DNA from: Azolla caroliniana
Lineage: Eukaryota; Plantae; Polypodiophyta
DNA: 64,000 nt
Direction: 5' to 3'
Assembly: GCA_043228905.1 (NCBI GenBank)
Contig: JBHGNT010000009.1
Coordinates: 17,174,001-17,238,000, forward strand
Shown here: piece by piece, positions 1-64,000 of the stretch
Layout of the letters: every line of letters starts with the position of its first letter
How positions within the stretch are numbered: position 1 is the stretch's first letter
Position numbers and translations under genes: made by a program
The notes under the pieces: generated by a model
Told to the model about the DNA's origin: nothing
Database searches by the model: none
What the model saw: the letters and a program-made list of their open reading frames with translations, nothing else

Positions 1-1800
1 CATTCTCCAAAGGGCTGATTTTTTCATTCCTGGTTGGTTAAGATGTTGATCAATACCTGATGTTTTTTATTTTTCATGTATGGCATCAATGGTTTTGTTT
101 GGGAATCTTGTTTGTTTTTTATTAAACGGTATTTCTGCTGTTTTATTTTATGAGGTAAATACAGAGGTAAATTGCTCACTTTGCCCGGTAAAACAATAAA
201 CTTGGTTGTCATTCTTGAATCGGCTCCTAGGGCATTGATTGCCTCTTGAATTCTGTGGGCTTCATTGATAACCCGACATGATGTTGAGTTCAGTGGTAGC
301 AATTCTTCAATGATGTGCTTGACCTGTTTGGCTAAGGGTCTTTACCCACTAGGTCTAAGTGCCCCATCATCTGAATGAAACACTTCTCATTTGGGTGTTT
401 GCACTCTGAGCATATGAGGATTTGTTGCAATAACACTTTACACAACTTTAACCTTTCCATCCAAATTCTTGATATTGTGTGGATCTGTATGTTGATGGTT
501 GCTCATCAGCATTAACCACTTTGGCTGTAACTTCTGGAAAAGCTCACTTTTGGAGTTGGTGAAACCCTAGGTTTTAACATCACATTGGCTGCCCTCCAAC
601 AATTGTTAAGGTAGACTGGTAGTCACATTCAATGACTTGCACTACTTACAATACTAGGTTTTACATTGGTTTAGTTATGGGCATTTATGCCCCATGTGAC
701 CACCTTATTAAGATATATGATTTCATCACATATTGCATAGCATTTTGGATGTTCTACTTTGTTTGGAACGGCTATTGGCGATTGCATGGTGGCTAGGGCC
801 TCCTTGGGGTTTTGCACCACTTACAAGTTACAACATTGGGTCTTACGTTGGTTTAGTTATGGGCATTTATGCCCCATGTGACGATCTTTTCAAGATATCT
901 TATTTTATCATATATTGCATAGCATTTTGGATGTTCTACTTTGTATGGGGCTATTAGTGATTGCATGGTGGCTAGGGCCTCCTTGGGGTTTATAGTCGCT
1001 GGGTTAGGCATTCAGAGGCTTGCCATGGAATCTTCAAAAATCATAACTATCAAGCAAGCTTTAGTGAAAGACCTACACAATCGGGCTAATTTGTAATGTG
1101 GGATAGTATAGCATATTGATGAACCTACTCATATAAGTTTTTCATCTAGCATTTCAACAAGTTAAGTGTAAGCTTTTGATACACAAACAATTTCCACAAA
1201 GTCTTGCTTGAATGTGAATATCTATTGGTTCCAATTGGTTCCTTGCCTCACGAAGTTGATAAGGAACGCCTTCTTGTCATACATGAAGTCATGAAATGTT
1301 CTATTTGGGAGGGTTTGAAACCATACATTAGCTTGGTCTTCAAGGGTGAGCTTGAAGGTGGCTACCCACGTGCCATCAATGATGAGCTAATAATTAAACG
1401 TGATACATTTGAAACACTCTAGTGGTCATAAGTGTCTCCATATCAAAATCGTGGGACAAATTGACTAATTTGAGTAGTGTTACCAGTTTTATTTGTTGAT
1501 CTTGGCATGGGAACTAATGTTTGTTTCTCCTTCTCCATCAAGGATATTAACATTTCTATCGACTTTCGAGCTATACATAGCCCCGAGTTGGTTTCTAGCA
1601 TTAGCTTTGGATTCTCACATCGAATTTGTCCACTATCTCTCTTACATGAGATTTCCTCAGGTAGACCTCTTTGAGTGTTACCCAACTGATTAGTGTGTGG
1701 GTATGAATCGTGCCTATTTTGGGGTGGACTTTGCCCTTTTTGTCTTTTTAGCTCGTTGTGAATGACGAACAAACATTTGAGGAGTGCATCTCATGCTAAC
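1..1800 (-). mobile_element. Highly degenerate LINE (L1-like) ORF2 relic
   Basis: Minus-strand reading shows fragmentary LINE-like motifs (GD motif after the coiled region ~1425-1445, 'LNVT' near 620-635, (Y/F)ADD-like remnant ~365-385); heavily interrupted by stops. Boundaries approximate. Confidence 0.35.
660..990. repeat. Tandem duplication, ~180-bp period, 2 copies
   Basis: TTACATTGGTTTAGTTATGGGCATTTATGCCCCATGTGAC...GGCTAGGGCCTCCTTGGGGTTT at ~661-811 recurs at ~843-991. Confidence 0.9.
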
Positions 1801-2029
1801 TTACATTCCTAGATTACAACCTCTATCTCTTAGGTCACGGCCTCCAACCTCGTTCTCTTGATGAAGTGGATTGCCCATATTTCTATTTTGTTTTCTATGG
1901 CATTGAGCTCCTCGAGGACGTATAATCCCTTGTGTTTTAGAAATCACTTGCCACTAAAAGCAAGGAGGAGAAAAAGTTTTGTTATATTGTTATTATATTA
2001 CTCCTCCTCGGGAATTTTGTTCTCTCTCT

Positions 2030-2093
2030 TATTTGTTTATCGTAATTAGCTTACCCTAGTGGTTAATAGTTTACACTATTAGCACTACATCTT

Positions 2094-2152
<59 letters not shown>

Positions 2153-2301
2153 TCTTAATTAGCTTACCCTAGTGGTAAACTTTTCCAACTGAACTACATC
2201 CATTTGGGCTTCTCTCGCCCTGTCTCTCTCTCTCTCTCTCTTATTTATCGTAATTACCTTACCCTAGTGGTAAACTTTACCAAGAGCTACATCAATTTGG
2301 G

Positions 2302-2340
<39 letters not shown>
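2030..2340 (-). repeat. Three ~65-bp mini-elements separated by (CT)n microsatellites, related to the tRNA-headed element at 44306-44516
   Basis: Units ~2030-2097, 2148-2211, 2241-2304 share TAATTA(G/C)CTTACCCTAGTGG...CTACATC..TTGGGC; reverse complement matches the ends of 44306-44516. Confidence 0.8.
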
Positions 2341-2343
<3 letters not shown>

Positions 2344-3830
2344 CTTCGTTAATCTAATAATAACTCAATCACTTTAACCCTAAGCATTAGAAATGTGGTA
2401 AAGTCTCTTCATGATTAAGTGTCAATGTATCATCTTGTGGATGTGATTAGGTAATAGAGTAAAATTAAAGTTTGCTTTATAGTTAGTTTAAGTGTCAATA
2501 GTTTGAGAGCAATTGATAAATTGCACTTACCTGTCTTGCCACAAAAGGTTAGATACTGGTATGTCCCTCCAAAATGACCTCAAGGTGATAATCAAGAAGA
2601 ATATTAAAGAAAGATGTAAACTTTCGGTTAGAGTACTAAAAAAAGTTACATCTTTTAGAACCGTTGGGGGGAAATAGAACCATCATTTGAAAATAGTGGT
2701 GAGCTTTTCAGAAGCTCCCACGACTATGTTTAGGCTCAGGAGGTAAGGAAGAATCATCTCCAATCATCAAACTGCACATTTTTGTTTTTGTTTTCTTAAA
2801 TTTCCCATCATGATCTATATAGGTAAATTGCGATTAGGAGATGTTAGAAGTTTTTCACTTTTTTAAATTTTGCTTTTTTCTCCTAGTAATTGTTTTTGTT
2901 TTTAAAACCCAATTCCCATAATTATGGGTTGAGCTTTTCCAAAAACTCAACCCAAAGGGTCCACAACACCACCACACCACTTTAGAGACAAAATATTGGA
3001 AGTATGTTCATCGGAAAGTTTGGGCTCCAAGGGGCACAAGAACCCATAGAAAGTACACAAAGTGTGCCATAGTGCCTAATAACCACAAAAAACTAGATGA
3101 CCCCAGGAGGATGTAAGGAGAAAAGAAAGGATGAAATAACACTTCAACCTCTCCTTCGTTTAGAAATAACACTTCAACCTACACAACAAAGTCGATAAGA
3201 CCTTAGAGCTCAAGCCTTTGCACAAGATTGATCTTTGTTCAATACAACGTGCTCAAGGCAAACACCTTACCACGATGTTAGCTAAGATTGAATCCATCTT
3301 AGGAGATTGGATAAGAACCCACAATGGGTTGCTAGCATGAATGGAAATGCTAAATATTGAAATCAATGAGGCTTGCAAACGTCAAATTCCGACCACAACT
3401 TTTATAGATACCGCGACTAGGCTTGGTTTTAGTTTCTTTGGTCATGGTATACGGGGCACATTGAGTTGGTTAGAAGTGGCCAAAAGTACGAATCATGATG
3501 AGCAATTGTTTACAAAAGGTTAGATTACAGGAAAAGAATTGTCATTTTCTATAATAGCAAGATGTTCCTGAAAGGTACAATTTTCTTTATAATAGAAGAT
3601 TCAACTCCAAAGGTGCAAGGGTAAAGAAGGTGCGCCTATGCAACAAGAAAAAGAACTCAAAATGCATAGCAAGTTGTCATAGATGACCCATTGGATTAGC
3701 TCAAGTTTGAAAATAATGTTTTAGAACTAAGCGATGTATGTGACTCATGGTATAAATATTATACTTCTGGTTGAAATTGATGGTTATATCATAAAACCTC
3801 CAGAGTCCTTCACTAGAAGTGGCATGTATT

Positions 3831-5133
3831 TATCGTGAAAGTTTGAAAAATCACATATGAGTGTGTAAGTATGATTAATACAAACGATATATGTGCGTTG
3901 AAGTAACATTATGTGAACATAAATTTTATTGTCATGCAATTATATTGCTCATAGAGTCCCACTACTATAATCTATATGAGCTAGAGTATGTATGTAATGA
4001 TTTTTTTTCTCGGGTTCGCACATAGGATTTAAGGTGAAAAAAACCAATAAGGGAAAAATGCTTTCATTTGGCAAGGTACTTGACATTATGAAATGGTCTA
4101 AAAGATAGGAAATAAATGATTGATTGTAGCTCTTTAGTAATGCTATGAAGTATGTGCGTTGATCAAGGATAGATTAAATAAGGCACCGAGGATGAACTGG
4201 CAAGATGCCAAAATGTTAAAATTGGAATATTACATTGCAAATGTTAGCCCCTAATACAAGGTAAAAAGGCTAGAATTTGTTCATGACATGGTGTGCGCAA
4301 TGGAGAAAAAAGCCTAAAAACTAAGGTATATCATAAGGTAAGGTATAGTCAAAGAAATAACATAAGAACACAATAGTGGATGAGAATCAAAGAATTAAAT
4401 CAAGATAGCTCAATTGGCAAGAATTAATTGTTAGAAAACAAGGTGTAGGGATTGAATCTCGATAGAGGTGATGAAGGAAGGTGACCTATAGTGCACAAAG
4501 ATATAAGGATGAAGTATGGAGTATAAACAAAACGGGGAATCTACGCTTTATGAAAATCAAGTATCAAGGTCAAGTGTTACAAAAGGAAAGTTATTTTGGT
4601 AAGGGTCCTCTTGAAATTTATAAAAGGAGAATGAGAGCTCATTGCCACGGAAAGGCATCTTGATGGAGACGCCCAAGCTTTGTTAACGAACGAATTATTG
4701 CAGCACAATGAATCAAGAGGCATGTGAGAGGCCAATGATGACAAACACAATGTGGTCATCAATTGTCGTGCCAAAACTTGAGGATCTCCTACCTACACTC
4801 TTTTAATTCCTTGATCTCCATCATCTTATCCTTTCATACCCCATACTACGAACCCCACTTAACAAGGTTGAGTATTTAAACCTTCATTGTATCTTGTAGC
4901 AAGCTCCTAGTATTATCATGGTTTATTGTATATTTCCTATAATATGTTATGCATCTTTGGAAAAGATTTTCACTATGTCTTATGGAGAATCTTCATGAAA
5001 CTTTCGAGTTGAGATTTTGAGTCATTGGGCATACATCTACAAGTGAATTCGTGTAATTCACAATCTAGATGACATTCATTTCCGTACACTTCATCATGCG
5101 AACATTTAGGAAATTGTTGTGGAAATCACGACA
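3831..5133 (+). mobile_element. LTR-like element with TGTCG-type termini and internal tRNA-like segment (family X)
   Basis: 5' TATCGTGA / 3' TCACGACA; A-box TAGCTCAATTGG (4406-4417) and B-box-like GGATTGAATCTC (~4449-4460); no TSD (GTATT/TAGCC). Confidence 0.5.
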
Positions 5134-5344
5134 TAGCCTTTGGGTTGATAATCAACGTCCCCTAGAAGAAATTACATGCAAAAGAAAAATCAAACCCATG
5201 ACATCAAGTTCTAAGAAAACTGGTGTCCAATTAAGTAGGCATGCTCATATGTTGCCAAGCAAAATATCGTTGAATCGGGCATTAGGACATCAAGTTAGTG
5301 AAAGTCCCATCCACAAGAAAAGAGGAAACAAGGGACTTATCATA

Positions 5345-5507
5345 TTTCCCCTAAAATACCATTCTCCCGCCACACTTTCCCTAAATTCCCTTCTCCCAAC
5401 ACGCTTTCTCGAAATACCCTTCTCCCATCACACTTTCTCAAAATAACCTTCTCCATCACACTTTCTCGAAATACACTTCTCCCAATACACTTTCTCGAAA
5501 TACCCTT
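5345..5507. repeat. Minisatellite, ~28-bp unit, ~6 copies
   Basis: Repeated CACTTTCTCGAAATACCCTTCTCCCA(T/A)CA. Confidence 0.9.
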
Positions 5508-5577
5508 CTTGTTGCAAACTAAGACCATCGGTGCGGAAATACAGATCAACACTATAGGATGAAGGACAACAAGTTCT

Positions 5578-6372
5578 TGTAAGTAAGACCATCAGTCTAA
5601 ACAGATGAGGCAACATCCACAACTAAAATAGAATTTGAGACAGACAGACAGACAAAGATAGGCACATAGTGTAACTGTATTATTCAAACTCAAAGTTACA
5701 AAAGAATGGCGGCAACCAACACCATCTATAAACTAGTTACAAACTTAGTTATATACTAACTGACTTAGGGCAACCACCCTTTGATCATATTACAAATATG
5801 TCCTTGTCTAGTTTGTCCAAATGGCACAATGTGAATACGACCATTATACACCCATATTCGACAATCCCCCATAATGGGCGTACACAACAAAAGAATTTGT
5901 AATATAATACAAAACAATACAGATTATATAAAACGATGTTTGAACAAGTCGATTGTATTGCTGAATCGGCAAAGGCCGAACAAAAAATCGAGTCGGCTAG
6001 TCTAAAACACTAAAGTCGGATTGGTTGTGTCGAATGCCGAATTCCGAAACGTCGAAATGCCGAAGCCAATTGTCTGAAGTCACCTCTGTGTTCGACTAAA
6101 TCAAACCGATTTTTTCTTAAGCCCATTTGGTGCCTTAGTGACCGGAATCGATCACCCGAAAGACACTTGGTCATCACGTCTGCAACGTTGTCGGCCGAAG
6201 AGATCTTCTCGAGGCCAAGCTTACTTGTAATTATGCAATCCCGAACAAATTGATATCAAACATCGATATGCTTCATGGAATTATGATGCACCGAGTTCTT
6301 TGACAAGGCGACAACACCTTGATTGTCGCTATATACAACTGGAGTTGAATTAGTGTTGGTTTGCTGAAACGT
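5578..6372 (-). mobile_element. Ty1/copia 3' remnant (RNase H end, PPT, 3' LTR)
   Basis: Minus strand reads YSDNQGVVALSKNSVHHNSMKHIDV*YQFV (copia RNase H); PPT ATGGGGGAT abuts LTR start TGTCGAAT at 5863; left LTR boundary approximate. Confidence 0.75.
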
Positions 6373-6499
6373 TGTCATAGTGTATTTCATACACTACGTG
6401 AAAAATGTACGGAGTACCCGATTGAATAAGTATGAAGAAAAAGAAGAGAATATTAAAATGTAGGTTACATGCACAAGACAAGATTCAAACGTTGTACCT
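6373..6499 (+). mobile_element. 5' fragment of family X element, interrupted by copia LTR
   Basis: TGTCATAGTGTATTTCATACACTACGTGAAAAATGTA aligns with the start of 33532-34291, including the terminal hairpin and the B-box region CAAGATTCAAAC. Confidence 0.7.
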
Positions 6500-6793
6500 T
6501 GTTGAGAATCAAGCTCAACCTAGCCTAGTGTGTGAACACACCCTTGAGAGTTTATGAACACTCAAAGGTCAAAAGTCACACCACTACTCTTTACACATTA
6601 ACTGTGTCATAGAATCATATTATATGACACATAACTAATGAGTTTCCACATTCCCCATGACTCATGAGCTTTGGTAGTTAATGAAGAGAGAGAGTGACTA
6701 TATAAAACACTCTCCTCCTACTTTGTAATACATCGGTTAATCTCCTTTGTAATATACAATCTTCTTGAGTATTTTCTATTATCGATCTTGTGT

Positions 6794-6860
<67 letters not shown>

Positions 6861-8521
6861 TAACATACATCTCTAACCTATTCCGATGCACAAGAATCAC
6901 CATCGATTCTTTACATGGTATCAAAGTGGTTTGGTAGCTCGATCTAGCCCATCCGCGTGTGTTGTGCTCTACGCCGACGTTCAAGAAGAACCGGCACATC
7001 GCTATCGTAATGCGGCGACATAGTTCGTATTCAAGAGAGAAGAAGAAGGAAGACATCTACATAGAACACCATGAATACTCAAATGGGGAGTGCTCTCCCT
7101 AGCGAGAAGTTGGACCGAAACAACTTCGCATCTTGGGAGTACAAGATGCACCAATACCTTGTCGGTCAAGGTTATTGGAGCTTCATTAAAGGAGCACAAG
7201 AAAATCGACCTGACCCAAAGGATGCCAACTACTCAACATGGGAGCCAGTGGCGAGTCGAGTAATGTATTGCTTGGCGACATGTGTTCATGACCACATGCT
7301 CAACTGCATTCGAGAAGCCACGATGCCAAAGGAAGCATGGGAGAATCTAAGGAAGATATTTGCCGCCAATACGACGACATGAAAGCTTCAACTCCGCCAA
7401 GAGTTGAACAACATCCAACAATGGGACTCGTCCATCACAATCTACACCTTGAAGATCAAGGATCTTTGTGATTCACTCGGCTCAATAAGCGTTAATGTGG
7501 AGGATGATGAGATGGTGCAAATATGCCTCAGTGGCCTTGCAGCACGGTCTGGCACAATGAGAACTGTCGTCCTACCAAGGGAGAATCCTCCCTCTTTCTT
7601 CGATCTTCAATCCATGTTGTTGGTTGAAGAAAACCATGTTCGAACGAGGAGCAACACCTCGAAAGGCCACATGCTCTACACACATTCGAACGGAGGAAGA
7701 GGACGCGGCCAAGCAAGAGGCCGATTTGGCCAAGGACGAGGCGGACGAGGTTCCACTTCCGACAACAACTCCCAATTTTGACAACAAGACGAAATCCATC
7801 GAGGAACCTAAGAAGGGGAGCTTCCATTCCGGTTCAACTCGACAAAACTCGATCGAATGCGGATATTGCGGCAAAATTGGTCACCACGAAGAAGAGTGCC
7901 GAAAGAAGATGCGTGAGTCGGCTTCCACTAGCCGACAACTCAACAAGTACGCCACCAACTCTAACTATGAAGATCATGGCAGAATGTTCGTAATGAGACA
8001 TAGAGCAAATTCTATGTCGGCCTCTAATTCGACTAATGCCTCCAATCTGGAAGATGTATGGTTCGTCGACACTAGTGCTTCGAACCATATGACGTCCCAT
8101 CAAGAATGGTTCCGAGACTTCCGAGAGCTGGATCAATCCGGTTATGTCGAGACCAGAGACGACACCACTCATCTGATTCGGCATGTAGGCAATGTCCCAT
8201 TCGGGAAAGAAGGTGAACAAACTTGCATCAAAAATGTCTTACATGTACCCACCATAACAAAGAATTTGGTCTTGGTCGGCCAAATTGTGGAGCAAGGGAT
8301 GCAAGTTCAATTCAACCAAGGTGATTGCTTTATCGAGAAAGAAGGCCGACTAATTGCTCGTGGTCAAAGGGAAGGCCGAATGTTTATCCTCAAAGCGAAC
8401 GAGGTAAAATCATCCATGTTTGCAAAGGGCCTCAAACCCGACACCGACATAGAGCTATGGCATAAAAGAATCGGCCATATCAATCTCAACAAACTCAAAG
8501 TGATGCAATCGAAAGCAGTCG
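6500..8521 (+). mobile_element. Ty1/copia element A, 5' part (LTR 6500-6915, PBS-Met, degenerate gag-protease-GAG-pre-integrase), truncated by element C
   Basis: TGTTGAG...TTTACA LTR; PBS TGGTATCAAAG at 6916; gag UBN2-type (NFASWEYKM..YL) from 7071, CGYCGKIGHHEEEC zinc knuckle, WFVDTSASNHM protease, LWHKRIGH. Confidence 0.92.
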
Positions 8522-8825
8522 TGTTAAGCGAGCAAGCTCAACCGGATCCGGATCCGGATCGGTATCCAGAATGGAGAACCGAATCAGTGTCCGGATGATA
8601 TCCGGAACTAGGAGCTGGATCGGAATCAAACCGGCAAGCCGTTAGAGGCCTACTGATCTAGCCTAGTACGTAGGCATATTTTTGGGAGTCAGTGACAGTC
8701 GCTCGTATGAGCATTGAAGTACCTGTCAGTACTTTTGTAAGTCCTTTATGGACTTGTATAAAAGTGCTCTCTGAGCACATTCTATGTACACAGAGTTTTA
8801 GAGTATTATTTTGAATAGAGTTTAT

Positions 8826-8882
<57 letters not shown>

Positions 8883-9644
8883 GTCTCTCCTGCGTACGCG
8901 TACTCTATGTGTGTGTTAAGTTTTCTTCTCATCTTCTGTTGCTATCCGATAGAGCCGGTTTGTCGAACGCTTCCACACGCTAACATTCACATGGTATCAG
9001 AGCACGAGGGTTGAGAACCTCTGCAGCCGACAGACGCTTTCAAAGTCAAACCCTAATAACTGGTAACAACAGAAAGAGAAAGGTATGGACAGAGGTATGG
9101 CGAGTTCACTTCCAACAGAGAAGCTCGGTCAGAGCAACTATGCGTCCTAGTCATATAAAATGCACCACTACTTGCCGGGGCATGATTATTGGAGTTATGT
9201 GGAAGGAACCAACAAGGTAGCACCGGAGCTGGCACACAAAGACTTCCTGGCATGGGAGCAAGGAGTGAGCCGAGTATTGTACTATCTTGCGTCCGGTGTG
9301 CACGATCAAATGCTCAACTACATCAAAGATGCAAAAAAGCCAAAGGAGGCCTAGGAAAAGCTTCAAAAGATTTTTGCCGCTAGTACCATGGCACGAAAGT
9401 TGCAGCTTCGACAAGAGCTCAACAATATCCGACAGAGGGATATGTCTGTGACTGACTACACCACCAAGATAAAGGAGATTTGCAACGCGCTCGGGTCCGT
9501 CAACGTGACGGTGGACGAATACGAGATGGTTAAAATCTGCCTCGGTGGTCTAGCACAACGGTACAAGCCAATCCGAACAATGATCTGCACACGGGAGAAG
9601 CCACCGTCCTTCTTCGACTTACAATCCATGTTGATGGTCGAAGA

Positions 9645-10100
9645 TGTTGAGAATCAAGCTCAACACAGCACAACGTGTGAACACACCTTTTGAGAATCTA
9701 TGATTACTCAAAGGTCAAGAGTCACGCCACTACTCTCTACACATTAACTATGTGTCATAGAATCATATTCTATGACACATAACTAATGAGTTTCATATTC
9801 CCCATGACTATGAGTCTTCACATTCCCCAAGAGAGAGATTGGTTGTTGTAAGTTAATGAAGAGAGAGGATGACTCTATATAAAGCACCCTCCTCATACTT
9901 CATACTAAGTCGGTTGTGACTCCTTGTAATGCTACATTTTCATTTATCATATTCTCCTTGTTAATATACATCTCCTTCTTCTTGAGTATTTCATTTTGTC
10001 TCTTATCCATCTTGTGTTTCTCTCCTCTCCTCTTTCCTCTCACACATACAGATAACACACATCTCTTCCGCTACACAAGAATCACCATCGATTCTTTACA
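9645..10100 (+). mobile_element. Solo LTR (family A) inserted in gag of element C
   Basis: TGTTGAGAATCAAGC...GATTCTTTACA with 5-bp TSD GAAGA/GAAGA; similar to LTR 6500-6915. Confidence 0.95.
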
Positions 10101-11225
10101 GAAGAAAACCACGTGAGTGGATCGAGGACCACTCAATCGGACAACCGGATGTTGTACAAGGAGGTGGATCGACCCTATGGGCGTGGAGGACGAGGTGGGT
10201 CGGCACGTAATGGAGGCGGCCGGCAAGAGCAGAACCAAAGGCACAGAGACAGTGCCGACAGTAGTTCCGGACCCTCCACAAGCAGGGGCAGTCAAGTCGG
10301 AGCCGGAAACTGATAGTTGAAAACCGAAACGGAATGCTAGTACTGTGGCAAGAAAGCCACACAGAGAGCGAGTGCTGGAAGAAGTGTGGCGATTCGGATA
10401 AATCCGGATCTGGCAAGGTCGGACAAGGGAACCGGCAAAGTTCGCAGTACGCAGAAGGATCGGAAGGATCCGGAATTGGGAAGACCGGTAAAGGGCTAGC
10501 CTTCGTGATGAAGCACAAGGCTAACTCGATGAAGAAGAATACTTCCAAATCGGAGGAAGTATGGTACGTTGATTCCAGAGCGTCCAACCACACGACAAGC
10601 CATGAAGAGTGGTTCTCTTTTTTGGAGAAACCGGAACAACCAGGGATTGTCGAAACTGGAGACGACACCCCTCACCCAATTGTGCATGTCGGAGAAGTCC
10701 CTTTAAGCCATGTCGGACAAAAGGGGAAGTTGATGAACGTACTACACATTCTGACTATCACAAAGAACCTGATGTCGGTTGGACAAATCGTCGACCAGGG
10801 GATGTAGGTGTGGTTTATGCACCTCAGGTCCTTCATCGAGGAAGAAGGCCAGATAATTGCACAAGGGCGCAGAGAAGGGAGGATGTTCATCCTCAACACT
10901 AATGACATCGGCACTGCCATGTTTGCCAAAGGACAGAAGATTGAATCCGATATCGATCTCTGGCATAAGCGGATCGGCCACGTCAACTACCAGAGGCTTC
11001 AAGATCTGCAATCGAAACAAGTTGTGTTCAGATTGCCGAAGTTTAGTGGCTGGAAGGCCCAAACATGTGAAGCCTGCCAACTCAGGAAGCAACACTGGCT
11101 TCCATTCCCCACCGAACGAAACCGGAGCCATAACAAGACGATCTAATCCATTCGAATGTATAGGGACCTACACAGAACGTTAGTCTTGGCGGGAGTCGGT
11201 ATTTCATCTCCTTCATTGACGACTA

Positions 11226-11877
11226 CAGCCGGCACACGTGGATATATCTCATCGAGAAGAAAAGCGAAGTCTTCGACTATTTCCAGAACCTTCAAAGGCT
11301 AGTCAAAAAGGAAACGAAGAGGAAGATCAAGTGCCTGTGGTCGGATGGCGGAAGAGAATACTTTTTTGGCCAATTCAACAGTTATCTGCAGTAGAACAGA
11401 AATCGGAGAGAATTCAGTTGTCGATACACACCGGAACAAAACGGTGTGGCCGAAAGAAAGAACCGGTCGATTGTCGATGCAGCAAGGGCAATGTTGGGGG
11501 AGAAGAGCATGCCCCAATTCTACTAGGCTTAGGCGGTTCGAGCGGCCGTCTCAGCCAGCACACGTGGATCTATCTCATCAAGAAGAAAAGCGAAGTCTTC
11601 GACTGATTCCAGAACCTTCAAAGCCTAGTCGAAAGGGAAACGGAGAGGAAGATCAAGTGCCTGCGGTCGGATGGCCGAAAAGAATACTTTTCCGGCCAAT
11701 TCAACAGTTATCTGCAGCAGAACGGAATTCGAAGAGAATTCAGTTGCCGATACACACTGAAACAAAACAGTGTGGCCGAAAGAAAGAACCGGTCGATTGT
11801 CGATGCGGCAAGGGCAATGCTGGGGGAGAAGAGCATGCCCCAATTCTACTAGGTTGAGGCAGTCCGGACGGCCGTCT
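11226..11877 (+). repeat. Tandem duplication (~326 bp) of the integrase core of element C
   Basis: CAGCC(G/A)GCACACGTGGAT...GCCGTCT at 11226-11551 repeated at 11552-11877. Confidence 0.92.
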
Positions 11878-14800
11878 ACATCCAAAACCGGATCGGAGAC
11901 AAGGTGTCACAACATGAGCTATATTTCGGGCGGAAGCCGAATTTGATGCACCTTCGGATATTCGATAGCATAGCATATGTGCATGTACCGGATGAGAAGC
12001 GGAAGAAGCTAGATTTGAAGTCAGAGAAATGCGTCCTAGTCGGTTACTCGCATGAGTAGAAGGGGTATAAGTCTTAAAACCCCCAGACTAAACATGTACG
12101 AATAAGTCGAGATGTCGAGTTTGATGAGTCGGCATCATGGTACTCCCTACCGACTCTAACACCCAACGAATGAGGCTAGTGAGCCCGAGGAGGTCTAGGA
12201 AGAAGATGAAGACTTTGGCACTCTAGAAGAGAGTCCGATCTCATTACGGCTAAGTGGGCCGAATGAGCGGTTGAGTCGGGATGACCAGTCGGATGAAGAA
12301 CCGACGAGTAATGGAGACTCTACCGTGCTCTCCCGTGCAAGGAACCGAGGAGACAGTTCACGCGCAAAGAGAAGGGGAAGAAGAAGATGTTGGAATATGA
12401 TACCGGTAGTGAAGGGTCAAATCAGAGTGAATCTGACCCCGGAAAGGGAGAAGGTAGGTCTTTAGAAAGGAAGTTTGAACTGGCCAAGAAGGGCCTCAAA
12501 CCGGGTAACAAAAAGTTACCCCAGTGAACCCTTCATGAGGTACGGGTACAATGAGTACAAGGTGCATCACTATGCGTACATGACTAAGGTGGTGGAAGAG
12601 AGTGAGCCGGAGAGCTACGCAGAAGCAGCGAAAGACGCAAATTGGCGTGCTGCTATGGAGGAAGAAATGTGGGCACTAGATGCCAACGACACATGGGACC
12701 TCGTTGACCCACCCCGACAGTGCAATCCGATCGGTTGCAAGTGGGTGTACAAGGTAAAGTACAACGTTGACAATTCGGTCAACCAGTACAAAGCCCGGTT
12801 AGTGGCGAAGGCATACGCACAAACCCACGAAATCGACTACGACGAGAGCTTCGCTCTAGTAGCGAAGATGACGGCAGTTCGTGTGGTACTAGTTGTTGTT
12901 GCGGCAAGGGGAGGGCATCTTCACCAAATGGATGTGAAGAATGCATTTCTTCACGATGATCTTGATGAACAGGTCTATATGATCCAACCCCCCGGTTTCC
13001 AATCGGAGATGAACAAGTCGACAGTGTGCCGACTCAAAAAGTCGCTTTACGGTCTGAAACAAGCCCCCCGAGCTTGGAATGCGAAGATCACGCACCAGTT
13101 GCGTAAGATGGGGTTTGTGGCCTCTAAGTCTAACTCTTCATTGTTCATCCGGAACGGTCCGGACGGTCCGGTTTGCATTTTGCTTTATGTAGATGATTTA
13201 GTCATCACCGGACCCGAACTCGATGAAACCTGCAAAGTGAAGTCCCAACTGTCGAACGCATTTGAAATGAAGGACCTAGGGGACCTTCATTATTTTCTTG
13301 GGATCGAGGTGATCCGAACCCCTGACATCATATTGCTCTCACAACGCCATTATGTGTTGAATATGTTTCACAAGTTCGGCATGACGGAATGCCAACCGAT
13401 CTCTACACCCCTGGACCAAAACCTAAAGCACACGTCCCCACTCCGGTCCGGCCTGCGATGAGAAACGGTTCCAACAAATTGTCAAAAGCCTTATATACTT
13501 GAAGATCACCCGACCCGACATCAATTATCCGGTCGGAGTGATCAACTAGTTCATGCAAAAGTCATCCGTCCAGCATCTTCAATGCGCACACCGGATACTC
13601 CGGTATGTTAGCGGCACGAAGGACCGAGGACTGTTATACTGACACGGTATAGCTAAAGAGCTTGGCGGATATACCGATGCCGACTGGGCTGGTGATGCAT
13701 CGGATCGTTGATCCACCTCCGATTACATGTTTTCTCTTGGTAGTGCGGTTGTTGCATGGAGCAGCAAAAAGCAGCCAACATTGGCTCCGTCGAGCACTGA
13801 GGCTAAATACCGGGGTGCTACCATTTCCACCTGTGAAGCCATCTGGCTTCGGCGACTTTTGCGTGACCTCCCGATCGAGGTGCCGACCCCGATCCCGATC
13901 CACTATGACAACATGAGCAGCATACAGCTCGCCAAGAACCCAGTGTTCCATACTCAAACAAAGCACATAGAAGTGCATTATCACTTTGTTCATGAGCGGG
14001 TACTGAGCGGTGAGGTTGAACTTCGGTATGTTCACACGGATCGGTAGTTGCCGACATCTTCACCAAGCCGCTCGGATCGGACAAGTTGCAACATTTTTTG
14101 GAGATGCTCGGCATTCAGCATCTCGATGTGCTGCACTTGAGGGGGAGAACAAGAACGGGAACGAATGGCACCGGACAAGGAGCCGGAGAGGAAGAAAGAA
14201 CCAAGGAGGGAGATAAGCAGAAAAAGGAAGCCGAGCCGACCACAGGAGTCGGCACATCCGAACAAGTCGGAGCAAGCGGCAGCGGCGGTAGAGTCAAGAA
14301 GGACAGAGCCGACCAGAAGAAGAAGGCCAAGACCAGGTCGTGGTCTGATGTGGTGAAGGGTCTGAAAACCGGAGACGAGTTGGAGAACACCAACTCAGAC
14401 AAGAGCCGGAACGAATCGGAAGCGACCGATTTGGACAAGAGCTAGAACGAATCGGAGACAGTTGATTCGGTTCAACAGATGGATTCGGAAGAGCCAGATC
14501 TTCTTAAGGCCAAGTGGACACGGACGCAACAGAAGTCGACGCCAACACGGAGGAGCTAACGGGTCGAGAAGCGCTAGAGTCGTAGCAGCGAGGGAGCTAA
14601 AATGGGCCTGTTGAGCAGACAAGTCGACCGAGGAGATGGAGGTACGCTGAACCGGAAGGGCCGCGGCAAACGAGACCGGACCGGATGAGGAGCGCGAGCA
14701 AGGTAGAATGACACCAAAAGGAGCCGGATGGAAGGACCGGCTACTGCAGACACTGACACCACGATCCGACCTCAAGTTGAGCTTGAGGGGGAGTGTTGAG

Positions 14801-15739
14801 CGAGCAAGCTCAACCGGATCCGGATCGGCTGAATAAGCCAGAGCCGGATCGGTATGCGGAACGGAGAACCAAATCGGTGTCCGGATGATATTCGGAACCA
14901 AGAGCCGGATCAAAGAGCCGGATCGGAATGAAACCGGCAAGCTGTTAGAGGCCTATGGATCCAGCCTAGTACGTATGCATATTTTTGGGAGTCAGTGACA
15001 ATTAGTACAACAATATTACATTTCACATTATACATGTGAAAGTGAGTAGTGACTCTCGATGTTCAAGAACTTTACCAATGAACGTTGCAATCAAGAGTGC
15101 ACATTCTGGTTGTGAGAGAAATTCGTGCAAGGATTGGGCTTGGTTGAAAATGTGCGCAATGAGAACCTAGTGGAGAGTAAATGTCACTTCCCACATACTC
15201 AACACATAAGGTAATTCTTGAGATGACTTATTGGACAGTCATGATAATTCAAGCATCATACTCAAATACCCACCAAGAAGGGTAAGCACATACATGTGTG
15301 CATTATTTTCACATAGAGAGTTTTTATTACAAAAAGTTGTCGTGTCTTTAGTCAATTCAATTGCCCCAAACTTTAGTAGATATTGAGTGGAGACCTTATA
15401 TACCCTCTCTTAGTAATATGAACGATTGTACTGAGTTTGCATAGATAAGCCAGTTTGTACCTCGTTTTATGTGTGTAGGAAAATCACATAGAGAGGTTCA
15501 ACCAAATCACACGACATTACAAACCAGGCATGATTGAGACAAGCGTGATTGCTTTGAGTCTCTCATGTTAGAATATCAAGTTGGGGTCTAGTTCATAACA
15601 CTCCATACAAAATCTGGGATAAACTTCCTTTACATAAAGGAAGGATTTCTTACCAACTTGAGAGGAGAGGAGTGAAGTGGAACCCATTGGCCAACTCTTC
15701 TCTTTGAACCAAGCCAAGAGTTTCCATAATGGGTTTGAA

Positions 15740-16007
15740 TCATAGTATGAACCATATGTGCATTCGCATTCACAAATTTTTCAATCATTCGCGTAAGAAA
15801 AACACCCTCAAAGAATGATAAATACCATATTTTGGATTAACTATTTATTATGAGGTAAATAAGCCTAAAAAATGGAAAAAAAACATTAAATAAATGGGAA
15901 AAAAACAAAAAAAAAAAACACAAGAATGTTTGAATAACATTCGCATTCGTTTTCCAACGTAGGAAAACGAATGTTATGCTAGATGAACATGAATTTTACG
16001 TACTATG
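15740..16007. mobile_element. Possible non-autonomous hAT-like MITE
   Basis: CATAGTA...TACTATG inverted ends; 12-bp subterminal hairpin CATTCGTTTTCC/GGAAAACGAATG (15944-15973); no clean 8-bp TSD. Confidence 0.35.
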
Positions 16008-19000
16008 GAGCTTTGAATAGAGTGATAAGATGACCGATGAAAAACTTATGAATTGGTTCGTTCATGGGTTATACCCATCTTATCAACATGTTTTTGTCAA
16101 AAAATTCAAGGTGGCCTTCATTTAACCCATTCAATCAAGGACACAATTTTAATTTTACAATTTATCATCTAACAATGCGAGAGCACTTTTAAAGTTTTTG
16201 CAAACCCCACATGCAACTTCTTCATTGTATGTATTCATTTTCCAACACTATCAAGCTAGCAGAAATACTTCCAAGAAACCATGACTAACATTATAGAGAA
16301 TCAAATGGGGCCACTCTATTAGACTTGGGTCATTACATGGTCACTAATCTCTTACAATAAAGATCCCTTTATTCAAATTTGGAGGAAATTGCTTTGCCAC
16401 ATAAATAGGGTTTCCCACTAGACACAAGTATTCAAACGTAATAAAGATATTGTAGTGTGTATGTATGTATGTACTAAAATACCTGCATAATGTTGCAATT
16501 TGCATGATATTCAATTATGTTGGTGTATAGACAGAGTCATCAATATTTGGGGTCTATCATGATGAATTGATCAGATAGACTTTTTGTAATTTGACAAAAA
16601 CCTTTAATAACCACCAATAAATAAAATATAAAGAATCCATTATTACTATTCTATGAAGCATTGAAATGCATGTAGTGTACACAAGTCTAGACTCTATCTA
16701 CTCTATAATAATTATGTCTACCTCAAATAGACAATCATAGACTAGCCCACAAAACCTTAGTTTAATAATTTCATACTCAAAAACTCTTTTTCAAAGCATT
16801 GAAACACGTGTATGGAGGAAGGATTCATTTCATTGTTCATTCTTTCCTAGACAACTATCATGCAATCACTATTATAAGTACCATTGTTGGTTTCTTTCCC
16901 TCACATACACTGTACACATCTACATTAGTTAAGATTTCATAAACTCATTAAAACCTTACCCACCCCCCAAGAATAATAATAATAGTAATAATTGTTTGGA
17001 GTGTAAAGACATTTGGCAAGCCCATGGATGTTTATAAAAGGAAGAATAACAAGCTATCACATAATGTATAAACATTGTCTTTATAGAAGTACTAGAAGAG
17101 AATTTAGGCATCACAAGTTAGTTAATTAAAATTCTTAAGTTAATTTTGCTTGTAATTTGTAAATGAAATCCAAAGTAGATTATTGTTATTGTATCAAATC
17201 CTCATGGTTTAGTATATGAGATCATGTAACATGTTCATTATATAAAACTTCAAAATCTTAGCATGAGAAAACATTCACATTCCCAACTCTCTTCTAAAAT
17301 TTAGCAATTACAAACTACTTTGTATAAGCCTTGAATTATTCTTTTTATTGATAATAATGAATGAGTGCACGGTTCATTATCACCTTGAATCTTTTTCATC
17401 ATGCACCATCATTATACATATGACGTATCATCTTTGCTTCACTCATACGTACATATGAGTAAAAACATTTCAAATCATTAAAGCTTAGTTTTACGTCATC
17501 TTGTTTTGGGGAATAGGTTGACATGCATAAAAAAACGAAGGTGTGCTCGGTCAAAATCTCTCAATAATCCAAACATAAACCTTTCATTTTATATGCTTGA
17601 ATGTTTGTTATTGCTTCAATGTAAAACACTTTGTATGTTTCTAGCTAACATAGTTATTTTATCTTTGTGTAGATTCAAGAAATGCACATCTAACATTTTT
17701 AATTTAGCATGACTTGTATTTGAAGTTTGTAACAATTCAAGGTTACTACAGAAACAATGCTAATGGAGATATAGTTTATTACACATAAGAGAGAACAAAG
17801 AACTTACCTTCTATAATGAGAACCTCAAAACATTTGCTTTGATGTGTCGATTGACCATAAGAACAAAACTTCAATGCCAAGTCAAAAGCCCAATATCATT
17901 TGTTGCCTTTTTATTGAGTGAATAGTGGTTTTCATCCAATGCATTCGAATGAGGAATGAATGGTAAACAATTTGAGATTGATGTCCTTGTGTGGTGCATC
18001 AACAAAGCAATTCAAGTATGGAAGCCAAAACCATGACACATGCATTAGTGATCTAGTTATTGTAATATATTTTAGCCTTTGCAAAATTAAGTTTTTCGTT
18101 TTGGATTAATCAGGAGGCACTTTGGGAATCTCTTTTTACATCATTAGTGTTTGAGTGATTAGCGTGCTAGGCCCAATGACTTGGTTTTCAAATCTTCACA
18201 CTATCCATGCTTATGTCCAACACAAATCATGCACTTTACGAGAACTACTTTGTGTCATTTTCGTACACTCAACCAATACGTAGTCTTCATGAAAACCTAA
18301 ATTATAGCCTCTAGTAAACCTCTACCTTGTCTCTCTTTCACTATTCACCCCTTTGAAAGTCAAGGTAAATTTTCAAATGTTGTCACTTGTATTTTTTTGA
18401 TAATCCAATCATGCACTCATATAAATATGAAGCGGAATGTGTAACTCCCTTTTTTCTTACTGGTATAGTGAAGGATGCAATGAGTGGTACGTTTTTTGTT
18501 TACGTTGAAAGGGAATACAAAGGTGGTGTGTGTAGGTAATGTGTGTATCTCTATGGAAACTTGTGCTTAAAGAAATAGTAATCATTAGAATGAGAGAATA
18601 CATCCATTTCTGACACCTAAAACAATTTCTAGGTGAAGGTTAAGAGAATGAATTTGTTATGATGAAATAGCGATAGATTGGAAAAGAAATTTGAATGTGT
18701 ATCCAGTTATTATATGTAGGTAAATCCAAAGACTCGTGTCCAAATCCTATGAGGCCAGATTGGTACGCATTTCCAAAGCTCGAGGCTTCAACCCACACCA
18801 TCTCCCATCATGTTGTTTCCATCTTAATCAAAAAATAGTAAATATTTACTAGAGTAAGAATATCAACATGAGATATTTCTTAAGTTTGGATAGACTTAAC
18901 AATTTGAGGGTTTGGGAGTAACCATAGGTTTAAGGCTCTTATCATTACAATGGTTACCTTATGAATGCACGCAAAGGCTATTCACACATACATAGCAATA

Positions 19001-19670
19001 CCTTTCTTTGTGTACTTTGTGTCTAACATCGTGACTTACAGGCTAGTCATGATCAAGTTTGACTCTAAATCACATTTTTGCACATTGATATAATTTGTGT
19101 ATATTCTTAGCTTCGACACATGCTACCATGGGACAAGTCACTACTAAAACTCAATAATTATCAAGTCCAATCCTCACTCAATCATAAGATTTTTATATAC
19201 ATAAACATAACTTAGAACCTCGCGCACCAGAGACGGGGACTGCGTGTACACGTTCATGATATAAAAAAAAAAGGGGCAACCATTGTAGATTTGCTCTATA
19301 TATCGAGAGTGTTATGTTGATTTCCATCCACACTCCATGGCAATCTATGTATACTCTAAGCTCCTAGTACAATATAATACACATATACACATGATTGTAG
19401 ATGGCAATGCACATGAAGGTGACCCCACTCCAATGGGATGGGATAGGATGGGTTGTGTGTATATGTGTGTATGTAGTGCATATATATACATATATGCAAG
19501 CAATGCCCCCATCACCTCTTCTCCCTCTTCCATGCAACACAATCAACAAAAAGTCTTTGTTATTTTATATTCAAATCATGGACTTGGGACCCTCTCTCTC
19601 TCTCCCTCTCTCTCTCAGATTAGATCAGATCAGATCAGATCAGATCCCTGCATTCTCCATTCTCTGCTTT

Positions 19671-19710
<40 letters not shown>

Positions 19711-20226
19711 CCACACGCATAACTATGAGAGAATTGGCACATTTCTTGTCCTCATATTAACACGATATTGGTGCAACCACGAGTGAGGATGATGGTGATG
19801 GTGGTGATGGCATTTTGGCCTCACTCATGACTTAACTCTAACGAGAGAGAGAGACAGTGAGACAGAGAGAATGTGTGTGTTTGTTTGTAACTCACTACAT
19901 GGTGTCTAGTTTATACATATAGTTGAGAGACCACAAAGGAAGACCAAGAGAGGGTAGTTATCTAATAATGTGTGAGTGTGTGTGTTAAATGGAGAGATTG
20001 TCCAATTCAATGGCATCGTCATTATCATAAACTAATCGTGTTTGTAACTAATCGTGTTGTTTGTATGGGCTCACACTTCACCAAGAGACAAATCAAAACA
20101 ACATGCTCCGACTAGAATCGAGAGTGTGGTAAAGCTCTAGTAGAAGACGAAGCGGCATTGCCCCCTTCATCTACATCAACTTGAGAGAGAGAGAGAGAGA
20201 GAGAGCAAAGGAGAGTGACATAGAGA

Positions 20227-21103
20227 ATGGGCAATTGTCAAGCCACTAACTTGGATGTGGCCATTGTGGAGTGCCCAACTGGAAGAGTAGCGAGATTGTC
20301 CAATGTCCACGACATCTCGACTGCTCAGCACCTCATGTCTGATTATCCCAACCATTTCGTCACCCTAGTCGACATTAGTGCACCCTCTTTCATGAACACC
20401 TCCCCTTACATTACCAATCACCAATGGCATGGTTTCCCCAAACCTCATGTCGTGCCACCTCCCATTCAACTACTTCCACCGGATGCGCCCCTTCGCATTG
20501 GTCATCGATATCGTCTCGTCAGCTTTGAAGGTACAATCTCTTCAAGCATCAAGTCAACTTAAATTCTCTAAGAATTTCGCATAGTTAGTTGTAGGATCTT
20601 AAATCATAACCTTCAAGTCAACCATGATAATGTTCAATTAGTCACCAAAGAATCTATCAACCATTGTAATGTTAAATTAAGTTTTTGGCATCAATTTTAC
20701 GTAGTCTTGTTTAAATGTGGACGAGAATGGATCATACTCTAGAGGTTAGGTGCTTTATAATGTATATTTTCATAGTTTCATGGTATGCAAGATCAAGAAT
20801 CATAGCAATACTCATTTCTTTTCATTTATTGGATTGCCATATAGAACAAGATGTGTTTATAAGCACGCTCGTGAAATTAATTTGTTAGAAAAACTTGCAA
20901 AATGAACTTCATATGATCCTACTCCACTCACACTACATTGTTTATCCTTTTTGCCTACAGAAGTATTCACTCATTTCTCCCGAGGTGGTGCCTCAAGCAA
21001 TATAGTAAATGTAAGTGCAACACGTGTCCCTAACAAGGTTGTGCACCTTCAGTCTAGCAAATTAGCCACAATGACCAATCATGTAGTCAAAATAGGGTGT
21101 TGA
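20227..21103 (+). CDS. PADRE (DUF4228) family protein, 2 exons (20227-20530, 20961-21103)
   Basis: N-terminal MGNCQA (myristoylation/palmitoylation-type), P.GRV, 'LLPPDAPLRIGHRYRLVSFE|EVF' typical of DUF4228; GT donor 20531, AG acceptor 20959-60, in-frame TGA 21101-21103. Confidence 0.8.
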
Positions 21104-24100
21104 AACCTTGGTCCAGTTTATTATACTTCAATTTCAAATCTTACATAGTTATGGACCTTCAAGTTCATACATTTCCCTCCCATGTTTTATATTGACCATG
21201 TAATGTTGTGTATAAAATAATACATTCTTTGTGGCTCACACAATCTTATGACAATGATGATCATTATAAACCTAAAGTTTTAGTATTTGGTTAACTATTA
21301 TCATTTGATTGAAAATGAGAACTTGAATACAACAAATAAGTGTGTTCAATTTCTGCAACGTCTCGCATAACTTATCACTACTGTAATTTCTGAAGCATGT
21401 TGAACTACAAATAGAGAAGTTCGCAAATAAGAACTGTGCATGGAATGACCTGAAAATATTATGAAGGTACAAATAGATGAAAACAAATCTGGTTATGTAT
21501 AACTTCTCCTCAAGGCTCTTTCTCATATCCAAAACCATATCATCATGGATTATGATTATTTTAAATTGGAATGGAACTGCCGTGATAAAAGTATCAGAGA
21601 ATGCTAAAATGATATCTTATTAGACTACCATCTGTTTTGTGAAACCCAAGTTTGGATGATTGTTTTGTAAAGAATATCCCCGAAAATAAAAAGTAGATCC
21701 CTAGGAAATGTGTTCTAAGATGATCATAGAAAAAGCAAACAAATGAGAAGTGATTGTGAAATATTCTGTCAATATTTCGAGAGGGAGATTCTGCGAGCAA
21801 GGGAGAGTGCTAGGATGTCTCACATCCTATTAGACCCCCCAACAAACAAATACTAAAAAGTTTGAATAATTAAATTAAGAGATGGTTGAATTGGAAGGGA
21901 AATCTCTATTTTTGAAGGAGATTTTTCCACAGCTTCCAACTTCTAAAGATGGTTACCATACTCGCAAATAATTCCGTGGAATCTAGAGGGAAAACAGACA
22001 TAGTGAAGAAGGGAAAGTTCCGATAACCAAGAATGACAATCGTCAATGCAGATTGCAAGTGTTGAAGGTCTTGAGATACAAGAACTCATTAAAGAGCAAC
22101 AACGTATATACAAAAGATATAACTATCCACTAATAAGTTCTGGCACATCCAGCGAATAATAAGATGTCCTACTGAAACTAGTGCACAGTTTATCCTTTCT
22201 GAATATAGGCTGGCAGAAAATTGCACTGAATAGAGCTCTGACTGGATGGATATACTTTTACAGCTGACAACTCACTAGGCTGATGTAAAGAAGACCTTCC
22301 ATTTTCGTCCACGTAGGTACAATTATTATTTCTCATCTTTACCCTGCCAACAAGGAAGAAAGATCAATTTGAACACAAAAATTTAGATTAGGATTGCTCA
22401 GGCAAAACATATGATGGCATCCTCTTAACTATGTTAGTCCCTACTGCTACATGTCTTCCCTACTAAGATCATTTTCCTTTTGGTATCATAATATATCAAC
22501 GCAGAGTACAACGCACATATGAGGGCTTCTCCAACCTGGATTATGTTAAGGGCCCTCATTGTTACATGTAGATCCTACGTATCTTCACGACTTTCTTTGC
22601 AAGTGATTTTGTGAACTCTTCTACCTCTAGCTCACAAGCATTAGTTCAAATTCAAAACATTTGTACTGTACATGCAAGAACGGCATATGGTACAAAACCA
22701 AGCAATGATATGTCTCAAGATGAGAGAGACGTTTTGCACAGTGGTAAACCAAATCTACCTTGATGTTGCAATGAACAAGTGCAAGGACATGGATTAGCTT
22801 TTGTAGCTCTACTATGGATTATAGATTCACTAGAAATACAATAATATAATTTACCAAGCATGGCCACTGGCCACATGCACATGTAGCTTCTAAAAGGCAA
22901 TATATCACAGCCAAAAACACTGATCACAATTTGCCACAGCACTAGCACCTAAAAACAGACATGCAAGGCAAAATTTCAGTAAACCCTATGTGGTGGCAGT
23001 TCGAGGTTTTTCTTGCTCCAGCCTTCCAGTATATGGTTCATTAACTTTTCGAGTTATGTGGCACAGACCCATAACTACATGAATTGACATATGTCCACAA
23101 ACTGGAATACAATGCTGCCCAAAATTGCCACATACAAAGCTGATCATGTCTAGGGTTTAATGGGCCTCTGTTTCCCTCGGGCCATGTAAGAGTAATAATG
23201 AAGCAAAATAGAAATAAGATCAAAATAAAAATAGAACGAAAATAACACCTACTGGTGACATATCCCCCATTGAAACAATGAATAACCTAGATACGTCACA
23301 CACTATTTTTGACATCCAATCACTAGTTTAGGTCAAACTACATACATGTTTCCAGCAAATAACACTGACAATAAATTAGACAATCCACATATAATTGTGC
23401 TTGAACATTTATTGACTTATATTGAAAACTATGAAGTATTCTAACTTAATCAATAACGACCACTACAGTGGGTTCTAATCAAATGCCTCTAAGCTAAGCT
23501 ATAAAAGCTGAGGTATCAGTCAAACTCTTCCATTCCCATAAGAGAGCATATCTCCCACAAAAGGCCTAAGAAGCCTCAAGTAGAATATGTTATGTATGTA
23601 TCCTTCAACCTTCAAGCATATTTCTGAAATCCTGAAATGTCCATAACAACAGATACTCTGGTTTGTAAGCAAGCATTCCTTGCCTTCCATTTCCCGTAAC
23701 ACTGCTTTTTCAAAGAAAAAGAGTACCCAATCATCACCAAGTGCAAACACGAGTTCACAAACAATGATAGCGTACAAGTATTTATAAGTTTAGTCAACAT
23801 CTTGGTCATTCTTACCTGCCCCAAAAATCTTATTCCACATGTGGAATGGGTGGGATTTATTAATCTATACATGGATAGAACCTGCACAACACAGAAATAC
23901 AAATGGGAGAATGGAAATATAATCTGATGTCTCCTAAGCAAGCAAATATATATACAACAAATGCCTTGAAGTGTGACAAAACCTAAGTAATAAGGTTGTC
24001 TCTGTATAGATGGACTACGTTAAACTAATGCATTAACTCCTTTAACGCCGACTCCATTGACAATTCAAATGTTCACTTGGCACTTGTTAACACGAATAGA

Positions 24101-25515
24101 CCCCTCAAGCATCTATCAAACTGCCCAAGCTCCTCCATTTAGAACATTTCCTCTTAGACACATATAGACTCTGATTAACACTTTTACAAACAAGTTGTAC
24201 TCAAAGAGGAGGTAAGCAACCCCAGATCCAGATACTAAGTTCTGTACAAAGAGTTCCCCCAGATCGAGGACCAGCTTAGAGGAGATAGAACACCATCATA
24301 TCAGACGCCATGACTTGACTGATGAGAGATTACAGTAATCCAGACTCATCCCTCTTAAATCCAGGGTTGAATGGCTTGTGGCCATCAACTTGGAGCCTGA
24401 GGCAATGTTACCAGGGTTTATGCCCCATTCTCACTCACCTAAAACATCATCACATATCTATTTTAGGTCTATATTGATGGTCTATATTATTTATTACTTA
24501 TTTTGGTAAACAGGATTGTCTATAGCTATACCAAAAACCATAACCATCAGATTTGCTGGATGGCCTATTGCTGAAGATTATACAAAAGTAGTACGTTAGT
24601 ACAGCAACAGTATTTCAGTCAAGGATAGGTTAGCTAACGGAAGCATTCCACTAACTCTTGAAGGTATGTATGAGCTCTGCATTCAATATATGCATTTGTT
24701 CCATCTTATCCACTAATTCTAGATTATCTATCCATGATTTTTCCTTTTGCCTATGGTGAGTGTGTGGATATCTTTGCTCCCATGTAAACCTTCAAATGTA
24801 ACATTATATCCTTGAATTATCAATGAGTTTGTCTTTGTTCAATTAGATTTAGGGCCTCCCTCTTTCTTTTTCCCCAAGTTTCTTCAGTTCCTCCTCCTTT
24901 TCTTTGGGTTTCCCATATTTTACCTTCTTTTCCATGGCCGCTTTATGACTTTGGCACAAAGCTTTGGTGATGTTTGTAGGAACATTATCCAGATTGAACA
25001 AGTCAACACATCCCGAATTCATAACTCATTCAGTTCCTCTTTGTGGACATGATTGCCCCTTGTACCCTCCCTTTGGCATTCTTCCCATCGACGAGAAGTA
25101 TGAAGTTTTGACAAATTACTTCTATCCTGTTGGCATTGCGCTCAACTCAGCCATCCCAATTTGTCTTCTTTTCTTCATGGGCCTTCTTGTCCTCAATGTC
25201 GTCCACACTTAAGTTTTTTTTCGATTTTCATCCCATCATCCTCTCTTCTCTAAGTCAAGCACTTTGTGGCTGGGGAACATGGTTCCAGTGATACTCATGA
25301 TGCATCAACTTTGCTCCACTGATACTCATTGACACATCGATCAGACGTCCTAGCTCATCAATATCCAGGTTTTTGACCTTATGGATGACTGATTCTTCCT
25401 TGTGTTGAATCTCTCTTGTCCCCTCTTTTTTCTTTTCCCCGTTTTCTATATTTGCCCCACAGCCTTCCTGTTATCCTCATCCTCTTTCTTATTTAGTTCC
25501 ATTCTTGTCCCATAG

Positions 25516-26114
25516 TGTCATGATGTGGCATGTGCGAATGGAATAAAACAAAAAAAAGGCCTGTTGCAGAAAGGCTTGGAATTTGATCGAACAAGTAAGA
25601 GAAAATATGACAACAAAGCATAGCTTAATAGTCATTCTTAACAAAAGGGCCAAGGGTTCAAAACCTGCTCAAGGTGACCAAAGGAAAACTGAGCTACAAT
25701 GCATAAGTGACAATAAGGAAGCATGCAATAAATGTGAATAAGTTGACATACATTTTGTTGAAGCAAAAGGATAACGATAAGTGCATGCTCAAAAAGAAAA
25801 GGCATTGGTGCATTCTAAGAAGAAGATGCTATTTTTATCTGATAACAGAGTTCGTGGAAGTTATTAAATGAGCAACTTATAATCCACACACTTATTTTGT
25901 GATTGTTTTAAGATTTCTTTACGATTGAAAAATATATGTTCCAATTGTTTACTCATGGCTTAAAATTTAGATAAAATGTGGAACCTTCACAAAAGGAATT
26001 GACCCAACACCCTACGTTATTCAGCACCTTACTTGAAAATTAATTCTATCAAATTACAAGACCCAATGAATATGACATTACATGAGCTTTTGGAACTCCA
26101 ACAATATCATGACA
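25516..26114 (+). mobile_element. LTR-like element with tRNA-like segment (family X)
   Basis: TGTCATGAT...ATCATGACA perfect 9-bp inverted ends; A-box TAGCTTAATAG 25621-31, B-box GGTTCAAAACC 25655-65; flanks CATAG/TTCTT (no TSD). Confidence 0.55.
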
Positions 26115-26759
26115 TTCTTGAATCCTATGTTGCCAATATGGAAACACATGTTGAGATAAAGGATGGCCAAACTGGTGAACTTTCCTTTGTTTTAAAGGCA
26201 TTAGAAGGGAAAAGAAAAAAATAACCGAGGAAGCAATTTGCACTTGGTTGGGTCGTTGGGAGTCTCATTTTGAGCCTCACCCTAAGCCTGATAGTACGAA
26301 AATTGTACAGGTTGCACATGAGTTAGGTGGAAAGATGTCACCTTGAGGCACAATCTTTGTACTACAAAGAAATGCCCCATACTTGGGATACCTTCATGGA
26401 CATCCTTAAATTGTTTCTACATTCACCTTCTCAACTTGATGCCACAAAAATGCAATGACTCTCTAATAGCTCATTTCATTCTCTTGAGGATTACATTCAT
26501 CATAGTTAAATGCAAACTCAAAAACCACGAATTGAGGGAAAAAAATGGTTTAACGTTGTTGAGATTGTAACTCTATACATGCACACTTCAAAAAAGGATT
26601 GTAATAAACTTGAGTTACTAGAACCAGGGCCAACATCTTTCATTGGGGTAAGCACTAACTGCAATGAGGAATCTGGTCAAAACTGTAAGCGATCATATGC
26701 ATATTAGTGCATACAAACAATGACTTTGTTCATTCCTTGGTTTTGTCTACAAAAATCTC

Positions 26760-27290
26760 TTCGTAATTTTTCGTAATTGATGACACAGTTTATTGATCTT
26801 TTAAAGGGTCAAAAGTGTAATTCTACTAAACCAATTTCTTAGAATGACTTTACGAGAATGTTTTACCATTCTCAAGGAACATGTATGTGTTGTTCCTACA
26901 CTTCTGCACTTACCTAAATGATTGACCCTTCGAAACCTTGTGAAGTTGAAACCAACGCTAGTAATTATAAAATTGGCATCATTCTATATCACAACATCAT
27001 TTTTCAGATTAAGAAACTCGATTCTACTCAACATCAGTATTCAGTTCAAGAAAAATAACTTTTGCTGTCATTCATGCAATTAAACCCTAAGAAAATATTT
27101 TTTTATGGAAATTGTTTTGTGGCCACAACAGGTAATCAACATGATCTTGTTGTTGTAAAGGCAAATGGGCAAATATCCTCCAAACCTTTGAGTTTCCATT
27201 TGTTATCGCAATGGTTCAATAAACACAATTGTTGATGCTCTTAGTCATATTCATGAAATTAACATTCTTCAATTCACTAATTAATATCTA
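26760..27290 (+). mobile_element. Ty3/gypsy RT-RNase H relic
   Basis: Degenerate EVET(D/N)ASNY.IG and KKLD..Q..YS.QEK.L.AVIHA motifs. Confidence 0.65.
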
Positions 27291-28719
27291 ATCTTCTTCA
27301 TCGACTTTGAAAACCTTTGATCGCAACCCTATCACTCCCTCATCCCATTTCATGTTAAGTGTTTGTAGATCTTTCAAACCATAAAGTAAGCTGATACTTT
27401 TTATTTTCACCTTGAAAATTGTTTTTTTGAGAGAAGAGGTTTGGACTTGATCCAGTCTCGTTATTATCAAATGGTCGCATGCTCCTAATATATATGTTCA
27501 TGATATTTAGTCATACACCCGAGTGAAATTGCTAGTGATGAGATTTTTGTTTGCCCTTTGCAAGGTAAAAAGTTTCAGGCTGAAAATAATTTGAAGATAT
27601 TGAATAGTATCTCTACATGAACTTCATGGTTTATTGGGAGGACATACTTTGAAAGGATGGTAAGATATATATTAGAAGACCTTTCCTAAACTTAAAAGGA
27701 AGAAAGGTAGCCACGAGTTCTTTTGGGTTTTTCCCTATGTAAACCCAAACCAAATTACATAGGCGCCGGATTTCTTATTGACTAATGTCCACCAAAAGTA
27801 GGGTCTCTATGCTTTCCCAGTATCATTCACAAGCATTTCCACCTTTGGCCCCTTTATCTTGCCTAGAGCTCCTTAACACTCCACCTTCTCTAGTTTTCAG
27901 TATTTTGGAGCTATTATATTGTTTTTATGGCTTTGTTCCACATTTTCTGATCCTCTTTTTCTCCTTAAAGCATTCTGCTAACATTGATTCTAGCCGTTTT
28001 CCAGGCAACATCCACAAGTTTCCTTTGGCTTTAATCCTTTATCTTATACTTCATAATTGATCTCAACAATTCTCACGTCATTCTTTCAAGCCATTGTAAT
28101 TGTTTCATCTCAATGAAGTGAATCTTGATTGTAAGTGAGGAATGGTGAATCCCTCATGGTTTCAAGAGGTGAGTGTGGATCACATGTCCTTCAGGATGGA
28201 CACAATGTCTTGGAGAGAAAAAAGTTAGAGCTGAATATATTGAACATAAAAAAGGCAGCAATGTGGTCACAAGAATGATAACTTTTCTTTTTTTCTTTTT
28301 ATCTAACTGATCAGGCACCAACATGGCGCAGAGAATTACAAATTGGCATTGAGCTTTTAATCAGATGAAGAGACTATTATATCTCACAAAAATATCCAAC
28401 AAAGTTATTGAAGGGTAACTATTGTCATGGAATGGATAACAATGCTAGAAATGGGATATTAATACCATCTTCATGCTTCAAGATGGAAAGAAATATGCAA
28501 GATAGAAGTGTGTTAATTGCACTATAAAGTTAAAACTTTACAACTCACCTTTCAGGTGACCACTTGTGTGGTGCAAAAATACAAAGCAGATTCATCTGAT
28601 TAGCAAAGAGAACAGACACACTAACACATATGAACTATGAAACAAAATAAGTTAAGGAGTTTACCTCAAAGAATTGATTGAAGGCTGCAAAGAAGAACAA
28701 AATCAATCTAAATGTAAAT

Positions 28720-29614
28720 CTATTCTTCTCTTTTAGGTCGATTTCGAGTTCCGACCACAGCAACATTATCTGCAGGTTCACTTTCCTCTGTTGAATCCTC
28801 ATCATTTCTCTTGCCATCAGGAAGAAGTCTCTGGGGATTAAATCGCTTCTCCCATTCCTCTGCCTGGAACAACATAAAGGACGAAGAGACGAAATCAAAT
28901 GCCTTTTTTTACAATAACCGCTAAAAAAAGGAAACGGAATTTCAAGGTTTTTGGATGCTCAGGTATAAAAGAAACAAAGCAATGCAACGGTTTCTCAAGG
29001 TAAAGATGAATGATGACTTTTTCCTTATTTTCTCCTTCAACTTTACGGTTTAAGATAAGGAAACGGAATATCTGTACTAAAAGAAGAAGCAAATGTCTTA
29101 CCACTGCCAAAACCTCTGATGGTAAAGATTGAGTAGGAAGAGAATGAGAAGACGATAAAGTTCATACCTCTGCTAAAGATTCTGCTTCAAGCTTCCGCAG
29201 GAGGACCTTTCCTGTAATGGCGGCTCCTCCAGCAAGAAGTAAAGGAACAACGATGGAAGCGATAATGGCGTTTCGAGAAGCAGGTTTTAATGGAGGCTTC
29301 TGCTTTTTGGCGATAGCATTTATCTCCAAGAAGAAGTGCTTCTTCGCATGTTGATTCTCTTTCTCTGGGGAATAATCAATCGAAGAAGAAGAAGAAGGGA
29401 GCTTGCATCCACTGAGGAGAAGATGGAGTGATGGCGAGAGAAGAGATGCGGCGGATGAGGGAGAAGTGGGGCTTCTTCTGCAGAGCAGGGGTGGGAGATG
29501 GCTAGATGATGGAGTTGAGGTCTTTCTGCTGCTGCTACTGCTGCTGCAGGGGAGAGGAGATCGCCATGGCTGAGGAGAGAAGCTTATCGTCTGCATCATC
29601 GCCTTGGACTCCAT
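28720..29614 (-). CDS. Unknown ~196-aa protein: Ser-rich transit-peptide-like N-terminus, one transmembrane helix, acidic tail; 2 coding exons (29614-29168, 28863-28720)
   Basis: ATG at 29614 (MESKAMM..), S/P-rich N-terminus, hydrophobic IIASIVVPLLLAGGAAITG, GT donor after 29168, CAG acceptor before 28863, in-frame AEEWEKRF...PKREE* ending TAG at 28720. Confidence 0.7.
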
Positions 29615-30190
29615 GGCTGGAAACAAAAACAGGAACGGATGGCTCTCGATTTTGCAGTACATACATGCATAACATAGATATTGAGAGCTTTTTGCGTCCC
29701 GCCGGATTCGAACTCGAGACCGCATGAATTACACATTTATTTTTGGCCCCTCATTTATATACATACATACTTTGGTCTCCACAAGTACATGTATATATAT
29801 GTACCAATTAATAATTAGTCTACCGCCAATTAATTAGTAATGTCGATAATTAGCATAAATATATCCCAATTAATAACTCCTCCACTGCAATTAGTGCCTC
29901 GCGTGTTCTGCTCTCGGCTACCTCCTCTGTACTCTCGATCTCATCTCGTGCATCATCCATGTTGTGGTGTCCTTGTTCTGTCCCAAGCCCAAATCCCAAT
30001 CCTAAAGAAGGCGCCACCCTGGGTTGTCCCAACGGCCAATGTTTGGCCTATATGAGGTGGATCATTCCTTGTTTGTGTTCATTCTCAATTTCACCGTTTT
30101 GGCTCCAAGGAGCATGGAGTTCTCTCTCTTCCTTAGTTGTGTCCCGACTCAATCCCAACTTCAGGTTTTGGTTTGTCCCAAATTGGGGAT

Positions 30191-31258
30191 TGTTGTAAGC
30201 TACGGAATATAATATATGTACATGTTTTGTGTCGCAACCTTTTGTTTTCGCTCACTTCTTATTGTGTTTTAAGCCACACTTCCCTTACTCCAATATTGGT
30301 CCCATAAGTCTTAGTTGGATTGTTGTAGGCGTGGCTCGATGGTGGAGTGTCGATCATTCAAAGCGATGGGTTCGAATCCCTCCTTTTGTGAAAAAATCGA
30401 CATGGTCCCTTTGTCACTTAAGTTCACACCGGAAATATGGTTTATGCTTCATCTCAAAAGGAGAACATAATAAGTAAACTCAAACAAGATAAATTAAAAT
30501 ATTTATAAGCATTTAAAAATCCCATAGTTCACAGTACATGTTTTGGGGAAATGAATCGAGATTGTCCAACATTTGAACCCTTTGGCATAGGATAAGAAAC
30601 GATTTTAATAAGAGAATATTTTGAGGAATATCCTTGATTTGGAGCATCAAGTATATGCTTCCTCGTATTGGTCGTCATATGCCTCCTATGTGACCTCCTC
30701 ATATTGGTTGTCATAGACCTCCCGTGTGCCTGCCCTCCTCGTATTGGTCGTCATAAGCATCCCGCATGCCCTCCTCGTGTTGGTCGTCATAACCCTCCCA
30801 CGTGCTCTCTTGATCCGTTACCTCATGTTTTTGTTTGTTGTCAAATCCTATGTATTCAAATCCCAAAACTTGTGAGCATGACAATGGTCTCTCTTGCTCA
30901 TTCTATATCTTTAAGGAGCTCTCTTGCTAAATAAAAATAGTATTCTCTCTTTTAAACACGCACCATTACTTTTAAGTTTGAGCATGCACTTTGTCCTTAT
31001 CTCTGGGCACTTGGGTTTGGCAAAATGTATGTTGATCGACCATTCACATTTACTACACACTTTCTTAACATCACCCATACGTTGTATCTCATAATTTCCC
31101 CTCAATCGCTTTTACTAGGTTTTGAACCCTTGTCCTTTTGTTACGACTTGTTAAACATTCTTCTTTACACTTTTTTCCCATTGTCACTTTGTCTAGAATC
31201 TTACCTATACCAATAAAACTTGACGTTTTTTTCTCTTCTGACATAACACGTTACAACA
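30191..31258 (+). mobile_element. Possible LTR-like element with tRNA-like segment and ~33-bp minisatellite
   Basis: TGTTGTAA...TTACAACA ends (both flanked by AT); A-box TGGCTCGATGG 30332-42, B-box GGTTCGAATCC 30369-79; repeats CCTCGTATTGGTCGTCATA 30660-30790; AATAAA at ~31212. Confidence 0.4.
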
Positions 31259-33531
31259 ATGTTCACTAAATACTAATGGATATACACTATACTATTATTT
31301 TTGAGCTCGGGTATTCACAATTTTAGAGATGTAACAACCATCTCCAAAATATCTTCCTTAAAAGCTCTCTCTTATAAATGCAAACATGAAACTAACATCC
31401 CAAAATTTGCAAACAAAATGCGAGTCATGCATGTTTTTGACTCATAGTTTTGCTTTTATATTTTGACAATAGCTTATTGTCATAGACTTGTATTTTGAAA
31501 ATATTTATAAGAAAAATGACCAAGAGATTACTCTCTATAGTGTAATTAAAGTAAGAATTCGATTAGTACTCTTCACGTCCAAATGTCAATATATTGGAGA
31601 AATATAAAAAGTTTTGACATCCCAAAATAAATAAGGGTTAATCATTTGCATGTCACCATTGCATTACATTGCATGTAAGTAAGTTATGGTGAACACGCAC
31701 CTTACCTAAACACAATCTCATTTATCAACATTCTCCCCCTTCCACCAAATAATCAATAAGTAAGAAAACCCACAGCCAAAATTCCTTAGAAAATGTTGGT
31801 ACCAACTACATCGCCCTCCTCCTCGAAGAACAAGAGAGTGACTAATATGCTTCAAATGTAGGTTGCACAATACTCGATGAAACTAAAAACCAATTGGATA
31901 ATTTATTAAGATTATCATAAGTGACCCCGATCACATGGTTGATTAATCTATCTTGTTAGGTGCATTAGGCAAAAAAAATATATCCCTTCAAAATGGTTAA
32001 GTTGATATATACTCCAAATATATTGCATATTCTTGTTTACATGTTTGATCTTAATTTTCATACAATTGGGAGCTTCATCTTTGATCAAGCATATATTTGG
32101 GAGATGTTTAAATGAGATACATTACTAGTTTCTCAAAGTTATACTGTTAAGAATCAAGCTCAACTTGGTCTAGTGTGTGAACTCACCTTGAGAGTGAATA
32201 GACACTCCAACGGTCAAGAGTCACCATTATGCCACCTCTTTGTATTCTAGCATTTAGTATGAGTCATAGAATCATATTCTATGACACATAACTTATGAGC
32301 TTTCACATTCCCCATGCTCCATGAGTTTTGTAGTTAATGAAGAGAGAGGGTGACTATATAAATCACCCTCCTCCCACCTTGTATATGTCGAGTCTTTCTC
32401 CTTTGTTAATATACTTTACCTTGCGTATTCTCTATGTTTTACTCCTTATCTCTCTCACTCTCTCTCTCTCTCTCATACACACACATAACTCACATCTCTT
32501 CCGCTTCAGAAGAATCATATCTGATTCTTTACATGGTATCAGAGCGGTTTGGTAGCTCCATCTAGCCCATCTGCGTTGACGTTCAAGAAGAACCGGCTCA
32601 TCGCTATCGTAGCTATCGTAGCTTTGCTACATAGCTCGCATTCGAAGAGAGAAGAAGAAGAAGAAGAAGAAGAATTGACATAATGAATACTCAAATGGGG
32701 AGCGCTCTCCCTACCGAGAAGTTGGATCGAAACAACTTCGCATATTGGGAGTACAAGATGCACCAATACCTTGTTGGACAAGGCTATTGGAGCTACATCA
32801 AAGGGGAGCACGAAGACCGACCAACCGAAGCGGCTCCCGGATACGCGACATGGGAGCAAGTCGCAAGCCCCGTGATGTATTGATTGGCGACATGTGTTGA
32901 CGATCACATGCTCGGCTACATTCGCGAAGCCAAGACGCCGAAGGAGGCATGGGAAAATCTACGAAAGATTTTCGCAGTGAACACAACCGCAAGAAGGCTT
33001 CAACTCCGCCAAGAGTTGAACAACATTCAACAAACGGACATGTCCATCATGACATACACCTCGAAGATCAAGGAGCTTTGCAATTCGCTTGGCTCGATAA
33101 GCGTAAATATCAATGATGATGAGATGGTGCAAATATGCCTCAACGGCCTCGCACCACGGTTCGGCGCGATGCGAACAACCATTCTAGCACGGGAGAAATC
33201 TCCCTCCTTCTTCGAGCTCCAATCAATGCTATTGGTCGAAGAAAACCACGTGCGTACAAGGAGCAATGAGTTGGAAGGCCGCATGCTCTACACGCACTCA
33301 AACGGAGGAAGAGGACGCAGATGAGCGAGAGGCCGATTCGGCCAAGGACAAGGCGGACGAGGTTCGACCTACGACAACAACTCCCAATTTCGGCCCCAAA
33401 ACGGAAGCCAACGAGGAACCTTCGCAAGAAGGGGGAGCTTCCACTCCAGCCCGAACCGTCAAAACACAACCAAATGCGGATATTGCGGAAAGTTCAGCCA
33501 CCACGAAGAAGAGTGCCGAAAGAAGATGTGA

Positions 33532-34291
33532 TGTCGTAGTGTGAATCACACACTACGTGAAATATGTAAAATACTATATCCAATTCAAAGTACGTATAAT
33601 AAAAAAATATTTATTATGTACATAGGGCAAGATTCAAACCCTATACCTGCACGTAGACAAACCCCAACTTTACCATTGTACTAACTTATCCTTAATATTT
33701 AATACCTATAAGGCCTTTATTTACGCCTACCTTTATTAAAAAGGTAAGTCATGCATTTTTACAGTGCGTGAATACTTTATTTATAAGAAAAATGTAAACC
33801 AATAAAATATTACTCGTGCACATTAGCGAGCATGAGCACTATATTTAGGAAATAAAAGCATAGTGTAAAAAGCAACTCATGCACATTTAGTGTGCATTAA
33901 CACTTTAGAAAAAGCATAGAGTCTATCTATAGAAAAAGCATGGATTGTTAAGACTCTCTCATCACTATATAAGGATGAGGAGCACAATGTAATAGGTGTG
34001 AAATATTTGGGAAATTGGATATATTTCCTAAAACACCAATTAATAAAATATATTCGTGGGATTCACGAAGTTTTATATAATCTACTCTTCCAATCTATGC
34101 TAAATTGTTATCAGGATTCTAAATATTAATAAATCTAATTATATATATACTTGTGGGATTCACAAGTTCTTTTATCTCTTTCTTATAATCTATTCATAAC
34201 TAGTCTTGTCTCAAATTCTTCCTCCTCCTAGTCCAAAACCCAGTGGTTCCCACCCGACTCACGCAATGATCTGGTGCCGAAAGGCACGACA
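33532..34291 (+). mobile_element. Family X LTR-like insertion in gag of element B
   Basis: TGTCGTAG...CACGACA; interrupts the KKM(R)ESA sequence after the zinc knuckle; TATA CTATATAAG ~33965; minus-strand tRNA-like segment 33624-33686; terminal hairpins. Confidence 0.85.
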
Positions 34292-36522
34292 ACGCGAATC
34301 GGCTTCCACAAGCCGACAACTCACGAATTACGCGCACAATTCTGACTACGAAGAGTATAGTGGAATGTACGGGTACAACTCCAACTACGAAGATCGTGGC
34401 GGAATGTACGCACACAACTCCGACCGTGGCGGAATGTTCATGATGAAACATAGAGCAAACTCTATGTCGGCCTCTACCTCAACTAGTGCCCTCAATTCGG
34501 AGGACGTATGGTTTGTGGACTCCAGAGCCTCAAACCATATGATATCTCATAAAGAATGGTTTCTCGAACTTCGAGAGCCGAAGCGACCCGGTTATGTCGA
34601 AACCGGAGATGACACTATGCACCCGATTCGGCACATCGGCAATGTTCCGTTCGGCGAAAGAGGTAAGCAAATATACATTAAAAATGTCTTCATGTTCCCA
34701 CCATCACAAAGAATTTGGTCTCAATTAGCCAAATGGTTGAGCAAGGGATGCAAGTACGATTCGACCAAGAAGGGTGCTTCATCGAAAAAGAAGGCCGAAT
34801 CATCGCGCACGGAAGAAGAGAGAGCCAGATGTTCATTCTCGATTCACACGAGATGAAATCTGCCATGTTCGCAAAAAGCACGAAAGTCGACTCCGACATA
34901 GAGCTATCGCACAAGCGAATCAGCCACATCAATCTCAACAAACTCAAAGCAATGAAATCGAAAGGAGTTGTCATCGGACTCCCGACATTCAAAGAGAAAG
35001 AGATTGATGCGAAGTGTGCCAATTCGGCAAGCAACACCAACACCCATTCCCGAATGAGTGGAACGTGAGCAAAGGTCTCAACGTAGTCCATTCTGACGTA
35101 TGGGGACCGACGCAGACGACTACATTCGGCGGATGCCAATATTACGTGCTCTTCATCAACGACTTCTCCATGCACACTTGGATCTATCAGATGCGGCAAA
35201 AGAGCGAAGTGTTCGGACACTTCCAAAAATTTAAGAATGCAGTTGAGAAAGCCACGGGTCGTCATGTACAATGCCTTCAATCGGATGGCGGCAAGGAGTA
35301 CTTCTCGGACGATTTCACAGCGTATCTCCGAAAGGAAGGAATTTGGCGAGAATTCACTTGCTGACACACTCCGCAACAAAATGGAGTAGCCGAGCACAAA
35401 AATCGGCACATCCTTGAAGTAGCGCGGACCATTATAAACGAGAAGCATATGCCCAAGTCATATATGGGTTGAAACTGCAAATATGGCCGTCTACCTAATG
35501 AACCGGTGCACAACATCTGAAGTGCATGAGGTCATTCCGCACGAAAAATACTTCAGAAAGAAGCCGAACTTATCACACACCCGAATATTCGGCGCGATAG
35601 CGTACGTGCACATCCCTGACGAGAAGCGTCAAAAGCTCGACCCGAAGTCGGAGAAATGTATCCTCGTAGGATACTCACTAGAGCAAAAGGGGGACAAGTG
35701 CTACAACCCCTCAACTCGAAAATCTCGAGTAAGTCGAGACGTCGTTTTTGACGAGTCCGCATCCTGGTACGCACCAGAGACAACTTCGACTCTGACTCTG
35801 CTCGACCCGGAATCCGCCGAACAAGAGGATGAAGATCGCCTTACGCGCATGTTCGAAGAAAGTCCGATCACGACCCAATTGAGCGGACCACAAGAGCCTT
35901 TGAGTGATCAAAGCACATCACGGCCTAGCCCGAAGATGGACAAAGGCAAGGCGAAAATGGCGGAATACGAAGACGATCGCTTCGACGACGATGAGTCGAC
36001 TCCCTCACTCGACAATGAGTTCGACGGCTTCGATGTACCAATCGGAGCTAAGAAAGCCCTCATCTCTGCAAATGAAAAGCTTCGTCGCTCCACCCGTGAC
36101 AAGAATTCAGTCAACCGATTCGACTACAACGACTACATGGCATATCACTATGCCTTTATGATGAAGGTGGCAACAATACACGAGCCAGAAACATTTTCCC
36201 ATGCAACCAAGGATCCATGATGGATCGAAGCCATGAACGAGGAGATGCAGGCCCTACGCAAGAACGAGACATGGGATCTCGTTCCCACCTCACCATAACA
36301 AAAGGCGATCGGATGCAGATGGATTTACAAAGTGAAGTACAATGCTGACGGTTCCGTCAACTGCTACAAAGCGCGACTCGTAGCGAAAGGCTACGCCCAA
36401 ACGCACGCAGTTGACTACGAGGAGACCTTTGCCCCGATGGCAAAGATGACGACGGTACAGACCGTAATTGTGCTTGCCACGGTGAAAGGGTGGCACCTCC
36501 ATCAAATAGACGTCAAGAACAA

Positions 36523-37883
36523 TATCGCGAAGATTTTTGACAATGGTGTGAAAATCGCATAAAACATACGAAATCGAGTATGAATCATATAAAACAATAA
36601 TAGTGAAAATACTATTTTAAATATTTGTAATATCTTAGTACAAAAAGATGGAGGTCTGCAAGAGCTTTCAAATGCACCTTACTACATAAGAAACGGACAT
36701 CTATGTCTCAAGTCATGTGGGTAGGAAGTTTGCAAAGGAAAAGAGAAAAATAAAATTGTGAAATATACCACATAGATAGGAAAAAGTTTAGGCCCAGCTA
36801 TATAAGCAGATTGAGATCCATCATAATTTATCTATGTGTTAAGAGCACATAAGAATGGTTGGACTTGAGCCACTTTTGTCTAGATGGACATATGTGGCTA
36901 AGTCGCCGGATGTGGCTAAGTGCCCAAACCGGTTGGTGAAGAAAAACTCAAACCGGCTGACGACAGAACCAGAAAACCAGATGGAGCCGGCAATCCGTGA
37001 CCGGATGCATCCGGCAACTGGTGATTGGACGGATCCGGCAACCGGTGACGGAATCGGTGATCGACAGTAACCGGTGGTAACCGACGACATCCGGAGCCAG
37101 CAAGACCGACATCCGACGATGGAGCCGGTGTGTCGGTGAGTCGGTGAACACCGACAACGGAGCCGGTGACCGGCAAGCGACTCGGGATGCGGACTAGGCC
37201 GAACCAAACGGATGCAAATCGGATGGATCGGTCGGGTCGGTTGATCGCGGTGCATGGTGTCTTAAAGATGTTTGGTCCAAAAGCCTAATAGTATTTTGTG
37301 CATAAAAGAAAAAGATGTAATCAAGACTTGAACTTAACACCTCCAAGATAGGAAGCAATAGGCTTGCCATTAAGCCAAACCATTTCTTTAGAGATTATAT
37401 TTTTATCATTATGACTTTACATGTAAATTCTCATACATGAGAGCTAAAATAAGTGGCATGGTTATCATGCACCACATGTAATACATGAGCGCCAAATGGC
37501 AAACATGCATTTTATGCATGTCTTGTACCCTCAAATGCATGAGGGCATCTATAAAAGAGGGGAGGAAAAAAAGAAAAGGTAATGTAAATTTTTTATCAAG
37601 AGCTTTGTACTTTATATCAAAATTAATATTAAGAATAAAATTCATTATCCAATTGATATATTAATCTTGTTCTTCAAATCTAAAGTTAAGAGTTCAATCT
37701 TACTGTCTCTCTCCATTTCAATCTCTCTCAATCTAAAGTCAAGCGTTTAATCTCAATTTCTCTCTCTCTCAATCTATCTTAAATACTTTCTCGCTAAAGC
37801 TTGTGCGTACATCAAGTCCTTCTGGTCCAGAACCCCGGCGGTTCCACCTCACGATCCGCACATAGTGACGGATCTTCACGACA
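36523..37883 (+). mobile_element. Family X LTR-like insertion in RT of element B
   Basis: TATCGCGAAGAT...ATCTTCACGACA inverted ends; splits DVKN|AFLQG; GC-rich CCGG repeat tract 36900-37250; minus-strand tRNA-like segment 37319-37381; TATA CTATAAAAG ~37550. Confidence 0.85.
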
Positions 37884-40800
37884 TAGCCTTTCTACAAGGC
37901 GAATTAGAAGAGGAGGTGTATATGATACAACCACCCAGCTTCAACTCAAGCACTGCGTGCTTGGCATTCGAAGATAACGCAATATCTTCATCAAATCGGC
38001 TTCCCTATGTCAAAATATGACAATTCCCTCTACATACGAAGCGATTCCGCAAGTCCAATCGTCATCATCTTATATGTGGATGACCTAGTCATTGGAGGTG
38101 AGCATCTCGTTGAAATCAATCAGGTCAAATCCCTCCTTTCCAACAAGTTCGAGATGACGGCCATGAAGGAGCTCCACTACTTCCTCGGCATAGAGGTAAT
38201 TCGGACTCCGGCCGGAATCATGATCTATCAACAACACTATATCCTCAACTTGTTATACAAGTTCGGGATGACTGAGTGCAAAATCCGCGAAAACCCCGCT
38301 CGATCACAATCTCAAACTAGATGCGAACTCCGGCACCAAAGCGTGTGAGCCGACTCAGTATCGGCAACTCATCGGGAGTCTCATCTACCTCACGATCACT
38401 CGACCTGATCTCAATTATCTGATCGGTCTCCTTAGCCAATTCATGCAAACACCGTGTGGTACTCACTTGGATTGAGCTAAGCGAGTTCTACGATACGTGA
38501 GCGGCACAATGCATTGTGGCATCCTCTACAAGACCGTGATGCCAATACGCCTCGAGGGGTACACTGACGTTGATTGGGCCGGCTACAAAGCCGATAGAAG
38601 ATCAACCTCCGGATTTATTTTTTCCCTCGGCAGCGGAGCAATATCCTCGAGCAGCAAAAACCAACCAATCGTCGCTCTTTCGAGCATAGAGGCGGAATAC
38701 AGGAGCGCGGTAGTGGCTGCATGTGAAACCGTGTGGCTCAAAAGAATACTCAAGGATTTGGGCGTACCCATCAAGGATTCAACTTCCCTTTACTGCGACA
38801 ACATGAGCAATGTCTATATGGCTCGGAACCCGATGTTCCACGCGCGAACAAAGCACATCGAAGTGCACTATCACTTCATCCGAGAGCGTGTTCTAGTTGG
38901 CGATGTCGACCTACAACACATTAGCACCAATCTCCAAATGGCCGACATCTTCACTAAAGCCTTAGGAGCCGACAAGTTGTGGCAATTCATGACCGATCTC
39001 GGATTGATGATCCCTGACCTGCCAAGTTTGAGGGGGAGTACTAAAGACACTACGCAATAACGCGTGGATTCCGTAACCGCGCAACGAAGCCGCGAAGAAA
39101 GACGCAAGCCGAAGCACAGACTTCGCAACTACGCACAACGCAAGCTGGAGCACAGATTCCGCAACTCCGCATAAATGCGAGTCGACGCGGACTCCAAAAC
39201 GTGAGTTGAAGCGGATTTCGGATACCGTCTAAAACCGACCCAACTTGAGCTTGAGGGGGCGTGTTGAGAATCAAGCTCAACTTGGTCTAGTGTGTGAACT
39301 CACCTTGAGAGTGAATAGACACTCCCACAGTCAAGAGTCACCATTATGCCACCTCTTTGTATTCTAGCATTTAGTATGAGTCATAGAAACATATTTTATG
39401 ACACATAACTTATGAGCTTTCACATTCCCCGTGCTCCATGAGTCTTGTAGTTAATGAAGAGAGAGGGTGACTATATAAAGCACCCTCCTCCCACCTTGTA
39501 TATGTCGAGTCTTTCTCCTTTGTTAATATACTTTACCTTGCGTATTCTCTGTGTTTTACTCCTTGTCTCTCTCACTCTCTCTCTCTCTCTCTCTCATACA
39601 CACACATAATTCACATCTCTTCCGCTTCACAAGAATCATATTTGATTCTTTACATATACAAACACTCAATGATTTTGAATGTTAAAACATTTATGAATTT
39701 ATGTCTTCCTTCTATGTATCAATAGAAATTATTGAGGGAGAAGCTATAATTGAAGACAGAATGGAAGATAATTTAATTTACATAAACTCTTGAAGTCAAG
39801 AGATTGGGGGCTTTTGAATTCACGGCCTTGTGTTTGTGGACTAGACTTCAAGTTTGTTACTTTGATATATGGCATGTAGTTCAGGAGAAATAGATAAACA
39901 AGAAAAACAAGAATGTGACCCTAGGACATTGCATGTTGAAAGTCAAATGATTGCGTATAATGTTAATAGATCGTAGGGTTTATCGATTATGCTAATGTAT
40001 GAGATATTATGTGCGCATGTGTGATATATAGAAAGAGAGAGAGTAAGCTTGAGTTTCTGGAATGTGTTTGTTTTGCACAATTTCAAAGGAACATGTAGAC
40101 ATCAATTTATCAATTGTCTAGTGGCAAGGCTATAATTTATAAGTGGAGTGTCAAAATCTTCGTTTTAATGGGTGTTTGGTCATTTGAAACCAAGAAAACC
40201 TTTTGCACATTTTGAGATAGTCGTTCAATATCTAAGGCATTGGGGATTATGGCATAATTAGCATATGCAGAATGCCTTTATTTTTTATGTTGAATATGGG
40301 GTTGAAAGATACTTTTAACGATTAAAAGGCATACTAGTATAATAGTTTTCCTTATTGGAAACTTTAGGGAGGTTGTCAAAGAGGAAATTAAAGATTTGTA
40401 GGCTAGCAATGCGTCATGTTCGTCGTTTGCATTGGCCTTTATCAATTGGGACTTTTAGCTCCATAATGATGGATGCATCTAGATATAGATTAGCGGTGTC
40501 ACGAGAATTCTTATTGATTGATTATGTGGGTACCCATAGGATATCATAGTTCATATACTATTGTAATGACTTCCGTAATTAACATGTTATTATTTATGGG
40601 GGAAAAGTGAGTATGCATGAAGGTTGTCTAGTGTGTTATGGAACCCATGATATTATATTAGTTTCATTGTTGCCATGGACAAAGACAGCTTTGCATTCCT
40701 TATTTCGCTCAGGTCGAATTAGTAGTGGAGAAAGAAGGCTAAGATGGGAATCACATGGGTTGCATGGGACCATCTAACAATTCCTTAGCACTTCGGGGGA

Positions 40801-40976
40801 GTTGCATATTGGGACTTATCTATATTGCATAATATGGCGAATAGATTTTCATTATTGTGAGACACATGTTTATACTTGCAACCATGAAATCGATTGTCCA
40901 AATTTCATCGAGAACGACAGTATAACACATGGGAGGACAACGATGAAGGCATCATAGTGATAATCGCTAAACATAT

Positions 40977-42068
40977 TGTTAGTATTTAAGGCCAGATATA
41001 AACAAAAAGGACAGAGACAGAAACAAAAAACTCAAAGTACACAATACACAAGATTTACGCGGAAACCCTAAACAAGGAAAACCATGGAGCAACAAAGTTT
41101 CACTATGATTCCAAAGTACAAAGAGTAGGTTACAACGCTCTCAAGCTTTCTATATATAACACTCAGATATTAGAGAATCCATTACTAGGGTTTGGGCAAG
41201 TTCCACAAAACTTTGCCTTCACTTCTTCTCTCACTCACACTCTTTCTCTTCTCTTCTCCTCAATGTATCTCTTCCTTGCTTAGTTCTATTGCTACAACAC
41301 TATGTATATTTTTGCCCTAGCTCCATATGTGTGTGAATAAGATATTATCATAATATAACAATAATATTAATTAATTGGTCGACTTGTCGACTCAACTATC
41401 CTACCCACAAGTCTAGTCTGGTCAGTTCAACTAGCCTACTCCTATTGTCGACTATTTAGTCGATTCGATTAGTCGACTAGCCGACTACTATTGTCGACCA
41501 TTCGGTTTATCTGACTAATCAGCCTTCTCTTTGACTATCCGGTCAGTCCTACTAGTCGACTCGTCTTTGTCCACATGATCAGTTCCACTAGTCGGCCTCT
41601 TCTTCATTCACATAGTCGGTTCGACTACTCGGCCTCAACTTCAACTATTGGGTTGGCTCGACTAGTCGACTCAATTATTCGGCCAAACCATCCAATCCTC
41701 AAGTCTTCACATCTATTGATCCTCGATACAGTCGACTCGTTGGTCGATTTGGCCGACTGACTAGAATTTGATTTCTGACTTCTCCCATTAAGAGGGATAA
41801 AATCCTAACCACCTCCCCCTTCACTCCTGTCGGGAGAGTCGGTCAAACCTGTCTTTTGTCGACAAGCACTGAATCTTTCCATAGGTAGGGTTTTCGTGAG
41901 CATGTTTGATCCATTATCATCAAAATGGATTTTCACAAGGCCAAGCCATCCAATCCTCATGTTTTCACATCTGTTGATCCTCAATACATTCGACTTGCTA
42001 GTTGATATGGCTGACCAAGTAGAATTTACTTGCCGACTTCTCCCATTGGGAGGGATAAAGTCTTAACA
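40977..42068 (-). mobile_element. Collapsed Ty1/copia deletion derivative (partial 5' LTR + RNase H tail + PPT + 3' LTR)
   Basis: TSD CATAT/CATAT; 41941-42068 repeats 41683-41811; minus-strand LVKIHFDDNGSNMLTKTLP; PPT AGGGGGAGG ~41812-41820. Confidence 0.85.
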
Positions 42069-42079
42069 CATATGTATTC

Positions 42080-42117
42080 TTTAAAGATTCGTGAGGGATT
42101 ATGTGCAGCTGAAGAGA

Positions 42118-42176
<59 letters not shown>

Positions 42177-44232
42177 ACATTGTATGCAGGAAATGAGAAA
42201 AATTGTATTAACAAGACAAGAATGCACCAAAAGTTACAAAGAGGGAGAGAAAGGTGCTTATGTAGTCACCTTCTCTCTATACAACCACCACTTACTAAAG
42301 AGAGGTGGAGACTTAATTGCACTAAATATGTTTCATAGAACTTTAAGGTTCAATGACAAACTAGTTACTATATTAGGAGGTGGGGTGTTCACACACTTAA
42401 GTATATTGAGGTGTGTTCGTAGGCTAGGTAAGTTGAGTTTGATTCTCAACACATCCAGGATCCCTTTGCTCACGTTCCTCTCTTTCGAGAACGGTTGACG
42501 ATGTTGTTTGTCGGACTGGCAGGCTTCACATACGCCCGTAATCTCCTTCTAGGTAAAGGTCGGCAGTCTGATGACAACTCCTTTCGACTACATTCCTTTG
42601 AGCTTCTAGAAATTGATGTGGCCGATTCGTTTGTGCCACAGTTCTATGTCGGCGTCATCTTTATGGCCCTTGGCAAACATTACCGATTTCATCTCCTGAG
42701 AATCGAGGATGAACATTTGGCCTTCTCTTTGGCCACGAGCAATAATTCGACCTTCATTTTCGATGAAGCACCCGTTGTCGTTCAAGCGAATTTGCATGCC
42801 CTGTTCCACGATCTGGCCGATTGAGACAAGATTCTTTGTTATCGTTGGAACATGCAAGACGTTCTTAATGTAGGTCTTGTTGCCCTCTTCGCCGAATGGG
42901 ACATTACCGAAATGTTGAATGTGGTGAATTGTGTCATCCCTAGTTTCCACATAGCCAGGTCAATTAGGTTTTCGCAATTCTCAAAACCAATCTTCATGAG
43001 ACGTCATGTGATTGGATGCACCCAAATCAACAAACCATACATTTTCTGAGTTGGTGGTGCTTGTCAGCCATGATGTCGTCATTGAATTCGCTCTATGCCG
43101 CATCATGAACATTCCGCCATGATCATCGTAGTCGGAGTTTGAGGTGTAGTTGGTGAGTTGTCAACTCGTGAAAGCAGACTCACTCTTCTTCTTCCGACAT
43201 TCTGCCTCATAGTGGCCAAATTTGTCATAGTATTCGCACTAGATGGAATTATTTTGTCGGTTGGTTTTGGCATGATTGCTCCCCCTTCTACAAGACGCTC
43301 CGCTTCGCCTTGCGCATTTGAAACGTCTTGCCGGTAGTAGAAGTTGTGTTCTCGGGGTTATTCTTGGTTATGTTGGCCTTGGCCGAATCGGCCTCTTCTT
43401 CCCCAACCTTGTCCTCTTCCTCCATCGAATTTTGAATAGAGCATGTGTCCTTACACATTGCCTCTTGTTCGAACATGATTTTCTTTGATTAGTAGCATCG
43501 ACTAGAGACGAAAGGAGGGAGGATTCTCCCTTGTGAGGACGATCGACCTTATTGCGTTGAACCGAGGTGCTAAGCCATCGAGGCATATTTGTACCATTTC
43601 ATTGTCGTCAATGTTGACATTGATGGACATGAGGGCATCACACAACTCCTTCATCTTTAAGGTGTAGTTGGCGATCGACGTGTCTCTCTGTTGAATATTG
43701 TTCAACTCTTGACCGAGTTGAAGCTTTCTTGCGGTCGTGTTGGCCGTGAATATCTTTTTGAGATTCCCCCATGCCTCATTCGGCGTTTTGGCCTCTCGAA
43801 TGTAGTTGAGCATGTGATCATGAATGCATGATGCAAGGCAATACAACGCACGACTCACCTCTTGCTCCCAGGTTGGTTAGTCAACATGTGTTGGGTTGGG
43901 TTGTGTTTCTTGTGCTCCTTGAATATAACTCCAATAGCCTTGATCGACAAGGTATTGGTGCATCTTGTACTCCCAAGATGCAAAGTTGTTTCTGTTGAGT
44001 TTCTCGGCGGGAAGAGCACTTCCCATATGAGTGTTCATAAAGAGATGACTTTTTTGGAGGAGTTTTCTTCTTCTTCTTCTCTTGATACGAGCTGTGGTGG
44101 TTGCTGCTACAGTGATCGTCCTGTTCTTTGTGAACATAGGCTTAGACACAACACACATGGATGGGCTTGGATCAGGCTATCAATTGCTCTGATACCATGT
44201 AAAGAATCATGAGGGATTCTGTGCAGCGGAAG

Positions 44233-44307
<75 letters not shown>

Positions 44308-44791
44308 GCCCATATGGATGTAGCTCAGTTGGTAAGGTTTCCTAACAGAGACCAGGGGGTCATGGGTTCAACCCCTACATTCCACGATGGCATATAGTGA
44401 AATAAGAGATATCTATAGAGTATGTAATAGAGAGGCGAGAAAATTGGGTTGTGAACCCAAGATGTAGTGCTAGTAGTGTATAACAACTTACCACTAAGGT
44501 AAGCTAATTACGATACAGAGAGAGAGAGAGAGCGAACACATTATATGCAAGAAACGAGAAAAACTGTATTAACAAGACAAGAATGCACCAACAATTACAA
44601 TGAGGGAGATAAATGTGCTTATGTAGTCGCCTTCTCTCTGTACAATCACCACACTTATTAAAGAGAAGTGGAGACTTAACTACACTAAATATGTGTCATA
44701 AAACTTTAAGGTTCTATGACACACTAGTTACTATATTAGGAAGTGGGGTGTTCACACACTTGAGTATACTAAGGTGTGTTCCTATACTAGG
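42080..44791 (-). mobile_element. Ty1/copia element E (family A), internally deleted (no INT core/RT/RH)
   Basis: PBS (rc GCTCTGATACCA) 44186-97; LTRs 44198-~44791 (truncated) and 42080-42451; gag, PR and LWHKRIGH then abrupt join to LTR with no PPT. Confidence 0.88.
44306..44516 (+). mobile_element. tRNA-derived SINE-like element inserted in the (GA)n tract of an LTR
   Basis: A-box TAGCTCAGTTGG (44321-32), B-box GGTTCAACCCC (~44365-75); flanked by (GA)n on both sides; absent from sister LTR 42080-42451. Confidence 0.8.
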
Positions 44792-47700
44792 GATCATATT
44801 CTAATTAAGATTCATCACTCTTCATGTGTTCAATATTCGGTTGTCTTGTGGCATGACACACTCCTATGATATGTATGGAAACCGTGATCCAATACAGAGG
44901 ATTGTAATTCTTTGCAAAAAGAGTCACTCATGGCTTTTCGGCTATTGTGTTGGTTTGGAAAGGAGAGATTGTGCTCTCAATTTAATTGTTTGTTTAGATT
45001 GGGGTTCAAAGAGGTGGGAGATGTAATTAAGGCTTGATCTCAAATAAATTTGGAGCTTATTGAAGCACGACAATTATTACTTATACCGCCAAAGTATGGG
45101 TTTATATGGCAACAACAAAAAATAACATTGATGCAAGGTCATTTACCACTACAAACCGAATACCAACTGTGGGTTGATCGACATTTATGGGGTCAAATGT
45201 CATTTTTACAATTGCTTATTAATCTCTTGCATCATTGCTTCATTGAGTATGTTCAAGGGCTATCGTTTAAGAATAAAGAAAAAATGGAAATACAAACTCT
45301 AATTATGGATGGTGGTTGATCTTGAAACGTAGTTATCATTCTAAGTTGCCACTTGTAGTAAAAGTCTTCATTTGGAGAATTTTGTTTGGGGATTTGCCTT
45401 TAAGATTAGCTCGCCTTATGTCCTCAGAGGTCAAATATGATCCATGGGACAAGAATCAAATCATTTCTCCATCATATGTGTGCAAATGAGTTGCAAGACA
45501 TGAATTTAGAGGTTTTTTTTATATCGATAAACATCACAACCAAGAGTGCAATAAGAGACAATGAGAGAATATGTGTATGGATTTTGATACTGCATGGGGA
45601 ATGCAAATGTCATCAAGAGTAAAAAAGATCATAATAGAAAATGTGAGAACCCACTCCTAAAAATCCTAAGAAAATGTTGGTACCAACTAAGATCACCCTC
45701 CTTTGATGAACAAGAGGGTGGCTCAGATAACAATTTTCATTAGTAGGGTACCATCCTAGACGCTTATATGTAGAACAAGCAATATGCTTGAAATGTAGGT
45801 TGCCTGCACAATACTCAATAAAACTAGAATTTAGTTGGATAAATGATTAAGCTTAATAGAAGTGGCATCTATCAAATGGTTGACAATCGATATTGTTAGG
45901 TGCATTAAGCCAAAAATATTTTTTCCATCTAAGATGGTTTGGTTGAAATATACTCTAAATACGTTTTATATGTATATTTTATGTGTTTAATAATAAATTT
46001 CATACAATTAGGAGCTTACTCGTTGGCCAACCATATATTTGGTAAACAAGTTTTGCAAAGTTATATGCAAGCTCGATAATTTTGAATACCAAACATTTAT
46101 GTCTTCCTTCTCTCTATCTACAGAATATATAGAGAGAGCGTGTGATTGAAGAGAATAATGAAGATACTTTAAATTACTTAAATCTCTTTGAGTTAAAAGA
46201 TCATGGGTTTTGAATCCATGGCCTTGTGTTTGGAGTTTGGTCTTCAAGTTCATTACTTCAATATATGACATATAGTTTAGGAGAACTTGACAAATGGTGC
46301 GAGAAAGTTGTGCAAAAATTAAGGATTTGAACCTAGGACATTGCCTATTGAAAGTCAAATAATTGCATAGATAGTTAGCTAATCGTGATGTTTGTCAAAT
46401 ATGCCAATAATTGAGTCATGATGTGTGAGATAGATAGCCATATTTTGTCGCAATGTAATCCGAGACGGAGTCTGTTTTTTCCTATTTACGAGATATTGGA
46501 GATTACGTCATAAATGGGTATATGCAGAATGCTTATTAACACATCTACAAAAGTGGTAGACAGTATTGCTGTGGCAATTCAGTTTATTTGATGCCAAGAT
46601 AGTGGGTCTTTGAACAATTCGCATACGTCAATTCGTAATCAGAGACAAAGACTGTTTATCCTATTTCAGAGGCATTGGAGATTGCGCCGTAATCGGTATA
46701 TGCGAAATGCTTGTTAGCACATATGTGAAACTGGTAGAGAGTACTGATGTGGCAACTCTGTTTATTGGAGCAAGCTGGAGTTCTTTCTTCGGTGGAAAGT
46801 GTTCATCATATTGCCTGTTGGGGATTTCAACATGTCCCACTAGCGGTGAGACACCACTCAATCGTGGTAAAAATTATAGTGTTTTTCACACACACACATT
46901 CATTCATTCATATAATTGTGCCGCATTGTAACTGGAAGTGCGAAACTCTCTACTCCCCCCGAGACTGATGAGAGGGGTAGCGTCTGGAAATATCGTAAAA
47001 GTAAGTAGAGAGGGGCACGTTGTGGCAAATATTAAAAAAGACGGTGTTGTGTTCAGAGTCTTTTTTACACACTAAAATGACTCACTTTATCCCTCTCTTT
47101 TCTTATTTTTTGCTTTTTCATTCTTTTTGGGCTTTCCTCTAGAAAAGTATATGTATGTATGTATGTATATGAAGCCATTTATTATTTTTTCATTTTCGTG
47201 CTTGTATGTATTATTTCTCCGTCCACTTCTTCTTCTTCTTCTTCTTCTTCTTCCAAAAGCGTCGCGATTTCTTCGTCTTCGTTTTCTTCTTCTTTTTCTG
47301 CTGCTGCTTCTGCCTTCTGCTCCTGCTCCCGCAAACCCTAACTGTGCGTGCCACTCGCCACGTCTTTCTCGCCGGGGTCACCTTCTCTCCTCAGGTTCGC
47401 TGCTCCCTCTCTCTTCTCCTACATCTTCGTCTTCTTCCCAGTTGTTTCCTTCCGTTCGCTGCTCAGAAAAATAAATACAACACCGCAATCTGCATCTTCA
47501 CCATCGATCCATCCTGCTCTGACAATCCACCACGGAAAACAAAGCTTCCACATTTTAACGTTTTTCTTTCTGTTTTTTTAAAATAAGAAGCACATTGAGC
47601 TTTATTTTAAGTTCATCTCTGCATCGAATCCTTCACATGCTGCGCTTGCATATAACATTCTCTTTCTTCTCTTTAATCTGATTCTTTACAGAGTACAGAC

Positions 47701-48477
47701 ACCGACTCTGCTTTTAGCTTTCTTACGTTGCCTCTCTCTCTCTCTCTCTCTGCCTGATGATGGTGGGAGACAAGGTCTCACAGTAGAAAGAAGAGATTGC
47801 GCTATCTATGACAACAAGGTTATAATGTATTTTCCATTTCGCCAGGATGCAAATTCCAAAGAGGTTCCATTTTTCCTCATCTCTTTTCTGCTTCCTTTTC
47901 AATGTACATCTTTGATGTGGTCATTACTTTGTTGGAAAATGTAAACTAAACTTATCTATCCATTGTTGGCTGGCATATGCATACATATACATACACACAA
48001 ACATATAAGTGAATATGGATGCTATTGTTGTCCGGTCTGTTGTAAATTATGTTGTTCGCTGGCCTGAACTAATACATCCATTTTGTCTAGCATACATACA
48101 TACAAATTATCGTTCTATTTGATGAAAATTCAGACATATTTGAACTAGAGCTAAGCTTATTCAGCCATTGTTAGTTCTCAAATGATCCTTTTTTGGCTAC
48201 TTTTTGGATGCTGTTTACTGAGCTGATTCATCCATTACTATTTAACATAGTAATTTTCGTTTTATTGGATGTGAATTAGCTTATTTTCAGTGTAAACTGC
48301 ACTTATAAGCACATTTTGTCTGTTTATAACTATTCTTTTTTTTCCTCATGTAAAATCATAGCTGGATTTAATATACTATGTTTACACATTTTACCAGTGA
48401 TTTATAATATCTAGATAATGTATATAAATTAGTTGTGAAGTAGCTATGGCTGATTGAGGTGTTGTTCACTGCAGTCA

Positions 48478-51400
48478 ATGCTTAACAGCACAGGAAACTC
48501 GAACTTGCTTGATTCTAATAGCACAACAAGACCATTCACATCATCGTTCTCAGGACAATCTGGCTCAAATCCTATTTTCCATCAGACAGGTAAAGAAAAA
48601 TAGAGAGCGTGCATAGGGAAGAATCCTCTTGTGAATAATGCAAGGTAGTGTCGAATGTCAAACGTTGAAAGGGTTTCAGTTCTTTGATGCATGCAGGATT
48701 GATTGTTTTGGATTGGCTATGATTCAGGCAGCATTCAGGGGTTGCAGAACGTGCATGGGAATTACAATATGCCGACGATTCCTTCAATCTCTTCGAGAAA
48801 TTCTGGTCTAGGATCTGCACCAGGTGGTTCTGCTCACCAATCACCAGGAAGATTCACTAGCAACAACTTATCATCTTCTTTGGCTCAGGCATGTTTATTC
48901 TTTGCTATTTTCACTATTATTTTTTGTTATTCTTATTCTGCGTTCTCTATTAGGACTCCTGTTGATGTAGGTGATGGAATATTACTGATGGAAAAAGTCT
49001 GAAATACCCCTGATTATTATTTTTATTTTCACTAAATGCCCTTGTATGTTTGTTATTTCCCCAAATGCCCTTTGCCAACTCCCAAAGAAGGCAATAAACT
49101 GACTGTATAATCATCAAATAATACTATAGTTGAGAAAAAGGGGAGAAATTGACTATATAATTGCTCAACTAGTGCATATGATCACTCTTTCACAGTTTGA
49201 CCAAGGGCATTTGGGGAAACTATGAAAATTTGGGGGCATTTGGGGAAATAAAGAAAATGTTAGGGGCTTTTTGGATTTGTTGTCTTGTTTTTTATGTGGA
49301 AGTTCTATTTCCCTTCCTTATAAAAGCAATACCTTGAATATTTCAGATATCCCATAGCGGACTGCATGGTATGACAAGTAGGAGTGGCGGGAGTGTTGGG
49401 GGAAGCAGTGCATATAGTACGAGTATGAATGGATCTGTCAGTTCTGTTTCGGGGCCCTCTCAAGGTTCGGGAGGTGTGAACAATAGAGGAACACTTCCTG
49501 GTTTAGGGGTTTCTCCATCAATGATGGGAGGTGCTGGTCCTCGTATAACAAGCTCGGTCAGCAATATGGTCACTGGTTCTGTGAGTGGCGGTGCTAGCAT
49601 GGGTCGCACCATTAATCCTGGAAGTGGACTCAATCTACCCACTTTCAGTGGTTCACGGGTGAATCTAGGTTCAAGTAATGTGTCTGGAGGTGTTGGTATG
49701 CAAGGACCTGGAAGACCTCTCAGTAATGTACTTCAACAAGGTAAACATAATTTCAACTCAAACGGGAACCTTATCCTTAAGTATTGTTCAGATGATAAGT
49801 TCTACCCATAATCTCAAAGTTTTTTCACTGATAATACAAATAGAATGCAATTTACTAATCGTAAGTAATTATTCTTTAATCCTGGACTGGAAACGCTGAT
49901 AATCCTGAGTTTGTGCCAGTTTTGCTAATAAAGTGCTTGCTTTTAGCCAAATCAGCAAACATGTTTATCCATAAAGTTTGTCAGTGTTTGAATCAGAACT
50001 TGTCCTCAACTTGTCTAATCAAGGAGCAGAAAGAACTTACTAGAGTGAAATGTTCATATATATATATATATTTATTTATTATGCATTCTAGATTTGAAAT
50101 GCTGAGAAATCTCGACTTTGTCCCAGTTTTACTAATGAAGTGCTCAGTTTTAGTCAAACTAATGAACATGCTTATCCATAAGTTTTGTTAATGTTCGAAT
50201 CAGCTATTATCCTCAACCTGTTCAGTTTAAGGAGCATAAAGATCTGATGAGAATGAAAGGTTCATATATATTTGTTGTGTGCATGTGTATATCTACACAC
50301 AACATATGTATATGTGCTACATTACAGATGCATATATGTATCTGCATGTTCACACACATTTTTATACATGGACGTACGTATGTATTTAAATTTGAAGCCA
50401 ATATTTTCGGTTTAATAATGGTTGCCACATGGACATGTTCCTAAAACCTCCCTTTAATTGTTTGAAAATTTGAACTGACACAACTTTCATTCTTAACACA
50501 ACACTAAAAATATTCATAGTTTGAAAAATCTGAAATCTCTAAGAATTGACTTGTAGGACGTAGTCTGAAAACCTGTATCTTGTTCAAAACCCTAACCTTT
50601 AGATACAGACAGCCTCATACAGCTTGCAGCTCATGAGAGAGAATACTAGAACTCAATTCCAATGTAACTGAGGAAACATCAATAAAAACTCGTGTGGTAT
50701 CTCTAAACACTTCCATTTTGAAACTCAAAATCTGCGTAGACTATATGCAAACTGGGCCATAGACTTGTCCCATGTGCTGAGTTCATATACAATTGCTGGT
50801 TTAGTTTCCCGATCACATAGAGTTTCCTTTCTGGGAGAAGTAAACAGTTATTAGTGCCAACTAGGTTTTGACCATTTAAGATTCAAAGAGAAAGGAAAAA
50901 CAGGTTCTCCAGACAACTACAATGGTCTAAATATTGTGGGAAAGGGTTTCCTTATCGACAAAGAAATTTTATGATCATAATTATGAGAAGAAGGTAGAAA
51001 ACTCGCCAAGACATTGACTAAGCTTATGACAGTCAATTGAATATCTTGTAGCATGAAAGGTGGAAAAGATGAGAAAAGAACTATCCCTCTGCATTTAGGG
51101 AAATGATGTAATTTGACATTGATGAATCTCTTTTACAACCAACTATTAAGTTCTAATAAAAAAATATTCAGCCAAATGCTGGACTCTAGTGCACAAACAT
51201 ATAATGTGGTTTGATGTTTGAATGAGGCAGTGATTTAGCTTTATATAACCGAATAGAAAGAGAAAACAAAGATGTACACTTTTAGTGATATTCATTGGAC
51301 CTTGAAATATTGATCCTATCTTCAATTACACAATCCTAAAGCTGAATGTATGGGTGTAAAAACAGTTGTGATGGGAAATTGTTCTTAGTTCTTGCTCAGT

Positions 51401-54400
51401 ACATCTGTTAAATGAAAGTCTTTTAATGCATATTTCCTCGTTAAACCAGGGACGTTTTCTTGCTCTGTGAAGCAGTTTCTCTCAATGCATCTCTTCCTGA
51501 ATGCCTTCCAGTATGTGTTCAGTGTCCATGCTCCAAATATTGTCTTGCAAACCTGGCTTCACTTTTGGGCTCAACTGTCCATAGATTGTTTATAGAGTCC
51601 AGACTATTGTTCGAGATAGATAAATTTTAGAGAGAGGGAGCTCTAAGTTTAACTCTGTTTAAACTATAAGTTGTGTTTATATACTAGTTCTTATAGGCAT
51701 AGTAAACAATTTATCTCCTGCTAGAAAAGTTCATTACCCTTTTCATATTCAGAAGCCGACAGCATTTGTTGCATATGTGATTTCTAGTCTCTATACGTAT
51801 CTGCACTGTATATAAGCTGGACATTTGTTCAATGTTGATGCTTGATTGCTTTTCATGGCAATTATAAAACAAATGATCACTTATTTTTTCATGAACTCTT
51901 GTTACCTATGTTGATGTTTCGAACTAGAGATGAGCATTGGTAATTCAAAAATCTCTTCCACTGGTTAGTAGGTAATGACATGAAGGGGATTAGGATGAGA
52001 ACATGTACTGGTCATAAACAAAGTCATGATCTATTAATGCCATTATTTGGTACTGGAATTATTAAATCACCTCAAAACTAGAAAGAAGGCTTACCAGGAT
52101 GCAAAGTAAGATCCTAGATTTGTTGTTGCCTATACATTATACAAAAAGGGCATGCTAATTACCAGTTCAATAGATGAACTTTTAGCAGACCACAAATTCA
52201 ACATTTTGGAAGTTTTGTGAAGCCATACAATATTGAATTTGAATTTTGAGAAAACAAAGTCTTATACAGCAGTGCCTGAGAATGAACTGATGCATTTATT
52301 TCCTGAACTGTGATGCTAAACATGCCCCTAGAAGTTATTGCAGGTTTTTTGACTGTCTGCAAAGTGAGAAGTATGCAGTATTCCTGCATATAAAAGAAGC
52401 TAGATCTTTGCAAGAGTGCTTCAAGATCTACATCAGAAAATATAAAAAAACATTATACTTAACTCAATAAATTCCTCTTGACTTTACATGCACATAGTGT
52501 GGTATACCAGTGGCTAGGCATGAATTAGAAGCATGTAGAAAACTTTATGCTAACATGATTAATTATGTATGTCCAAATACGAAGTTAGAAGCTCAATGCT
52601 GGAGACCCAAAAGCTACAAGTGTGCACAATAAGCTGCAGAAGTTTGTAAAGTTGAAACCCTTCGTTGCTCATTTTTTAAAGTAGGAAATGGTAATATGAA
52701 ATCGTGGCTCATTTTTTTGAAGTAGGAAATGGTAGTAGGAAATCATGACAGTTACAGTTTTAGTTTCCTATTATCTATGGAAGGAAATGCAATTCCCTTC
52801 ATCTATGCTATTGCGTCTGCTACTATACCAATTAAAAATTTGTTCATCAGCATCTGCTTGATTGAGGAATGAAAGGCAGTAGTGGGCAGATAAGAGAAGG
52901 GGAAATATCATGTCAGTGTTTAAAGATTTTGATGTTCTGAAACTTGAGTATCAATTATTTTCTTCTTTTTGTTGTAGAACTATTAATATTCTTGTTTTAT
53001 ATGATTGTTTAAGTTGTCTAATGCTTTTATGATTCTGAAACTCATATTTTGGAAAGTTTCCATTTAATTTTGTTTGTGCTCACAACGCACATGTCTTCTG
53101 ATCAGCCTCACCACAGATGGTCTCACTTCTGGGTAGCAGTTTTTCTAATTCGCTTGGAAATGTTTCGCAAGTGCAAACGGTTGCTGGAAATGGTCAATTA
53201 ACATCTATGGGATTGGCAAACGATGGTAATTCAAATGATGGGGTCCCTTTTGACTTAAATGATTTCCCCCAACTATCAACTCGTCCAAGTTCTGCTGGGT
53301 CACAGGGAAGTATAGGTGGGTGCATGCCTTTTTCTGTGTTGTTTATTGTTTGTACTGTGACTCTTTCATCACAGATAACATTGGCTCTGTAGCATCCCTA
53401 AGAAAGCAAGTTGGTGTCAATCCTATAGTCCAGCAAAGTCAGGAGTTCAGCATCCAGAATGAGGACTTTCCAGCTTTGCCAGGTTTCAAAGGTATAGGCA
53501 AGACTTGAAGATGCTTTTATTATATATAGGAATCATGATGGACTTCATGCAACGTATTTGCAATTATAGGTGGCAGTAATGATTTTACAACAGACCTACA
53601 TCAGAAAGACCCACAACATGAAAGTGCCCTTGCATTGATGCAGTCGCAATATGCGGTAAGGGTTGATTTGTACTTAAATGTACGAATTGTTTAATTGTTC
53701 GAAGGTCTTCTGCTGGCACATTGTGTATGTAGTTGTTTCACTCTTTTGCTAGGATTACTTTTGAAGTTATGGAATTATGTGATCGATACTTAGTTGACAT
53801 ACTTCTTTTTATCTTTAAATTTTGACTGCATTATATCTATTCCATTGGTTACTGTCTGAATTGATTGAGTAATGAAAACTAGCTTTTCCAGTTTTACACC
53901 CTTGAAGGATAGTGTATACAGTGTTTTAAAGGCAAGCTGAAAACGTATATGTGGTTACCAGTGGTTATTGCAAAGTAAATTGAATGCAAAATAGTATTGA
54001 GTTCTCATGGATGTTCCATTCCATTCTTAGAATTCTCACTTGATCAGGGTTTTTGATAAAATTGGAAAAAGAGGACATATATGGCCACAGCTACCAGGAT
54101 ATGTTTATGAAACTCCGGTATGGCATGTCCAGTTTTCTAAACCTTGGAAGTAGCAATGGTATTTCATACAGACATTAGCATAATGAGAGAACAACATTCT
54201 GTTCCTTGTCTTCTTTCTGTCAGGTTTTAATTTTGACTATCTACATCCAGTTTCTAATATGGTCCCATGTCTATGCTGTATTGCTTACATAAATCAACTG
54301 AACACTGAATGTGTGTTTATATCCTTAGCCAAATGCTCGAGGGATAACAAGGGTATCTAAGGAAGTTCTACTTGTGTATGTATTCCTAAATTTATATATC

Positions 54401-56249
54401 TAGTCAATTTCAAGTGGAATGTCTCTTTCAAACTCACAGGGAGGCGAATATTTCATTTTTAGATGTGCATATCTTCATTGAATATACCCAGAGACAAAAT
54501 CTCAAGGGATAACCTGTGGATTGTTTGAAGTTTTACTAATGTATTTGTATCTGAATTTATTTATTTATTTAGTTTTGCTTTCCAAGATGAGACAGTTCTT
54601 TTCAGATGGAATGTCTCTTTCAGTCCCATAGGCCATTCTTGCCTCTTAAAAGTTTAATATTTTGTTCTTTCTGTGTGCATATATTCTATACTACCATATA
54701 AATTCTAATCTTTATAGCTATATTTCTCCGTCCTTGAAAAGTATCCACACACATCTCCATTTAAACATAGGAAATGATAGAAATACTGAAAGGCATTGTT
54801 TTTAGGCATCGATGAATATTTTGAAGTATCTCGGAAACTGATTTGCCTCAATACAATTCAGATGGGAAGGTCAGCAGGCTTTACTCTAGGTGGGTCTTAT
54901 GGACAACACAGGCAACAACATCAGGGATCACCTATTATGTCTACAAGTGCTGCACCTGGGTCTTTCAGCGGGGCAAACTCTTCTGATTTGTTGCAAATGC
55001 ACTCAGCGGCTGATGTATTTCAGGTCTTACATATTCCAATTTCTCATTTCAAAAAAGTTGATTCTTGCTTAGAGATCAAATGACTATAATTCAGTGCAAA
55101 TTTTGTAGTTTTAATAAACATTTTGTGCAGGCTCAAACAGTAGGTCCTCCTGGTGCAAGTAGTGCACAGCTACCCATATCTAGCTTGAGGTCAAGTGCGA
55201 ACCTAGTATCTGGGATAGGGTCATATGAGCAACTGGTTCAGCAGTATCACCAACAACATAACCAATCTCAGTATAGGCTTGGTGCGCACCAACAGCAATT
55301 AGTTGCTGGAGTCCAGTCTTCTAGAGAACAAGGACTGCGAACCATGGGAATTGATCGCTATAGTTTACTTGGTTTGCTGGGTGTTATAAGGATGACCAAT
55401 CCTGATCTCACAACTTTGGCACTTGGTACCGACCTCACGACTTTAGGTTTGAATCTTAATTCTAGAGATAATCTCTACAGGACGTTTGCATCACCGTGGG
55501 CCGAGGGTCCTGCAAAAGGTGAACCAGAGTTTACCTTGCCTCAATGCTATGTCCATGAGGCTCCTCCACTTCAGGTTGGTTTAAGAACTTCCTGAGATTT
55601 GGTTTCCTTTTTTTTGTGATGATATTTTAAAGGTTTGCATCTCTACACAGCCTGAATATTTTACGAAGTTTCAGCAGGCTACACTCTTTTATATATTCTA
55701 CAGGTTTGTTTTCGATAGATTCATTGAGGAATTCAATCTTGCAGCATTCATTTATAACCTTTGTATGACTGTTACTTGAACTATACTTTGCAGTATGCCA
55801 AATGATGAAGCACAATTATATGCTGCCAATGAGCTGTGAGTGTCCAACATCTTCATCAACATCTTAGAATTCATTTATGGGAAACATTAGGTTATGAAGA
55901 TGGGTTTCTCAAGTTTTCTTTGAATCTAATAGTGCTATTAAATTTCAGGTATAATAGGACTTGGTTCTATCATAAAGATCTACGTGTTTGGTTTATTCGT
56001 GTACCAAATGTTGAACCTCTTGTGACCACAGCAACATATGAGCGAGGATCATACTTTTATTTTGATGTCAACACCTGGGATATAGGACGGAAGGTATAAA
56101 TTAACATATATTTTGAAGAAGATGGTTTCTGGGCTTTATGTGTGAATAACTGCATTATATTTATCTCCATCTTAAAATGTTTATTGCAGGACCACTTTGT
56201 ACTTCAATACGAAATGATAGAAAAGAGACCACAACTTACACAACATTAG
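48478..56249 (+). CDS. NOT2: CCR4-NOT complex subunit NOT2 (VIP2-like); coding exons 48478-48589, 48728-48888, 49347-49740, 53106-53315, 53393-53491, 53570-53655, 54862-55023, 55131-55574, 55651-55703, 55794-55835, 55949-56093, 56190-56249
   Basis: Plant NOT2 motifs SFSGQSG, QGLQNVHGNYN, FDLNDFPQL, EFSIQNEDFPALPG, LALGTDLTTLGLNLNS, TFASPW, TLFYIFYSMP, WFYHK, YERGSY; splice sites in consistent phase; the true start may lie in a short upstream exon. Confidence 0.93.
48990..49280. mobile_element. Foldback/MULE-like MITE in NOT2 intron
   Basis: Long imperfect inverted repeats TTCCCCAAATGCCC / GGGCATTTGGGGAA; TSD not evident. Confidence 0.55.
49890..50270. repeat. Intronic tandem duplication (~205-bp period)
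   Basis: GAAA.GCTGA.AA.C...TTTGT.CCAGTTTT.CTAAT...TTATCCATAA...TCCTCAAC at ~49890 and ~50095. Confidence 0.8.
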
Positions 56250-58319
56250 CAAGAAGATGTTTCCTTCACCAGATATCCCCTTTTTTCCCATTCCTGCGGT
56301 TAATAGAATTGGTTGCAACCACCAACCACTTTGTAACATGTAGAAGAAATTATAACTAGATGTTAAAAAGAGAAAAGTTCAAATTTTCTGCAATTTTGTT
56401 CATTGTGAAGTGTTGATTTCTATTTACAGGATATGATCCTGCAGAGGCTCCTTACCAACACCATCTTTTTGTTTGGTCTAATCTGCTATTTTTCTTGTTT
56501 GCACAATTTATATTGGTGATTGTGTAGGTAATTTACATGAGGTCATGCCTTGAGAGAAAAAGGTAGAACTTTCAAACGACCTGTCTAAATCTTCTCGACG
56601 AGTATCTGTGGTACTATGGTATAACATTGATTGTCGTGCATGTTTCTCAAGTATATGAACTCGATAATAAGCATTTTGAGCAATATAACACTTGAAAGTG
56701 CAGATATTGAGATGCAAAAAAAGCAATATTGTGATTTTGGTTTAATGAGGGACCAATTTCACAAACCACTGCTTTTTAATGAAGGGTTAAACTACTAATA
56801 AGATGGGCTATGTTATGTTTATGGTTTTTCAATCAAGTATCTATGAACATGTGAATGTTGTTGCTGGCCTGATGTACATCAGTTATGTAGCCTTCCATCC
56901 AAGGTCAGTTAGCCACAGAGCTTCTTATTGAAAACAAACCCATGACAATGGTTGTTGAATGGAAGGCCATGAATATGTTCTCCATGCAAACCCTAAACCC
57001 TGCACTAGATATTTCATTTGATGTTCATTCACATATGCTAGTCATGTTGTGAAACTATTGATTTTAACTTTGTAAACCCACTTTTCATTGAATTATTTGT
57101 CCTCAGAATACTATGATATCTTGTGTGTTGATGACCATCATGGTAATTTGGGGCCGTGTACTTTTATTGGAGCTGTTTGCAGCATCTAGTACTTATGAGG
57201 AACAGAGAGGGATTCTTCTGTTGAATCATTGATCAATGCCATCAAAGTTATGTTGTAGAATTGAAACTTTTGGTATGGTCTTTGCGTGGCACTATGCCTT
57301 CTTTATGGCAATTCATCCATTGAATCATTGAATCATTAAAACCACCTATGTTGCTTTGTTGCAGCTTTCTTCAAAATTGTCTTGCTGATAGAATGATATG
57401 TTGCACATCATTTCCCAATTTAATGTTGCCCTTTATGTTGGGAAGAAAGTTGTCCAGTCCTTTCTGCTTCTGTAGGGTTATCTTGTTCCATTCAAATGGA
57501 TCTCGCTTGTTGGAACGTCTTTATTTTTGCTCAATTCTTGTCTCTTGTTTGGACCCAAAATTTGGATGTTTTTGTGAAGAGATTTGACACAACGATAGAA
57601 GAGCATTGAGGTGGACCATCACTTTATATGCTATTTGTATATGAGAAGCATTAGGTTATGGTGTTGAGAGTGTCAAATTAAGGGTAAAGGATCAACTATT
57701 GTTGATCTTTGATGGTTGTGCATCATCGATCAATAGCTCACATGTTGATGTTGATTTTTTGACAATGGATTGTAGGCTACCATTGGAGAGGACTCCAAGG
57801 ATAATGATGCATGCCCATTAAGTGGGAGATGAAAGGTTCCTATGTTGAATGTTGATTTCGACACTAGATGAGCATCGAAGGTGCCTACATATGTAGAGTG
57901 AGATGCTGATGCATACATGTATTGATATAGATGGGTTTCCTAACCCCTAGTCATGTGATCGCCTTTGATGGGAGATTGAACCGGCCTAGCAAGAGCCCCT
58001 TGTGGCTAAGTGTATCTATCTATCAATAAATCAATCTATACGGGACTTAAGAGCTTGAAAGTTGCTAGTCTTCTTTAAGTCATAGAGTTTTGTAGGTGAG
58101 TACTATATATTTACTATTGTAAATAGTGAAGTCATCATCTCAAGATCTCATCGAATCCCGTGAATTCTCTTTGCATCTCTTGAGTGTTGTGTAGATAGTA
58201 GTTAACTTGTAGTTATGGTGTAGGAGCCAAAGTTAGATTCACATTTTGAGTATCTTTGTAGAGAGTAGGATTTTGCTTGGTTTGCTCCCATATTGGTCTT
58301 TATGTGAGAACACATCACT

Positions 58320-59050
58320 TCATGGTACTTCATAGAACACATCACTTCCTCTAATGTACTCTCCTTCCAATATAAACTTCACCTTGATCTCCATGAAACC
58401 ATATGATGCATTTCTATCACTTCCAAATGCTTCTGTCCAAGATTTGACATGAACTTGCTTACTAATTTAACTATGTACAATATGTTGGGCCTCAAGCTAA
58501 TTGTGGCATACACATTCACATACCAATAGCAAAACAATATACACAGTTTCATATCAATTAACTTTCACCTTCAGATTCCTTGCGCACTCTTAGGTTGATT
58601 GGCATTGGCTCCATTTATGTGAAACTTCTTAAGTACTTTGGTGGCACACTTCTTCAAAGAGTGATATGTACAAGCTAAACTTTGTGTCTTGAGTGATTTA
58701 TATGCCTAGGGCTTTTCTCTTTCGTGATTCTTCAAGTCAAAATACAAGCTAAACTGTCACTTTAGACCTTGAATTCCCTCTGACTTTCCCACAATCAACA
58801 TGTCATTGGAGTTCATAAGATTAGCATATCGTCCAAACACCTAATCTTTTGAGTCAAACTTTTGGTACCACTACTGGGAAGCTTGCTTCAAATTATATAA
58901 GCTCATGTTCAGTTGACAAACCATCACCTCCTTTCATGATAGGCAAACCCAATCCGTTGCTCTATAAACACTTGCTTTTCAAGGTCATTGTGTACAATCC
59001 TTACATACACATGTTAAGTATCCATGTCCCTCTTAAGGTTGGTTGCAAGC
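58320..59050 (-). mobile_element. Ty1/copia RT relic
   Basis: Minus strand SLYNLKQASQ*WYQKFDS and .DDML remnants at ~58820-58905. Confidence 0.55.
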
Positions 59051-60599
59051 AATAACCATGGTGTTATCATTAGTACAATAGGGTGTGTCACATGGTCTTG
59101 TAACTAAGTAATGTGTTTCTTCATGTTAGATCATTTTTTGGGGTAGATAGACATGCACTCTTTTGGGGGTGAAGTGGTTAAAGAACGACTGTAAATCCAC
59201 CTTTGGGCATATTAACATACTACCCTAATTTTCAGTGGAGAGCAACATTAATGACTCTTAACCTTAACTTTAAATGGAAAATTTTCATATGGTATTTATA
59301 TACCAATATACTTACGTGCTTAATCATCTGTAAATCAAGAACTCAAAAGGGAACATTGCGAAATCATAAAAAGAATATTACCAACCAAGTCTTTGCATTC
59401 CTCAACCATTAATATGCACACATTGGCCCAAGCTCTTGATGTTACAAAGATTAGATAAGCTCAAGGAGATTAGGATAGGCTAATGATAGAGAATAAGACA
59501 CTAAAAGATTTAGGAACATTAAAAACAAGAAGAAACAAAAAGAAGATGTATAAAAGTTTATACATTCACATTCAAACTTATTTTACATTTTTGCTATTTT
59601 GGCATATTTTGATCCGTCTTCATTTTACATAAGTCCTACTCTATAAGGTTCTTTTAAAGCATCTTAATGCTAGGAATATTCCTTTGTAAGAGTTTCATAT
59701 GGGAGTGGGGATAACAATGAACAATTTAATTCATTCTTGGGTATTAATAAAGTCGGTCCATTTCCACTATCATGGGATCAACAAATATGTGAGTTGGGTT
59801 CATAACATCTAGAAGGGAGAAGGCGCCAAGTTTTGTCAAAATGTTGAGTCATTGAAGAATGCCTGGCACCACAATAATTGGAGTATGAGTGGGTATGGGC
59901 GGTTCTATACATGGATGAGATGTGGATCATTCTTTCAGATAATTTTTTCAAACCAAACGTGGCTATCACAAGAATAGGTCAACATTTGGTTCCACTCCAA
60001 TGTTAGGGAAATATTTGATCAATTTTGTAAGTGGGAAGCGGTTTTCATGGAAGTTGAATGTCTAGGGAATTGGTGCCTTGTATCCATATTGGAGATGGAT
60101 TTGTGGCCACTCACATCTCTTGGTCTTGCTAGAGTCTTTAAGTAGTGGCCATTGGAGTTTGAAACAATCAACAATGTTTTTGTAAACACTCGTGACAATG
60201 TTGAATCATTTATTTGTTTTGGATCTTCGCTGATAATGGATAATGGCAATTGTTGATATAAGAGAATATGTGCAATGAGGTAATTACATGAGAGGGTTAG
60301 CTTCTATTAGTTGTGAGCCCTTTGGTTTAAGTGACAAAGTTTATTACATGTGTGCTGATGAGTCAAGCATATAAGTGTGGGAGGGGAAGCCACAAATGTC
60401 GATGGTATACTTGAGAGGGATTTGGGCACACAGATGTGAGGGCTGGAGCAATGAATGTGAAGGTTAGAGTTTTATGGGCACATTAGGTAGAAGGAAATAC
60501 AGGACATCGTCAAATGAGTAATATCTGAATAATGGATAGGTAGGGTCAACGATGTTAGACTCACTAGTGGTGTAGTCAAGCAATTGAGTGAGTGATATA

Positions 60600-61015
60600 T
60601 GTAAAGAATTGAGTTTGATTCTATGTAGGGGAATAGATTAGAGAATTATGTTATGTGTGTGTGAAAGAGGAGAGAGGAGAGACACAAGATAGATAGGAAA
60701 ACAAAATACTCAAGATGTATATTGACAAGGAGTAGAGAATAACAAGTACAAAGATAATAACATTACATGGAAGATTAACCGATTGTTACAAAGTAGGAGG
60801 AGGGTGCTTTATATAAGATCACCATCTCAGTAAACCGCTCACTCACTCTCTAGTAACTATAGAAGTTCATGTGGAAACTCAATAGTTATGTGTCATAGAA
60901 TATGATTCTGTGACACATAATTAATATTAGAAAGTAGTGGCGACCTTTGAGTGTTCATACATTCTCAAGAAAGGTGTGTTCACACACTAGAATTAGGTTG
61001 AGTTTGATTTTTACA
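60600..61015 (-). mobile_element. Solo LTR (family A)
   Basis: Reverse complement of family A LTR; TSD ATATA/ATATA. Confidence 0.9.
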
Positions 61016-61953
61016 ATATAACGCAAAGGATGGGTTTTGGGGTGAAGAGGGAAGTATGTAGTGGTCCACGTTAGGAGGTGATGTGTGTGATTGGTCTAAA
61101 TCATCTTTAGGGTCTTGATGCTTTAACATATCTCCATCTAGTTGACATAATGAAAACCATGCCCTATGGGTGTTCATTATGATTCTCTCTTGGTGCTTTG
61201 GCTTCAATTGCCCACCCCTTCATTTTTCCAAAGGTCGTTGTTGCACATTAGACAATTTCACACTAGTATGCACCCACTAATATGTTCAAGGTGTGCCATA
61301 GAATCGGAGAGCGAAATTTATTTTTTGTGACAATCGAGTGTCGAGGTCAAGCTACAAAAAGTTACAATTTTGAGGGCCCTCTTAAAACTTATAAAAAGAG
61401 ATTGACAACTCATTTTTGGGGATCATTGTTTTAAGAGATACGTCAATGCTTTGTTAACAAGTGGAACTACCATGAGATAGTGAATCAAGAGAGCATGTAG
61501 AAAATCTACGACGACAAGTGGTAGCGTGTCCGTCTATCGTAGGCTCATCTATACTGAAACTCATGGATCTCCTTCTGACACTATTATTTTTCTTGATCTC
61601 TGTCGTCATCTTATTCATCCATATCCTATTCTAGCCACCCCATGTAACGAGGCCAAGGATTTTGACCTTAAATATATCTAGCTACATGCTTCCTAGACTT
61701 TTTGTGAATTATTGTAAGTTTTTTCTATTTAATTATGGATGTTCTAAGATATTATTGTGTTGCGGTTAAGCGAGTATCTTCACAAATTTTCCGGATCAAG
61801 ATTTGGGTTGGCGGGTGATTCGTGTAGAATTGAAGGTGGTGTTTGTCTCCATGTTAGAATTAGAATTAGGATTAGGATTTTTATCATCCATGAAGAGGCC
61901 AAATTTGACCTTGAGACTAGAGTATAAATGTGTTCTTGATATGTGTCTCCTTC

Positions 61954-62355
61954 CTAAAAAGGGGTATTCATACATTGAAGCACAAAGTCTCTATGCGTGA
62001 ATAAGGCATACACATATGAGCTCAACCTTCTAGGTGGTGTCTTAAGTACGACACTTAAGTTATCACTCCCTGTTAATATGTCATCATATCTTGAACGGAT
62101 TGCACTATATGCCGAGCATGTGAAGAGCAAGTGACATTCATCCTCTACCATGCCTTCATTGCATACTTTACATGCCTTTAAATTCGTTACATTTTGATAC
62201 CATGATGCAACTTCAATACCTAACTTGTGAGATCGAGTGCGAAGTAGTGTGAAGGCTCTACGAGCATTACTACTCATATTGGTAATGAGATAAGGTTGGA
62301 TATGATCAATAGGCATTCTTGCCTGCAAGCATATAGGGGATTTCCTAGGAATCAT
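61954..62355 (-). mobile_element. Non-LTR retrotransposon 3' end (RTEX-like C-terminal CCHC finger)
   Basis: LRTRSHKLGIE..W...CKVCNEGMVEDECHLLFTCSAYSAIR, a typical LINE ORF2 C-terminal zinc knuckle. Confidence 0.75.
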
Positions 62356-62728
62356 GATGCAAATTTGAGGTCAACAATCAGAGTTCTTGAGAAAAAGTTA
62401 CGAGGTAAAGAAATCTTGCGAAACGACAAGAGTCCAGTCAAACCTGAACCCGAACAAACTAGTCAACATTCACAGTTTTAGGAGTAGAGGAAATTCGATG
62501 ATTGCATGAATTTGGGTAGAGGAACTTAAGTGGAGCACACAAAAACGGAGTGTTTGAGTCTTGTATCAAATATTGGCGCGTGTGCAACCGTACATACATA
62601 CATGGGATACTTCAAGGACCAGACACACAAAGGAAGGCCCCTAAGTCAAGTGTGTGTGCAAGATGCAAACACCCAAAGGTTGAGTGTTCCTGTCGAGAGT
62701 TAAAGCACACAAATGAGGGAGTAGGAGA

Positions 62729-63344
62729 TGTTGAGAAATCGACCCTTCGATTCTCCTTCTTCTCTCGGCCACAACCGAGTAAGCGCGAATCAATGCAGCA
62801 GAAAATAGGAACCACAAAGAGAAACAAAACGCGAACACACAGGGATTAACGTGGAAAACCCTGTACGGGAAAAACCACGGGAGTACAAGACTCCAAACCA
62901 ACACTATACAGAGAAGTATACAATGGCGAGCTACAAGGCGACGACCTTGAGCTCGCTATCCTCGCCACAGACGGCGGAAATACAGAGAGGCATCTACCTC
63001 TTCCTCTCTCGCGCTCTATCTCTCTCTCTCTCTCTCACGGCTGCTCTCTCTTAACTCCTCTAGAGTGGAAAAACAAGAAAATGATAAGCAACAACTCACA
63101 ACAGTTTGCCCTAAGTCATATTTATACATATATGACTTTGGGGCTATTTACAACTATGGCCTCAGGGGCCCTTAGCAGACATATTCACGGATATGTCCCT
63201 GCATCCGGATCTCTCTCCGGGTACATTCGTCATCCGGCTCCGAAGCCGGGGTCTTCATCATCCGGTTCCGAAACCGAAACCGGACTCGTCGGTATTCATC
63301 TCCGACATCCGACCATCCCATCCGAAGGGACCGTAATCCCAACA
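62729..63344 (-). mobile_element. Solo copia-type LTR
   Basis: TGTTG...CAACA with TSD GGAGA/GGAGA; U5-type motif rc CCGTGGTTTTTCCC..AGGGTTTTCCACG; TATA on the minus strand ~63120. Confidence 0.9.
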
Positions 63345-64000
63345 GGAGATACTCCAACTTCACTTTCGAAAGAACTTGTACTATCTACCAATCCTCGACT
63401 TGACTTGAAGTTGGCCTCTCGAGAGTATTGGTGCTTGCAACATTGGAAGTTTATCAAAGAATTCATCAAGACTTGTCAAGATGTCTGTGCTTGTGCCAAG
63501 GTGGCTCACCATTGGCAATACGGCTTGCTCAACCACTCCCAATCTTGAGCCAACCTTGGGCATCTGTCTCCATGGATTTTATCACTGCTCTACCCCCCGA
63601 CTGATAGTGTACAACACATTTCTGGTGATAGTCGGTTGGTATACGAGTTTGGCGCATGGTCTGAGACCATCTTAAGAGCACAAATAGTGGGTACGGCGAA
63701 CAACACAAGGCTCATGGTTACACCATTATCTTTTGTTTCCTCATGATGAAACGATCAAAAGTAACGAACAATAATCGCGATCGATGCGTAAGGAAGAAAG
63801 TAACGTAAACTGATAGATGAACACGAAAGATAACAATTAAACCGATATTGAATCGAGAAACAAAGCGGTGTGTAAAGGATCGATTGAATATGTGGGGATT
63901 GATTTGATTACAGATAGCAAACAATTTAGATAAATTAAACAATCACAAGAAGAAGAAGAAGTAAGAATTAAAATTAGAAGAAACAGAAACAGAAGAAGAA

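What the first reader, a model, noticed from the sequence alone, without database searches (positions are those of the whole stretch)
3831..37883. Dispersed group of TG..CA elements that all embed a tRNA-like Pol III cassette
Seen: 3831-5133, 6373-6499 (truncated), 25516-26114, 33532-34291, 36523-37883 and possibly 30191-31258 are largely dissimilar internally. The first five share T(G/A)TCRYR...AYGACA-type ends, none shows a TSD, and each holds a 45-65-nt A-box/B-box segment (either strand; only the B-box survives in the truncated copy). 3831-5133 and 36523-37883 both end CACGACA-TA. Known: Cassandra TRIMs carry a 5S Pol III promoter in their LTRs. Inference: a tRNA-promoter analogue of Cassandra, or solo LTRs of an uncharacterised lineage; I do not recognise a described family.
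Basis: partly seen in the sequence, partly recalled or inferred. Interest (0 to 1): 0.75.

Follow-up and report, generated by a model that had tools for sequence, protein, structure and literature searches.

The report
Autonomous plant retrotransposons carrying tRNA promoters
These repeats are mostly leftover end-pieces of a plant jumping-gene lineage whose protein-coding members carry the two promoter boxes of a tRNA gene, in either direction, just upstream of their own promoter, where they likely serve as a docking site for the tRNA-gene machinery rather than as the promoter that copies the element.

Summary
Partly confirmed, reinterpreted. 33532-34291 and 36523-37883 are solo LTRs, and 6373-6499 a cut LTR start, of Ty3/gypsy elements matching the described Phygy lineage: tRNA-Trp primer site, polypurine tract, 4-bp NCGN target duplication, no chromodomain. 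'No TSD' holds only for these window copies. The ends given for 3831-5133, 25516-26114 and 30191-31258 are partly wrong; they are decayed pieces of an older, probably related family.

The tRNA-like cassette is real and integral: in 23 of 24 and 28 of 28 aligned LTRs; 30 of 30 sampled intact cassettes lie inside such LTRs. Unlike Helenus/Cassandra it occurs in gag-pol elements, lies upstream of the TATA box, is antisense in most families and inverted to sense in one, and keeps A/B boxes and spacing while tRNA stems decay. It is the best-conserved internal block between LTR families whose ORF1 is 44% identical. Likely an orientation-independent TFIIIC/Pol III docking site; function untested, no RNA data. 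Against: the commonest clade lacks it, and its CpG is not protected. The scan noted Helenus-type TRIMs in other genomes, not this.

The parts
33532..34291 (+). Solo LTR, family A, Phygy-type Ty3/gypsy; inserted in the gag region of a Copia element
   Evidence: 46 matches from 40 of 4460 candidates scored, many in pairs about 3 kb apart with PBS and PPT; 4 extra bases against the empty homologous site, GTGA/ACGC
33631..33683 (-). tRNA-like A-box/B-box cassette, antisense in the LTR, about 280 nt upstream of the TATA motif at 33965; B-box carries a C-to-T change; T5 run 23 nt downstream
36523..37883 (+). Solo LTR, family B, Phygy-type; inserted in the Copia RT frame
   Evidence: 77 matches from 40 of 4672 candidates; relatives with PBS after a TAATTAAG spacer, PPT and 4-bp TSD
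37325..37377 (-). tRNA-like A-box/B-box cassette, antisense, about 170 nt upstream of the TATA motif at 37549; T5 run 11 nt downstream; younger family-B cassettes are closest to tRNA-Arg among the tRNAs harvested
6373..6499 (+). 5' fragment of a family-A-type LTR, preceded by ACGT (NCGN), cut inside the cassette (B-box left, about 6481-6499 on the - strand) by a Copia LTR that starts at 6500
   Evidence: 77% identity over 128 nt to LTR L207; remainder not found in the window
4279..5510 (+). Old decayed repeat (family C), likely a Phygy-type LTR; real start near 4279, right end at or beyond 5510, not resolved
   Evidence: 10 alignments from 9 of 24 homologous loci start at 4262-4292 with unrelated left flanks; L257 aligns to 5510
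4406..4458 (+). tRNA-like cassette of family C, same strand as the repeat's start; present in decayed form in the 14 homologues that span it
25516..26274 (+). Old family-C repeat; 25516 is a real terminus, 26114 is not; shortened cassette-like segment 25621-25665
30780..31258 (-). Old family-C repeat in reverse, starting at 31258; homology fades near 30780 (a second block 30513-30657)
30332..30379 (+). Second A/B-box segment with an intact B-box; unassigned, covered by none of 56 homologous loci
32145..39654 (+). Host Ty1/copia element (LTRs 32145-32534 and 39262-39654, 95.7% identical, 5-bp TSD TATAC) into which both solo LTRs are nested

Best explanation
The intact pieces are solo LTRs of Phygy-type Ty3/gypsy retrotransposons, and several families of this lineage, protein-coding ones included, keep a tRNA-derived A-box/B-box cassette in the LTR upstream of the TATA box that likely works as an orientation-independent docking site for TFIIIC and the Pol III machinery, predicted to help keep the adjacent Pol II promoter accessible. 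Shown: LTR identity, tRNA-Trp primer site, PPT, 4-bp NCGN duplication, gag-pol and gag-only forms, fixation of the cassette, both orientations, retention of boxes and spacing with loss of tRNA stems. Inferred: capture of a tRNA or SINE head early in the lineage with one inversion and at least one loss (or exchange between LTRs); purifying selection on the boxes; TFIIIC binding; any effect on chromatin or on the Pol II promoter. The element would be copied in the ordinary way from a Pol II transcript primed by host tRNA-Trp; gag-only copies would borrow pol in trans; solo LTRs arise by LTR-LTR recombination (established knowledge). My odds: identity about 0.9, selection on the boxes about 0.7, this particular function about 0.45.
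For: PBS is the complement of the 3' end of this genome's tRNA-Trp genes (8 of 8 loci called Trp by ARAGORN); 5071 exact LTR-end+PBS matches, 0 in the reversed control. Phygy is tabulated as 4-bp NCGN TSD, tRNA-Trp PBS 81%; host 4-mers here have CG or its decay TG/CA at positions 2-3 in 39 of 39 (A) and 65 of 68 (B). Cassette in 23 of 24 A and 28 of 28 B LTRs; 1154 exact intact matches, control 0; the first 30 all lie antisense in A or B LTRs, both termini found for 27. Among elements picked by PBS, not by cassette, 4 of 6 with paired LTRs and pol carry it (L189, L191, L197, L201; not L193, L205). Between A and B LTRs the cassette is the strongest alignable block (81-88% over 48 nt for the best pairs) while ORF1 is about 44% identical. 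Across 18 antisense representatives mean pairwise identity is 0.70 in the A-box, 0.86 in the B-box, 0.89-1.0 in the GAGGT motif (not part of the scoring profile) and 0.36-0.37 in the flanks; A-to-B distance is 43 in 19 of 23 and 44 in 4 of 23 where 40-49 was allowed; acceptor-stem pairing is no better than slid controls. A homologous cassette lies in sense in gag-pol elements L452 and L455, about 85 nt before the TATA motif and followed by a T-run (score 58.5 against a shuffle maximum of 32.5). In metagenome contigs 12 of 42 relatives with at least 300 nt of LTR side carry one, on several deep RT branches: 17 hits in 58 kb of LTR side against 2 in 219 kb of pol. TFIIIC-only (ETC) sites and tDNA insulators are known (PMC11346459, passages).
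Against: No binding, chromatin or RNA data. The cassette is dispensable: only about 4 of the first 30 PBS loci have it, and 5 of 5 LTRs tested from the abundant cassette-less families, some with 100% identical LTRs, score within shuffles; 30 of 42 metagenome relatives and 16 of 30 loci with the TGTCGTGATGTGG start had none above threshold (many are partial). The B-box CpG is not protected in genomic copies: kept in 2 of 23 (family A; median of 20 CpG sites 0.795) and 14 of 28 (family B; median of 45 sites 0.70), and 15 of 23 window-like A copies share a C-to-T change in the B-box, which suggests that a gag-only subfamily spread with a probably weak box (that this change impairs TFIIIC binding is recalled). 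Representatives were chosen by box score or pattern, so box conservation is partly built in. Phygy membership was not tested against reference Phygy proteins. Family C pieces gave no BLAST hit to young TGTCGTGATGTGG LTRs; their link to Phygy rests on the terminal 15-20 nt and the cassette.
Confidence: 0.5

Rival explanations
1. The cassette is a small Pol III gene: it makes a 75-110 nt RNA whose sequence or act of transcription matters (decoy, small-RNA source, or regulator of the LTR), somewhat like the Pol III miRNA cluster of bovine leukemia virus.
For: Complete A and B boxes at tRNA spacing; a T4 run within 50 nt of the B-box in 14 of 18 antisense representatives; AT-rich upstream flank.
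Against: The spacer sequence and tRNA stems are not conserved, folds differ between families; the youngest, commonest family-B cassette has no T4 for 169 nt; T-runs are common in this AT-rich DNA.
Confidence: 0.25
2. The cassette is a neutral passenger: a tRNA or SINE head landed in an LTR, was copied to both LTRs and is carried along or swapped between families, with no function.
For: Absent from the most abundant clade; CpG decay; this genome has an abundant tRNA-SINE, one copy of which sits in a Copia LTR at 44306-44515; recent LTR exchange could explain A-B similarity; Kojima proposes SINE insertion as the origin of such LTRs.
Against: Boxes, GAGGT motif and 43-nt spacing outlast the spacer and flanks across RT branches about 30% apart; no SINE tail or free copy among 30 sampled; the window's SINE has a different head.
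Confidence: 0.18
3. Cassandra/Helenus mode: Pol III starting in the 5' LTR makes the RNA that is reverse-transcribed.
For: Sense cassettes exist in one group and in the L191 LTR.
Against: Most cassettes are antisense; elements are 3-9 kb, many with gag-pol; the sense cassette is followed by a T5 run before the TATA motif; Kojima argues that Pol III limits length to about 1.3 kb.
Confidence: 0.03
4. The cassette attracts integration (Ty3-like tethering to TFIIIB/TFIIIC) or shields the LTR from further insertions.
For: Ty3 targets Pol III start sites (search listing); Phygy-type elements are often nested in the loci fetched.
Against: Insertion sites sampled show only the NCGN preference and are not clustered at cassettes by inspection; not tested formally.
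Confidence: 0.04

Closest known systems
Phygy (non-chromovirus Ty3/gypsy; Neumann et al. 2019, PMC6317226; I saw passages and the Phygy row of supplementary file 3)
   Same: 4-bp NCGN TSD, tRNA-Trp PBS, no chromodomain, coding sequence filling most of the interior, 7-9 kb autonomous size.
   Different: Defined there from Physcomitrella patens only; no tRNA-like LTR cassette or gag-only derivatives appear in the passages I saw.
Helenus / TRIMp3 (Kojima 2024, PMC10886601; I read parts 1-4 of 6 of the main text, abstract to end of discussion, and figure legends; supplements not seen)
   Same: tRNA-derived A/B boxes fixed in both LTRs, no functional tRNA, solo LTRs, PBS and PPT.
   Different: Helenus are non-coding TRIMs of 311-1263 bp; the only plant family has a 120-bp LTR and 5-bp TSD. 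Here LTRs are 0.7-1.7 kb, elements 3-9 kb with gag or gag-pol, 4-bp TSD, cassette mostly antisense. The paper notes that 'not a few LTRs' in Repbase have tRNA-like parts but analysed only TRIMs under 1000 bp.
Cassandra (5S rRNA promoter in TRIM LTRs; as summarised in PMC10886601, original not read)
   Same: Pol III-type promoter inside plant LTRs.
   Different: 5S type-1 promoter that starts the element's RNA; non-coding, under 1 kb.
TR-GAG elements (passages in PMC13570524)
   Same: The 3-4.5 kb forms keep only a gag-like ORF, 49-69% identical to the autonomous ORF1 start.
   Different: No Pol III cassette mentioned in those passages.
tDNA insulators, ETC sites and B2 SINE boundaries (PMC11346459 passages; PMC8136502 abstract)
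   Same: TFIIIC-binding boxes acting on neighbouring chromatin; proposed working model.
   Different: Shown in yeast and mammals, not in a retrotransposon LTR or in this plant; B2 boundaries limited the spread of open chromatin, the opposite direction of effect.

Membership tests
Phygy | 4-bp TSD with NCGN preference | tested here: met
   perfect in young full-length copies; the two window copies are degenerate
Phygy | PBS complementary to tRNA-Trp | tested here: met
Phygy | Ty3/gypsy order RT-RH-INT without chromodomain | tested here: met
   Precomputed Pfam of the listed pol homologues shows RVT_1, RNase H and integrase families and no chromodomain accession; motifs. The C-terminus of the own pol was not scanned separately.
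Phygy | Size 7656-9968 bp, no extra ORF | tested here: inconclusive
   Autonomous copies 7.3-9.3 kb: overlapping, some slightly shorter
Phygy | RT/RH/INT phylogeny with REXdb Phygy references | not testable with these tools
   No REXdb reference at hand; nearest named homologues are liverwort (Riccia) proteins at 55-72% identity
Helenus (TRIMp3) | tRNA-derived A/B boxes in the LTR | tested here: met
Helenus (TRIMp3) | TRIM: short (up to about 1.3 kb) and non-coding | tested here: not met
   All 32 paired elements measured have interiors of 0.7-5.9 kb; 14 of 32 have pol, most others a gag-like ORF
Helenus (TRIMp3) | Cassette placed to drive the element's RNA by Pol III | tested here: not met
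   Antisense in families A, B and L191 U3; sense form followed by a T-run before the TATA motif. Orientation is not stated in the Helenus text.
Cassandra | 5S rRNA-derived sequence in the LTR | tested here: not met
   No Rfam 5S match in the window; cassette matches tRNA
tRNA-SINE insertion | Free copies with tail and own TSD; patchy presence within a family | tested here: not met
   0 of 30 sampled intact cassettes free (first 30 of 1154, one contig); fixed in families
Functional tRNA gene | Cloverleaf recognised by ARAGORN/Rfam | tested here: not met
   one spurious long-intron call
TFIIIC-bound chromatin element | TFIIIC occupancy and effect on a neighbouring promoter | not testable with these tools
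   needs ChIP/CUT&Tag and reporter assays

The most novel reading that the evidence does not exclude
An autonomous plant retrotransposon lineage has domesticated a tRNA-gene promoter as a standing, orientation-independent part of its LTR: it recruits TFIIIC/Pol III beside its Pol II promoter to resist silencing, and has spread more than a thousand intact Pol III docking sites through the genome. Helenus/Cassandra-type TRIMs could then arise by deletion from such autonomous LTRs rather than by SINE insertion into a TRIM.
Probability: 0.3. Interest if true: 0.78.

Novelty: new variant of a known kind. Interest (0 to 1): 0.52.

Why it matters
Pol III promoters in LTRs were described for tiny non-coding elements, where they are thought to make the element's RNA; the Helenus paper argues that autonomous partners must rely on Pol II. 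Here gag-pol elements keep such boxes over long divergence, in both orientations, where they cannot make the genomic RNA. That points to a second use, and sister clades with and without the cassette give a natural test of whether TFIIIC binding helps a retrotransposon escape silencing in plants. In practice it also matters for tRNA/SINE annotation in seed-free plant genomes.

Tried and rejected
RNA: no RNA holder listed; the three contig runs laid are probably DNA and cannot show strand or start. Viral contig scan found no relative. Pfam gave no family for the gag-only ORFs; gag identity rests on similarity to the autonomous ORF1. TSD-less element classes (Helitron/Crypton/DIRS-like; recalled) were dropped once paired LTRs, PBS, PPT and TSDs appeared. 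Origin of the cassette from the primer tRNA-Trp by read-through: considered; family B is closer to tRNA-Arg(TCT) (score 50.5 against 38.5 for Trp), but the 54 tRNA sequences harvested lack several isotypes, so the source is open. Self-priming by the cassette: its 3' end does not match the PBS. Methylation protection of the B-box: tested, not supported. Script errors: the cassette pattern and the PBS pattern were too strict and were redone; the family-B TSD tally counted both strands and was redone (where row L232 is probably still mis-sorted); the first tree contains one unrelated long row, L208. Literature: searches listed no paper on tRNA-like cassettes in Phygy or autonomous plant Gypsy LTRs; I saw only listings for most, subscription journals and Repbase entries are not covered, and the Helenus supplements were not read.
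Full report
Setting. The window is repeat-rich plant DNA from a 523-Mb assembly. The host was not determined; the nearest named homologues of the retrotransposon pol are liverwort proteins. 32145-39654 is a Copia element with 95.7% identical LTRs and a 5-bp TSD; two of the reported pieces are nested in it.

What the intact pieces are. 33532-34291 (family A) and 36523-37883 (family B) each have many genomic relatives (only 40 candidates scored each). These occur in direct pairs; the upstream copy is followed after 3-9 nt by TGGTGAACCCGACGTGA and the downstream copy is preceded by a G-rich tract. That motif is the complement of the 3' end of this genome's tRNA-Trp genes and occurs 5071 times after an LTR-like end, 0 times in the reversed control. 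Solo copies have 4-bp TSDs: exact in 7 of 10 (A) and 9 of 22 (B), within one mismatch in 9 of 10 and 16 of 22, never exact at 5 bp; positions 2-3 are CG or its decay product in 39 of 39 and 65 of 68 host 4-mers. Neumann et al. list Phygy as 4 bp NCGN, tRNA-Trp 81%, 7.7-10 kb. Of 32 paired elements measured, 14 have pol and the rest are 0.7-3.5 kb inside, mostly with a gag-like ORF. The window's own two copies have poor TSDs (GTGA/ACGC and ACAA/TAGC) but 4 extra bases against the empty site. For 36523 the extra bases could also be read as 2-nt unprocessed ends (AA and TA, the latter matching the family's spacer) at a blunt insertion; one case cannot decide. 6373-6499 is the first 127 nt of a family-A-type LTR, cut inside the cassette by a Copia LTR.

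The old pieces. Homologues (59-77% identity) run through 5133 and 26114 and one through 3831; the cassette-bearing repeat starts near 4279 with a terminus like that at 25516 and, reversed, 31258. Young LTRs with the same first 15-17 nt are Phygy-type (549 exact matches; PBS, PPT and NCGN seen among the first 30), but the old pieces gave no BLAST hit to them, so the link is likely, not shown. 4015-4290 is a different high-copy repeat. The segment at 30332-30379 is unassigned.

The cassette. It is present in 23 of 24 family-A and 28 of 28 family-B LTRs aligned (one duplicate row dropped). A pattern for the intact form has 1154 exact matches; the first 30 all lie antisense inside A or B LTRs. A profile from the genome's tRNAs separates cassettes from shuffles in A, B and a third family (L191: two antisense, one sense) and finds none in five LTRs of the other families. 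On the RT-RH tree, L191, A, and a clade of B plus the cassette-less family are well supported, so either the cassette is ancestral and was lost, or it moved between LTRs. Between A and B it is the strongest LTR alignment although ORF1 is about 44% identical. Across 18 antisense representatives, boxes and a GAGGT motif are conserved, flanks and anticodon-arm spacer are not, spacing is 43-44 in all 23, and the acceptor stem is lost (representatives were picked by box score). In a sister group the homologous cassette is inverted to sense in gag-pol elements, about 85 nt before the TATA motif and followed by a T-run, while other LTRs with the same start carry it antisense (8 sense, 6 antisense, 16 none of 30). 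In metagenome contigs, 12 of 42 relatives with enough LTR sequence carry a cassette, on several deep branches; most of these contigs come from one series of records, may stand for few host species and can be chimeric.

How it most likely works. Antisense orientation, position upstream of the TATA motif, element length and coding capacity exclude the Cassandra mode. Retention of DNA boxes without tRNA structure, in both orientations, fits a TFIIIC/Pol III binding site acting in cis on the LTR's Pol II promoter (inferred; precedent in PMC11346459). A short Pol III RNA is the main rival, a passenger the next. Results against function: the commonest clade lacks the cassette (about 26 of the first 30 PBS loci), the B-box CpG decays at least as fast as other CpGs, and 15 of 23 window-like A copies share a B-box change. 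No RNA evidence was obtainable.

Comparison and novelty. The lineage is known (Phygy by structural features; phylogeny with references not testable here). tRNA-derived LTR cassettes are known from Helenus TRIMs, whose defining size and non-coding state are not met. I found no description of such cassettes in autonomous plant Gypsy LTRs in the searches; Kojima's remark that other Repbase LTRs hold tRNA-like parts means it may exist unanalysed in Repbase. Earlier notes of this scan report Helenus-type TRIMs and one Gypsy with an antisense tRNA relic in other genomes; look-ups by sequence found nothing. Verdict: new variant of a known kind, interest 0.52.

Noticed in passing
window 44306-44515 (+); related tandem pieces at 2021-2339 (-): A roughly 210-bp tRNA-headed SINE with A/GA-rich tail, often in (GA)n tracts, here inside a Copia LTR; 2063 candidates, 40 scored. 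Its head differs from the LTR cassette.
   Followed up: partly
window 48512-48589 (-): Rfam snoR35 C/D-box snoRNA, 44.6 bits, above the gathering score.
   Followed up: no
family A and B 5' LTRs, e.g. L043, L161, L163: The spacer between LTR end and PBS is 3-9 nt and family-specific, longer than the usual 2 nt (recalled); how the cDNA end is trimmed is unclear. The window copy at 36523 may keep 2-nt unprocessed ends.
   Followed up: partly
L191 (G000:C1:906000-915900): Young intact element (LTRs 99.9% identical, two long ORFs) with three tRNA-like cassettes per LTR: two antisense before and one sense after the TATA-like motif.
   Followed up: partly
L193, L205 LTRs: The cassette-less, most abundant young clade has GC- and CpG-rich LTRs, unlike the AT-rich cassette-bearing ones.
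   Followed up: no
G000:C8:17796786-17823371, C16:4989495-5105657, C5:10105608-10112201: Tandem arrays and clusters of tRNA-Trp genes, the primer of this abundant lineage (63 matches in all); clusters of Lys, Ile and Val genes were also seen.
   Followed up: no
L208 (G000:C1:11345000-11354900): Two further tRNA-like A/B-box segments of another type (about 2440 + and on the - strand), probably a second SINE family.
   Followed up: no
window 6500-15000 and 42100-44791: Several nested, related Copia elements; one has a 326-bp tandem duplication at 11226-11877.
   Followed up: no
window 29713 (-) and 46332 (-): Isolated B-box matches outside the reported elements.
   Followed up: no

What the first reader, a model, noticed from the sequence alone, without database searches (positions are those of the whole stretch)
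33530..34293. Second independent case of the same 0-TSD, +2/+2 junction
Seen: removing GA-[TGTCGTAG...CACGACA]-AC restores AAG AAG ATG TGC GAA TCG GCT, in frame with KKMRESA of sister element A (one CpG transition). Two different insertions in the same host share this geometry, which argues for a mechanism rather than chance. An alternative reading (6-bp ATGTGA/ACGCGA TSD blurred by CpG decay) would require the host to be frameshifted by 2 nt.
Basis: partly seen in the sequence, partly recalled or inferred. Interest (0 to 1): 0.7.

Follow-up and report, generated by a model that had tools for sequence, protein, structure and literature searches.

The report
Decayed 4-bp duplication, not zero-TSD
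The 760-base insert is likely a lone end-repeat of a plant jumping gene whose relatives duplicate four bases centred on CG when they insert, so the 'no duplication plus two extra bases per side' junction is likely an ordinary 4-base scar that mutated afterwards, although bases left over from the element's own ends are not excluded.

Summary
A 760-bp TG…CA insert (33532-34291) sits in a copia gag with 4 extra bases (GA left, AC right). Empty-site copies are in frame, so the 6-bp TSD alternative fails.

But +2/+2 is 4 net bases, exactly what a 4-bp TSD leaves. Relatives of the insert show this geometry. One copy has a perfect GCGT duplication in an in-frame host. 7 of 7 right flanks are centred on CG or its decay product. 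In 5 of 5 junctions with a checkable host, the LTR-adjacent base is the host's base. This matches the Phygy rule (4-bp NCGN TSD, Neumann 2019).

Read this way, the TSD is GCGC and now reads GTGA/ACGC: two methylation-type transitions and one transversion. A family-wide zero-TSD mechanism is rejected.

One residue remains. These three changes are unlikely at background rates (about 0.6-1.5%). The neighbouring insert (ACAA/TAGC against ACGC) needs three transversions, which decay does not explain. A minority route that leaves element-end bases next to the LTR after a 4-bp staggered cut stays open (about 0.27).

The parts
33532..34291 (+). 760-bp insert, likely a solo LTR of a Phygy-like Ty3/gypsy family (TG…CA, 6-bp terminal inverted repeat TGTCGT, TATA-like box at about 33966, no long ORF)
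   Evidence: high copy over its whole length in 4 runs; a purine tract directly precedes the same 5' end in L007 and in one X1 contig
33528..33531 (+). left copy of the inferred 4-bp TSD (GCGC, now GTGA: C>T at CpG, and a C>A transversion next to the LTR)
34292..34295 (+). right copy of the inferred 4-bp TSD (GCGC, now ACGC: G>A in CAG, a CHG context)
32145..39654 (+). host Ty1/copia element B, broken in several places; LTRs at about 32145-32533 and 39262-39654; exact 5-bp TSD TATAC
   Evidence: LTR pair: 9 transitions and 4 transversions in 390 columns
6369..6499 (+). 5' part of a third copy of the insert's family, left flank ACGT, cut off by copia A at 6500
7903..7927 (+). empty homologous site in sister copia A (KKMRESA)

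Best explanation
The insert is likely a solo LTR of a Phygy-like Ty3/gypsy retrotransposon whose integrase likely cut the copia gag with a 4-base stagger at GCGC, and the duplicated four bases likely mutated afterwards into GTGA and ACGC, which mimics 'no TSD plus two extra bases'. Shown: 4 net extra bases; an in-frame host; a CG-centred site; exact 4-bp duplication in a relative. Inferred: integrase action, loss of the internal part by LTR-LTR recombination, and three later point changes (C>T at CpG, G>A at CHG, one C>A).
For: Net skip of 764 in all 4 joint types with known letters. L004, a 64-bp deleted copy, has GCGT on both sides and its host ORF is in frame with one copy of it. Right flanks from 6 independent metagenome loci (7 junctions; L011 repeats L003): CG centre in 4 of 7, TG or CA in 3 of 7. 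Left-flank consensus ends ACGG in 18 X1 and 10 X5 contigs. The inner base equals the host's in 5 of 5 checkable junctions: L004 on both sides; L008 (G, as in the Glu codon of B's RNase H motif; sister D has Lys there, so G or A would fit); the right end inserted in L007 (T, as in 3 of 3 other family LTRs); L003 left (G, Val in 15 of 16 homologues showing the segment). Chance of 5 of 5 is 0.001-0.005. Phygy: 186 elements, 4 bp (100%), NCGN (PMC6317226, passages and supplementary file 3). CG and CHG sites in B's LTRs differ at 2 of 10 and 2 of 9. CHG methylation is enriched in repeats of the fern Ceratopteris (PMC9477723, passages).
Against: Three changes in 8 bases have about 0.6% probability at B's LTR rates, or about 1.5% with the upper transversion bound. 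Both copia TSDs with two intact ends that I checked are unchanged (TATAC, GAAGA). The neighbouring insert needs 1 transition and 3 transversions (about 1e-5 to 1e-4), all three transversions within two bases of the LTR ends. A rough likelihood sketch with assumed inputs favours end-derived bases over decay by 3-530 fold for this junction before priors. Only one relative (L004) gives both flanks from one host, and 0 of 4 insertions bounds an aberrant route only below about 53%. No gag-pol of this family was seen.
Confidence: 0.62

Rival explanations
1. Same 4-bp staggered, CG-targeted integration, but the one or two bases next to each LTR end come from the element's own cDNA ends (untrimmed terminal bases or error-prone gap filling) and replaced the inner TSD bases. 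This would be a minority route of this lineage.
For: In both inserts of B the unexplained changes lie next to the LTR; the left inner base is A in both. One X1 contig has A between the purine tract and TG. Insert 1 fits two replaced bases per side with no mutation, against about 1e-5 to 1e-4 for decay. Retained terminal dinucleotides occur at retroviral junctions; abnormal insertions of any kind were 1 of 216 and 2 of 178 in control cells and 5-10% in repair mutants (PMC2797772, passages).
Against: 5 of 5 host-checkable inner bases in relatives are templated. The purine-tract-side dinucleotides seen are AA and AG (L007), not GA. The PBS side of the family was not found. The two ends lie on opposite strands, so both mismatches would have to be fixed in favour of the element (inference). 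In PMC2797772, proviruses read at both ends were abnormal only at the 3' end (abstract).
Confidence: 0.27
2. True zero-TSD event: an unprocessed blunt cDNA with 2 extra bp at each end was joined into a break between C and G without staggered cutting.
For: Needs only one CpG change here and none at insert 1; accounts for both ends at once.
Against: Both sites are CG-centred like the family's integrase targets (0.5% by chance at B's CG frequency of 0.071). The outer extra bases G and C are what a CG duplication gives. The family's flanking dinucleotides vary (right: GC, GC, AC, AT, AC, CC, GC), and L004 has a perfect TSD, so this cannot be the family rule.
Confidence: 0.05
3. Solo LTR formed by recombination between two insertions at the same site in two different host copies, or other junction rearrangement, so the two flanks have separate histories.
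For: L003 has flanks from two unrelated hosts, so inter-element recombination or chimeric assembly does occur in this family.
Against: B has one TSD (TATAC) and a continuous body; two insertions at one site would carry near-identical TSDs and would not explain the mismatch.
Confidence: 0.03
4. 6-bp TSD (ACGCGA, left copy decayed at two CpGs) in a host that had already lost 2 nt.
For: 4 of 6 bases match and both mismatches are CpG transitions; a joint that skips 766 exists at low depth with unknown letters between.
Against: All 4 joint types with known letters give net 764; the family makes 4-bp TSDs; the 6-mer is not CG-centred.
Confidence: 0.03

Closest known systems
Phygy clade of non-chromovirus Ty3/gypsy elements (Physcomitrella patens; Neumann et al. 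2019, PMC6317226; passages and supplementary file 3 read; the per-element table and FASTA were too large to read)
   Same: 4-bp TSD with NCGN preference, described there as the only plant LTR lineage with a sequence preference; TG…CA termini; nesting in other LTR elements (PMC6911290, passages).
   Different: The host here is likely a fern (best named hits Adiantum and Ceratopteris at 70-75%, the named mosses Sphagnum, Physcomitrium and Ceratodon at 56-62%), whereas Phygy was defined in one moss. No gag-pol or PBS was seen, so clade membership is untested. Their 100% TSD figure comes from a search that required a TSD.
Abnormal retroviral host-virus junctions with retained terminal dinucleotides (HIV-1, MLV; PMC2797772, abstract and passages read)
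   Same: Extra one or two bases next to the LTR end that come from the unprocessed cDNA; model for the main rival.
   Different: Rare, mostly in repair-deficient cells, and one-sided where both ends were read; here both ends would be affected and total length would equal a normal TSD.
Helenus TRIMs with tRNA-like LTR sequence (PMC10886601, passages read)
   Same: Both inserts carry an antisense stretch that resembles tRNA A and B boxes by eye.
   Different: The plant Helenus has a 120-bp LTR and a 5-bp TSD; ARAGORN and Rfam found nothing here.

Membership tests
Phygy (Ty3/gypsy) | 4-bp TSD | tested here: met
   L004 has an exact GCGT duplication with an in-frame host; net +4 at the window site. 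Only one relative has both flanks from one host.
Phygy (Ty3/gypsy) | NCGN target preference | tested here: met
   Right flanks CG in 4 of 7 and TG/CA in 3 of 7; left target flanks CG in 2 of 2 loci plus window 6369-72; consensus ends ACGG in 18 and 10 contigs.
Phygy (Ty3/gypsy) | RT/RH/INT phylogeny in the Phygy clade | not testable with these tools
   No full-length element was recovered: no whole genome held; 7 family loci lack a linked pol.
Phygy (Ty3/gypsy) | PBS mostly tRNA-Trp | tested here: inconclusive
   None of 7 right-end junctions is followed by a TGG-type PBS; no 5' LTR-internal junction was identified.
LTR retrotransposon solo LTR | TG…CA termini with short inverted repeat | tested here: met
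LTR retrotransposon solo LTR | same sequence occurs next to a polypurine tract | tested here: met
   L007 and one X1 contig
LTR retrotransposon solo LTR | two copies flank gag-pol in an intact element | not testable with these tools
   Contigs held are short; none shows two LTRs around a coding region.
Zero-TSD element (family-wide rule) | fixed terminal dinucleotides and no duplication in any copy | tested here: not met
   Flanking dinucleotides vary between copies and L004 has an exact duplication.

The most novel reading that the evidence does not exclude
A CG-targeting gypsy lineage of ferns often integrates with sloppy end repair: after a 4-bp staggered cut, one or two bases of the cDNA's unprocessed ends replace the inner TSD bases at both ends. 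Such insertions look TSD-less and are missed by annotators that require a TSD. Both inserts in element B would be products of this route.
Probability: 0.27. Interest if true: 0.55.

Novelty: new member of a known kind. Interest (0 to 1): 0.22.

Why it matters
If the best reading holds, this is ordinary. It extends the Phygy-type 4-bp NCGN rule to a likely fern genome and warns that CG-centred TSDs decay quickly and can look like 'no TSD plus extra bases'. If the rival holds, it would show frequent retention of cDNA end bases at both ends of natural germ-line insertions, which the one paper I read on this reports only as rare retroviral errors. It would also mean that TSD-requiring surveys undercount this lineage.

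Tried and rejected

Chance matches dropped: both viral-contig hits of the right-end motif (L001, L002) and 2 of the 9 metagenome hits (L005, L010) are phage contigs that match only about 21 bases. Further scans found nothing, so the family of insert 1 has no flank data.

L003 first looked like a second mismatched pair (ACGG/GCGT). It was dropped as a pair because its flanks come from two different hosts. L006 and L009 have no checkable host. The L007 ACAG flank was considered as a PBS side and rejected as unproven.

Fixed unprocessed dinucleotides as a family rule: rejected, because the flanks vary. 5-bp TSD: 0 of 5 matches. Tyrosine or serine recombinase ideas: no supporting gene or family pattern.

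Rfam and ARAGORN found no RNA gene in the inserts. The Atlas gave no answer.

Seven paper searches were answered; in their listings I saw no report of a zero-TSD +2/+2 plant LTR family, and none naming Phygy in ferns in title or abstract. Most listed papers were not read. Searches (GingerRoot, passages; 6-bp TSD; Tcn1, passages; 5-bp TSD) do not fit.

Seven look-ups of earlier findings gave nothing on this junction.

Full report
Setting. No whole genome is held. The window is plant DNA, likely a fern: an exon of a NOT2/VIP2 gene has its best named hits in Adiantum and Ceratopteris (70-75% identity) and 56-62% in the named mosses. Element B is a Ty1/copia copy at 32145-39654 with gag, protease-region and SH3 Pfam hits, LTRs 95.7% alike and an exact 5-bp TSD TATAC.

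Observation. The insert spans 33532-34291, starts TGTCGTAG and ends GCACGACA; GA precedes it and AC follows it. Sister A reads KKMRESA at the empty site. I laid contigs of 4 runs (at most 3 samples) on 33380-34450. All 4 kinds of empty-site joint with known letters skip a net 764 bases (767-3, 766-2, 765-1, 776-12), and the deepest joint also skips 764 (letters between not given). The host is in frame and the junction has 4 extra bases. One joint that skips 766 has unknown letters between and about 1-12% of the listed joint depth; 80 further joints were not shown. The 6-bp TSD is therefore unlikely but not formally closed. An X5 contig likely carries the same left junction.

The missed alternative. 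Two extra bases per side is the same length as a 4-bp TSD. Against a target GCGC, the flanks GTGA and ACGC differ by C>T at CpG, G>A in CAG (CHG context) and one C>A next to the LTR. The G and C of the '+2/+2' are the duplicated CG.

What relatives do. A metagenome scan with the right-end motif gave 9 loci. 7 belong to the family, 2 are phage chance matches, and L011 repeats L003, which leaves 6 independent loci. Their 7 right junctions read GCGT, GCGT, ACGT, ATGT, ACAG, CCGC and GCAC: CG in 4 of 7 and its decay products in 3 of 7. Left target flanks are ACGG (L003), GCGT (L004) and ACGT (window 6369). L004 is a 64-bp internally deleted copy with GCGT on both sides, in a gypsy-like ORF whose two sides are in frame when the 4-mer is counted once. 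In one search, loose ends before 33532 have a consensus ending ACGG in 18 X1 and 10 X5 contigs (agreement 0.41 and 0.46; the two runs may share loci). An inner A appears in 3 of 22 non-PPT left-end contigs of X1, so GA is not a fixed end.

Inner bases. Where the host can be checked, the LTR-adjacent base is the host's in 5 of 5 junctions: L004 (both sides), L008 (RNase H motif; G or A would fit), the nested right end in L007 (T as in 3 of 3 other family LTRs) and L003 left (Val in 15 of 16 homologues that show the segment; 18 were returned). L003's two flanks belong to different hosts, so it is not a pair. A purine tract precedes the 5' end in L007 and in one X1 contig, which supports an LTR. 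The bases between tract and TG are AG and AA.

Known counterpart. Neumann et al. 2019 (PMC6317226; passages and supplementary file 3) list Phygy as 186 elements with 4-bp TSDs (100%, NCGN) and mostly tRNA-Trp PBS, the only plant lineage there with a target motif. Their search required a TSD. The insert works like Phygy on TSD length and target. Membership is untested, because no pol or PBS was recovered.

Evidence against simple decay. B's LTR pair differs by 9 transitions and 4 transversions in 390 columns, with 2 of 10 CG and 2 of 9 CHG sites changed. At these rates, at least one transversion in 8 bases plus at least two methylation-type changes has about 0.6% probability, or about 1.5% at the upper transversion bound. 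The two copia TSDs checked are intact. The neighbouring insert (36523-37883; distant relative, score 77 against a maximum of 49 in 30 shuffles) has ACAA/TAGC against ACGC: one transition and three transversions, about 1e-5 to 1e-4. Its empty site is inferred from the RT motif and sister D, not from reads, and no flank data for its family were found. A likelihood sketch with assumed inputs favours end-derived bases over decay by 3-530 fold for this junction and by over 1e4 for the neighbour. Priors for such a route are low: abnormal insertions were 1 of 216 and 2 of 178 at HIV-1 junctions in control cells (PMC2797772, passages), and both ends would need fixing on opposite strands. My family sample bounds the route only below about 50%.

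Mechanism. Likely: a Phygy-like integrase cut B's gag at GCGC with a 4-base stagger; the element later collapsed to a solo LTR; the methylated CG-rich duplication then mutated (0.62). Main rival: the same cut, but with element-end bases left next to the LTR (0.27). True blunt zero-TSD capture (0.05), recombined flanks (0.03) and a 6-bp TSD (0.03) are minor.

Verdict. The sequence observation is largely right; the zero-TSD mechanism is not supported as a family rule. New member of a known kind, interest 0.22. The open lead is the neighbouring insert, not this one.

Noticed in passing
window 36519-36522 and 37884-37887: Flanks of the neighbouring insert (ACAA / TAGC) differ from the expected ACGC by 1 transition and 3 transversions, all within two bases of the LTR ends; background decay does not explain this. 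It is the stronger candidate for retained end dinucleotides.
   Followed up: partly
window 5126-5141 and 37876-37891: The same 16-mer occurs twice; one copy spans the right LTR-host junction of the neighbouring insert. 0 of 100 shuffles gave 2 matches, but the test was post hoc; meaning unknown.
   Followed up: partly
window 33626-33690 and 37318-37382, minus strand: Both inserts carry an antisense stretch resembling tRNA A and B boxes by eye; ARAGORN and Rfam found nothing.
   Followed up: partly
L004 2908-2971: A 64-bp derivative that keeps only the two LTR ends, with an exact 4-bp TSD; possibly a deleted solo LTR.
   Followed up: partly
L007 96-986: A purine tract and LTR start, interrupted 33 bases in by an inverted copy of the same family at a decayed ACGT; upstream lies a 199-aa low-complexity ORF antisense to the LTR.
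   Followed up: partly
L003 (whole): Solo LTR whose left flank is an unnamed ORF family and whose right flank is a gypsy integrase: inter-element recombination or a chimeric contig. The left ORF's 18 homologues (up to 1075 aa) carry no precomputed Pfam domain.
   Followed up: partly
window 6373-15000: Nest: third copy of the insert family, then copia A (6500), then copia D (8522), then a solo A-type LTR at 9645-10100 with an exact TSD GAAGA; D has a 326-bp tandem duplication at 11226-11877.
   Followed up: partly
window 31764-32100 and 39697-40013: B sits inside a repeat whose other copy is at 45645-46425.
   Followed up: no
window about 48700-55600: Exons of a NOT2/VIP2 (CCR4-NOT) gene, closest to fern proteins.
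   Followed up: partly

What the first reader, a model, noticed from the sequence alone, without database searches (positions are those of the whole stretch)
36521..37885. LTR-like insertion with no target-site duplication but two extra nucleotides at each end
Seen: the host copia RT reads GAC GTC AAG AAC | GCC TTT CTA CAA GGC (DVKN|AFLQG) once 36521-37885 is removed, so no host base is lost or duplicated. The insert is AA-[TATCGCGAAGAT...ATCTTCACGACA]-TA. Known: DDE integrases of LTR elements trim 2 nt beyond the terminal CA and leave 4-6-bp TSDs, as every intact copia insertion in this window does (TATAC, GAAGA, CATAT, ATATA, GGAGA). Inference: these look like unprocessed linear cDNA ends (NN-TG...CA-NN) joined bluntly, or a 4-bp stagger repaired using the element's flaps, or a recombinase-type insertion. 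Any of these would be a non-canonical integration route.
Basis: partly seen in the sequence, partly recalled or inferred. Interest (0 to 1): 0.8.

Follow-up and report, generated by a model that had tools for sequence, protein, structure and literature searches.

The report
Overwritten target duplication at solo LTR
This is the leftover end-repeat of a plant jumping gene whose relatives sit directly against CG-centred host sites; in this one copy the usual 4-base duplication was likely overwritten by the element's own loose ends during repair, so it is likely a rare repair slip and not a new way of inserting.

Summary
Observation confirmed: removing 36521-37885 restores DVKN|AFLQG, and the empty site is seen in 4 of 4 runs. 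The insert is a non-coding 1361-bp solo LTR plus 4 net extra bases, which is the length of a 4-bp TSD. Family-wide the junction is ordinary: 6 of 6 independent metagenome copies have CA flush against N-C-G/A-N, and 93-115 contigs per run continue after CA with consensus ACGT. This matches the Phygy gypsy clade (4-bp NCGN TSD, tRNA-Trp PBS; PMC6317226), and the host site here is ACGC. The right-hand TA equals the first two bases of the family's 8-nt LTR-to-PBS spacer. Independent point mutation is unlikely (about 1e-9 to 1e-5). Best reading: normal 4-bp staggered integration whose gaps were likely half-filled with the element's own overhang, as proposed for one base at one XMRV junction (PMC2857682). 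A second insertion in the same host also has altered junction bases. The left AA could not be tested, and an assembly artefact is not excluded. The scan noted Phygy-like elements elsewhere in this genome, but not this junction pattern.

The parts
32145..39654 (+). Host Ty1/copia element, decayed, LTRs 32145-32533 and 39262-39654, perfect 5-bp TSD TATAC
   Evidence: 13 substitutions in 389 LTR columns; RVT_2 and SH3_retrovirus hits
36519..36522 (+). Left flank ACAA: host AC plus non-host AA where a duplicated ACGC would have GC
36523..37883 (+). Solo LTR (1361 bp) of a high-copy, Phygy-like Ty3/gypsy family (inferred from target motif and PBS); non-coding
36523..36534 (+). Left terminal inverted repeat TATCGCGAAGAT (starts TA; TG expected from the right repeat), 10 of 12 identical to the right repeat
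37549..37556 (+). TATA-like box CTATAAAA followed by a CT-rich tract; orients the LTR on the + strand (inferred)
   Evidence: conserved in L004
37872..37883 (+). Right terminal inverted repeat ending CACGACA, conserved in 8 metagenome loci (last 50 nt differ by 3-6 bases in the 7 compared)
37884..37887 (+). Right flank TAGC: non-host TA, equal to the first two bases of the family's LTR-to-PBS spacer TAATTAAG, plus host GC
33532..34291 (+). Second solo LTR (760 bp, different family, TGTCG...CGACA) in the gag region of the same host; also net +4 bp at a CG-centred site; flanks GTGA / ACGC against host GCGC or GCGT
6373..6499 (+). 5' fragment of a second-family LTR preceded directly by ACGT (NCGN), interrupted by a copia LTR at 6500

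Best explanation
The 1361-bp insert is a non-coding solo LTR whose family ends directly against CG-centred (NCGN) host sites, and this copy likely integrated normally with a 4-bp staggered cut at ACGC, after which repair likely filled only two bases of each gap from the host and kept two bases of the element's own 5' overhang. Shown: the net gain is 4 bp at a host ACGC; other copies have CA flush against NCGN; TA is what follows the LTR in copies that keep the internal region. Inferred: a DDE integrase of a Phygy-like gypsy made the cut; the overhang (predicted 8 nt on the PBS side) was trimmed to 2 nt, ligated in register and fixed by mismatch repair on both sides; LTR-LTR recombination later left a solo LTR; the left AA came from the sequence before the 3' LTR (untested).
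For: Net +4 bp centred on a CpG. Of 9 metagenome hits, 1 was unrelated (L001) and 8 were family copies at 6 independent sites, with right flanks ACAG, TCGT, CCGG, CCGC, CCGT, CCGG: 5 of 6 intact CG, 1 CA, 0 of 6 TA (CG is 2.6% of window dinucleotides). In 4 of 4 runs 93-115 contigs leave the LTR right after CA with consensus starting ACGT and agreement 0.36-0.38 (many different sites), and 15-24 contigs per run continue CA-TA-ATTAAG-TGG... with agreement 0.87-0.90 (shared internal start). LTR-adjacent bases match the host in the 2 junctions testable against window paralogs (L004 Val GT; L009 second family GCGT). Phygy: 4-bp TSD, NCGN, tRNA-Trp PBS 81% (PMC6317226). Independent mutation needs 3 transversions plus 1 CpG transition in 4 adjacent positions: 2e-9 to 2e-5 under rates from the host LTR pair, while 5 of 5 five-bp TSDs in the window are perfect. 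[quoted passage not shown] Both NCGN inserts in this host have A directly before the LTR where the host predicts C or T.
Against: The left AA was not tested: no full-length copy or left junction of this family was recovered. No copy other than the window's was seen with both ends, so the 4-bp TSD of this family is inferred from single junctions, the net +4 and Phygy. TA matching the spacer has a 1 in 16 chance prior. Two-sided, in-register retention of exactly 2 nt needs both mismatches fixed towards the element; replication alone would fix one side per daughter. G to A at 36521 and at 36524 are ordinary methylation-decay changes, so part of the pattern needs no special cause. No run reproduced this junction (best holder 0.42 of words; the one contig spanning 37840-37893 has 8 other letters). 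The site was picked from a very large scan, which weakens the small mutation probabilities. The XMRV precedent is itself a speculation by its authors.
Confidence: 0.52

Rival explanations
1. Ordinary 4-bp ACGC duplication, altered when the solo LTR formed: annealing of the two LTRs leaves two tails that begin with the element's internal neighbours (TA after the 5' LTR, the bases before the 3' LTR), and two bases of each were kept in register.
For: Explains TA equally well, needs no 8-to-2 trimming at integration, and both altered insertions in the window are solo LTRs.
Against: 4 solo LTRs of other families in the window keep perfect 5-bp TSDs. Tail removal normally cuts at or inside the duplex (own knowledge). 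It needs the same two-sided fixation.
Confidence: 0.14
2. Ordinary ACGC duplication decayed after insertion by point or tandem mutation (CpG decay plus error-prone synthesis such as GC to AA, a recalled translesion signature).
For: CpG-centred TSDs decay fast (L002-4 flank ACAG; 6373 copy TGTCAT). The second insert needs only two methylation-type transitions and one transversion. The scan selects extreme sites.
Against: 2e-9 to 2e-5 under independent mutation; 0 adjacent substitution pairs in 389 host LTR columns; 5 of 5 other TSDs perfect; the last 50 nt of this LTR keep most of their CpGs; the right-hand change equals the spacer.
Confidence: 0.12
3. Assembly or polishing artefact: bases next to a very high-copy LTR were corrected towards the commonest neighbours (PBS side and PPT side), in register.
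For: Predicts in-register substitution by TA; no independent run reproduces the junction; the family is very high-copy.
Against: Perfect TSDs at other high-copy LTRs in the same window. The commonest continuation after CA by contig count is not TA.
Confidence: 0.1
4. Blunt joining of unprocessed or partly trimmed cDNA ends, or a recombinase-type insertion, as a distinct route of this family.
For: Sequence outcome at this site is identical; two of two two-ended NCGN inserts in the window lack a clean TSD; TA is element-like.
Against: 0 of 6 independent copies have TA after CA; 93-115 contigs per run leave directly after CA with a non-T base; the spacer is 8 nt, not 2; the site sits on the CpG axis of the integrase-type NCGN motif; no recombinase or HUH domain in 9 insert ORFs.
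Confidence: 0.07

Closest known systems
Phygy clade of non-chromovirus Ty3/gypsy LTR retrotransposons (Neumann et al. 2019, PMC6317226; passages and supplementary file 3 read)
   Same: NCGN target motif, 4-bp net gain, PBS that I recall as complementary to tRNA-Trp, TG...CA-type inverted termini.
   Different: Described there as specific to Physcomitrella patens, while this genome is likely a fern (earlier AI notes, not tested). This copy's flanks are not a duplication. The PBS lies 8 nt from the LTR (Phygy spacer length not seen). No coding sequence was recovered to place it by phylogeny.
TatI clade (same paper, supplementary file 3)
   Same: 4-bp TSD (100% of 4) and tRNA-Trp PBS (75%).
   Different: No NCGN preference reported; defined by an aRH domain, not testable on a solo LTR.
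XMRV provirus clone C-8 (PMC2857682; passages and results section read)
   Same: 4-bp staggered integration with an A replacing the host base next to the left LTR, proposed to come from misincorporation or the unpaired 5' AA.
   Different: One base on one side in a cultured-cell retrovirus; here two bases on both sides in an inherited plant LTR.
Solo LTRs without TSDs from inter-element recombination (listed, e.g. PMC4079214; search listing and abstract start only)
   Same: A solo LTR with unlike flanks.
   Different: Here the two flanks are one continuous host reading frame, so they do not come from two different loci.

Membership tests
Phygy (non-chromovirus Ty3/gypsy) | Insertion preference for NCGN | tested here: met
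   6 of 6 independent right junctions N-C-G/A-N; contig consensus ACGT in 4 of 4 runs; host 4-mer ACGC
Phygy (non-chromovirus Ty3/gypsy) | 4-bp target-site duplication | tested here: inconclusive
   Net +4 bp at both window inserts but left and right flanks differ; no other two-ended copy of this family was available
Phygy (non-chromovirus Ty3/gypsy) | PBS complementary to tRNA-Trp | tested here: inconclusive
   A conserved TGG-starting site follows the LTR after 8 nt. Its identity as tRNA-Trp is recalled; 0 of 31 viral loci with the motif were tRNA genes and the literature string search found nothing
Phygy (non-chromovirus Ty3/gypsy) | RT/RH/INT phylogeny in the Phygy clade, no chromodomain, no aRH | not testable with these tools
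   No internal coding region recovered
LTR retrotransposon solo LTR | TG...CA termini with short inverted repeats, promoter-like anatomy, no coding capacity | tested here: met
   10 of 12 inverted match, CA end conserved, start reads TA in this copy, TATA-like box, no Pfam hit above cut-off in 9 ORFs
LTR retrotransposon solo LTR | Same repeat followed by a PBS in full-length copies | tested here: met
   15-24 contigs per run, agreement 0.87-0.90, 4 of 4 runs
LTR retrotransposon solo LTR | PPT before the 3' LTR | not testable with these tools
   No left junction of the family was displayed or found
Tyrosine-recombinase or HUH elements (DIRS, Crypton, Helitron, Replitron; features recalled) | No TSD family-wide, element-fixed ends, recombinase or HUH gene | tested here: not met
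   Host sequence flush against CA in other copies, tRNA-type PBS, no such domain in the insert

The most novel reading that the evidence does not exclude
CG-targeting Phygy-like elements in this genome, whose cDNA is predicted to end in an unusually long 8-nt overhang, routinely have overhang bases written into the target duplication during gap repair (both two-ended copies in this window show it). A sizeable share of copies would then be born without a recognisable TSD, would be missed by TSD-based LTR finders, and would record the real cDNA ends in the genome.
Probability: 0.15. Interest if true: 0.55.

Novelty: new variant of a known kind. Interest (0 to 1): 0.28.

Why it matters
If the junction is real, it is a natural record of how the host repairs the integration gap in a plant LTR retrotransposon, a step known mostly from retroviruses, and extends a one-base, one-sided observation to two bases on both sides. 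It would matter more if frequent, because LTR annotation filters on TSDs and Phygy's '100% 4-bp TSD' comes from a TSD-requiring search. It is not evidence of a new integration enzyme. A side result: a Phygy-like NCGN-targeting family with an 8-nt LTR-PBS spacer outside the moss in which Phygy was defined (host clade not tested here).

Tried and rejected
No genome is held, so the genome-wide TSD table could not be made. No second copy of the insert in the window and no PBS-like site within 3 mismatches. An inverted-termini scan of the window was mostly chance pairs and its output was cut. Viral contigs: 2 hits to the right end were unrelated; left end, spacer-PBS and tRNA-arm patterns gave 0; 31 hits to a 15-mer held no tRNA gene. 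Genome contigs: 21 hits, none matching the insert beyond about 24 bases, treated as chance. Rfam: only snoR35 at 48512. The protein atlas gave no answer on host clade. Rejected readings: Tc1/mariner with TA duplication (would leave extra bases in the conserved DVKNAF frame); 2-bp CG duplication plus one fixed element base (would put T after CA in all copies; 1 of 6 has it); inter-locus recombination (flanks are one reading frame); TA start as a family trait like tomato TARE1 (PMC3701649, abstract only; not testable, left ends not seen). Literature searches that found no report of two-sided overhang retention in plant LTR elements. PMC5371799 (passages) and PMC12973397 (abstract and outline) had nothing relevant; one paper asked for by DOI was not held. 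The per-element table of PMC6317226 (Additional file 1) did not appear among the 17,418 characters of supplements held and may give Phygy spacer lengths.

Full report
1. Observation. The host is a decayed Ty1/copia element (32145-39654; LTRs differ at 13 of 389 columns; TSD TATAC) whose RT is interrupted after DVKN; both flanks hit RVT_2. Without 36521-37885 the frame continues AFLQG, a paralog at 12728-12999 aligns without a gap, and contigs joining 36520 to 37886 occur in 4 of 4 runs laid. The insert is AA + 1361 bp + TA. The net gain outside the TA/TG...CA unit is 4 bp, at the host 4-mer ACGC. The same facts can be written as a 4-bp duplication whose two LTR-adjacent bases differ on each side: ACAA left, TAGC right.

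2. What the insert is. It has 12-bp terminal inverted repeats (10 of 12 identical), a TATA-like box at 37549 followed by a CT-rich tract, and no Pfam family above cut-off in the 9 of its 23 listed ORFs that I scanned. It is single in the window but high-copy in public runs. No genome is held, so I looked for other copies in two ways. A metagenome scan with the right end gave 9 loci: L001 is unrelated and was dropped; L002-L004 are one site; L005-L009 are five more. The four bases after CA are ACAG, TCGT, CCGG, CCGC, CCGT and CCGG: 5 of 6 intact CG, 1 CA, none TA. Laying contigs of four runs (three samples at most) on 37836-37900 showed two classes. 93-115 contigs per run leave right after CA, with consensus starting ACGT and agreement 0.36-0.38, as expected for many different host sites with a CG-centred preference. 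15-24 contigs per run continue CA-TA-ATTAAG-TGGTGAACCC..., agreement 0.87-0.90, as expected for the shared start of the internal region: an 8-nt spacer and a PBS. Only 24 of 90 loose-end rows were shown, so the share of copies with T after CA is not known. I recall this PBS as the complement of the plant tRNA-Trp 3' end; my attempts to verify that failed. In the two junctions testable against paralogs in the window, the bases next to the LTR match the host (L004: Val GT in 4 of 4 paralogs, although the outer base of that 4-mer differs; L009, second family: GCGT). L006 is in frame with a chromodomain-like host ORF, consistent but without a paralog to test.

3. A second case. The same host carries a second, unrelated 760-bp solo LTR at 33532-34291 with TGTCG...CGACA ends. 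All gap-free alignments to paralogs need removal of exactly 4 extra bases. Host haplotypes read ATG CGC/CGT GAA, so the target is GCGC or GCGT; the flanks are GTGA and ACGC. With GCGC, two changes are methylation-type transitions and one is C to A directly before TG. Another piece of that family at 6373, and one in L009, are preceded directly by ACGT. So 2 of 2 two-ended NCGN inserts in the window have altered LTR-adjacent bases, while 5 of 5 five-bp TSDs are perfect.

4. Mechanism. Neumann et al. (PMC6317226; passages; supplementary file 3) report that Phygy elements alone prefer NCGN, with 4-bp TSDs in 186 of 186 elements (found by a TSD-requiring search) and a tRNA-Trp PBS in 81%. PMC6911290 (passages) also finds 4-bp TSDs commonest in Phygy. 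The family here fits that profile, so integration by a DDE integrase with a 4-bp stagger is the inferred norm. For this copy, independent mutation requires three transversions and a CpG transition at four adjacent positions; rates from the host LTR pair give 2e-9 to 2e-5, from half the pair divergence to three times it. That estimate rests on 4 transversions and ignores tandem mutations and the selection of odd sites by a large scan. The right-hand TA equals the start of the spacer, the bases that the cDNA's 5' overhang would place there. [quoted passage not shown] I therefore favour normal staggered integration with overhang capture during gap repair (0.52), over retention of the same bases during solo-LTR formation (0.14), post-insertion decay (0.12), an assembly artefact (0.10) and blunt or recombinase-type insertion as a family route (0.07). 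Against my reading: the left AA is untested, the TA match has a 1 in 16 prior, an 8-nt overhang must be trimmed to exactly 2, both mismatches must be fixed towards the element, two of the changes near the left junction are ordinary methylation decay, and no run reproduces the junction.

5. Comparison and novelty. It works like a Phygy-type gypsy LTR; membership is not established, because no coding region was recovered and TatI shares the 4-bp TSD and Trp PBS. Tyrosine-recombinase and HUH classes fail on family-wide flanks. Ten literature searches found no report of two-sided overhang retention in plant LTR elements; the library lacks most subscription journals. Earlier scan notes mention Phygy-like nested elements and a likely fern host (e1-10618240, e1-10617911) and gypsy families with a tRNA-like site 2 nt before the 3' LTR (e1-10598439); I did not test these, and none of the listed notes describes this junction pattern.

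6. Verdict. Real in the assembly, but a property of this copy, not shown for the family: a new variant of a known kind, interest 0.28. If a genome-wide count showed that overhang capture is frequent in these CG-targeting elements (probability about 0.15), interest would be about 0.55.

Noticed in passing
window 33528-34295: Second solo LTR (760 bp, TGTCG...CGACA) in the same host copia, net +4 bp at a CG-centred site, flanks GTGA / ACGC; A next to the LTR on both sides where the host predicts other bases.
   Followed up: yes
loose ends behind window 37885: Full-length copies of the family have an 8-nt spacer (TAATTAAG) between the LTR's CA and the PBS, longer than the 0-3 nt I recall as usual; it predicts a long cDNA overhang or an extra trimming step.
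   Followed up: partly
window 5115-5141: A 19-bp near-palindrome TGTTGTG-GAAAT-CACGACA; the 16-mer TCACGACATAGCCTTT occurs both here and across the right junction at 37876-37891 (0 of 100 shuffles gave a match; pattern chosen after the fact). Unexplained, may be chance.
   Followed up: partly
window 15338-15516: 179-bp stretch bounded by a perfect 8-bp inverted repeat TGTCGTGT...ACACGACA with no matching flanks; possible small relic or chance.
   Followed up: no
L009 2859-2975: Internally deleted 103-bp copy of the second LTR family with ACGT on the left and ACGC on the right, joining two different host sequences.
   Followed up: partly
window 11226-11877: Tandem duplication of 326 bp (91% identical) inside a nested copia integrase region.
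   Followed up: no
window 44306-44512: About 200-bp insertion in a copia LTR microsatellite that begins with a tRNA-like sequence (SINE-like); related pieces near 2000-2340.
   Followed up: no
window 48512-48589 (-), 55833-56096 (+), 20224-20559 (+): snoR35, a NOT2/3/5 C-terminal exon and a PADRE-domain ORF: host genes around the retrotransposon clusters.
   Followed up: no
window 5338-5509: Tandem array of about 29-bp units.
   Followed up: no
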